Source of the DNA: a virus
Taxonomy: Duplodnaviria > Caudoviricetes
IMG/VR virus record: IMGVR_UViG_3300030376_003153
Location: 1-39,675 of that record
DNA: 39,675 nucleotides
Strand: one strand, 5' to 3'
The notes beneath the pieces were generated by a model. That model ran no database searches. It was not told where the DNA came from and worked only from the letters and a program-made list of their open reading frames with translations. Position 1 is the stretch's first letter. Each line of letters starts with the position of its first letter. This document shows positions 1 to 39,675 of this stretch, piece after piece. The translations under genes were made by a program, and so were the position numbers.

Positions 1-60
1 TTAAATTATACAAAATATATATAAATATAACTAAAAAAGCAACGCTCTGGAATTATTTAC

Positions 61-89
61 TTGACATATGACCAACTAAACGCAACACT
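61..89 (+). promoter_or_regulatory. Early sigma70-type promoter P1
   Basis: TTGACA (61-66), 17-nt spacer, AACACT (84-89, weak -10); AT-rich upstream; preceded by TTAC as in P2 and P3. Confidence 0.6.
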
Positions 90-148
90 ATAGATATCGG
101 TAGTCGAGCCGATTTGTTTCCCTTACTAATTCAATTAACAACAAACAA

Positions 149-562
149 ATGACAAAGACACTCCCACAAACTCATTCAGCACTTAACAAAACTATTAATG
201 GCCTTGAGTATTCTAAAGAACTTAAAACTTGTGTAAAAACTACTTATACATTTACTGATCTTGAGAAACAGGTTATGGATCTATTCCCTATCGAATGGTA
301 TGTAGATGACCTAGAAGCTTCTGATTTTGGCCTAGACGATCCTTCAGAGTGGTTATTAGATTGGGATGAAGTACAGCCTTTAATTAAAACTTTAAACATT
401 ACACAAAATCAATTAAAGGGTGTAATTGGTTCTTTAGCAAACAAAGGAGCTATCGAAATAGAAACTAGAGGAGAGACAAAAGCAGAAAAGAAAATATGGG
501 GCGAAGATCTTTACTGGCTTTCTTCCAGATGCTTTGAGTCATTAATAGCAGAGGTCAAATAA
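149..562 (+). CDS. Early protein, probable winged-helix DNA-binding domain
   Basis: 137-aa ORF after P1; segment LIKTLNITQNQLKGVIGSLANKGAIEI fits a wHTH recognition helix plus wing. Confidence 0.6.
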   Translation: MTKTLPQTHSALNKTINGLEYSKELKTCVKTTYTFTDLEKQVMDLFPIEWYVDDLEASDFGLDDPSEWLLDWDEVQPLIKTLNITQNQLKGVIGSLANKGAIEIETRGETKAEKKIWGEDLYWLSSRCFESLIAEVK

Positions 563-579
563 TGACCTTTGCTTTATTT
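547..579 (+). terminator. Terminator-like hairpin
   Basis: AGCAGAGGTCA/TGACCTTTGCT 11-bp stem (one G-U), loop AATAA, followed by TTATTT. Confidence 0.5.
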
Positions 580-612
580 CCTTATTTACTTTTATTCCTA
601 ATCCTTATTTAA
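562..612 (+). CDS. Possible 16-aa hydrophobic micropeptide MTFALFPYLLLFLILI
   Basis: TAATG overlap with the upstream stop; ends 1 nt before the next ATG. Confidence 0.35.
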   Translation: MTFALFPYLLLFLILI

Positions 613-613
613 C

Positions 614-820
614 ATGACACTAACTAACGAAAAATTATGGCTTGTAGAAGTTTTCCAAACTTACCGTAAAAAGCACAAGCTACCTAATGAATCAGCAATA
701 GATTTATTAAATGCTCCACACCGAGACAAGTTGCAAGTGCGACACATAGAATGGCTAGTACAATTTATGGATGTCTGGGATACTGTAGAGTACAGCGTCA
801 AAACTAAAGCAGAGGGTTAA
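614..820 (+). CDS. Hypothetical early protein (68 aa)
   Basis: ORF in operon context, followed directly by a terminator. Confidence 0.75.
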   Translation: MTLTNEKLWLVEVFQTYRKKHKLPNESAIDLLNAPHRDKLQVRHIEWLVQFMDVWDTVEYSVKTKAEG

Positions 821-836
821 CAACCCTCTTTTTTTT
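811..836 (+). terminator. Rho-independent terminator
   Basis: AGAGGGTT-AAC-AACCCTCT perfect 8-bp stem followed by a T run. Confidence 0.85.
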
Positions 837-846
837 GCCTAATTAC

Positions 847-875
847 TTGATTAAGTGTTGCATTTATGCCAATAT
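847..875 (+). promoter_or_regulatory. Early promoter P2, probably giving a leaderless mRNA
   Basis: TTGATT, 17 nt, extended TGc-CAATAT; ATG at 882 follows 6 nt after the -10 box. Confidence 0.55.
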
Positions 876-881
876 AGAGGT

Positions 882-1100
882 ATGGAAAAAGCAAAATTAA
901 CACCAGTTGAACTTTGTATAAAAGCTTTCGGTGGTGTTCGCCCTATGGCGAGAAAAATTAATAGGAATTGCGGCAGTATTTCAAAATGGAGGAGGAGCGG
1001 ATTAATTCCTACCAGTATTCAAAGAACAGTACTTGAGAAGGCATGGGAATTAAACCTACCAGAGATCACCCCATATTCTATTATTTTTGGTGAAGAATGA
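882..1100 (+). CDS. Cro/CI-like HTH transcriptional regulator (72 aa)
   Basis: IKAFGGVRPMARKINRNCGSISKWRRSGLIP is a typical Cro-like HTH (FGG..A......IS.W...G.IP); ATG 882 preferred over the ORF-track start at 855. Confidence 0.8.
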   Translation: MEKAKLTPVELCIKAFGGVRPMARKINRNCGSISKWRRSGLIPTSIQRTVLEKAWELNLPEITPYSIIFGEE

Positions 1101-1243
1101 AAAATAAAAAACCTTATAAATTTCCAGAAGGTACATTATGGTTTAATCCAGATTACGCAGAGAAATTGAAAATATTTAAAAATGGAGAATGGGTAGAAAC
1201 AGATCCATTTGAAAATTTAGAAGAAAGGAAAGTAAAGAAATGA
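1097..1243 (+). CDS. Hypothetical protein, 48 aa (MKNKKPYKFPEGTLWFNP...)
   Basis: Translated by hand; ATGA overlaps at both ends. Confidence 0.7.
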   Translation: MKNKKPYKFPEGTLWFNPDYAEKLKIFKNGEWVETDPFENLEERKVKK

Positions 1244-1401
1244 ATTGTTATTGGTGCGATAGCCCTTTGACTTGGGGTGGTGATATTGACACAGATGAGT
1301 CAATGCCTACTTATGAAGAGTTTTCGGTAATGACCAATTTATCTTGCCCTAGATGCGATGCACAGGTAGAAGTTTTAAAGAAACGAGATGCCTTCGATTA
1401 A
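1240..1401 (+). CDS. Small Zn-ribbon protein, 53 aa (MNCYWCDSPLTWGGD...NLSCPRC...)
   Basis: Two CxxC pairs; ATGA overlap; resembles small proteins common in marine phages. Confidence 0.8.
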   Translation: MNCYWCDSPLTWGGDIDTDESMPTYEEFSVMTNLSCPRCDAQVEVLKKRDAFD

Positions 1402-1409
1402 TTGATTAC

Positions 1410-1438
1410 TTGACAACTGTTGCATTATGTTATACACT
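1410..1438 (+). promoter_or_regulatory. Early sigma70 promoter P3
   Basis: TTGACA, 17 nt, TACACT. Confidence 0.85.
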
Positions 1439-1528
1439 AGTTAATGAAGGGGCATGGGTCAGCGCACAAGTTGCTGTTTAAGTCGAACCTCCCTTCAACT
1501 CCCAACTTACTAATTTCTATTAACAAAC

Positions 1529-1822
1529 ATGGGCAGACCAAAACTTCCAGAATTCACCGCACAAGATGCTGATGACTATGGACACCTTAAGGCACAAGCT
1601 GCTGACATCCTCAGAAAGATTGAAGCTCTTAAGAAAAAAGCTATCAAATCAAAAATTGATTGCAAAGAAGGAAGTATGTTTAACGTTATAGTTTCCAGAT
1701 CGGAACGAACATCATTAAGCACCGAGAAAGTAAGACAACTATTAAAAGAGGACATCTCTTTAGTTGAACAGGTAACCAAGGTTACAACAGTACGAGTAAA
1801 TTCTAGAAAACTAGTATTTTAA
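1529..1822 (+). CDS. Hypothetical phage protein with N-terminal coiled coil (97 aa)
   Basis: ORF between P3 and a terminator. Confidence 0.8.
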   Translation: MGRPKLPEFTAQDADDYGHLKAQAADILRKIEALKKKAIKSKIDCKEGSMFNVIVSRSERTSLSTEKVRQLLKEDISLVEQVTKVTTVRVNSRKLVF

Positions 1823-1827
1823 CCGTT

Positions 1828-1853
1828 GGGGGCTTATAGCCCTCTTTCTTTTT
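1828..1853 (+). terminator. Rho-independent terminator
   Basis: GGGGGCT-TAT-AGCCCTC stem followed by TTTCTTTTT. Confidence 0.7.
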
Positions 1854-1885
1854 GATCCCTTAAAAATTTTTATTTACAAAATCAA

Positions 1886-2389
1886 ATGACAATTTCATTT
1901 CCAAAATCATCGCACCACTCAGGTTTGCGAGTTATGATTCGCAATCCACATCCTAAAAAAGAAAGGCATGGAGACTGCGGAGTCAGAGCTATATGTTTAG
2001 CCTTTGACCTTGACTACAATAAAGTCTGGAACGCTGCTACAAAAATGAAGCAGATGAATGCACCACTATATAAATACAATTATGGCGGTGGCTATGTTGA
2101 ATACAAAAAATCTAAAGCAACTGCTACTAGAGGTTTATCAAAAACAGATTTGATTGATACTCTTGCTTTTTTAAACATTGACGCAGTTTATAAAACTACT
2201 GCGTACAAAGAAATTGGCAGAGACATCCAAATGTATTTTCATGCAGGTAACCTTCCTGAGAGATGCATAGCCCACATACCCAGACATTGGGTAGCTGTTA
2301 AAAATGGTTCTATCTGGGATAGTTATGACAGCCGTGGTACAAGACTAAGAAAGCTAAGAGGATATGTTTGTTTAAGGGAGGATGATTAA
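1886..2389 (+). CDS. Putative papain-fold (C39-like) cysteine hydrolase
   Basis: GDCGVRAI ... HWVAV ... IWDSYD gives a Cys-His-Asp arrangement. Confidence 0.6.
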   Translation: MTISFPKSSHHSGLRVMIRNPHPKKERHGDCGVRAICLAFDLDYNKVWNAATKMKQMNAPLYKYNYGGGYVEYKKSKATATRGLSKTDLIDTLAFLNIDAVYKTTAYKEIGRDIQMYFHAGNLPERCIAHIPRHWVAVKNGSIWDSYDSRGTRLRKLRGYVCLREDD

Positions 2390-2535
2390 TGCCAGATATC
2401 CAGAAACTGGAGAGGTTAGACTTTTTGTCTAGCCTTTCTTATTCCGACCACACTTCCGAGGATTGGGATGAAGAACTCAGACTCGAATGTGAATTACAAA
2501 ACCACCCTTTATACAAATCTTATTTAGATCAATGA
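2389..2535 (+). CDS. Acidic hypothetical protein, 48 aa (MPDIQKLERLDF...)
   Basis: Translated by hand; TAATG and ATGA overlaps fill the gap exactly. Confidence 0.7.
   Translation: MPDIQKLERLDFLSSLSYSDHTSEDWDEELRLECELQNHPLYKSYLDQ
2410..2443 (+). terminator. Intragenic terminator-like hairpin
   Basis: GAGAGGTTAGAC/GTCTAGCCTTTC 12-bp stem with two G-U pairs, followed by TTATT. Confidence 0.4.
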
Positions 2536-2798
2536 GAAAACATACAATCACCGTCTACACCAATGACGAGTATTCACTTTACGACATTCTTAAAGAAGTC
2601 AGATCTGAGATAGACCGTAAGGTTTTCGATAGAGCAAACATCAGGCAACGTAAATTTACTGGCACATGGGCAGAGGAGGTAACATCTTCTTCTCCACTTG
2701 CTAATCGTTATGGTTACAGATACGAAACCGTAGCTAAATGGGAATCAGTCGTAGTTCCTAACAAAGAATTTATTCAATTTCAAAAGGAGTCTAACTAA
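2532..2798 (+). CDS. Hypothetical protein (88 aa)
   Basis: ORF translationally coupled to both neighbours. Confidence 0.75.
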   Translation: MRKHTITVYTNDEYSLYDILKEVRSEIDRKVFDRANIRQRKFTGTWAEEVTSSSPLANRYGYRYETVAKWESVVVPNKEFIQFQKESN

Positions 2799-3745
2799 TG
2801 ACCACAAAATCGTACCCAATTACAGATAAGCAATCATGGTTAGAAAACCGTTTGCTTGATGTCACCTCTACTGAGGTATCAGCATTGTTTAATCTCAACC
2901 CATACCAAACAGAGTTTGAACTCTACCACCAGAAAAGGGAAAAGATAGTTATCAACATTGATGACAACGAAAGAATGATGTGGGGCAGACGTTTAGAAGA
3001 TTCAATTGCTTTAGAGTTTGCTGAAAGAAACAAAATGTCAGTTGAATCTTTTGATGTCTACCTTCGTAACCCAGAAACAAGGATGGGTAGTTCTTTTGAT
3101 TACAAAATTACAAGTGAAAAAGAACCTGCAATTTTAGAAATAAAAAATGTAGATGGGTTGGCCTATCGCAAGAACTGGATTGAACATGACGAGTACAACA
3201 TTGAACCGCCCGAACATATAGCTTTGCAGCTACAGCATCAGTTAGAAATTACTGGTTACAACGTTGGTTACATAGTAGCTCTTGTTGGTGGTAACACCAT
3301 GAAAGTTGTGCGTAGTGAAAGAGATCCTAAGATTGGCAAACTTTTAAAAGATAAAGTAGAAAATTTTTGGGAACGAATTAAGTTAGGCGTTCCTCCTGAT
3401 GTTGACTACACCAGAGATGCCCAGTACATAATGAAAAATTTATGTAATCAAGCAGAAGATGGTTTAGTTCTTAAAGCAGATGAAGACATGGACAAATTGG
3501 TTGATGACTACAACGCAATCAACAGAGAATACGTTTCATTAGGCAAACAAAAGGATGCAGTCAAAGCACAAATTTTAGAGCTAAGTCAAAATGCATCCAA
3601 GATTATGTCTAACTACGGAACAATATCTTGTTCTATGTCTAAAGCTAGTAAAGGCAAACTAATCACACCAGAAATGGTCGGTACATACATCAATCCTCGC
3701 AAGAGCTACCGTATGTTTCGTTTCAATCAACCAAAAGGAATTTAA
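2798..3745 (+). CDS. YqaJ-like (lambda exonuclease family) recombination nuclease
   Basis: WLENR..TSTE, WGRRLE, SSFD..LEIKN and QLQHQL motifs; AAGGAG RBS; adjacent to RecT. Confidence 0.9.
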   Translation: MTTKSYPITDKQSWLENRLLDVTSTEVSALFNLNPYQTEFELYHQKREKIVINIDDNERMMWGRRLEDSIALEFAERNKMSVESFDVYLRNPETRMGSSFDYKITSEKEPAILEIKNVDGLAYRKNWIEHDEYNIEPPEHIALQLQHQLEITGYNVGYIVALVGGNTMKVVRSERDPKIGKLLKDKVENFWERIKLGVPPDVDYTRDAQYIMKNLCNQAEDGLVLKADEDMDKLVDDYNAINREYVSLGKQKDAVKAQILELSQNASKIMSNYGTISCSMSKASKGKLITPEMVGTYINPRKSYRMFRFNQPKGI

Positions 3746-3748
3746 ATT

Positions 3749-4546
3749 ATGACCTCATCAATCACACCACTTGTAGCCATGCAGGGAACACTAGAAAAAA
3801 TGGCAGACAAATTTACTGAAGCTTTGCCAAGGCAAATGGATGTAAACAAATTTATTAGTGTTGCTAAGTTAACGCTAAATAAAAATCCAAAGCTATTACA
3901 AGCAGACAAAACAAGCTTATTGCAAACCTTTATGAGGGCAGCACAAGATGGTTTGTATTTAGATGGCAAAGAAGCAGCAGCAGTTCAGTATGGACAATCA
4001 GTTCAGTACATTCCTATGGTCGAGGGAATTATTAAGGTCTTACATAACAGCGGATTAATAAAAACTTTATGTGCCGAAGTCGTTTATGAAAATGATTTGT
4101 TTGATTACGAGCTAGGAACTAAACAACACATAACTCATAAGCCATTAATTACTGGAGACAGAGGTAAACCTGTATGTGTTTATGCCATTGCTGTAACTAC
4201 TAATGAAGGTGAATATTACGAGGTTATGAACATGGCAGAAATTGAAAAATGCCGTCAAGTTTCTAAAGCCAGTTCATCACCACATTCTCCTTGGGTAAAA
4301 TGGTTTGACCAGATGGCAAAGAAAACTGTTATTCATAGAATTGCAAAACGACTACCTAAGAATGATGCAATAAGTTCTGTTGTAAGAATAGATGAAGATA
4401 GCATGGTAGACATTACACCTAATGCAAGGCAATCAACAGAACCAAAAGATTCTCTATCAAGGTTAAAAGAATCAATCGGTATGGATCAAGAAGACGTAGA
4501 TAAAGCAGCAGATAATGTAATCAACAACTACCGCAAGGAGGAGTAA
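3749..4546 (+). CDS. recT: RecT family ssDNA annealing protein
   Basis: ALPRQMD, VVYENDLFDYELG and SPW..WFDQMAKKTVIHR..KRLP motifs. Confidence 0.93.
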   Translation: MTSSITPLVAMQGTLEKMADKFTEALPRQMDVNKFISVAKLTLNKNPKLLQADKTSLLQTFMRAAQDGLYLDGKEAAAVQYGQSVQYIPMVEGIIKVLHNSGLIKTLCAEVVYENDLFDYELGTKQHITHKPLITGDRGKPVCVYAIAVTTNEGEYYEVMNMAEIEKCRQVSKASSSPHSPWVKWFDQMAKKTVIHRIAKRLPKNDAISSVVRIDEDSMVDITPNARQSTEPKDSLSRLKESIGMDQEDVDKAADNVINNYRKEE

Positions 4547-4550
4547 ATTA

Positions 4551-4733
4551 ATGGATAAACCTAAAAAAGATGACCTCTTAAATCAAATGAGGTTTTTAGT
4601 AAATGATTTAATTTCAGAATTAAATAGATTGGAAAGAGAAAATCCAACATACCAAAGAGTACATGATGTTGAATCTTTTTTTGAATATCGACTAGCACAA
4701 TACCAACACCATTTAACAGCTAGGAGGAAGTGA
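4551..4733 (+). CDS. Hypothetical protein (60 aa)
   Basis: AAGGAGGAG RBS; stop overlaps the next start. Confidence 0.7.
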   Translation: MDKPKKDDLLNQMRFLVNDLISELNRLERENPTYQRVHDVESFFEYRLAQYQHHLTARRK

Positions 4734-5401
4734 TGCATTTTTACTCCTTCAATATTGGCGATTACATAAGCCATACCAAACACTTATCTGATACGGAGGA
4801 TCTAGCATACCGAAGGTTGCTAGACCTCTACTATCTTCATGAACGGACGTTGAACGAGGATGTGGCAATCGTTGCACGAAAGATTAACATGAGGGATAAC
4901 GTACCAGAAGTAAAAGTAGTTTTGGAAGAGTTTTTTGTTTTAGAAGTTGGTAAAGGATGGACTAATCCAAGGGCTGACGAAGAAATACAAAAGTATCAAA
5001 GCAAGGTACAGTCAGCGATTAGAGCAGGTAAAGCATCTGCTCTTGCTAGGTCTAACGCTAGTTCAACAACCGTTCAACCAAACAAGAAACAAGAAACATT
5101 AAACAATAAACAAGAAACATATAATAATAAGACGCTAAAGCGTCCTCGTAATGTCACTAAAAAAACATGGGATGATTTCTTAATTCATCGAAAAAACAAG
5201 AAAGCACCATTAACAGAAACTGCTTTTATCGGTATAAAAAATGAGGTTAAAAAAACTACGATTAGTTTGGAGGAAGCTTTGATTATGTGCCAAGCCAGAG
5301 GATGGCAAAGTTTCAAAAGTGATTGGCTAAATTCCACAAAAGTGAGCAATCGCCAAATATTTGAGAAACATAACTACGGTGAGGGGGTACAAAAGATATG
5401 A
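4733..5401 (+). CDS. DUF1376/YdaU-type replication initiator
   Basis: MHFYSFNIGDYISHTKHLS..EDLAYRRLLDLYY N-terminus; C-terminal W.DF..HRK.KKAPLT..RGWQSF domain; AGGAGG RBS before ATG 4733; upstream of a DnaC-like gene. Confidence 0.85.
   Translation: MHFYSFNIGDYISHTKHLSDTEDLAYRRLLDLYYLHERTLNEDVAIVARKINMRDNVPEVKVVLEEFFVLEVGKGWTNPRADEEIQKYQSKVQSAIRAGKASALARSNASSTTVQPNKKQETLNNKQETYNNKTLKRPRNVTKKTWDDFLIHRKNKKAPLTETAFIGIKNEVKKTTISLEEALIMCQARGWQSFKSDWLNSTKVSNRQIFEKHNYGEGVQKI
5061..5121 (+). repeat. Iteron-like repeats, probable replication origin
   Basis: GTTCAAC twice at 11-bp spacing, then six 7-mers AAACA(AG/TT/AT/TA) at 5080-5121. Confidence 0.6.
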
Positions 5402-5649
5402 GTTCAGCTTATGACAATCTGCCGACTGATGAACAGTGTAAGGAAATTCTTAAAGAGAAACTACAAGACGCAGAAAAGGAACTAAAAGACGCAGAAAAAA
5501 AAATTAAGTTATACAAGGATTGGCATTTAGGTTCGCCACATCAACAGAGAAGTAGAAAAAGATCATTTAATAAAAATACAGAACAATTGCCCATACTCGA
5601 AGGCAAGGTAAATCTTATAAAAAGGATGTTAAAGGAGTATGAAAAATGA
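5398..5649 (+). CDS. Hypothetical coiled-coil protein (83 aa)
   Basis: ATGA overlaps at both ends. Confidence 0.75.
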   Translation: MSSAYDNLPTDEQCKEILKEKLQDAEKELKDAEKKIKLYKDWHLGSPHQQRSRKRSFNKNTEQLPILEGKVNLIKRMLKEYEK

Positions 5650-6425
5650 GTTTAGAAAACCTTATCAACAAAGACAGGCCAACAGAAGAACGCACTTGTT
5701 CTATACACAATGTTGCCTATACTTCAACAAACTTTATTGGCGAACACTGGACAGAGTGTCCAAAGTGTATGATGTTACGCAAGGAGAAGGAAGCTTTAGA
5801 GCAAATCAAGGCTGACAAGCAACGTGAACAGGAGCGTGAGCAGCGTAGATGGACAGCCAAGGTAGGAAGTGCAGCTATTCCAGAACGATTTAAAGATCGG
5901 ACATTAGATAGCTATGTAGCAAAGACAAGTGGTCAACAGAAGGCATTAGCTTTTGCAAAAGAGTATGCAGAAAACTTTGACCAAGTAATAAAAACAGGAC
6001 GTTCTGCAATCTTTGTTGGCAAAGTGGGTACAGGTAAAACCCATTTGGCAGTAGGCATTGCGTTGAGCATCATGCAACAACAACGGTCACCAGTATTTGT
6101 CACCGTGCAACGTCTAATCAGAAGAGTTAAGGATAGTTGGAGAACAAAAGAAGAAACAGAAAGCGATGTGATTAATGCTTTTGCATCACCAGATCTATTG
6201 ATACTAGATGAAGTTGGTGTACAGTTTGGGTCAGAGTTTGAAAAACAACTGTTGTTTGATGTGCTTAATGAACGCTATGAAAAACTTAAGCCATCAATTT
6301 TATTATCAAATATTCCTAGCGAACAATTATCGGATTATCTTGGCGAGCGTGTCATGGATAGACTTCGTGAAAACGGAGGTGCATTAATTGGTTTTAACTG
6401 GGATTCATACAGGAAAAGTTTATGA
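5646..6425 (+). CDS. DnaC/IstB-like AAA+ helicase loader
   Basis: Walker A GKVGTGKT, Walker B LLILDEVG, N-terminal CxxH/CxxC Zn site, GERVMDRL, FNWDSYR. Confidence 0.92.
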   Translation: MSLENLINKDRPTEERTCSIHNVAYTSTNFIGEHWTECPKCMMLRKEKEALEQIKADKQREQEREQRRWTAKVGSAAIPERFKDRTLDSYVAKTSGQQKALAFAKEYAENFDQVIKTGRSAIFVGKVGTGKTHLAVGIALSIMQQQRSPVFVTVQRLIRRVKDSWRTKEETESDVINAFASPDLLILDEVGVQFGSEFEKQLLFDVLNERYEKLKPSILLSNIPSEQLSDYLGERVMDRLRENGGALIGFNWDSYRKSL

Positions 6426-6502
6426 CAACTGAACAAAAAATTGCAGCAGCGAAAGCTCGCATTCGTGAATTAGAATTATTAATTAAATTATGGAGCAAGT
6501 AA
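6422..6502 (+). CDS. Micro-protein, 26 aa (MTTEQKIAAAKARIRELELLIKLWSK)
   Basis: ATGA overlap, AGGA RBS, amphipathic helix. Confidence 0.6.
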   Translation: MTTEQKIAAAKARIRELELLIKLWSK

Positions 6503-6657
6503 CTTTGGAAGAGCAAACTATTTTAAAGATTGCCAAATACAAATGTCAGTTGGCAGAATTAGACAGGCAGTTTTGGTTTGAAAATTTAGATTTAAGATTT
6601 TACAGGGTTAATTTTGACCGATTAACAGAAGCAATTAAGGAGTTAGAGAATGATTGA
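6490..6657 (+). CDS. Hypothetical protein, 55 aa (MEQVTLEEQ...)
   Basis: Translated by hand; fills the gap and overlaps both neighbours. Confidence 0.65.
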   Translation: MEQVTLEEQTILKIAKYKCQLAELDRQFWFENLDLRFYRVNFDRLTEAIKELEND

Positions 6658-7072
6658 AATAGTATTAGGTTGGCCACCAACAGACCTGTCACCTAACGCA
6701 AGAAAGCATTGGGCAGTAGTAGCTAAAGCAAAAAAACAATACAGAAAAGATTGTTTTAGCGTATCTAAAGAACAGTTAAAAAAATATCGAGGAGTAACAG
6801 AAAATATACCTGAGAGATTAGTTTTAGAAATGACATTTATCCCACCAGACAGACGAAGTTATGACCGAGACAACTTAGTTGCTAGAATGAAAGCAGGTAT
6901 TGACGGACTCGCAGACGCACTACGCATAAACGACAAACAGTTCAATACTGTCATCTCAACAATGGATCAAGATTACCTCGGTGGTTTTGTCCGCATACGC
7001 ATACTACAGGAAATTCCTTATGGCACGAAAAATCAAAAACCTATCCGTCAAGACACGAGAATACAAAGATAG
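6650..7072 (+). CDS. RusA-like Holliday junction resolvase
   Basis: LSPN.R.HW and PPDRRSYDRDNL...K..IDGLADALRIND..F motifs; AAGGAG RBS. Confidence 0.8.
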   Translation: MIEIVLGWPPTDLSPNARKHWAVVAKAKKQYRKDCFSVSKEQLKKYRGVTENIPERLVLEMTFIPPDRRSYDRDNLVARMKAGIDGLADALRINDKQFNTVISTMDQDYLGGFVRIRILQEIPYGTKNQKPIRQDTRIQR

Positions 7073-7352
7073 GGATGGTAACAACAAAGCAAACTATCAA
7101 AATGTTGGAGCTATTATGGAAAACGACAACGGCAAGCAATTTATGCTAATAGATAAATTTATTAATTTTGCAGGGTTACCTGATTTTAGTGGCAAAGAAA
7201 ACTCCGCATCTTTATTAGTAAATATATTTGATGTAGATAATGATTACAAACCTAATCGCAAAGATATACCACCATCTTATAAAGGCAATGATGATGCAGA
7301 CGATTGGAATAGTTCACGCAAAGTACCAGAGGTAGACGAAATTCCATTTTAA
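7020..7352 (+). CDS. Single-stranded DNA-binding-like protein
   Basis: Acidic C-terminal DEIPF tail; Y.D.DG..K....NVG N-terminus of the non-canonical phage SSB type; ATG 7020 has an AGGA RBS. Confidence 0.65.
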   Translation: MARKIKNLSVKTREYKDRDGNNKANYQNVGAIMENDNGKQFMLIDKFINFAGLPDFSGKENSASLLVNIFDVDNDYKPNRKDIPPSYKGNDDADDWNSSRKVPEVDEIPF

Positions 7353-7355
7353 TAG

Positions 7356-7429
7356 TAGCCCCAGAATGACACAGACCATTTATCACTCTGGGGCTAGGCT
7401 CTAGAGTTGGGGAAAAGAACTAGAACCTA
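7356..7429 (-). other. Tandem RNA hairpins at the convergent junction of the early and late arms
   Basis: On the - strand: UAGGUUCUAG/CUAGAGCCUA (10 bp) and UAGCCCCAGAGUGAUA/UGUCAUUCUGGGGCUA (16 bp). Confidence 0.6.
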
Positions 7430-7446
7430 CCAAGCCATACCACTGC

Positions 7447-7494
7447 TTATTTCTTTGGTGGCTTGGGTTTACCGTAGGATTTTTTGTAGGCCAT
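7447..7494 (-). CDS. 15-aa basic micropeptide MAYKKSYGKPKPPKK
   Basis: AAGGA RBS at a usable distance from the ATG; last ORF of the operon. Confidence 0.55.
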   Translation of the reverse strand: MAYKKSYGKPKPPKK

Positions 7495-7512
7495 AATAAA
7501 TTCCTTTTCTTT

Positions 7513-7788
7513 TTAATTATGAAAGAATTTTTTTATTCTGTCTATAGTTTTACGCTCTTCTCTCATATGTTTTTTAGTTAGCATTGCTTCAAGTTCTACT
7601 ACTCTTCCTAATAAACTGGCAAGAAATACATCTTGTTTCATTTGATGCCGTATTAAATGTGTGCAATATCTTTTTACTCCATCGTGATCATCGCTTTTTA
7701 AAACTTCTCTAATACGCATCTCCACAGATAACTGCAACTCTACAGGTGGTTCTTCTATTTCGATGTTGAGAAATTTATCTTTAGCCAT
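7513..7788 (-). CDS. Helical protein, possible NblA-like proteolysis adaptor
   Basis: ORF is well supported; its heptad pattern aligns by eye with the NblA consensus (function uncertain). Confidence 0.5.
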   Translation of the reverse strand: MAKDKFLNIEIEEPPVELQLSVEMRIREVLKSDDHDGVKRYCTHLIRHQMKQDVFLASLLGRVVELEAMLTKKHMREERKTIDRIKKFFHN

Positions 7789-7952
7789 CAGTTTAATTTG
7801 GGAAACAGATTTTGCTCAAGCAAATCAACTGCTTTATCGTCCAATGTATTCGAGGTCTGCTTTACAAATGCACGACATAAATCTATTACTAACCTTTTAC
7901 ATCCTGTCGTAGAAAGAAAGCGTAATAATATAGGCTTTAGTATTTTGTACAT
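7788..7952 (-). CDS. Amphipathic cyanophage-type protein, 54 aa (MYKILKPILLRFL...TSNTLDDKAVD...)
   Basis: Translated by hand; TGATG overlap; T.N.lDD motif recalled from cyanophage small proteins. Confidence 0.75.
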   Translation of the reverse strand: MYKILKPILLRFLSTTGCKRLVIDLCRAFVKQTSNTLDDKAVDLLEQNLFPKLN

Positions 7953-7983
7953 AGTTTGTTAGTTTTTCCAAACATAGCACACG

Positions 7984-8145
7984 TTATTGTATCTTGCCTT
8001 CTATTCTGCTAACCGCTTCTGACAACTTGTTTAGTCTAAAGTATATGTCTCGTATGTCTCGTTCTCTACGACTACTAATATTAGAAATTACCATGACAAG
8101 TGCAGTAGCTGCTGCCCCTATAAGTGCTGCGTATATCTCAGGCAT
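7984..8145 (-). CDS. Small membrane plus coiled-coil protein, 53 aa (MPEIYAALIGAAATALVMVIS...SRIEGKIQ), holin-like
   Basis: Translated by hand; N-terminal transmembrane helix followed by a coiled coil. Confidence 0.7.
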   Translation of the reverse strand: MPEIYAALIGAAATALVMVISNISSRRERDIRDIYFRLNKLSEAVSRIEGKIQ

Positions 8146-8174
8146 TTGCGTAAATAGGTAATTATGTATAGTAT
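8146..8174 (+). promoter_or_regulatory. sigma70-type promoter for the exported-protein operon
   Basis: TTGCGT, 17 nt, TAGTAT in a divergent intergenic gap. Confidence 0.5.
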
Positions 8175-8192
8175 GACTAATAAATCTTAGTT

Positions 8193-8597
8193 ATGACAGA
8201 AGAAGTTAAGAAAAATCCTCTCAAGAAACTTAAGGAAACTATTGAGGACAAAGAAGAACAACTAGCTTTTATTTCAGTAGTAGTCAGGTTAGTTGTAGTT
8301 GGGTGGAGTGGTTTCATAGTATCCCTTAACTACATAACAATTCCCGGTTATAGTAACGAACCCAAGGATATAACTTTTCCGGCTTCTCTTTTGACAGGTG
8401 CATTAGCGAGTTTTGGTTTGGAAGGTGCTAAGAAACGTGGCGATGGAACATTTAAACCAGATGAGAAACCATTAAACAAAAAAGAAGTAGAAGCGTTATT
8501 AGCTACACAATCTAGTAGTTATCAAACAGTTAGAATAGAAACGCCTTTAAAAATTTTAGGTGCTGAAGTTGTCAACAAAAAGGAAGACAAAAAATGA
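8193..8597 (+). CDS. Two-helix membrane protein of cyanophage type
   Basis: Hydrophobic VVRLVVVGWSGFIVSLNY and DITFPASLLTGALASFG segments. Confidence 0.8.
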   Translation: MTEEVKKNPLKKLKETIEDKEEQLAFISVVVRLVVVGWSGFIVSLNYITIPGYSNEPKDITFPASLLTGALASFGLEGAKKRGDGTFKPDEKPLNKKEVEALLATQSSSYQTVRIETPLKILGAEVVNKKEDKK

Positions 8598-9115
8598 AAA
8601 AATTATTTGCACTTTTATTTTTGTTTAGTCCTTCTGTAGCACTAGCAGACATCACGCAAAAATTTACGACATCTGCCCAGATTTCGGTAGATATGCCGTA
8701 CTCTGTTACTAATAAATTAGGTACGACATATTCAATATCAGGTAATAACATAACTCCGTCCGTAACTTCTGGTGGATCTACAACATCTAATGCTATTGGT
8801 GGACTTAATGTTTCTTCTTTGACCGCAGGTGTGCCGGCAATAGTGCAAACTGATAAGGCAGTTGCTACCGCAGGGAGTGCATTCTCACTGACGGAAACGC
8901 TAACTATGGGTGATGCAACTCCAAGTGCGATCACGCCATCGTCAGGCATAGCAGCACTACCACACCTTGGTGGGCAGACAACAATAGGGAGTGGTGGCAC
9001 ATTAGGATCTGGAGCGATGACAAGTTTATCTAGTGGTGTACATACTTGTAGTGGTGCATTTGGATCAGGCTCTAGTTGCATAGGATCGACAACAGTTACC
9101 ATAACCATTGACTAA
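8594..9115 (+). CDS. Exported Ser/Thr/Gly-rich protein
   Basis: Sec signal peptide MKKLFALLFLFSPSVALA; C-terminal Cys pair and terminal beta-strand. Confidence 0.85.
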   Translation: MKKLFALLFLFSPSVALADITQKFTTSAQISVDMPYSVTNKLGTTYSISGNNITPSVTSGGSTTSNAIGGLNVSSLTAGVPAIVQTDKAVATAGSAFSLTETLTMGDATPSAITPSSGIAALPHLGGQTTIGSGGTLGSGAMTSLSSGVHTCSGAFGSGSSCIGSTTVTITID

Positions 9116-9545
9116 ACTTTGGCTGCTATTAATAATATTATTTCCTGTCAAAACCTTTGCAAATCCAGTAGTACCAACCTTCCGAACAGGAAGTTCAAGT
9201 ACAAATTCCCAGACTCAAAGTGTAATAACAGAATCGGTGGTATCTCATCAGTTCCGTACAGGGTATTCTCTGAGCGTATCAGGCACAAACATAGAGAGTG
9301 CAGATGTTAATGGCTATATTAACTCTATACCTACGGCAGAAGCTGAACAAACAGTTAATGGAATTAACTTTTCATATACAAGCCCTACGTTGGAAGGTGT
9401 GCCTAGATGGAAAATAGTAAACGAAGGTCAGCCTTTCAGTTTGGTCGAATCAATAATTTCTCCCGGACTAGACACAATAACCACAATCAACAGGGTAATA
9501 AACACAACAACTACAACCACCGTAGAAACCACGTTTGGGCAGTAA
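9108..9545 (+). CDS. Exported Thr/Ser-rich protein
   Basis: Signal peptide MTKLWLLLIILFPVKTFA then NPVVPTF; TTG start overlapping the upstream gene. Confidence 0.8.
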   Translation: MTKLWLLLIILFPVKTFANPVVPTFRTGSSSTNSQTQSVITESVVSHQFRTGYSLSVSGTNIESADVNGYINSIPTAEAEQTVNGINFSYTSPTLEGVPRWKIVNEGQPFSLVESIISPGLDTITTINRVINTTTTTTVETTFGQ

Positions 9546-10120
9546 TTTTACTTTGCCTATGTCCAACAAAGGTTTTAGCTAATACAACCGTAGCAAGCCC
9601 TTCTAGCAACGCACAGGGAACGGTAAATAACAATGCCACCATGATAGCTCCGCAATCTAATCCGCAGTTTAGGATGTCACAAGGTATTGTTTGTAGCTCA
9701 CCTAGCCTTACCATTACTCCTTTTCTTACTGACTCATGGTCATTTAACCGACCTATAGAAACAGAAACTGTTCAGCCAATTTACAACGAAGATACTGGTG
9801 AGATTAAATATTATCAGCGTACACCAAGGTTTGAGAAGGACAATTATAATTTAAATTATGGAATTTCGGCTCAAATAAGCATACCATTGGGAAAAGCCCC
9901 TGCTCTTTGCCACTCAGCAACTGAGATAAATATAAAAAATCAGGAATTATTGTATAAGAAAACTGAATTAGAAGTCGCTTTGTTTCGGTTAAAAGTATGT
10001 GGTGAACAAGCTAAACTCGGTGTTCAATTCACAGGAAAGTTTGCAACGATATGCGAAGGCATTGCAGTTACTGTTCCTCCCGGTCAGGTGATCCCTCACT
10101 CACATTCTTTGAAGCCTTAG
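9407..10120 (+). CDS. Exported, possibly outer-membrane protein
   Basis: Signal h/c region VWAVILLCLCPTKVLA; amphipathic strands ending NYGISAQISIPLG; Cys-linked helices; start position uncertain. Confidence 0.75.
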   Translation: MENSKRRSAFQFGRINNFSRTRHNNHNQQGNKHNNYNHRRNHVWAVILLCLCPTKVLANTTVASPSSNAQGTVNNNATMIAPQSNPQFRMSQGIVCSSPSLTITPFLTDSWSFNRPIETETVQPIYNEDTGEIKYYQRTPRFEKDNYNLNYGISAQISIPLGKAPALCHSATEINIKNQELLYKKTELEVALFRLKVCGEQAKLGVQFTGKFATICEGIAVTVPPGQVIPHSHSLKP

Positions 10121-10709
10121 ATTTACTTAGACGTTTAATTAAATTTTTAACAATAGGTTTTACTAAATTTATAATGATAGGAGTAGTTGCAGCCACAGTA
10201 GCAATAGCAGCAGTAGAGACAACCACGCTAGGCGTAGGTATGTACTGGTCGATGAACGGTACGTCTTCATAGAGAGTAATACATTCAACTCCATCATCTC
10301 CTCTTTTGTGTCCAGTAACACGTTCTAATCTTTTTTCGTTACGAAAGTCCCCTACTCTCTGATCTTTTTTACTAGGACATGGTTTGTATTCATCTTCCTT
10401 TTTTTCTTCTTTTGGTATTTCAGTTTTTGGTGGTTCACTTGTTGGCATCTCACTATCGTTAGCAAGATTAGGCATCTCTTCTGTAATTGTTAATTGATCT
10501 GGCACATAGTTTAATGGGTTAAAACTAGGATACGGACAATTACTAATCACACCATTAGGATCTTCTATTATTAGATTTCTATTGCCTGTATTCTTTGTAT
10601 CTCTGTGGTAGTAAGTGCAACCTATAACTTGTACATTTGAGTGGCCGTAGTCAGGCACATAGGTATATGGGATATGAACATCAGGTATATGGATCTCAGG
10701 TATTTCCAA
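10068..10709 (-). CDS. Pro-rich, Cys-containing protein with a C-terminal membrane anchor
   Basis: 213-aa ORF; TTG start adjacent to the upstream stop; VVVSTAAIATVAATTPIII transmembrane segment. Confidence 0.8.
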   Translation of the reverse strand: MEIPEIHIPDVHIPYTYVPDYGHSNVQVIGCTYYHRDTKNTGNRNLIIEDPNGVISNCPYPSFNPLNYVPDQLTITEEMPNLANDSEMPTSEPPKTEIPKEEKKEDEYKPCPSKKDQRVGDFRNEKRLERVTGHKRGDDGVECITLYEDVPFIDQYIPTPSVVVSTAAIATVAATTPIIINLVKPIVKNLIKRLSKSKASKNVSEGSPDREEQ

Positions 10710-10937
10710 TTATTTTTTTGGAAGTGTTGGCAAAGCAAAAGATGAACCAGTTGTTTTTGGTAATGCGTTATCCATTACGTTAGGTAATAGCCCCTTGACC
10801 TCGCCAAGTATAGAGTTCATAATTTTAGCTTTAAATTGCTCAGATGAAACATACTTGTATGTAAAAAAACCACCGCCTAGTATTCCCAAAACTAAGACCG
10901 TGGTTAAAATTGTTAAAGCATCAAGAATTTTTCGCAT
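10710..10937 (-). CDS. Small protein with an N-terminal membrane anchor (75 aa)
   Basis: ALTILTTVLVLGILGGGFFTY transmembrane helix. Confidence 0.8.
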   Translation of the reverse strand: MRKILDALTILTTVLVLGILGGGFFTYKYVSSEQFKAKIMNSILGEVKGLLPNVMDNALPKTTGSSFALPTLPKK

Positions 10938-11070
10938 GATTAAAGAGTCAATAATACGAGCTTGCTCATTAATGAGTTTAGTCGTTCTGCTTCTTATAGT
11001 AGCAATCAGTCCTCTTTACGTCACCATGTCAATAATGACACGACAAATTCAAGAAATAAAAGTTAAGTAG
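10936..11070 (+). CDS. Small membrane protein, 44 aa (MIKESIIRACSLMSLVVLLLIVAISPLYV...)
   Basis: Occupies an otherwise empty gap; single transmembrane helix; start shares CATG with the divergent gene. Confidence 0.55.
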   Translation: MIKESIIRACSLMSLVVLLLIVAISPLYVTMSIMTRQIQEIKVK

Positions 11071-11251
11071 CTTGCTCTGTTGCAGGTGCTGTATCTGGTA
11101 TCACAACTTCTGCTGCTTTTCTATCATCTAGAATTGCTTGTATTTGTGTAAACCTGTGCTTCATTTGTTCAACTACTTTTTGTGCATCATTATGCTTTTG
11201 CACCACCTGTGCTAATTCTTCTTGTAGTTGTTGGTCTGTTGATCTGGTCAT
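11063..11251 (-). CDS. Small coiled-coil protein (62 aa)
   Basis: ORF downstream of the tail fibre, with its own promoter. Confidence 0.75.
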   Translation of the reverse strand: MTRSTDQQLQEELAQVVQKHNDAQKVVEQMKHRFTQIQAILDDRKAAEVVIPDTAPATEQAT

Positions 11252-11272
11252 AAAAAAATTATATGTTATTTA

Positions 11273-11301
11273 ATATTACTAAGCCGCTTCTAATGTTTCA
11301 A
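11273..11301 (-). promoter_or_regulatory. sigma70-type promoter at the end of tail fibre 2
   Basis: TTGAAA, 17 nt, TAATAT on the - strand. Confidence 0.6.
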
Positions 11302-12859
11302 CCCTAGTTGTTAACTCTTTAACAGCTTCTACTAACACACCTATTAAGCCATTATATTGAACAGTTTTGTATCCTTCTATTTCTCCAACTAACTTTGGAA
11401 ATACTTTCTCAAGATCTTGAGCAATGATACCGGCAGAAGCTATTGTTTGATCTTTTGCCTCACCCACTTTCATATCAAATGTATATCCATTTACTCCTTT
11501 TAATTTATCAAGTGTATTAGTAAAAGGAACTAAATTAGATTTATGTGTAAGATCAGAGCTAGATTCAAAACTAGAAGCATATATACTGTTTTGAAAATAT
11601 ACTGTTTTATCAGGATTTAATTGAATACCAAGTCCTCCATCTACTTGAAATCTCATTTGGTTATTGGAGTGCTTATAGATAATTCCACCGATAGTCGAAT
11701 GATCACCATCCGCAAAATAAAGAGTAGTATTTTGGTTAGTGTTTGTACTATGTATAGTTATGCCTGTTGCACCATCACCTGTTACAACAAATTCATTAGC
11801 ACCTGAGTTTGCAGAAGTTAAAGGACTACTTGTATTTTCGACTCTAGCTCCAGTATCTGTGGTTACAAATTTTTTTTCGTTGTTGTAATATAAATCTACC
11901 GATGTGTTGTGATTACAATTTATATATGTTTCATTATTAGTACCTGAGTTTGTTCTAAGTTTAATAGCATCAGCTTGTAAATATAAATATCCAGTACCAT
12001 TTTCATGTGTTACATAGCTAGAAGTATCAGAAGAATTATGATAAATTTCTAAGTCGTTGCCAGTTCCTAATAGTATTTTGCCATTATCAGGAATGTTTAT
12101 ATTTCCAGAAGCAAGTATACGCATCCGTTCTATATTGTTTGTACCAAATAATAAATCTGTATTTTCTTGATTAAAAATTTGACCTCTTTCAGCACCATCA
12201 AGACCAACAACAAAGCCATCAGAACCTCCTGATCCTGTAGTGGTATTAGAGAAAACCATATTTGAAGCAGAACTGCTTGCGGTATGTAAATGTAATCGCT
12301 GTTGTGGACTTGTACTTCCGATCCCAACATTCCCAGACGAATCTATACGCATACGTTCTGTTTGGTTTGTATGCAAAATTAATGGATAATTTCCTAAACT
12401 TCTTAGTAATACACCATCAGTATTAGCTCTGAATTGTCCTTCTATATTACTACCAGTTTCTAAAACACCAATTGTTGCACTTCCACTTTTATTAATTTTA
12501 AAATTACTATTTGCAAAAGTAACAATACTATTGTTATATTCTAAATTTGCTTCGCAATCTAATTCACCTGCGTTATTAGTTCCAGTAATAAATTTAGTTG
12601 ATGCGTTGTTGTTTATTGTTGTGCCAGCAGGGATAGATTCAAAGCTAGGGTCTGCTCCGTTGTTTGCTCGTAAGAACTTACCATTATTATTGCTGTCGCC
12701 ATGTGGGAGTTTAGCTAGTGTTACTGCTCCATCTAAAATTTTATCTGTAATAATTTGGTTGTCAGCTATGTCTTCACTTTGAATACTTCCATTTACAATT
12801 TTAGCTGTGTTGATGGCATTACTCTTGACACCATCTGTTGATACTTGTGTTAATCCCAT
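11279..12859 (-). CDS. Tail fibre 2 with C-terminal peptidase S74 intramolecular chaperone
   Basis: ERMRI.SSGNVGIG repeats; SSDLTHK..GIIAQDLEKVFP..VQYNGLIGVLVEAVKEL; AGGAGG RBS. Confidence 0.9.
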   Translation of the reverse strand: MGLTQVSTDGVKSNAINTAKIVNGSIQSEDIADNQIITDKILDGAVTLAKLPHGDSNNNGKFLRANNGADPSFESIPAGTTINNNASTKFITGTNNAGELDCEANLEYNNSIVTFANSNFKINKSGSATIGVLETGSNIEGQFRANTDGVLLRSLGNYPLILHTNQTERMRIDSSGNVGIGSTSPQQRLHLHTASSSASNMVFSNTTTGSGGSDGFVVGLDGAERGQIFNQENTDLLFGTNNIERMRILASGNINIPDNGKILLGTGNDLEIYHNSSDTSSYVTHENGTGYLYLQADAIKLRTNSGTNNETYINCNHNTSVDLYYNNEKKFVTTDTGARVENTSSPLTSANSGANEFVVTGDGATGITIHSTNTNQNTTLYFADGDHSTIGGIIYKHSNNQMRFQVDGGLGIQLNPDKTVYFQNSIYASSFESSSDLTHKSNLVPFTNTLDKLKGVNGYTFDMKVGEAKDQTIASAGIIAQDLEKVFPKLVGEIEGYKTVQYNGLIGVLVEAVKELTTRVETLEAA

Positions 12860-12864
12860 TTAGC

Positions 12865-15800
12865 TTAACCTCCTAGTGCAGCGACTTTAGTTTCTAATGT
12901 TTCTATCTTAGCAATAGCTTCTTGTAAAGCAGCAGTAAGTAAAGGTACAAGCTTTGCTTGGTCTATAGTTTGTACTTTTATATCAGTTGTCGAATATTCT
13001 TTTATATCACCAACTTTTTTACCTTCGGGTATCTCGTCACCTTCTTTATACAATATAGCTTGCATTTCATCTTTAACTCCTGTAACCGCTTCTGGTACTA
13101 CAGTTTGTGCTTCATGTGCAAAAAATCCATCTACTTTTGTACCTAGATCTGACTTCCATTCAAATTGATAAGGTTTTAAATTTTTAATTCTTGTTATACC
13201 ATCTGCAATTAATTGTGCGTTTGTTTTTAATCTATAGTCAGAACTTGAATTATAAGATGTAGTATTGTTTCCTCCATTAGATGTTATCTGACCACAAAAA
13301 TCAGCATCACCATCTCTGAAGATAAGCATACCTGCGTTACCGCTATTACTAGAAGTTCTAAGCTCAAACACGTTTCCATCATTTAACAACTTAGCGTGTT
13401 GAGAACTATTGGAAATAAGCTTAATTATTCCGTTTGAACCGATCCGCATACGCTCTACATTATTGGTATAAAAAAGCGTACCGTGATTGCCTACACCTTT
13501 AATAACGTTATTGTTTCCATCGTGTGAGATTTGAAAATCAGAACTAGAGCCTAAAAGAAGTGTATCTCCATCAGCAGCCAACTCAACATTCCCTGTAACC
13601 TTCACTCCACCACTTGTTGTCTCAAACTTTTTAGTTCCTGAGTAATGTAAATCTACTGATCCATTTGGAGTACATATTATACCTTCTTGCCCACCTTTTG
13701 CTTGTATTCTTACCTTTTCAGAAGTACTACTACCATCATTTCTTATATAGAAATCACCTACGTTATTATCAAAATATGCGTCATTTGCATCATGATATAA
13801 GTTTAATTGTTGATTAGCTCCAAGGTTAACACCATTAAGATGTCCACTACCAGTAAAGTCTAATTTACCTGTAATTTTAGTTCCTGTACTAGTTGTCTCA
13901 AACTTTTTCTGAGCAGCCGACCCACTCATCCCATGATATAGTTCTACTGTTCCGTCAGTATTTGCAACGACCATATTTTCGCCAGTATCTTTTTGAAGCT
14001 TAATAGCACCACCATTACTAAATAGTTTAAAATCTCCTCCTCCGTTGTCATAAAGTACTGAGTTACCGTCATGGTATATTTTTAAATCTTTGCTATCACC
14101 AATACATATATTTTCCTCAGTATTACCTGGACCACCATCACCAACAAGAATTTGGTTGCCATTAGTATCTAATGCACCGCCTAGCTGTGGCGATGTGTCA
14201 TTTACTAAGTCAGTAACAACAGTTGTCCATGCACCGTCACCTCTTAAAAAGTTTGTGTTATTTGGTGTGCCAGATGTAGCAAGTTTTGTTAAAGCTATTG
14301 CTGCACTTGCATTAATATCAGCATTGACTATATCTAAGTTTGCAAGTTTAGATTTTGCAATAGCTGCACTTGCGTTTATGTCATCGTTGACAATAGATCC
14401 ATTTACTATATGTGCCGAAGTAACTGTGTTATTGCTTGGAGTTCCAATACTTACAGAAGCACCAATAGTAACAATAAAATAATCTGCTCCGTTAGGAGGG
14501 GGAGAACTAAATACTATATTTGCACCATCTAATGCAAATCCTTCACTAGGCTGACCTGTACCAGAATTAGGTTTTTGTACAACACCATTAACGCTGACCA
14601 ACATTTGTTGAGCAAACTGACCTGCGTTGCTTAACGTAAATTTATAAGCAGTGCCGTCAAATGACGATGCATTACCACCAGTACCATTAAAAGTACCAAT
14701 AGTATTTATAAAGAAATTTCCAACAGATTGTGTTTCTTCCCATGCAGTAGTTAAGCCGTTGTAAACTAAAAGTTTACCGCTTGCTTGGTTATAAAATAAA
14801 TCACCTGCGTCATTGTTAGATGATGGATTATTACCAGTATTATCTGTTCTATATCTAGCAGCAAAAGCATTAACACCAGTAAGATTTGATGCGACAGTAT
14901 TAACATTTGCAATGCTGCCACCTACGTTATTGACGTTTGTAATTGCACCTGCAACAGTATTTACGTTTGTTGCATTACCTGCCACAGAGGTAACATTACT
15001 CGAAATACCTGCGACTGTATTTACGTTTGCTATATTGTTTCCTACGATATCTACGTTTGTAATTGCATTAGCAACTGTATCTATTTCAGAAGTAGTTTCG
15101 TTTAAATCATCGGCTGCTGTTTGAATTTCAGAAACAGTTTCATTTAGATCATTAGCAACTGTTTGTATCTTTGCAATGTCCGTTGCTACAGTATTAACAT
15201 TACTAATGTTAGAAGCAACTGTGTTTATATTTGTAGCGTTACTTGCTACTGCATTTACATTAGATATTGAACCTGCAACAGTGTTTATATTAGAAGAATT
15301 ACTATTTACGGCATTTATATTTGTAGCGTTATTAGCTACTGCGTTAACTCCAGTAATACTTCCGGCAACTGTATTAACGTTATTAATTGAACCTGCAACA
15401 GTATTGACATTTGTAAGATCTGATCCAAATATTGTTACTTCTAACCAAGTAGTATTGCCAAGGTCATAAACCCTCATTCTATTTACATTAGAATTAAAAT
15501 ATAATGCTCCATCTATTAACGCATTACCGTCATTATCAAGTGTAGGATTAGATTGCTTTGCCCCTAAATATCTATCATCAAAAGAATCTAATGCAGTTTC
15601 TGCTGCGGTCTGGGCTGCCTGTGCTGCGGTCTTTGCAGTGTCAGCTTGCGTTGCTTTTGTAGATGCCGTGGTAGCTGAACTAGCTGCTGCTGTTGCCGAG
15701 CTTGCTGCTGCGGTTTGACTAGATGCTGCTGCGGTTTGTGACGCTGCCGCTGCTGTGGCAGAACTGGCTGCTGCTGTAGCTGATGACGCTGCGTTAGTTG

Positions 15801-16518
15801 CAGATGTAGTTGCTGTTGCTGCGTCTACAATTAAATCCCATTTTGCAGAATCAGTATTAGTAGTTAGTGGTTGTGCTCCTGATGAGGTATGTGCAGCATT
15901 ACACATGAAAACATTATTAGTGCTTGTATCTTTAACAAGATCTCTTACAACATAAGCAGTACTAGCAGCCCAATTACCTCTATATGTTCCTATTTCATTA
16001 AGCAATGAAAACTCACCTGCATTGTCAAATGCCATGACTTTATTGGCACGAGCAGTAGCAGACTCTGTAATTTCTAAACTACCAATAGTATTGGTTAATG
16101 AAAATTTAATTGACCTATCTAATTCGTCTTGTTGTTGTTGATGTAATATTGCTGATTTATCTAAAGCGTCATTAATAACTTCTGGGTAAAATCCACCTTG
16201 GTTTGTAAGGTCTGTTCCTTGCAATGATTGAACAGCAGAAGTAATAACAATTTGAAATCCATTAGGTAAATTAAAATTATTACCACCAGATTTTAAAGTT
16301 ATGCTTCCACCGGGATTACCATTTTGGTCTTGGTTAAGAGTAACTATATAATCATTACTTGCACCAAGAGTTAATGTAGTTTCTATACTTGTTGCTACTT
16401 CTAGTTTTTTTACAACTATTTCAGAATCTTGAAATACTTTAAACGCAAACGGATATGTAGGAGTATTTCCATTTCCAACTAAGTTACTCGTCTTTCGTGT
16501 AGTCGAATTTATCGTCAT
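12865..16518 (-). CDS. Main tail fibre with T7 gp17-like N-terminal adaptor and C-terminal S74 chaperone
   Basis: GNG.T.TYPFAF.VF adaptor, Ala-rich stalk, FDDRYLG, DTSPQLGG, SSDYRLK..GFFAHEAQ..LVPLLTAALQE. Confidence 0.92.
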   Translation of the reverse strand: MTINSTTRKTSNLVGNGNTPTYPFAFKVFQDSEIVVKKLEVATSIETTLTLGASNDYIVTLNQDQNGNPGGSITLKSGGNNFNLPNGFQIVITSAVQSLQGTDLTNQGGFYPEVINDALDKSAILHQQQQDELDRSIKFSLTNTIGSLEITESATARANKVMAFDNAGEFSLLNEIGTYRGNWAASTAYVVRDLVKDTSTNNVFMCNAAHTSSGAQPLTTNTDSAKWDLIVDAATATTSATNAASSATAAASSATAAAASQTAAASSQTAAASSATAAASSATTASTKATQADTAKTAAQAAQTAAETALDSFDDRYLGAKQSNPTLDNDGNALIDGALYFNSNVNRMRVYDLGNTTWLEVTIFGSDLTNVNTVAGSINNVNTVAGSITGVNAVANNATNINAVNSNSSNINTVAGSISNVNAVASNATNINTVASNISNVNTVATDIAKIQTVANDLNETVSEIQTAADDLNETTSEIDTVANAITNVDIVGNNIANVNTVAGISSNVTSVAGNATNVNTVAGAITNVNNVGGSIANVNTVASNLTGVNAFAARYRTDNTGNNPSSNNDAGDLFYNQASGKLLVYNGLTTAWEETQSVGNFFINTIGTFNGTGGNASSFDGTAYKFTLSNAGQFAQQMLVSVNGVVQKPNSGTGQPSEGFALDGANIVFSSPPPNGADYFIVTIGASVSIGTPSNNTVTSAHIVNGSIVNDDINASAAIAKSKLANLDIVNADINASAAIALTKLATSGTPNNTNFLRGDGAWTTVVTDLVNDTSPQLGGALDTNGNQILVGDGGPGNTEENICIGDSKDLKIYHDGNSVLYDNGGGDFKLFSNGGAIKLQKDTGENMVVANTDGTVELYHGMSGSAAQKKFETTSTGTKITGKLDFTGSGHLNGVNLGANQQLNLYHDANDAYFDNNVGDFYIRNDGSSTSEKVRIQAKGGQEGIICTPNGSVDLHYSGTKKFETTSGGVKVTGNVELAADGDTLLLGSSSDFQISHDGNNNVIKGVGNHGTLFYTNNVERMRIGSNGIIKLISNSSQHAKLLNDGNVFELRTSSNSGNAGMLIFRDGDADFCGQITSNGGNNTTSYNSSSDYRLKTNAQLIADGITRIKNLKPYQFEWKSDLGTKVDGFFAHEAQTVVPEAVTGVKDEMQAILYKEGDEIPEGKKVGDIKEYSTTDIKVQTIDQAKLVPLLTAALQEAIAKIETLETKVAALGG
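14870..15420 (-). repeat. Degenerate 10-aa tandem repeats (NVNTVAGSI type) in the tail fibre stalk
   Basis: Repeated N[VI]N[TA]VA units, approximately 30-nt period. Confidence 0.85.
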
Positions 16519-16545
16519 TAACTAGACATTTTCACTATCTTATTT

Positions 16546-16579
16546 AGGTTACCAACTACTTCTTGCTTTACGGTCACAC
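16546..16579 (-). promoter_or_regulatory. Putative phage-specific late promoter (tail fibres)
   Basis: GTGTGACCGTAA, 16 nt, TAACCT. Confidence 0.75.
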
Positions 16580-16580
16580 C

Positions 16581-19500
16581 TTATAAACCTCTGCTTGCTT
16601 TACTAGCTTTACCAGTTAATGTTCCTCTTATCAAATCCATTGCATTTTCTGGATTAACTTTACCTGTTCCTACATCTATTAAATAACCACCTGATTTACC
16701 AAGAGGTGTAATTGGTATGCCAGAAAATATAGTTACTAAAGCACTAATATCTCTTACTTGTCTACCGCTTATACCTTTGCCTTCTATTAAATCGAAAGGT
16801 AATTTAAACGCAGTTTGTGTTCCTCTAACTAACAATTCTATAGATGGACTAGAAACTAAATTGTCATTCCAAGGTTTGTCATCAAATTGATTTATTGGAA
16901 TAAGTAATGCATTACCAAAAATAGGAACAAATGCTTTTTTATAATCTACTAAATCTCCTAGTACTGCTTTCATCATGTCATCTACTATCATGCCGTCATC
17001 TTCTTCATCTAAAAATAAATTACCTGCAAATGTTCTACCTATCATCCCTGCTATTACTGCCGGCATCATAATGCTGTAAAAATACATATAAAATAATTGT
17101 TCTGTTCCTTTTCCCTTATTATTAAATCCAATATCTCTAGTTATTTTCTGGTATTGATTGTTATTTAAATTAGCTATGTTATTAAAATAACCAGTAAATT
17201 GACTTATAGATTGAATAATAGGATTCCAGTTTTGAAAACCTGCTCTATCTTCTGGCAATAAACTATCTTGTGTCATACGCACAGCAGCGTCAGCTTGTTT
17301 AATTGCTTCAGTTTGTACTTCTATATCACTCATAGAAGAAGGTAATTTTTGATGGGTTTGATTGTAAACTGCCATCCATACAACAGCATCAACTTGATTT
17401 TGAAATGTTTGCTGTAAAAAATATGCGTGTTTTGTAGACCAATCTTTAAATTTTTCAAAATTATTTGGATTAACTATCAATTCTTGTAATCTGCTTTGTA
17501 TATCAAAAATTTGATTTAGTTGACGGTCTGCCATAAATGGTGACAAATCTGCAATTGCTTGCATTGTTCCTTCTCTATCAGCTATGTAATTCTGCAAAGA
17601 ACTTAACATTTGTACAGGTGTTGCTTTTAACATTGCAGGGAATACACCTGTGTATTGTTCAATAGCATTTTTAAGATTAAAGAACATAACTGCCATTCCA
17701 CCTCTTTTTCTAGTTGCGTTTAATGCTGTATCAAATTCCGCACCCATACCACTAGGAGCAAAAGTTTTTTGTGAAACAACTGTTTGCAGCCAAGGTTTAA
17801 TTAATGTATCTGTTTTTTGTGGATTTAATATTTCTAATTTTTTCTGAAATTCTTTATCATTAACTATTTTTAAAACATCTTTAACAACTGGTTGAACATA
17901 AGAATAACGCAATGTGTCATCTATATGTTTAGTCATATAGCCTAAGTTTAATGATAATGGTTGTGCAAAATTCTCATTACGTTCTTTTGTCATGCCATGT
18001 TCTACCATAGGCAATGACATTCTAAATTCTCTTTGTAGCTGTTCAACAGTAATTTCTACTTCTTGCTTTGTCATATTAGGATCACCTTTTGCAGGTACAT
18101 ATCCCCCTCTAAATGTTCCAAACTCATTAACAATAGGTGTAGGCTCTACAACTTTGAAATAGAAACCATTTAATTCCCTATGTGCATTCTGCAATAGTGG
18201 CAACATTTTTTGATTTAAATCCCATACTGCTTGCAAGAAAACATAATCACTTTGAGTTAATATTCCTTCGTCTTTCATCCGTTGTACAAAATTATCCCAA
18301 TGTGTTGTATTTAACGTGCCGTCTTCATTTAACGAACCCCACCCTCTACCTAATAATAATTTTTTTAAATTACTTTTATTGCCTGTATGTAACATCGCTC
18401 CTAACAGTTCTACCTTACCTAAACCGTCAGAGTCTGTTCCAAATGTATATGCAGCAGAATCTTCAGAAACTTCATCAAATTCGTAAGCAGTTATTTTACT
18501 TTCTTTATTACCAAAATCTAAGGCAGCAACTAAATCTGTATATTCTTTAGTAATAACAACTTGTTGTTGTCTATATTCATTTAATGCTTGTTTTATTGGG
18601 TAATAAAGAGTGTTATAAAATGCTCCAAGTTTACCGCCTTTTAACTGTAATACTGCTGATCCTACGCCTTTAACAACTTCATCAGCACCATCCATTAGGT
18701 CTGTAAAACTTTCCATACGTTGCAAATTAGATCCTAGTGTTAAAACAAATTTATGCAATTTAGATTTAAAAGTAGTTTTAACAGCTTCTCTTTTACCCGG
18801 TGGATTAGCTAGACGTTCTCTTGCTTGTGGACTTCTAGAGATATTTTTATCTAAGATTTTTAACAATGGATCACGAGCTTCTTCAAATGCTATAAGTTTA
18901 TTGCCTTGTCTTATTTGCTCATCTCGTAAAGATTGATGCCATAAGAAATCTAATGTTTCTTCTAAGTTTAAAAATTCATCACTTGTTAAAGATAACAAAT
19001 CAGTTTGCATCCGTTTGCGACCTGCTTTTTCAATAATTGGCTGTAGCTGTTCGTAAGTAAATGGATTGTATTCTTTTATTTGGTTCATTTTTTCTGTAAC
19101 ATTTATTTTCTTTTTACCAATACCAAAACTAAATAAAATAGCTCTACCTGCATCTATTAAAAACATATTACGTTTGTATTTTTTATTTTTATCTCTAAAT
19201 TTTTGATCTGTTTGTAAAAACTTATCAAACTTTTTAATAGCTTTATCGTAATTTTTATGTATTTCAATAGCTTCTTTTGCCAATTGATTAGCTATAAGTT
19301 GTGCTCGTTTAGCTTCTACAGCCCTTTGTTCATCACCTTTACTTATTGCATCTTCTGCTTCTTTCCTTGCATTTTCTTCATCACGAGTATATTCACTTGG
19401 TTTTATGTCTTGTAATTTTCTTTTTGCCAAAATATCTAACGCAGCTTCCCTTGCAGCAGCTACTTGTAGACGTACAGGTTGTGTGGACTTTGATAAAAAC

Positions 19501-22500
19501 TTTAATTCTAGTGATATAAATCTAGATCTTGCTTCGTTATGTAATGCTTCTAATACACCTAATTCAATTAATCTTTCATCTACTAACTCAGAATATTCTT
19601 CTAGCATACGTTGCTCAGTTCTTTCTTTAATAACATCTTCTATTTTTCTTGCACTTAATATTGCATCTATCATGTCTAAACCATTTGCATATTCAAACAA
19701 ATCTGCAACGTCTTCTACGCTTTGCCCTTCTTTAGCCACCATACCTGATTTACCATAACCAAGTTGTTGCATTTCATATTTCATGTCATGAAATGGTACA
19801 AGTTGTTTTACGCTTTCAATAGATAATTTGTATCCAGACTGTACTTTTACTATTTCGCCTTTGTCGTTTAAAGTTTCACCACGTTTTAAATAATTTATTA
19901 ATCTATAAACTTTTTCGTTTTGTACTTCTTGTGTTACTTCTGCTTCTACTTTCTTATATGTTTTTTTATGTTTTTTCTGTAAATTAGCCATATATTTACT
20001 GCGTGCATTATCTAACCACTCAAGTTGTTTCATACTTTTTTGATTTAATATTTCTTTTGATTCGTCAAAAGCTTCTTGCAATCTTGCCTGATAATCTGTC
20101 CATTCTGCATCTGTCATACCGCTTTGTTCTTTTGTTAAAAACATTGCTTTCATTCCATAAATTTCGTTAGCCAATAATATGTTTTGATTAGTAGCAAGCA
20201 TACGATCCATTACACTTCTTACTTCATCTGTAAGTACTGGTAAATCTCTGCCAAATAATTTTTTATATTGTGTGTTTAATTCATATTTAATATTTTCATA
20301 TACCTCTCCAAGGTATCTCACAAAGTCTCTAAAAATTCTACGCATTCTAGAATCGTTATTTGGTACTTTGCCTTCATGCAAATAAATTTCAAAGTTTAAT
20401 GCAAAAGCTTCATGGTATTGTTTTTTCTCTTCTATAGTAAATTTGCTCCATGTTTCAATATCTTCAACACCCCAGAAATCTAATAAAACATTAAAGTCAT
20501 TTACCATGTCAGCAGGTGCATCTGGTTGCATAACAATGTCTTCCATAACTGACAACATATAATGTCCAGTTTCATGGAAAAATGTCGATATATCTGATTC
20601 TTGGTTTATTAAAGTTGTAAATGATTTTGGATCAAATCTACCTTTTGGTCCTTTGCTATCTCTACGTTGTTCTAAAAATTCTCCTACATTTACTTGAATA
20701 GATCCTCTAGGCTCTCCAACTGAGAGTCTGTAATCTCTTCGTCCGTTAGGGAATTCATCATCGAGACTAAGTCTAGAAGGTTCGACCCGGATGGCAACTG
20801 CTGTATCGCCATAGCCAGTATCTGTGATAGCTCTGGTGGTAACGTAGACATCAGGTTCTCCAGAACTTCTGAGTTGACCTGTAGCCCTAATTTCTTCTGC
20901 TGCTCTTCTGTTGGTGTGATGGTAGACGGTAACTGTTCCGTCTGGGTTAAGGGGAAGTCCTGTGCCTTCGTCAATGTTTGTGTCTTCTCTTCCTTGTTGT
21001 TGGAAAGTATCAGTTCCTCGTATAGTTCCAGATTCTCCAACATCTCGTTGTGTGTCTCCTGATTGCTCCTCGGATTGTATTGATAACTCATTGTCTATCT
21101 CCTGTAATGTAGATTGAATTTCTGCTTCAGATATACCCATTGTAGCAACTAAAGACGCAGCAGCATTAGCATAATCAGGTGCTGCATTATCTTCGTAACC
21201 TGTTTCTACTACTGCTTCTTTTAATTTTGCAGTATCATATAATTTCTTTTCTGGATACCACATCAATGCTTGTAAATCAGCCATTGTTAAATCTGGATTA
21301 TTTTGTTGCAATATTGGTAACACTTGTCCAAAAATCTTTTCTATAAATCTTCTTTCTGGCGGCCCTTTAGGTTGCTCTTTCTGACCATCCAAATACCCTG
21401 CTAATGAGTTACCTGCTTTGCGTATTTCATCTCCGATACTTATTCTTTTTTCACCTTTTATAGGTTTACCTTTAATGTTTGTTATTGTGTCTGCAACATC
21501 ATTATTTGAATCAACTAGTGATATTGCTGCCATTAATTTCACATTAGCAGGTATAGATGTTCTAGTTTCGATTCTTTTTGCAACTGCATCTAAATCACCT
21601 AAAGTAAGTTTTCTTCCTAATATTTTTTCAAATTCTTTTTTTTGTTCTTTAGTTAAAGCCTTTATATATTGTTTTAATTGCTCACGTTTATTTTTAGCTT
21701 GTTTTGTATAGTCAGTAACTAGCGTACCTGTCATTCGACCCCATGTACGCATAGCCCATCTATCTAAAGTTAATTGTTCATAGTTCCCATATAGATTTGC
21801 AAAAAACCCATTACCAATTTTTGGCCCTATAACAGCAGCACCATATACTATTTCTGTTTTTCCAAAATCTTTTATCTCTACTCCTGTATATGTTTCAACT
21901 TCTTTTACTGTATGTGTTGTACTCATAAATTTTTCAACGTCTTCTACCCCATTTTTTTCAATTAATTCATTTATTAATCTAAAACTTTTTGTCATTGCAC
22001 GACCTGCTTTACCCTGTCCAAAAGGTACTGGGAACTTACTATTTTCTTTCCAATAGCTGTACACTTCTTGCGTAAGTTGAAAATTTGTATTTACGTCTAT
22101 GCCGTTAGATGTAGTTGCTAAAGCCCAAGTAAAAGCAAAATTTGATGCTGTATCAGTAAGTAATTCTGGATAAACTTTTGCTAATAATGCTTTGGCTTTT
22201 GTGACTTTTTCGTTGTACCAACCTATTGCGTTTGGGTTTTCTATTAATGCGTATTGTGCATCTGCTAATAATGTTTGTACTAAATATTTTTCTGTCTCAA
22301 CACTAGCATCTGATAAATTAACACCTGCTTTTTTAGCAGCAGCTAGTATACGTTTTTGTATTTCAACTTTAAAATCTTTAATAGTTTTAAAAGGCTTGCT
22401 ACTTGCAAAATCAAAATTTTCTGTAATTTTTGCTAATTGAAAAATTTCTTGTGATACTGGTTTTCCTTGGTCTTGTTGCTTGCCTTGTTGCTCAAATGTT

Positions 22501-25190
22501 TGTAATTGTTGCTCGTATATATTATCTACTTCTCTAGACCAACTACCTTTGTTGTTTACTGACTTAACTGCATTAGGATCAAATACAACAACTTCCGTAA
22601 TTTCGTTTGTTGTAGGATTAATCATTAATACACCATCGTATCCTTCACTTATTAATTTGTTTTTATAATTATTTCTTGCAGCAATACCGCCTTCTTTTAT
22701 TCGTTGTTTTGTTTTGCGATCTGTTTCTCTATATGGGTTTTCTAAACGCACATATAAAGGCATAACTACACGATCTGCTTCTTTTGCATTTGTTCGTACA
22801 CTTTTTTGCCTTGCATATCTTTTTGCATGACCTTCATTTAATGTTAGATATATTCCTTTACCTAAAAATCCCATATCATATTTATTGGGATTATCTAAAT
22901 CAAAACGATCAAAACTAGCTGTAGTGCCGTGGTATAAAACTTGAGGTGTACCATCAGCATTTTTCATTTTTGATTTACCAAACCAATTTTTAAACAATGG
23001 TGACTCAGTTTTTATTGATCCGTTCTGATTAAAAAAGTCATCGCCAAAATTTTTTGGTTTACCTTCAAATTGAACACTATATAAATATTTATTTAAAAAT
23101 TCCTTAATTGACATATTAGATCTTTTTGCAAAAGTCAAAGCAAAAGTTAAAGGTAAATTTGCTAGTGCAGTTGCAGATTCTTTTGTGTATTGACCTGTAG
23201 CAATAAGTTGTTCTTTTATTTGTTTTTTATATGCTCTTGCTTCTCTTTGTGATTCTTTAAATAATTCCGTTCCTTTTTTTATATCAGTTAGTGCTTTATC
23301 TAGCATTTCATCTTTAATCTTATAAACTTCTTGAAATTCTGCTTGACTATATGTTTCTGCACCAAGACGTATATGTGGCCTTAATATATTATGAAACTCT
23401 GTACCTGCAACATTTGCTAAATAATCACCAGTTGAAATTTTTATATTTTTACCAACAAGACCTTCTTCATCTGCTTTTTTTAATTGGTCACTAAGTTCTG
23501 GTGAAAACAATTCTAATTGTTCCATTGATATATCATTGTCATCTAGTTGTTGTTGAAATGTTTTTGCGTCTATATAAAAATCTTTAACACCATTACGTTC
23601 ACCAACTAAATCCATATATCTTTGCCATAAATTTTTATTTCTTTTTAAAGTCTTGTCGTTTTGTGTGATATCAAGCATTTTGTCAATATATTCTTGATCG
23701 CTATTTGATTGTCTTAAATTATTTGCAGTACGATAATAGCCACCACCAGATGTTAAAACACCAAATGTCAACATACCTTTTGTGGTATCCCAAAATACGT
23801 TTCGTATTCTGTCCCATCCTTCTTCTGCTGATACGTTTGTAGTTTCATAAGTAGCCATTTCAGCAGCTATGTTGTAACCAATAATATTTATAAGTTCTTG
23901 AGTAACTTCAGTTGCATTTTCTGTTAAAACATTTTGTGCTATGTCAGCAAAAATACTTCTTGATACAGAATATTTTGTAAGTTGTTCAAATTTATCGCTA
24001 AGACTTACATTAGTTGCTCTCCTTAATAATCTTTTATTAAACATATTCCATGCAGGTTGTAATTTTTTATCTAAGCCCGATCTACTTATAGAACCTGCAA
24101 GCCATTTACTAGTACCCATTCCTACGGCACTTTTTGATACAAGCCTACTACCTGCTCCAAATAAAAATGGCAATCCTATTCTTTCAACTGCACCTGCGAG
24201 TAATCCAACAACTTGTGCTTGTCGTGCAGCATCCTCATGATTTAATCCACCAACTTTTTGTATTGCATCCAAATAAGAATTACCGCCTTCAACCATATAT
24301 GAGTTCATAAACATATAGTTGTACGCAGCAGGTAATCCTGTTGTTGCACCAATTAATCCACCTACGACTGTACCTTTACCGGGAACAACACTACCTGCTA
24401 ATGCACCAATTTTTGCATTTATTTTTGAAGTAACTATTCCTGTTGTTGCAGCAGCAGGTAACGTCCTACCCCATTGACCAAAATAATATCCACCTGCTTC
24501 TAACCAACCAACACCATCTTCGTTATACAATCCAATTTTTTTATCAATTTCTTTTATTCTTGCTAACTTTTCTTCTCTTGATTCTTTTCCTCTAAATGCA
24601 CCAAAAATATCAGCAGCTATAAATTTTTTAATTCTATCGCCTTGATGGTATTCATTATTTTCATCACCTGTCATCAACTGATATCCTAATAATCCTCTTT
24701 CGTTTGATAACCAACCTTTATGTATACCTTGAGGTAAACCTTTAAGTTCATTTTTTACAAACCGTGGAATTGCTGTTAATGCCCTAGTCGTTGTGTAATA
24801 TTCTTGTAAATGTTCTATATTGTCATGTGCTAATGCAGCAAACTTAGGATCTTCTAATTGTTTTGCTAGTATTGGGTTTATTCTTGCAAAATTTTGATTT
24901 AATATATATTCTTCACGTTTTCTTTTCTTTATATATTCAAATGTTTCGTCATCATCTTTAAGATCAAAATCTTCTGGCAAATTAAATTGTTCTTTAAATC
25001 TTTGAATTTCACCTGCTTTATCACCATTAATTTCGCTGACAGCTTTTAAAGTTTGCCTAATGTTATCCCATTGCTTGTCCTGTTTATATTTTGCATATTC
25101 ACGAAAAAGACTATCACTATTTTCATTATTAAAATTGTTATTATCATCGTTGTTTTCTAAATCTTCGTATTTAATTAAATTAGAATTCAT
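16581..25190 (-). CDS. Large ejection (internal virion) polyvalent protein, 2869 aa
   Basis: Position equivalent to T7 gp16; ART-like YHGT and YHHT domains, a GPKIG..TLDRW domain and an HETGH zincin motif. Confidence 0.85.
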   Translation of the reverse strand: MNSNLIKYEDLENNDDNNNFNNENSDSLFREYAKYKQDKQWDNIRQTLKAVSEINGDKAGEIQRFKEQFNLPEDFDLKDDDETFEYIKKRKREEYILNQNFARINPILAKQLEDPKFAALAHDNIEHLQEYYTTTRALTAIPRFVKNELKGLPQGIHKGWLSNERGLLGYQLMTGDENNEYHQGDRIKKFIAADIFGAFRGKESREEKLARIKEIDKKIGLYNEDGVGWLEAGGYYFGQWGRTLPAAATTGIVTSKINAKIGALAGSVVPGKGTVVGGLIGATTGLPAAYNYMFMNSYMVEGGNSYLDAIQKVGGLNHEDAARQAQVVGLLAGAVERIGLPFLFGAGSRLVSKSAVGMGTSKWLAGSISRSGLDKKLQPAWNMFNKRLLRRATNVSLSDKFEQLTKYSVSRSIFADIAQNVLTENATEVTQELINIIGYNIAAEMATYETTNVSAEEGWDRIRNVFWDTTKGMLTFGVLTSGGGYYRTANNLRQSNSDQEYIDKMLDITQNDKTLKRNKNLWQRYMDLVGERNGVKDFYIDAKTFQQQLDDNDISMEQLELFSPELSDQLKKADEEGLVGKNIKISTGDYLANVAGTEFHNILRPHIRLGAETYSQAEFQEVYKIKDEMLDKALTDIKKGTELFKESQREARAYKKQIKEQLIATGQYTKESATALANLPLTFALTFAKRSNMSIKEFLNKYLYSVQFEGKPKNFGDDFFNQNGSIKTESPLFKNWFGKSKMKNADGTPQVLYHGTTASFDRFDLDNPNKYDMGFLGKGIYLTLNEGHAKRYARQKSVRTNAKEADRVVMPLYVRLENPYRETDRKTKQRIKEGGIAARNNYKNKLISEGYDGVLMINPTTNEITEVVVFDPNAVKSVNNKGSWSREVDNIYEQQLQTFEQQGKQQDQGKPVSQEIFQLAKITENFDFASSKPFKTIKDFKVEIQKRILAAAKKAGVNLSDASVETEKYLVQTLLADAQYALIENPNAIGWYNEKVTKAKALLAKVYPELLTDTASNFAFTWALATTSNGIDVNTNFQLTQEVYSYWKENSKFPVPFGQGKAGRAMTKSFRLINELIEKNGVEDVEKFMSTTHTVKEVETYTGVEIKDFGKTEIVYGAAVIGPKIGNGFFANLYGNYEQLTLDRWAMRTWGRMTGTLVTDYTKQAKNKREQLKQYIKALTKEQKKEFEKILGRKLTLGDLDAVAKRIETRTSIPANVKLMAAISLVDSNNDVADTITNIKGKPIKGEKRISIGDEIRKAGNSLAGYLDGQKEQPKGPPERRFIEKIFGQVLPILQQNNPDLTMADLQALMWYPEKKLYDTAKLKEAVVETGYEDNAAPDYANAAASLVATMGISEAEIQSTLQEIDNELSIQSEEQSGDTQRDVGESGTIRGTDTFQQQGREDTNIDEGTGLPLNPDGTVTVYHHTNRRAAEEIRATGQLRSSGEPDVYVTTRAITDTGYGDTAVAIRVEPSRLSLDDEFPNGRRDYRLSVGEPRGSIQVNVGEFLEQRRDSKGPKGRFDPKSFTTLINQESDISTFFHETGHYMLSVMEDIVMQPDAPADMVNDFNVLLDFWGVEDIETWSKFTIEEKKQYHEAFALNFEIYLHEGKVPNNDSRMRRIFRDFVRYLGEVYENIKYELNTQYKKLFGRDLPVLTDEVRSVMDRMLATNQNILLANEIYGMKAMFLTKEQSGMTDAEWTDYQARLQEAFDESKEILNQKSMKQLEWLDNARSKYMANLQKKHKKTYKKVEAEVTQEVQNEKVYRLINYLKRGETLNDKGEIVKVQSGYKLSIESVKQLVPFHDMKYEMQQLGYGKSGMVAKEGQSVEDVADLFEYANGLDMIDAILSARKIEDVIKERTEQRMLEEYSELVDERLIELGVLEALHNEARSRFISLELKFLSKSTQPVRLQVAAAREAALDILAKRKLQDIKPSEYTRDEENARKEAEDAISKGDEQRAVEAKRAQLIANQLAKEAIEIHKNYDKAIKKFDKFLQTDQKFRDKNKKYKRNMFLIDAGRAILFSFGIGKKKINVTEKMNQIKEYNPFTYEQLQPIIEKAGRKRMQTDLLSLTSDEFLNLEETLDFLWHQSLRDEQIRQGNKLIAFEEARDPLLKILDKNISRSPQARERLANPPGKREAVKTTFKSKLHKFVLTLGSNLQRMESFTDLMDGADEVVKGVGSAVLQLKGGKLGAFYNTLYYPIKQALNEYRQQQVVITKEYTDLVAALDFGNKESKITAYEFDEVSEDSAAYTFGTDSDGLGKVELLGAMLHTGNKSNLKKLLLGRGWGSLNEDGTLNTTHWDNFVQRMKDEGILTQSDYVFLQAVWDLNQKMLPLLQNAHRELNGFYFKVVEPTPIVNEFGTFRGGYVPAKGDPNMTKQEVEITVEQLQREFRMSLPMVEHGMTKERNENFAQPLSLNLGYMTKHIDDTLRYSYVQPVVKDVLKIVNDKEFQKKLEILNPQKTDTLIKPWLQTVVSQKTFAPSGMGAEFDTALNATRKRGGMAVMFFNLKNAIEQYTGVFPAMLKATPVQMLSSLQNYIADREGTMQAIADLSPFMADRQLNQIFDIQSRLQELIVNPNNFEKFKDWSTKHAYFLQQTFQNQVDAVVWMAVYNQTHQKLPSSMSDIEVQTEAIKQADAAVRMTQDSLLPEDRAGFQNWNPIIQSISQFTGYFNNIANLNNNQYQKITRDIGFNNKGKGTEQLFYMYFYSIMMPAVIAGMIGRTFAGNLFLDEEDDGMIVDDMMKAVLGDLVDYKKAFVPIFGNALLIPINQFDDKPWNDNLVSSPSIELLVRGTQTAFKLPFDLIEGKGISGRQVRDISALVTIFSGIPITPLGKSGGYLIDVGTGKVNPENAMDLIRGTLTGKASKASRGL

Positions 25191-25193
25191 AAT

Positions 25194-27764
25194 TTATTTA
25201 CCTCTCATCATTTTTATTTTTATGTTTTTATCATAAGTATCTGTATTTTTTGGTCTACCTGCGTTTACATATTCCTCTGCTATGTTTTCACTAGTTAAAG
25301 CTTCACCACTTATAAACAATTGTCTTAAAATATGAGTTCGTACATCTTTTGGTATGTCATGTAACTTAACATCTTCATCACCTACCTTTACATATAGACG
25401 TTCAAAATCATCGCTACCTTCTTCATATTCATAAACTCGTTTTGTTGGATCACCACCAAATATTGATCTAATTTGATTTAGACCACCTCTGTCAAACAAA
25501 ACCTCATCAGTTAAAATTTCTTTAATTATTGATTTTCTTTTTTCATAAGTTATTTCTACACCATTTTCATAATAAAAATTTAAACGATCTCTATATTTAA
25601 ATTTTAATCTGCGATATTTTATACCTCCATCATCTACTAAGTCACTAAGATTATTTTCATCTAATGCTTCGTCAAAAATTGCTTTATCTACTGTAATGCC
25701 TTTGCTTTTTAGTTTGTTTGACTTGTTGCCATTTAATTGGTTTACATAATATTCATAGTCACCCGGATTTAATTTATGTCTAAAAGATTTTAATTTAGTC
25801 TCATCTTGCAATACTTCAACATCATTTGCTTCTATTTCATTTAAAGCATTTTCGTCTGATACTGCCGGTTGTCCACTTTTTAATATTTTTTGATCTTCTA
25901 AAGTAAAACTATTTATATCAATACCATTTGCTTTTAGCATTTTCCATCCATCTGGTTGTGCAAAAGCTATATCCTCTGCTTGTGTATATGCAGTATTGTA
26001 AAGTTCTGTTCTTTCTTTATCTGTTTGATTGTATTTAAATCTAAGTTCTGTTAATGCGTGTTCTTGTTTAACAGGATCTTTTATAGTATCTGTAATCTGT
26101 TTTTCATAATAAGTTAGCGGTGGTAAATTAGTTTTTGGATTTACTTTTACATATTCTTTGCCGTTAACGTATTCATAATCAATATCTTCATTAATAACAA
26201 GTAAATCATTAGTAATTGTATCTACATATGTATCTGCTTGATTTTTAACAATTTTTATTTCGTTTTCAAATTGTTTTATTTTATTTCTTTTTTCTAGATC
26301 TTTTTGTGAGTTTTTGTAATCTTTTGTACCCGGAAGTGGACCTAAACTTGAAAAAGATTTGTTATATAAATCTGGTGTATTTTTTAATTTTGTTATTTTT
26401 TTATTTAATTCTTGTACTTTTGGAGTATATGCAATTCCTATTTCAGCAAGAAATGCTTTATTAAAATTTTTCATTACTGTTTTATTTATTTCTACAAAAT
26501 AATTAGGATCATTGTTATATTTTTCTTTATCAATATTTGCGTCTTTAATTGCGTTTGTATACAACGAATCAGCCTTTTTTACACCTAATTTCTGTATTGC
26601 AAATAAATGTGCTGTTCTGTGTTGAGGAATAATTTGTTCATATTGAGGAGAATCTATGTTGTAATATTTTGATGTTGCTCTAATCTGTTGTAGCTGTTCT
26701 ACATTTTCACTTTTAGTTGCTTCTAAATTAGGCATTAAATCAGCATTAAATCCATCTATAATTGAAGATCCGTTGCCATTATCAATATTATTATTACTGT
26801 CTAGTTTTAATAAAAAATTTGCTGAATGTAAAAAATTATTGTCGTTTGAATTTCCTTCGTAACTTAAAACATTATCACATATTTTTGTAGCACAATATTC
26901 GTTTTCACTTTTTTGTAGCTCAGTTAAACCTTTAACTACTGTTTCACCATCAACAGTAACTATTTGTTGTCCTCCTATATTAAAACCTTTTGCGTGTTCT
27001 GCAAAATATTTTTTACCTAAAACTTCTTGATTATTATCTTTAAACCATTTAACGGCTTCATTATGTATTTCGCTTGTGTATTCTTTTACCATGTTTAAAT
27101 ATTGAGCACTAACTTCTCCTTTGCTTGGATCAATATTCCATCCTTTATCTATTGCAAATGATTGTATTTCTACAATGCCACTACCAAATGAAACCCAATG
27201 TTCACCACCCGGATCATTAAATCTAGTAATAGTTTTTATTGTATCTATTTGATGATTGTCAATTTTTGCTTCAGTTTCTTTTTCTTTAAAAATACGTTGT
27301 TGTGTTATAGAGTGTTGAGTTATTTTTGATTGGGCTGATTTAATACTTACTTGAGCCATATTTTCAAGCATATATTTAACAACGCCATTGCTTGATTGGT
27401 CAGTATATGTTTTTAAAATAGTTTCAAAATTTTTATTAGTGTCATCAAAAGCTGTTTTGTTTTTACCCTCTTCAGTTTGGCCGTTAGGTAGTACAGCATT
27501 AGCTCCCTTTAAGCTTGTATATTTATTAGTTTCAGCTTCTATATCTGCGTGTAAACCGTTATATAACTTTTTTGCTTCAGCATCATTTAATTCATTATCT
27601 AACTTCTGTATTATCTGCCCAGTTTGTTGTAATGCTTTAGCACTTCTTTCTATATCATCAGTAACAAAATCTTTCATTGGCTCTACAGAAGTAGCACCAA
27701 ATTGCACCTCAGAACCTGCTTGTTGTTCTACTTGTAAATTTTGTTGAAAAGGTACTCTTGCCAT
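25194..27764 (-). CDS. Internal virion (ejection) protein, T7 gp15 position
   Basis: MARVP N-terminus, LKGANA motif, helical composition, synteny. Confidence 0.7.
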   Translation of the reverse strand: MARVPFQQNLQVEQQAGSEVQFGATSVEPMKDFVTDDIERSAKALQQTGQIIQKLDNELNDAEAKKLYNGLHADIEAETNKYTSLKGANAVLPNGQTEEGKNKTAFDDTNKNFETILKTYTDQSSNGVVKYMLENMAQVSIKSAQSKITQHSITQQRIFKEKETEAKIDNHQIDTIKTITRFNDPGGEHWVSFGSGIVEIQSFAIDKGWNIDPSKGEVSAQYLNMVKEYTSEIHNEAVKWFKDNNQEVLGKKYFAEHAKGFNIGGQQIVTVDGETVVKGLTELQKSENEYCATKICDNVLSYEGNSNDNNFLHSANFLLKLDSNNNIDNGNGSSIIDGFNADLMPNLEATKSENVEQLQQIRATSKYYNIDSPQYEQIIPQHRTAHLFAIQKLGVKKADSLYTNAIKDANIDKEKYNNDPNYFVEINKTVMKNFNKAFLAEIGIAYTPKVQELNKKITKLKNTPDLYNKSFSSLGPLPGTKDYKNSQKDLEKRNKIKQFENEIKIVKNQADTYVDTITNDLLVINEDIDYEYVNGKEYVKVNPKTNLPPLTYYEKQITDTIKDPVKQEHALTELRFKYNQTDKERTELYNTAYTQAEDIAFAQPDGWKMLKANGIDINSFTLEDQKILKSGQPAVSDENALNEIEANDVEVLQDETKLKSFRHKLNPGDYEYYVNQLNGNKSNKLKSKGITVDKAIFDEALDENNLSDLVDDGGIKYRRLKFKYRDRLNFYYENGVEITYEKRKSIIKEILTDEVLFDRGGLNQIRSIFGGDPTKRVYEYEEGSDDFERLYVKVGDEDVKLHDIPKDVRTHILRQLFISGEALTSENIAEEYVNAGRPKNTDTYDKNIKIKMMRGK

Positions 27765-28345
27765 TATCCTTTAACCAACATACTTTGTGGAAGGCTACTA
27801 ATTAAACTAGAAGTGCCTGTTAAAAGACTACTGGTCATATTCATAAATGGATTAATTTGAGATGCTGAAGAAAACATATTGCTTGCACTCATTCCATACA
27901 TACTTCCTTGTATGCCTAACCCAACACCTTCTAATCGTTTATTTTCTACTGCTTGTACTTTATTTGTATTCATAGTATTTTTGTCTATTTGTGCCAATAC
28001 ATCATTACCTACCATTACATTTAAATTACTTCCTACACCTCTTACACCACCTCTTGACGCTATTGATACTACACCTGCGGATTTTGCAGCCCCTTGTTTC
28101 AATCCAAGCATCATTATTTTTTTGTTATATGCTCTCCCTATATGTTGTGCCTGACTTTCTTTCATGCGTTGATTAAACAACGCCATATCTTTTTTATGTT
28201 CTAAAGTTAAAGCTAAACTTTTTGTTTTATATTTTTCTGCACTAGCTGCACTATCGGCAGCAATAATGCCACCTAGCACACCAAAACCTTGTGATATTAC
28301 ACCAAACTTACCAAGGCGACTTAAAGAACTCCAACCAGTTGCCAT
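27764..28345 (-). CDS. Internal virion (ejection) protein, T7 gp14 position
   Basis: Gly-rich hydrophobic termini, ASRGG..GVGS motif, synteny. Confidence 0.7.
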   Translation of the reverse strand: MATGWSSLSRLGKFGVISQGFGVLGGIIAADSAASAEKYKTKSLALTLEHKKDMALFNQRMKESQAQHIGRAYNKKIMMLGLKQGAAKSAGVVSIASRGGVRGVGSNLNVMVGNDVLAQIDKNTMNTNKVQAVENKRLEGVGLGIQGSMYGMSASNMFSSASQINPFMNMTSSLLTGTSSLISSLPQSMLVKG

Positions 28346-28368
28346 AACTTCAACACTTCTTTATTTTT

Positions 28369-28402
28369 AGTATAACTCCATGGTATCTGTTTACGGTCAC
28401 AC
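28369..28402 (-). promoter_or_regulatory. Putative phage-specific late promoter (ejection proteins)
   Basis: GTGTGACCGTAA, 16 nt, TATACT. Confidence 0.8.
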
Positions 28403-30870
28403 TATCCACCCATAGCTACTTCTAATGTTAAACCTACAATTGTTAATGGTAATGGGTCAGATTGACGTACAAATAATTGGCCATTATCTTGCCATTCTGG
28501 TGTAAGCATAATTTTTATATCTTGTGTTTTTAAATCTGGTGGTGACCCATATGGTTCTGTTGTACGTTGTTTTGCCTCTACTAATTTACTTGCACTAGGA
28601 CCTGCAAATATACCAGATGATTCTAATACTCGTAACCATACATGGTTTAAATTTTTAACTCTACCTTGACCAAAAGCTTCTACTTGTAATGCCATAGGTA
28701 AAGTTTTTAAATCAGCCTCAATAGGTAAACCAACGTGAACTACACTAGAAGCTTGGTCTAATGTAATAGAACCGCTAGATACTGTACGTTGTGGATGTAC
28801 TGCACCATCTGCCAAAATATTTACAACTTTTCCTTCCAACCAACTAATTCCTGATATAACATTTCTAGCAACTTCAAAGGTATTAATGCCTGTGTTACGC
28901 AAAGATACAGGTAAATCTTTATCTAATTTAACTGTTGCTACAGTTGCACTTGTAGTAGAAACAATATTACATCTGTAATATGTTGTGCCATCAACTAAAA
29001 CTATTGCATCGCCTACATCATCAAGACTTGGTGGAGCATTAAATAAATTATAATTAGCAGTAATAGTAACGCTTTCTCCCCTTGTATAATTTGTGCCACC
29101 AGATATGGTAACAGTGCGGTTTGTATCTGTATTTGTGCCGTTGTATGTTGCACCTGCATCTACAAAAAAATTATCACGTTGAGTTGCAAATAATCTTGTA
29201 CCCATACGCTCTATATATCTTTTAGAAGCACCGTTAATAGTTCTTTGTATAACACAATAAGTTACATCATCGTTACCTTCAGAAACGCAAGCTACGCTTT
29301 CAAAAGTTCCATCTGTATCATGTTGATGCCATGCTCCTATTTGTTGTTCTGGAACATATGTAAGACCTAATAATTTACCATTACTACTTACTTGCCATAC
29401 AATAGGTATTGGTGACTTTGATAAAGCCATATCTATAATTGTAAAATTATCAAATAAATGTGGAGCACGAAGAGATAAATCACCTGTTATAAATCCATTT
29501 GCTTGCCAGTTATAACCAAGTTCTCTTATATGACCACCACGAGCAGCAGCATATACCAAACTATTATTAACAATTACTGGTTGTGCATTGTTTGCACCAA
29601 CATATGATTGTGGTTTTACAGATATAGAAGTAGGAGTTATAGCATCACTATTAACAGAAGTTACACGCCATTCTGCTGATCCAGTAAGCATAAGTAAATT
29701 TGTTAATGGAACTATATGTCTAATTGTGTTAGCTTCACGAGCAGCAACTCTAAACTCAATACGGTCATCATCTCGTATAGGAATACCAAAAGACATATTA
29801 CTTTCAGTACCAGACTTAGTCATCCATATGTTTTGTGGTGCATTATTTGTACCTGCAAATACTCTACGTTGTTCAAAGTAAGATACAGCACCCGGGTAAT
29901 TGCCAGAACCAACAAAATCATTTTCATGTATTGGTGGTGTTTTAGCAAAATCAGGTGAAATATTATCGTCTATAAGTGTAGTTGTAGTAGTTTCTCCAAG
30001 AAATCCAAATATACCACCTTGTGATTTATATACTCTATATCGACTAGCACCAGAAACAGCATTCCATGTAATAGTATTCTTTGCACCAGTAACAAATATA
30101 TTGTTGTTTACTGATGCAGAAGATGATTGATTGCTTTCATCAACTAAATTAGCTTTTACTGCTGTAACAACATATTCGTGTGCAACATAAGTATCTGTAT
30201 TTGTTGTAGTAGAAGAAGGAATATACATAGAAACACTTACACCACCGGGGGCTGCAAGTGGACTACCAAAATCAATTACACGCAATTCCCATTGCGTAGC
30301 ACCAAGTCTTCTTAGTTCTCTAGGTGCATGGTTAGGATGCACTAATGTTATAACGTCAGCAGATTGCACATAATTAACATCAAACAATTCTGCTTCTAAA
30401 TATGGATGTGGTATCTCATATACGTTAGGACTTGTTGGCATAGCATACCAATTAGTTGCGTTTGGTGGCTGACTATTAGAATGAACAGTTTTTGAATAAT
30501 AATTTACACCGCCTTGTTTAGCTATCGAACCAACTACATAATTAGTACCACCGTTCCATGCTGCACCATCGTTATAAAATAAAGTTTGTCCTTGTGTATG
30601 GAATCTAAAGTATTGATCACCAAACTCAAGCACCATAGTCTGAGTTGTATTAAATGTAAAAGATAATAATCTTGTAGATTTAGTGCTATTTTTAACTTCT
30701 CTTACAAATGCAAATCCCGGTCTATTTTGTGCAGGTCCTTGTGGTTTAACAACAAAATTACGGACTACTGCTGCACCTTGTTGAAATTTATTATCAGCAA
30801 TACGGCCAAACATTTCTGGTGATATTTCTCCTCCAGAAAATGATTGTTTAAAATTACGAGTAACTGGCAT
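28402..30870 (-). CDS. Tail tubular protein B (nozzle)
   Basis: SFSGGEISP..GR.D, NF.V.PQG...RPG, VQSADV, YP.AVSYFEQR and AWHQH motifs. Confidence 0.9.
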   Translation of the reverse strand: MPVTRNFKQSFSGGEISPEMFGRIADNKFQQGAAVVRNFVVKPQGPAQNRPGFAFVREVKNSTKSTRLLSFTFNTTQTMVLEFGDQYFRFHTQGQTLFYNDGAAWNGGTNYVVGSIAKQGGVNYYSKTVHSNSQPPNATNWYAMPTSPNVYEIPHPYLEAELFDVNYVQSADVITLVHPNHAPRELRRLGATQWELRVIDFGSPLAAPGGVSVSMYIPSSTTTNTDTYVAHEYVVTAVKANLVDESNQSSSASVNNNIFVTGAKNTITWNAVSGASRYRVYKSQGGIFGFLGETTTTTLIDDNISPDFAKTPPIHENDFVGSGNYPGAVSYFEQRRVFAGTNNAPQNIWMTKSGTESNMSFGIPIRDDDRIEFRVAAREANTIRHIVPLTNLLMLTGSAEWRVTSVNSDAITPTSISVKPQSYVGANNAQPVIVNNSLVYAAARGGHIRELGYNWQANGFITGDLSLRAPHLFDNFTIIDMALSKSPIPIVWQVSSNGKLLGLTYVPEQQIGAWHQHDTDGTFESVACVSEGNDDVTYCVIQRTINGASKRYIERMGTRLFATQRDNFFVDAGATYNGTNTDTNRTVTISGGTNYTRGESVTITANYNLFNAPPSLDDVGDAIVLVDGTTYYRCNIVSTTSATVATVKLDKDLPVSLRNTGINTFEVARNVISGISWLEGKVVNILADGAVHPQRTVSSGSITLDQASSVVHVGLPIEADLKTLPMALQVEAFGQGRVKNLNHVWLRVLESSGIFAGPSASKLVEAKQRTTEPYGSPPDLKTQDIKIMLTPEWQDNGQLFVRQSDPLPLTIVGLTLEVAMGG

Positions 30871-30873
30871 AAA

Positions 30874-31542
30874 TTACCTCCCAGATGTCCAAGGAACTAT
30901 ATGCTCAACAGTAATATCTCTATGTAAATTATCTGATTGTTTTGCACTTGTTAAATAATTAGTCATCATTTGTGTACAACGTTTTGCTTCTGCTGCTCCT
31001 TGATCTCCTTTAATAACAGGACCTGCAAGCATTGATGCCAAATGCCATGACAAAGTAATAACAAATAATGGCGAAAATAACGATGGGTCAGTTATAAATG
31101 CTTGATATCGAAGCATTGCATTTTCTTGGTTGGTATAAATTAAATCGCCTTCTATCGCAAATTGTTGTGGTGTATATTGACCTGCCACTATTGTCGGTGC
31201 ATAGTTACTTGTTATTCCACCGGGAGTATCGCCTGCTGACATTCTTGTAGCGTAATCATTTTGTGCTGTTGGAGATATTATTGCGACAGGTGACATCATA
31301 TCCGCAGGGGCTACATATGCATAATCCCATTGATCAAGACTATTAGTTGTTAATGCGATATTTCCACGCTTTGCTGCAAAATTCCATGTATGCATTTCAA
31401 GCAAAGTATTTCTTGCAATTGGATAAAACCGTGCAGCTTTTTCTGCTTGTGCTGATCCTTCTGGTGGATTAAGCGAAGCTATTGTTGCATCATCGCCTAA
31501 GTGTGCCAAGGCAAGGTTGCAAATGTCTACTTCAGTTGCCAT
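30874..31542 (-). CDS. Tail tubular protein A (head-tail adaptor)
   Basis: MATEVDICNLAL.HLG, H.WNFA and F.PLF...LSW.LA motifs; AGGAG RBS. Confidence 0.88.
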   Translation of the reverse strand: MATEVDICNLALAHLGDDATIASLNPPEGSAQAEKAARFYPIARNTLLEMHTWNFAAKRGNIALTTNSLDQWDYAYVAPADMMSPVAIISPTAQNDYATRMSAGDTPGGITSNYAPTIVAGQYTPQQFAIEGDLIYTNQENAMLRYQAFITDPSLFSPLFVITLSWHLASMLAGPVIKGDQGAAEAKRCTQMMTNYLTSAKQSDNLHRDITVEHIVPWTSGR

Positions 31543-31552
31543 GTCATCTCCT

Positions 31553-31590
31553 AAAAAAAGAGGAGGTTAGCAGTATTACTACTAGCCCCC
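31553..31590 (-). terminator. Rho-independent terminator after the capsid gene cluster
   Basis: GGGGGCTAGTAGT-AAT-ACTGCTAACCTCC followed by TCTTTTTTT on the - strand. Confidence 0.8.
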
Positions 31591-31615
31591 AGTAAGAAAA
31601 TAAGAAAACTAATGC

Positions 31616-31924
31616 CTACTTATTAGCTGCTACTAGTTGACTAATTAAAGTGTCTTTAGTTTGTCTTCTATCTAGTTCAACACCAATAGAACGACCATAC
31701 ACTTCGAGTTCTGCTTTAGTCATTGATTCGTAATCAACGGATTGAGTAGTTGGCTGAACATCTTCTGACAATACGGCTGTGTTTGACGCCACAGGCAGAT
31801 CAGGTTCAGTTCCACCAACTAATTCAATATTACTATTGAACTCTCCATTGTATTCAAACTCTTCGTTAGCTTCTCTCATGGATTGACCAACAAAGCACTT
31901 AGTTTTAGCTCTATAAATAGGCAT
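31616..31924 (-). CDS. Small head-region protein with a C-terminal Rho-N/HeH-like domain
   Basis: YESMTKAELEVYGRSIGVELDRRQTKDTLISQL helix-extension-helix pattern. Confidence 0.7.
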   Translation of the reverse strand: MPIYRAKTKCFVGQSMREANEEFEYNGEFNSNIELVGGTEPDLPVASNTAVLSEDVQPTTQSVDYESMTKAELEVYGRSIGVELDRRQTKDTLISQLVAANK

Positions 31925-31936
31925 AGATTCTCCTTA

Positions 31937-32368
31937 TTAAGCTACGGTAAAGCCAGAAGCATAGTACTTCTGTCCGTCACCGATTGTTTCTACTACATCA
32001 GCAGTAACTTTACCTGCATTAAATGTACCTGCAACTGTGTATCTAGCACCTAAGTACCTTTTACCTTTACCTGCAATGTCTGGATTAATGCGTACTACTA
32101 CGTTTTTACCAACTGTAAGTGCTGCTGTAAGGATTGCATCGCTGCTTCCAATAACAGTAGGACTAGACAAGTTAGCATTTGCACTAGTTACAACTTCAAA
32201 CTTTACACTTGTACCGTTTGCTAATGCAGTGGTAACAGCAAAGTTCATGTATAACGAAGTACCTTCGCCTATATCTCTAGCTGTTCCTAGATCAATAGTG
32301 TCAGTAGAAAAAGCAGTTGTAGTAATTGCTTGATCTTCGCTCACTCGGAGCAGTTTGTCTGTAATCAT
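31937..32368 (-). CDS. Bbp16-like capsid cement protein
   Basis: MITD.LL..S..QAIT.TA.STD.IDLG..RDIGEG and RYL..RYTV motifs; follows the major capsid gene. Confidence 0.85.
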   Translation of the reverse strand: MITDKLLRVSEDQAITTTAFSTDTIDLGTARDIGEGTSLYMNFAVTTALANGTSVKFEVVTSANANLSSPTVIGSSDAILTAALTVGKNVVVRINPDIAGKGKRYLGARYTVAGTFNAGKVTADVVETIGDGQKYYASGFTVA

Positions 32369-32395
32369 TTTAGATCTCCTTTGTTAATAAAAAAG

Positions 32396-33415
32396 TTAAC
32401 TTACCGCAGATTCAGTGTTAAGCAACGCATCTACTCTTCTTAGAGGTACTCCAAGGAATGATAAGTAGCTTTGTGCTGATCCAAACTGTGATAAACCTTC
32501 TTGGATAGCTAATACAGATTGTGACTTGTCAAGTGCTGCAATAGATAATCCTGAGTGAACAGTTCTATTCATATAGAACGCTGCTCTTCCCATTGCCATA
32601 TTTGGAATTCTATACAATGCTCTAGCCATAAGCTTAATAAGAGCAGTAGATGCACTTGAAGCTTGTGTGTTAGAACCTGCTAATAGGTCAGAAATGTCAA
32701 TGTTACAAATACGAACAACGTATCTCCAATCTTTAACGACCAAACCGTTCTTCCACTGGTAACGAGTAGCAAAAGCTTGTAATCTTGTACCGTCACTGTT
32801 GTAAACAGTTTGCTCACCTAGATCTTCGTGTGTTAAACCTGCTTTAGATCCTTTAGGGAAAGGACAATAAACAGTATTATCACCCCAAACAACTAGATAT
32901 ACAGAAGCGTTATCAGAACCTGATCCACCTGCATTAAGAATGTTTACTGCGTTGTCAGCAGATAAATCACCATATCTTGGTGCAAGTCCTAAAAACTTCT
33001 TAGGATCTGTTCCGGGATTACCGTAGAACATTGTCTCTGCTTGAGTCTGGTTCATTGCTTCCAAGAACGCAGTATCTTCAGATAAACGGAACTGTGCAGT
33101 GTTACCATTTAACATTGCCAAGTCTTTGTCTACTTCAGAACGAGCTTCTAGGATTCCGCAAGCTTCGTCAATTTGTGCTGTTGTTGACTTGCTTGATGGA
33201 ATACCTTGGTTAAGTGCTCTCCAGTAAACACCGGGTAAACCAGTTCTAATAACAACACGTTCTCCAGTAGGTAAATTACCTTCTTTAAAAACGCAATCGT
33301 CTAAAATTTCGTTGCTTTGTGATAATAGTTCTGCAACAATTGGAACTCTACCGTCTGGGTCAGATCTTTTTGCCCAATCCGCTAGGGTTAAATTTGATGA
33401 TGAAAGTGTAGCCAT
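32396..33415 (-). CDS. Major capsid protein (BPP-1 Bbp17-like)
   Basis: TLAD.AKR.DP, E.L.Q.NEIL.D, RTGLP, F.GLAPRY and F.GVP.RR.DAL motifs. Confidence 0.93.
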   Translation of the reverse strand: MATLSSSNLTLADWAKRSDPDGRVPIVAELLSQSNEILDDCVFKEGNLPTGERVVIRTGLPGVYWRALNQGIPSSKSTTAQIDEACGILEARSEVDKDLAMLNGNTAQFRLSEDTAFLEAMNQTQAETMFYGNPGTDPKKFLGLAPRYGDLSADNAVNILNAGGSGSDNASVYLVVWGDNTVYCPFPKGSKAGLTHEDLGEQTVYNSDGTRLQAFATRYQWKNGLVVKDWRYVVRICNIDISDLLAGSNTQASSASTALIKLMARALYRIPNMAMGRAAFYMNRTVHSGLSIAALDKSQSVLAIQEGLSQFGSAQSYLSFLGVPLRRVDALLNTESAVS

Positions 33416-33426
33416 TTAATAACTCC

Positions 33427-34119
33427 TTACTTGTTTTGCTGATTAGAATACAGTGCGTTAGCTATGCCGTTAAAATCTTTTGGTACACCGCTTTTAGCAT
33501 TAGCACCTAAAGAATTACCAACATAACTGTCTTCACTAATTGCCTTACCTGCTCGGTACATAAACCGAATTACTTCGGGATGATTTCCCAAACCAGATTC
33601 TGACAGCAACTGTTTAAAAGGATCAGTACCAAATGCATTAAGGGCTGTTTTTGCAACTTCAAGATTAGTTTCAAAAGTTTCACCACCAAATTCTTCATCT
33701 GATTGTGATTCTGCTGCCCAATCTTGTCTTGCCTTTTCAACCTGTTGTGCTTGTCTTGCCTGTATTACAGGTGCGACTTTGTCTAAAACTTTTTGTGCAG
33801 CGTCTTGTGGCAGGTCAAGTTCTTTAGCGACTTCACCGAATGCAGTTAAGACTTCGGGGTCGAGTACTTCCGGTGCGTCAGCCACCTTATCGTTGAACTC
33901 GTATGTCTCAGGAGCACCTTCTTTGGTTTCCTGTTCGCTAGTTTCACTTTCAGCAGTGGATTCATCCGAATCTTGCTGATCTGCTACATTTTCAGCTTGT
34001 TGCTGTGTTTCTTCAGTAGTCGTAGTTTCAGCCGATTGCTCGGTTTGTGCTTCTCCTACTGGTTGCTGTGTGCTGCCTTCATTGGTTTGTTCGGCTTCCG
34101 TCATCAGCGTTTCTGACAT
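33427..34119 (-). CDS. Capsid scaffolding protein
   Basis: Acidic N-terminus, GAPE.YEF, D.EFGG and GLGNHPEVIR..YRAGKAISED motifs; precedes the capsid gene. Confidence 0.85.
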   Translation of the reverse strand: MSETLMTEAEQTNEGSTQQPVGEAQTEQSAETTTTEETQQQAENVADQQDSDESTAESETSEQETKEGAPETYEFNDKVADAPEVLDPEVLTAFGEVAKELDLPQDAAQKVLDKVAPVIQARQAQQVEKARQDWAAESQSDEEFGGETFETNLEVAKTALNAFGTDPFKQLLSESGLGNHPEVIRFMYRAGKAISEDSYVGNSLGANAKSGVPKDFNGIANALYSNQQNK

Positions 34120-34423
34120 TTTTTTGCTCCTTAATCATTGTCGGGTATAACTCTGGGCAGAGAGTGTGAATCAAGTTTAGTATTTGCAAACCATAGTTTC
34201 TGTTACCTTCGCTAAATGACATTGCCATTGCGTTAGTGTTAAACGATGATCGGAAAACACCTGCTTGCTCCAGAAGTCTCCAGATTAATCTGCGACCCCT
34301 CTTGCTGCTCATCAGCCATTTGATGTCCGACTCTTCATTTTGGCGGTCAATTCTTTCCTCAGACTTTTTATTGTCTTTGGATTTTTGTTGACTCTTGAGG
34401 TCGAGAGGATTGTATTCACTCAT
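34079..34423 (-). CDS. Bbp19-like head protein
   Basis: DIKWLMS..RGRR..WRLLE.AGVFR..F.EG.RN.GL..CPELY motifs. Confidence 0.85.
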   Translation of the reverse strand: MSEYNPLDLKSQQKSKDNKKSEERIDRQNEESDIKWLMSSKRGRRLIWRLLEQAGVFRSSFNTNAMAMSFSEGNRNYGLQILNLIHTLCPELYPTMIKEQKNVRNADDGSRTNQ

Positions 34424-34428
34424 GACTT

Positions 34429-34462
34429 AATATACCTAGCAATAACTGGGTTACGGTCACAC
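34429..34462 (-). promoter_or_regulatory. Putative phage-specific late promoter (scaffold/capsid operon)
   Basis: GTGTGACCGTAA, 16 nt, TATATT; ATG follows 5 nt later. Confidence 0.8.
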
Positions 34463-34463
34463 C

Positions 34464-34598
34464 TTATGCTTGACTTTGCCTAATAGCTTTATCTGTTGGT
34501 GCTCCCTTTGATCCTTTTTTACGCATTTTTTCACCAGAACCTTCTTTAATTCTTTTACGTTTTGCGTGAATGTTTGCCCACAATCCTTGGTTTTTCAT
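34464..34598 (-). CDS. Small basic protein, 44 aa (MKNQGLWANIHAKRKRIKEGSGEKMRKKGSKGAPT...)
   Basis: Translated by hand; GL[WY]ANIHAKRKR..GAPT motif recalled from many aquatic phages. Confidence 0.85.
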   Translation of the reverse strand: MKNQGLWANIHAKRKRIKEGSGEKMRKKGSKGAPTDKAIRQSQA

Positions 34599-34600
34599 AA

Positions 34601-34744
34601 TTAAAACATTGAAGGGTAAAGTTTTTTTAGTTTTTCTAATTCTTTTAATTGTGCGTCAGATGCCATACCGCCTTCTTTCATAGCTTCTAATGTTGCTGCT
34701 TTTCTTTTTATTTTTGCAGGAATAATATTTTTTGCGTCAGCCAT
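34601..34744 (-). CDS. Small protein, 47 aa (MADAKNIIP...LKKLYPSMF)
   Basis: GGAGG RBS; TAATG overlap. Confidence 0.75.
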   Translation of the reverse strand: MADAKNIIPAKIKRKAATLEAMKEGGMASDAQLKELEKLKKLYPSMF

Positions 34745-34896
34745 TACTTGTTACCTCCATAAAGCTTTTCAGCAAATTGTTCTAATTTAGATTTTTTCTT
34801 ATTTTTATTTTTATTTGCTTCTTTTGCGTTATGTGCTTCTATCATTTGTTTGTAACGCATTTTTGCACTGGGCGATAGATTGTGTGAACCTTCCAT
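34744..34896 (-). CDS. Small basic protein, 50 aa (MEGSHNLSP...FAEKLYGGNK)
   Basis: AGGAG RBS; coupled to the downstream ORF. Confidence 0.75.
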   Translation of the reverse strand: MEGSHNLSPSAKMRYKQMIEAHNAKEANKNKNKKKSKLEQFAEKLYGGNK

Positions 34897-34905
34897 AATA
34901 AACTC

Positions 34906-35268
34906 CTATGCTAAATAAGTTGGGCTTTTAGCAACAGGTGTTGCTTTTGGTGCAGGTTTAGGCTGTGTTTCGTACAAACCTTTAGCCTGATCACCACTCT
35001 TATCAAAAGGTTCTATACCCATTGCACATATTTGTAGCTCTACATTCTGTTCAACACCATCCTTTTCTTTACTTTCTCTAACAGTTTTAACATAAGTAAT
35101 AGCCTTAATCATCATCTCGCTACCAGCTTCTGGTAATTTTTCGATGCCTAACTTTTCTAGTTCTTCCCTACCAAGCGATATACACAAACCGTAGCTATAC
35201 ATTGGCTCTTCGTACATTTCATTGCTATCAATGGGTTGTGGATCTTTTTTTAAGTCAATTAAGTTCAT
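34906..35268 (-). CDS. Head accessory (capsid staple-type) protein
   Basis: Y.YGLCISL..EELEKLGI..LP..G and ELQI..M motifs; follows the portal gene. Confidence 0.65.
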   Translation of the reverse strand: MNLIDLKKDPQPIDSNEMYEEPMYSYGLCISLGREELEKLGIEKLPEAGSEMMIKAITYVKTVRESKEKDGVEQNVELQICAMGIEPFDKSGDQAKGLYETQPKPAPKATPVAKSPTYLA

Positions 35269-36948
35269 TTATACCTCCAATGGTGATGGTGAATTGTAAC
35301 CACTAAATTGATTCATCATGTCCATCATAGATGGATCACCAGTTTTTGAATCATTTAATTTAACTGCATTATCTACAGCACGTTGTTCTGCTTCTGCTTT
35401 TGCCATTGCTTGTTGTTGTGCTGCTCTGTCTTGACGTATTCTTGCTACTCGTTCACCTCCAATTATTAATTTAGGATCTACGCCTAACATATCAGCATAT
35501 CCATCTGCCCATGCATCAGAATCAAATTTATCTAATACATCAGGTTTCATTTGTGCAATCATACCCATGCTATTTACATACCTATCTACACTGTTTGTAC
35601 CTATAGCACGTTGTGCTTGTGCCAACATAGATACAAATTCTACGTTTAATTCCATGCCTTGCATCTCTTCTGGAGCAGGTGGTACTAATCCGGCTTCTAC
35701 CATTCTGTTAAACGTATTATCAATTAACGGATCTAATAGCTCATTATGCAATCTTTCCAATACAGGACCTAACATAAGCAGTTTTTCTTCGTGACGTTCT
35801 GCCACTTCTGTTGCGGTCATCCTTGTATCAGTAGCATTTGCCAACATAAGGAACAAATCAGCATAAAAACTACCGTTAATACGCTGCCTTACGTCTTGTA
35901 TATCTGCTAATAAATGATTTAAATTAAGGTTTACGTTGAATGCTGTCTCAATTTTGCCTTGTTGACCATCAATAAACGTAACGCCACCCGGTAAACTGTC
36001 CACATCTCTGTTTTTCATGTAGCTAGGTACTTGTAATGGTGGCTTTGTTTGGTAATCAATGCCTTGTGCCTTGCGTAATTGTTCATGTTGGAGCTGTTTT
36101 ACGTCACCTAATGCTTCCATTCCCGGTGAATTACCATAAATATCGCCACCAGATATGCCCCATCTAGGTATAACAGCCGGAAATTCTTTATATCCACTTT
36201 CTCGTAGCACATCTTCGCCATCACCACCTATTTCAAAGTAACAAGACTTGTATGCCATGTTCATATTGTCCTTCTTTTTAAAGTCACGCTCCCTATCATC
36301 TCTTGGCTCTATTGCATGAACTAAAGTAATCCACTGATCTAATGAACCCCTGTCGTACAAATTCTTAACGGACGTTGAACATTTCTTATATCCAAACTCT
36401 CTTACTACTTCTCCTACTGTTTTTTGAAATTCTCTGTACAAAGTGTTTACTCTGCCTTGATAATCAGTAGCTATTGCATATTCTCCAATAGTTACAGGGT
36501 AATGATGTATAGCTGTTTTAGGATCAGGAAGGACAATAGAACCTGCTGTGCCAAATGCTCCTAATTCTTCATAAATACTGTGTAATGTTCGGTATGTATT
36601 AGATTTTTGAAACACTAATTGCATACGTTCTGTTACGTCATTTAGCCATAACTTAACAGGTGCATATCTATTTAACTCTGGGTCAGCCGTTCCAAGTCTA
36701 AACCAAGGTCTTGCAGGGGATGTCGCACCTGCCATCATACCTGCACCTAATGTTCTTAACGCTCTTGTACCAGTATTGTCATATATCGAGTTATGTCGTC
36801 TATGTCCTTTGTTTCTATCTTGTTGAAAATAACGTCCATTTCTTGGTAACAAGTATGTTGTCACTTCTTGCCAATGTGACCACCATGTAGCTCTTTCAGA
36901 TCTAAGGTGACCCCATCTTGTTAACAGGTCAGCACGTTTTGTTTTCAT
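35269..36948 (-). CDS. Portal / head-tail connector (Bbp21/T7 gp8 family)
   Basis: TSPARPWF, YGNSPGM.ALGD and MTATEV.ER..EKL..LGPVLERL motifs. Confidence 0.95.
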   Translation of the reverse strand: MKTKRADLLTRWGHLRSERATWWSHWQEVTTYLLPRNGRYFQQDRNKGHRRHNSIYDNTGTRALRTLGAGMMAGATSPARPWFRLGTADPELNRYAPVKLWLNDVTERMQLVFQKSNTYRTLHSIYEELGAFGTAGSIVLPDPKTAIHHYPVTIGEYAIATDYQGRVNTLYREFQKTVGEVVREFGYKKCSTSVKNLYDRGSLDQWITLVHAIEPRDDRERDFKKKDNMNMAYKSCYFEIGGDGEDVLRESGYKEFPAVIPRWGISGGDIYGNSPGMEALGDVKQLQHEQLRKAQGIDYQTKPPLQVPSYMKNRDVDSLPGGVTFIDGQQGKIETAFNVNLNLNHLLADIQDVRQRINGSFYADLFLMLANATDTRMTATEVAERHEEKLLMLGPVLERLHNELLDPLIDNTFNRMVEAGLVPPAPEEMQGMELNVEFVSMLAQAQRAIGTNSVDRYVNSMGMIAQMKPDVLDKFDSDAWADGYADMLGVDPKLIIGGERVARIRQDRAAQQQAMAKAEAEQRAVDNAVKLNDSKTGDPSMMDMMNQFSGYNSPSPLEV

Positions 36949-36951
36949 TGA

Positions 36952-37275
36952 TTATCCACCAAGTAATGTGTTACCACCAAGATTTAACTGGCTAGAATCT
37001 ACGCCTTGTACACCAGTAAGTAATGTTCCGGCAGGTCCGGCCATTGCTGCCTGTTCTTCTTTCTTTGTAATAGCACTAACGTCAGCCCTTCTTCTATTAG
37101 CTTTATTAAATTCAATATCAGCACGGTCAGACGCTTCTTTTGCCCTGTCTCTAGCGTCTTGATTAGCTTGTCGTTGCAATGCTAACTGTTTCTTCTGTTG
37201 TTTTTTTTGTTGGTTACTTGCATATATCTGCGATCCAACAGTAGCTGCTCCTACAATAACGGCTGATACTACCAT
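36952..37275 (-). CDS. Small virion protein upstream of the portal
   Basis: Hydrophobic N-terminus; TLLTG..GV..LGG.TLLGG C-terminus typical of the pre-portal gene in these podoviruses. Confidence 0.75.
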   Translation of the reverse strand: MVVSAVIVGAATVGSQIYASNQQKKQQKKQLALQRQANQDARDRAKEASDRADIEFNKANRRRADVSAITKKEEQAAMAGPAGTLLTGVQGVDSSQLNLGGNTLLGG

Positions 37276-37278
37276 TGT

Positions 37279-37788
37279 TTAAATCTCCTTAGAATACATG
37301 ATTTCTTGTACACCATATTTTAGCTTTGGTAGCAACTTTGCTAAAGCGGTGTTTTCTTTAGCGTGCCATAACATCAGTTTACAGCCTTCAGATCTTGCAT
37401 GATCCTCTGTAACCCTTAACAATCGCAAACCTAATCGTCCACCTCTGAATTCTTTTTTGACAAACAAAACGTCATTCTGAGTAACTCTTAGATCAGCATA
37501 ATGAAAATGATGCATGATGATATTCATAGAATAACCAATACAGACATCGCCTTGCATTGCTAGATAAATAAACAAGAATCCGTTCTTGTCTACCGATTCA
37601 TACATCGGCCAGTTTGGTTTTAGCTTCATTACCTGTTTGTTGCGAGCAATCTCTTCGTAATGCTCTTCAAACAATGGTTCGGCTAATACCTTAAATTCAT
37701 CTAACGTGCAGAGTCTAATTTCTGTTTTAGGTACTCTACTTTCGTTTACACTAGCTGTACTATCAGCAGTTACGGTCACACTAGTCAT
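37279..37788 (-). CDS. GNAT-family acetyltransferase-like protein
   Basis: Acetyl-CoA motif LFVKKEFRGGRLGLRLL; HFHY..NDV; start uncertain. Confidence 0.8.
   Translation of the reverse strand: MTSVTVTADSTASVNESRVPKTEIRLCTLDEFKVLAEPLFEEHYEEIARNKQVMKLKPNWPMYESVDKNGFLFIYLAMQGDVCIGYSMNIIMHHFHYADLRVTQNDVLFVKKEFRGGRLGLRLLRVTEDHARSEGCKLMLWHAKENTALAKLLPKLKYGVQEIMYSKEI
37748..37781 (-). promoter_or_regulatory. Putative phage-specific late promoter (portal operon)
   Basis: GTGTGACCGTAA, 16 nt, TAGTGT. Confidence 0.65.
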
Positions 37789-37833
37789 AAGGGATATAAT
37801 GTATATATCTATTATTGAAAGTATTTTTAATTA

Positions 37834-39159
37834 ATGCAAGTAAGTCTGGACTATACCGCTCGTGAATGGCAAAGACAATGTCATATAAACAAAAAAAGGT
37901 TTAGTGTTTACGCATTACATAGACGTTCTGGTAAAACTGAACTCGCAATCATGGAACTAATAGACAAAGCCATGAAGACAGACAAAGAACTAGCTATGTT
38001 TGTGTACGTTGCTCCCTTTTTACGTCAGGCTAAAGCCATTGCATGGGCTAGATTAAAGCAAAAAATAGAACCGTTAAGACAACGATCAGCTATAGAAATA
38101 AATGAAGGTGAATTATCCATTAAGTTCAAACATAATGGGGCAATTATTAGGCTATTTGGTGGTGACAATCCTGATGCCATGCGTGGTCTACGTCTAGATG
38201 GGATAGTTATGGATGAGGTTGCACAGCTTAAAAACGAACTATGGACAGACATAGTACAACCTGCACTCTCTGACCGTCTTGGTTGGTCTATATTCATTGG
38301 TACACCTAGTGGTATTAACTTATTCTCTGAGTTGTATTACAAAGCAATGGATGAGGAGGATTGGACGGCAGCCAGATATACCGTATTTGATACTGATTCC
38401 CTACATCCTAATGAGGTGACTCGTCTTAAACGTGATATGAGTGAGACTTCCTTTGCTCGTGAGTACCTATGCGACTTCTCAGCACAAGGTGATGACCAGT
38501 TAATAGCTCTAGCAGATACCGAAGATGCAGCTAAACGTGTATATCAAGCAGATCATGTAAAGCTGTCACCTGTAATCCTAGGCATTGACCCTGCTCGCTT
38601 TGGGGATGACCGATCTGTGGTATTCCGGCGTCAAGGTAGGCAAGCATTCAAGCCAGTTGTATATCGAGGTATTGACAATATGGAACTAGCTACAAGAGTG
38701 GCTAACCTAATTGAGGAGCATAACCCTGATGCTGTCTTTTGTGACGCAGGGGCAGGGAGTGGAGTCATCGACAGACTACGGCAACTTAAATACGATGTTA
38801 TAGAAATTCCTTTTGGTGGTAAGGCAATGAAGCCCGATCAGTACATCAACCGTAGATCTGAGATGTGGTGGTTAATGAAGCAATGGGTAGAAGAAGGAGG
38901 AGCAATACCCAATGACATAGCCCTTAAACAAGAGTTAGCTACTCCCATTTATTGGTACGACAACGTGGGTAGACGTGTACTCGAATCTAAGGATCAGATC
39001 AAGAAGAGATTGCAGGGTGCAGGGTCACCTGATCTAGCTGATGCACTAGCCCTCACATTTGCCCTTCCAGTAGCCAAGAAACAACCCGAAGATATTTATA
39101 TCAAAAGACGTAAACAAGCCACACAAAAGACCGACTATGACCCTTACAAAGTCCTCTAA
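37834..39159 (+). CDS. terL: Terminase large subunit
   Basis: HRRSGKT Walker A, RGLRLDGIVMDE Walker B, FIGTP, nuclease GIDPARFGDD and SPDLADAL. Confidence 0.95.
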   Translation: MQVSLDYTAREWQRQCHINKKRFSVYALHRRSGKTELAIMELIDKAMKTDKELAMFVYVAPFLRQAKAIAWARLKQKIEPLRQRSAIEINEGELSIKFKHNGAIIRLFGGDNPDAMRGLRLDGIVMDEVAQLKNELWTDIVQPALSDRLGWSIFIGTPSGINLFSELYYKAMDEEDWTAARYTVFDTDSLHPNEVTRLKRDMSETSFAREYLCDFSAQGDDQLIALADTEDAAKRVYQADHVKLSPVILGIDPARFGDDRSVVFRRQGRQAFKPVVYRGIDNMELATRVANLIEEHNPDAVFCDAGAGSGVIDRLRQLKYDVIEIPFGGKAMKPDQYINRRSEMWWLMKQWVEEGGAIPNDIALKQELATPIYWYDNVGRRVLESKDQIKKRLQGAGSPDLADALALTFALPVAKKQPEDIYIKRRKQATQKTDYDPYKVL

Positions 39160-39675
39160 CTTTAAACGCATAGCCGAAGGGTTAGACGTAGAACCATTGC
39201 TCCAATTGTTGGATGCTAAGCCTGAGTTATGGAAGGAGATTGAAACAAGGCAGAAGTTCACTAATTCACCACATAAAGACACAGAAACTATCCATGTGAG
39301 AGGTGCATTGAAGATGTCCGCTTACTACCTTATGTGGGATATAGGAGCATATGACTATCCCTGCATGGAGTACTTGAAACCTGCCTTAGTTCCATTGATG
39401 CGTCCAATACTGGAGCAGCTACAAGTTAAAGAGATGGGAAGGGTAATGATTGTTAACCTCAAGCCCTGCGGTCATGTAACAAAACACAATGACCAAGGAA
39501 CATATGCCGATCACTACCAAAGGTTTCATCTTGTCCTTAAGTCAAATCAACATTGCTCTCAGACCTGCGGTAATGAGCTTCAGAGGTTCGAGGTGGGAGA
39601 TGTCTGGTGGTTTAACCATAAAGAACTACACACCGCCCACAATGTCGGAGATACTGACCGAATACATATAATCTT
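39137..39675 (+). CDS. Aspartyl/asparaginyl beta-hydroxylase-like 2OG-Fe(II) oxygenase, truncated by the window end
   Basis: Translated by hand: MTLTKSSNFKRIAEGLDV...GRVMIVNLKP.GHV..HNDQG...RFHLVL...VWWFNHKELHTAHN.GDTDRIHII; HxD..H triad and 2OG-binding Arg. Confidence 0.85.
   Translation, partial: MTLTKSSNFKRIAEGLDVEPLLQLLDAKPELWKEIETRQKFTNSPHKDTETIHVRGALKMSAYYLMWDIGAYDYPCMEYLKPALVPLMRPILEQLQVKEMGRVMIVNLKPCGHVTKHNDQGTYADHYQRFHLVLKSNQHCSQTCGNELQRFEVGDVWWFNHKELHTAHNVGDTDRIHII

Follow-up and report, generated by a model that had tools for sequence, protein, structure and literature searches.

Likely late promoters of a marine BPP-1-like podovirus and a small helix-turn-helix protein that probably switches them on

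A 12-bp sequence, GTGTGACCGTAA, recurs ahead of the late genes in the 39,675-nt stretch of DNA analysed here (the window, which is an entire IMG/VR record), and each of the four repeats probably marks a late promoter used by the sigma70 RNA polymerase of the host. Comparison of related sequences suggests that these promoters are probably switched on by a small helix-turn-helix (HTH) protein of the Bbp27 family, encoded before terS and outside the contig. The window derives from a marine BPP-1-like podovirus, and its host is probably Prochlorococcus.

Four boxes at the late gene blocks

The first-pass annotation had reported four exact 12-mers on the minus strand, and we recovered all four at the same positions. 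The window holds no copies with one or two mismatches. Under Markov models of order 0–5, 0.0015–0.010 exact copies are expected, and together with its reverse complement this is the sole 12-mer present four times in the window. A gap of exactly 16 nt separates each copy from a downstream hexamer, which is TAACCT, TATACT, TATATT or TAGTGT. As had also been claimed, the motif takes the place of a -35 box: no -35 consensus is found at any of the four sites, and a canonical-promoter listing that covered three of them listed none. Early genes, in contrast, have ordinary TTGACA/TTGATT promoters with 17-nt spacing. The boxes, hexamers and neighbouring genes are listed below.

1..35, minus strand: junction to the missing segment of about 700 nt (comparison with the relative L163); the HTH gene itself lies outside the window
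12865..16518, minus strand: tail fibre, first gene past box 4 (profile match)
16546..16551, minus strand: -10 hexamer TAACCT of promoter 4 (16-nt spacing); predicted +1 at about 16540
16568..16579, minus strand: box 4, directly past the giant ejection gene, heading the tail fibre genes (exact 12-mer)
27764..28345, minus strand: internal virion protein, which opens the ejection block (phrog_418)
28369..28374, minus strand: -10 hexamer TATACT of promoter 3 (16-nt spacing); predicted +1 at about 28363
28391..28402, minus strand: box 3, which shares bases with the stop codon of tail tube B, heading the internal virion/ejection genes (exact 12-mer)
32396..33415, minus strand: major capsid protein, epsilon15/BPP-1 type (PF20911)
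34079..34423, minus strand: bbp19-like gene, first of the capsid block (PF25181)
34429..34434, minus strand: -10 hexamer TATATT of promoter 2 (16-nt spacing); bbp19 ATG (34423) 5 nt on
34451..34462, minus strand: box 2, heading the bbp19, scaffold/protease, major capsid and tail tube genes (exact 12-mer; anchored on the bbp19 start)
35269..36948, minus strand: portal, the head-tail connector (PF12236)
37279..37788, minus strand: GNAT acetyltransferase frame, overlapping box 1 (ORF and profile match)
37748..37753, minus strand: -10 hexamer TAGTGT of promoter 1 (16-nt spacing); predicted +1 at about 37742
37770..37781, minus strand: box 1, likely activator site, heading the gp14-like gene and portal (exact 12-mer)

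The copies do head four late blocks, namely tail-fibre (16518), internal-virion/ejection (28345), Bbp19-scaffold-capsid-tail (34423) and GNAT/gp14-like/portal, but the copy at 37770 falls among the N-terminal codons of GNAT, taken as its longest frame, so that transcription from it would begin within GNAT and chiefly supply the genes that follow. Coding constraint on box 1 was considered and rejected, because the other three copies are non-coding and because relatives carry the 12-mer variously within AspH, within GNAT or between genes. Nor is the box taken for a CRP or NtcA site, since a second half-site is absent and TGTGA is not conserved among relatives. Neither GTGTGACCGTAA nor GGTGCCCGT is palindromic, in line with the asymmetric site described before, and a near-palindrome occurs only in the variant of phage JessA.

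Metatranscriptome contigs from four runs cover the capsid block (31.5–34.2 kb) far better than the portal side. Two of the listed RNA pieces have an end close to the predicted start at 34423, one at 34389 and one at 34411, but contigs of this kind can reveal neither strand nor start sites; one piece crosses promoter 2 and another extends into box 1. The runs were found with this stretch, and these contigs were not counted as support.

Box geometry in related phages

A motif scan of the window and related genomes, as the first-pass annotation had suggested, found the box geometry kept in relatives. In 80 relative loci picked by portal homology, and thus independently of the motif, there were 171 sites with 0–1 mismatch, all on the portal strand. 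The hexamer TAnnnT stands at a spacer of 16 in 120/120 distinct contexts and at every other spacer from 10 to 23 in 0–4 of the 120, which extends the exact gap claimed for the window to its relatives. When marine-clade loci were anchored on the bbp19 start codon, box-16-TATATT-5-ATG was present in 74/74; an alignment of Bbp19 itself proved too divergent for scanning the locus. T-12, A-11 and T-7 are invariant (113/113 sites) and the spacer sequence is free; spacer hairpins of the kind seen in N4-like promoters were dropped because the spacer columns vary freely. An A occupies the sixth base past the -10 in 106/113 sites, and the +1 positions were placed there on this basis. The start codon follows 5–7 nt past the hexamer in many lineages, and the bbp19 ATG 5 nt past TATATT predicts a leaderless mRNA for promoter 2; several late transcripts may be of this kind.

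In many relatives the boxes stand at the four gene boundaries seen in the window. Phages infecting Bordetella, Limnohabitans, Caulobacter and, probably, cyanobacteria carry the box family, with A at box position 6 in the window clade and C in most others. About 430 IMG/VR stretches carry an exact GTGTGACCGTAA site. The Caulobacter phage JessA has -10 hexamers mostly without the -7T, as is the case for alphaproteobacterial promoters.

That the repeats are packaging, RNA-processing or recombination sites might be suggested by the HTH gene, which adjoins terS and resembles the DNA-binding tails of homing endonucleases. We give this reading almost no credence in view of the invariant hexamer positions at a fixed distance, the single orientation and the closely following start codons. 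The sites instead combine several features that mark activator-dependent sigma70 late promoters: a -10 without a -35, a fixed-distance site before late blocks and a co-travelling DNA-binding protein. A promoter of the Autographiviridae type does not fit, as no polymerase matched among the 49 ORFs and the spacer is free, where that type has a contiguous conserved promoter of about 23 bp. The earlier proposal of phage-activator-dependent promoters on the host polymerase is thus supported by the fixed geometry, the host-type -10 and the lack of an RNA polymerase, sigma or Q match.

A candidate protein that reads the box

No RNA polymerase, sigma factor, Q-type antiterminator or Ogr/Mor-type activator had been recognized by the first-pass annotation, which is correct for the window, but the contig is incomplete. 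Comparison with L163, which is 99.9% identical to the window across 14,404 nt, indicates that about 700 nt comprising the end of AspH, terS and an HTH gene are missing. The L163 segment matching this gap carries terS and a 95-aa HTH gene (P0001) homologous to BPP-1 Bbp27; the counterpart of window 1..35 sits about 10 nt upstream of the P0001 start codon, and terS comes after P0001. Beyond the junction the L163 record departs from the window (88.7% over 71 nt), and the HTH allele of the window is inferred from L163 rather than read directly. The annotation had allowed that an ordinary sigma or activator gene outside the window would speak against it; a likely activator gene does lie there, but it is an unannotated Bbp27-like HTH and not a sigma, Q, Mor or Ogr gene.

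Presence and absence of 30 queries placed the HTH gene in 13/13 box-bearing complete or near-complete genomes, and it was the only non-structural gene among the 30 to be found in all of these and yet be missing from the complete genomes G011 and G012. These two, whose portal is 71% identical to that of the window and which are nested among HTH-bearing phages, have 0 and 1 boxes, respectively; five fragmentary HTH-less records (24–48% complete) were excluded from the losses. Among named phages, 6/6 with the HTH bear 3–4 boxes, and 0/9 same-module phages without it bear any. The HTH-less clade has 0–1 boxes, often decayed, with the bbp19 box intact in 7/18 loci compared with 74/74 in the marine clade; we read the intact ones as relics or the result of recombination. 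Only one box was seen in G019, and a de novo scan returned no three-copy box in G019 and G020. A divergent HTH subfamily pairs with a different box, TAA(C/G)TTGCA, which lies 10 nt before the -10 and shares (G/A/T)TAA at -32..-29 with the main box.

The activator candidates named earlier fared otherwise when co-variation of gene and motif was followed: none of the 13 box-bearing genomes has 149..562, not even three marine ones that carry the identical 12-mer; 1240..1401 was found in 1/13, and BPP-1, JessA and G016–G019 lack the replication-operon ORFs. By these genome comparisons, it is the Bbp27-like HTH gene that tracks the box.

The HTH might merely co-travel with another phage product that reads the box or remodels the polymerase, such as the Cro-like 855..1100, terS, the ADP-ribosyltransferase domain of the ejection protein or the ORFs just mentioned. 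In favour, terS has an HTH as well, the ejection protein contains an ART-PolyVal domain, T4 Alt provides a precedent as a protein that modifies polymerase, and G012 retains one box without the HTH. Yet terS is kept in G011 and G012 despite box loss and has no covarying column, Cro-like and ART matches are absent from box-bearing BPP-1, G016, G017 and G019, and 149..562 has the distribution given above; we regard such a product as quite improbable.

Residue-base covariation links the HTH protein to the box more closely. In 42 hand-picked representative taxa, with boxes assigned by eye and L343 left out, Asp68 of the recognition helix pairs with G at box position 7 (7/7 versus 0/35 phages; MCC 1.0), a pattern that takes about four changes on the portal tree. 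No column of the control proteins matches this perfect fit, the best MCC being 0.73 for portal (552 columns), 0.68 for terS (129), 0.68 for Bbp19 (103) and 0.80 for capsid (334). Two boxes were read ahead of retrieving their HTH, and both proteins then showed Asp. Residue 73 (Glu/Arg) also covaries with the box (0.92), and part of the covariation may therefore be an internal charge swap. For box position 6 no HTH residue matches (best MCC 0.63, exceeded by 31 portal columns). L211 has Gln68 with C at position 7, and marine phages sharing an identical 12-mer differ widely over the initial half of the recognition helix.

Recognition of the box by a host regulator or alternative sigma factor appears very unlikely. 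The window-clade box does contain a CRP-like half site, TGTGA, and the evidence on the box comes from phage genomes. Against this stand the lack of conservation of TGTGA, the spread of one box family over phages of such different hosts, the covariation of the box with a phage residue and its decay upon loss of a phage gene.

Proposed mechanism and relation to known systems

In the mechanism that we consider probable, the HTH protein would be produced from the early/middle arm and bind as a monomer to the asymmetric box, whose conserved core, at about -38 to -31, would cover the place of the -35 hexamer. Base reading would fall to the recognition helix, at the middle of the box: Lys68 would face the G that pairs with the C of position 7 and, in the variant, Asp68 would face the C opposite G. 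The bound protein would hold the polymerase in place of the missing contact between sigma region 4 and the -35, and the host-type -10 would be melted by sigma region 2. The invariant 16-nt spacer implies direct contact of the HTH with the polymerase.

The same protein could instead bind the box as a repressor that keeps stand-alone extended -10 promoters off until late, and all of the covariation evidence is compatible with binding of either sign. The box overlaps the polymerase footprint and a G stands at -14 in 85/113 sites, although a T at -15 is found in only 7/113 and none of the four sites has a -35 consensus. A repressor would have no need of an exact 16-nt spacer in every lineage, and a lytic-arm gene adjoining terS is a known position for late activators, as reported for RinA (PMC3152322). 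Repression is, in our judgement, unlikely.

Members of the Bbp27 family are stand-alone proteins of 76–110 aa with an HTH only, in 366 clusters at 50% identity (E below 1e-10), and their place directly upstream of terS is conserved. A structure model of one member (pLDDT 95) has a three-helix HTH and a beta ribbon. RefSeq labels Bbp27 'endonuclease'; no nuclease Pfam match and no HNH/GIY-YIG catalytic domain was found in the family, which suggests that the label is wrong. In BFVD, the nearest folds apart from two members of the family itself are homing-endonuclease tails (E 0.006–0.1, TM 0.4–0.5). The family shares with phage HNH/GIY-YIG homing endonuclease tails a G-x-x-H-x-x-A-K-L motif followed by a three-helix HTH, and differs from the endonucleases in its lack of a nuclease domain, its added N/C-terminal beta ribbon and its place before terS.

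Other searches gave little. PF08765 (Mor) matched weakly in 1/8 proteins (E 0.055; 13.9 bits against a cut-off of 24.9), RinA/ArpU/Ltr profiles had no NCBIfam or Pfam match at E 0.1–1, and the PHROG 'late transcriptional activator' appeared at E 0.01–0.02 only, in 1–2 of 12 members. TIGR02937 reached 16.7 bits over the HTH in 1/5 members, and sigma regions 2 and 4 were not found in one polypeptide. PDB searches returned no fold match at E 1e-3 and no sequence match below E 0.05; the best VIA-align hits (Z 6.3: Tc3, IS21, terS, resolvase, Myb and GcrA-type three-helix HTH) are too common to inform, and ESM Atlas matches were viral clusters without names. When the prophage family member L332 was modelled in complex with region 4 of its own genome's sigma70, the score was 0.00 and the fold of the partner uncertain, a result that speaks neither for nor against such a contact.

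Activator-dependent late promoters are of a known kind. Phage Mu has several late promoters without a -35, with a site beside or over the -35 position, read by host sigma70 polymerase, and its Mor and C proteins are dimers on dyad sites with an N-terminal dimerization domain; the present promoters resemble these in number, site position and probable polymerase, and differ in having an asymmetric box in place of a dyad. P1 Lpa and T4 MotA use an asymmetric site near -22 or -30 that replaces the -35 at a fixed distance to the sigma70 -10. The box here shares this arrangement, although it lies at -40..-29, the protein has no sequence or fold match to either and no SspA/AsiA-type co-factor was found. 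ArpU and Ltr are late activators similar to RinA. RinA itself, as reported in PMC3152322, is a small activator of Gram-positive phages that is required for late genes and acts at the terS end, with allelic variants that each recognize their own promoter sequence. The HTH gene is likewise placed directly upstream of terS and has variants with their own promoter sequences, whereas RinA is reported to act on one promoter, upstream of terS, against 3–5 separate short boxes across the late genes here; the hosts here are also Gram-negative, and no RinA-family match was found.

BPP-1 Bbp27, JessA gp3 and DC33 gene 11 are of the same protein family, their phages have this box family at matching gene boundaries, and the three are unannotated or mislabelled. 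The literature searched gave no function or promoter motif for any of the three and no account of late-gene switching in BPP-1-like podoviruses. These searches covered article listings other than the 2004 BPP-1 genome paper and gave no description of the HTH family or box; the word 'promoter' does not occur in the passages searched of PMC12195039 and PMC11053796. The HTH family and its box are thus likely an undescribed switch. A tentative extension is that a homing-endonuclease DNA-binding tail has become domesticated and acts, as a monomer, in place of sigma region 4, with a residue-base code (Lys/Asp68 for C/G), in a widespread switch.

BPP-1-like podoviruses include the DGR model phage BPP-1, Caulobacter phage JessA, Limnohabitans phage DC33 and abundant uncultured phages of marine and fresh waters, and they encode no RNA polymerase. 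Probable promoters and a likely activator can now be named for them, together with a one-residue prediction of specificity. If the tentative domestication reading is correct, this would be a widespread late-transcription switch of these phages in oceans, lakes and prophages that hands promoter choice to the phage, and a small set of orthogonal activators. At 80–95 aa and with naturally occurring differences in specificity, such an activator would also offer synthetic gene control a compact tool.

The late-gene box and its putative promoter geometry

Matches to Bbp16, Bbp19, the GP7 capsid protein, a head-tail connector, tail tubes, YqaJ/RecT and DnaC led us to classify the window phage, by sequence, as a BPP-1/epsilon15-like podovirus. 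The first-pass annotation had described a 12-mer repeated upstream of its late genes, each copy followed after 16 nt by TAnnnT, in a window lacking a recognisable RNA polymerase, sigma factor or Q protein. Our recount agreed on both points: none of these three proteins was found among the 49 ORFs of the window, which contains exactly four copies (at most 0.01 expected under Markov models) and no near copies.

16568-16579, minus strand: 12-mer (box), TAnnnT 16 nt beyond
28391-28402, minus strand: box, TAnnnT 16 nt beyond
34451-34462, minus strand: box, TAnnnT 16 nt beyond
37770-37781, minus strand: box, TAnnnT 16 nt beyond

A pattern scan of IMG/VR recovered the whole arrangement in about 430 stretches, in most cases at the gene boundaries occupied by the four window copies. 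Because the spacer had been fixed in advance in that scan, it was re-tested on 80 loci selected by portal homology alone. In these, 171 sites matched the box with no more than one mismatch, every one of them on the late strand; TAnnnT stood at spacer 16 in 120 of 120 distinct contexts (0-4 at other spacers). The order box, 16 nt, TATATT, 5 nt, ATG was present in all 74 loci anchored on the bbp19 start codon, and the spacer sequence was free to vary. The sixth base after the -10 element, A in 106 of 113 sites, is likely the +1 position; as the start ATG lies 5-7 nt past the -10 element at many promoters, many late transcripts would be leaderless.

On the plus strand, a TATAAT at 37795-37800 that adjoins box 1 in the opposite orientation might drive terL. 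The terL-AspH block (37834-39675) is reversed relative to the portal, as in 18 of 74 marine relatives showing terL, and we read the arrangement as a polymorphic inversion. Small accessory genes at 7500-10700 are shared with the Prochlorococcus siphoviruses MED4-184, P-HS2 and MED4-117 and with a marine single-cell virus; this block is the best hint at the host, and its similarity to MED4-184 and P-HS2 makes a cyanobacterial host likely.

A helix-turn-helix gene that accompanies the box

No terminal overlap was found in the window, which spans the whole record. A near-identical locus, L163 (99.9% identity across 14,404 nt), continues 735 nt beyond the window end before entering its first 35 bases, adding the end of AspH, terS (PF20901) and a 95-aa gene homologous to BPP-1 Bbp27, JessA gp3 and DC33 gene 11. 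Profile searches with the 95-aa protein returned no family above the cut-off; only 13 phage records matched the gene, and 366 clusters matched the protein at E < 1e-10. Its predicted structure (pLDDT 95) is a three-helix helix-turn-helix (HTH) with an N/C-terminal beta ribbon; beyond family members, the closest viral folds, with weak scores, were the DNA-binding tails of HNH and GIY-YIG homing endonucleases, and PDB searches were uninformative.

GGT(A/G)CCCGTA(A/T), 16 nt and TAnnnT recur four times at orthologous sites in DC33, zth2-2 and two Manatee Spring phages. BPP-1 has three copies plus a fourth with AAAACT before terS, and JessA has four of GGTGCGCAT(A/G)A, its -10 elements mostly without -7T. 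In JessA (2258-2269) and BPP-1 (about 26284-26295) a box also separates the HTH gene from terS, so that in these two phages, but not in the window clade, terS is likely controlled by the box.

Among 30 queries, the HTH gene was the only non-structural one present in 13 of 13 box-bearing genomes. That another phage factor reads the box is a rival reading, and the annotation had put forward three kinds of candidate; the gene at 149..562 occurred in none of the 13, that at 1240..1401 in one, and replication genes were missing from several. Nine phages that share the structural module but lack the HTH gene had no box (for phiSG1, 49,963 of 52,162 nt were covered); their highest-scoring stray profile match reached 15.5 bits.

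A Cro-like carph-isopro protein (855-1100; NF046037), conserved in DnaC-type relatives only, and an ART-PolyVal ADP-ribosyltransferase domain were each missing from several box-bearing genomes. The latter domain (residues 745-883 of the 2869-aa ejection protein, 16581-25190, minus strand) is patchy among relatives, has no tie to the box and, by analogy with T4 Alt, could act on a host protein as the phage enters the cell. Two related-module phages without Bbp27 carry other repeated upstream motifs: ACCT-N3-A/GGTAAT with CATAT(G/A)TGGTT before genes 6, 25 and 27 of phiV10, and AACGCAC-N-AT-N-CTGCG before gp4 and gp18 of BcepC6B; in the epsilon15 record, repressor sites are annotated at comparable positions.

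Loss and covariation of gene and box

Co-occurrence alone is confounded by descent, and we therefore sought losses. Of 76 further loci chosen by their portal, 26 extended 5.5 kb or more upstream of it; the HTH gene was present in 23 of these and missing in 3. The HTH-less loci pointed to two complete genomes, G011 and G012, which nest among HTH-bearing phages and whose portals share 71% identity with that of the window. Neither contained the HTH gene, even by sensitive search and with the positive control detected, and they held 0 and 1 boxes. Across 18 loci of their clade the bbp19 box was kept in 7, decayed in 8 and lost with its arrangement in 3, and no locus had the post-terL box. These retained boxes speak most strongly against the HTH protein as reader; because some have a spacer in common with HTH-bearing sister phages, relics or recombination are suggested. 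A different 81-91 aa gene, with no NCBIfam match, precedes terS in HTH-less phages (G011, G012, L370 and L426:7017-7262) and may be a replacement regulator. Another conserved stretch is common to the tail-fibre upstream regions of G011 and G012.

Genomes encoding divergent HTH proteins carry boxes of their own at these sites: G016 has four copies of GGTGCGCGTGA, G017 five of GTGTACGT and G018 three of GGTATGTCT. In G019 and G020 no box with three copies was recovered. A box described from other DNA, GTGCGTTG, resembles that of G023. Across 42 representatives of 43 tried (L343 left out), related to one another and with boxes assigned by eye, G at box position 7 accompanied Asp at recognition-helix position 68 in 7 of 7 taxa and in 0 of the other 35. 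This association (MCC 1.0) was equalled by no column of portal (best 0.73), terS (0.68), Bbp19 (0.68) or capsid (0.80). Mapped on the portal tree, the trait shows four changes, one of them separating the closely related G016 and G017; for G021 and G023 the Asp was identified only after the box had been read. Covariation of motif and candidate gene, proposed earlier as a check, was seen with the Bbp27-like protein. HTH proteins commonly contact cytosine through Asp and guanine through Lys. Position 73 shows a charge swap parallel to position 68, and box position 6 had no matching HTH residue among the 42 taxa.

A distant HTH subfamily with an extended N terminus (L344-L354) precedes terS in phages with the box (AAGG)TAA(C/G)TTGCA, 10 nt ahead of the -10 element, before terS-side genes and bbp19; TAA at -31..-29 is common to this and the main box. 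In short rearranged BPP-1-like elements of betaproteobacterial and Stutzerimonas genomes (L327, L329, L331), possibly satellites or decayed prophages, the HTH gene lies among internal-virion genes, with boxes in some.

A model for late activation

Most likely, the HTH protein, expressed from the lytic arm together with terS, would bind the asymmetric box, which overlies the -35 position, and would recruit the host sigma70 holoenzyme, which would melt an ordinary -10 element; we infer binding, the sign and timing of regulation, and polymerase contact. The strict spacer suggests that this contact would be direct. As rivals, the same protein could act at the box as a repressor, or a host factor could read the box. 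The proposed system would work like Mu C, P1 Lpa and T4 MotA, and like RinA (PMC3152322), but the HTH protein did not pass the family tests for any of the four. A literature search that did not extend to the original BPP-1 paper returned no account of the box or of Bbp27 function, and the word 'promoter' is absent from the available portions of the DC33 and Jessavirus papers. We conclude that the repeated late-gene box is real, and that it has a named, testable activator candidate.
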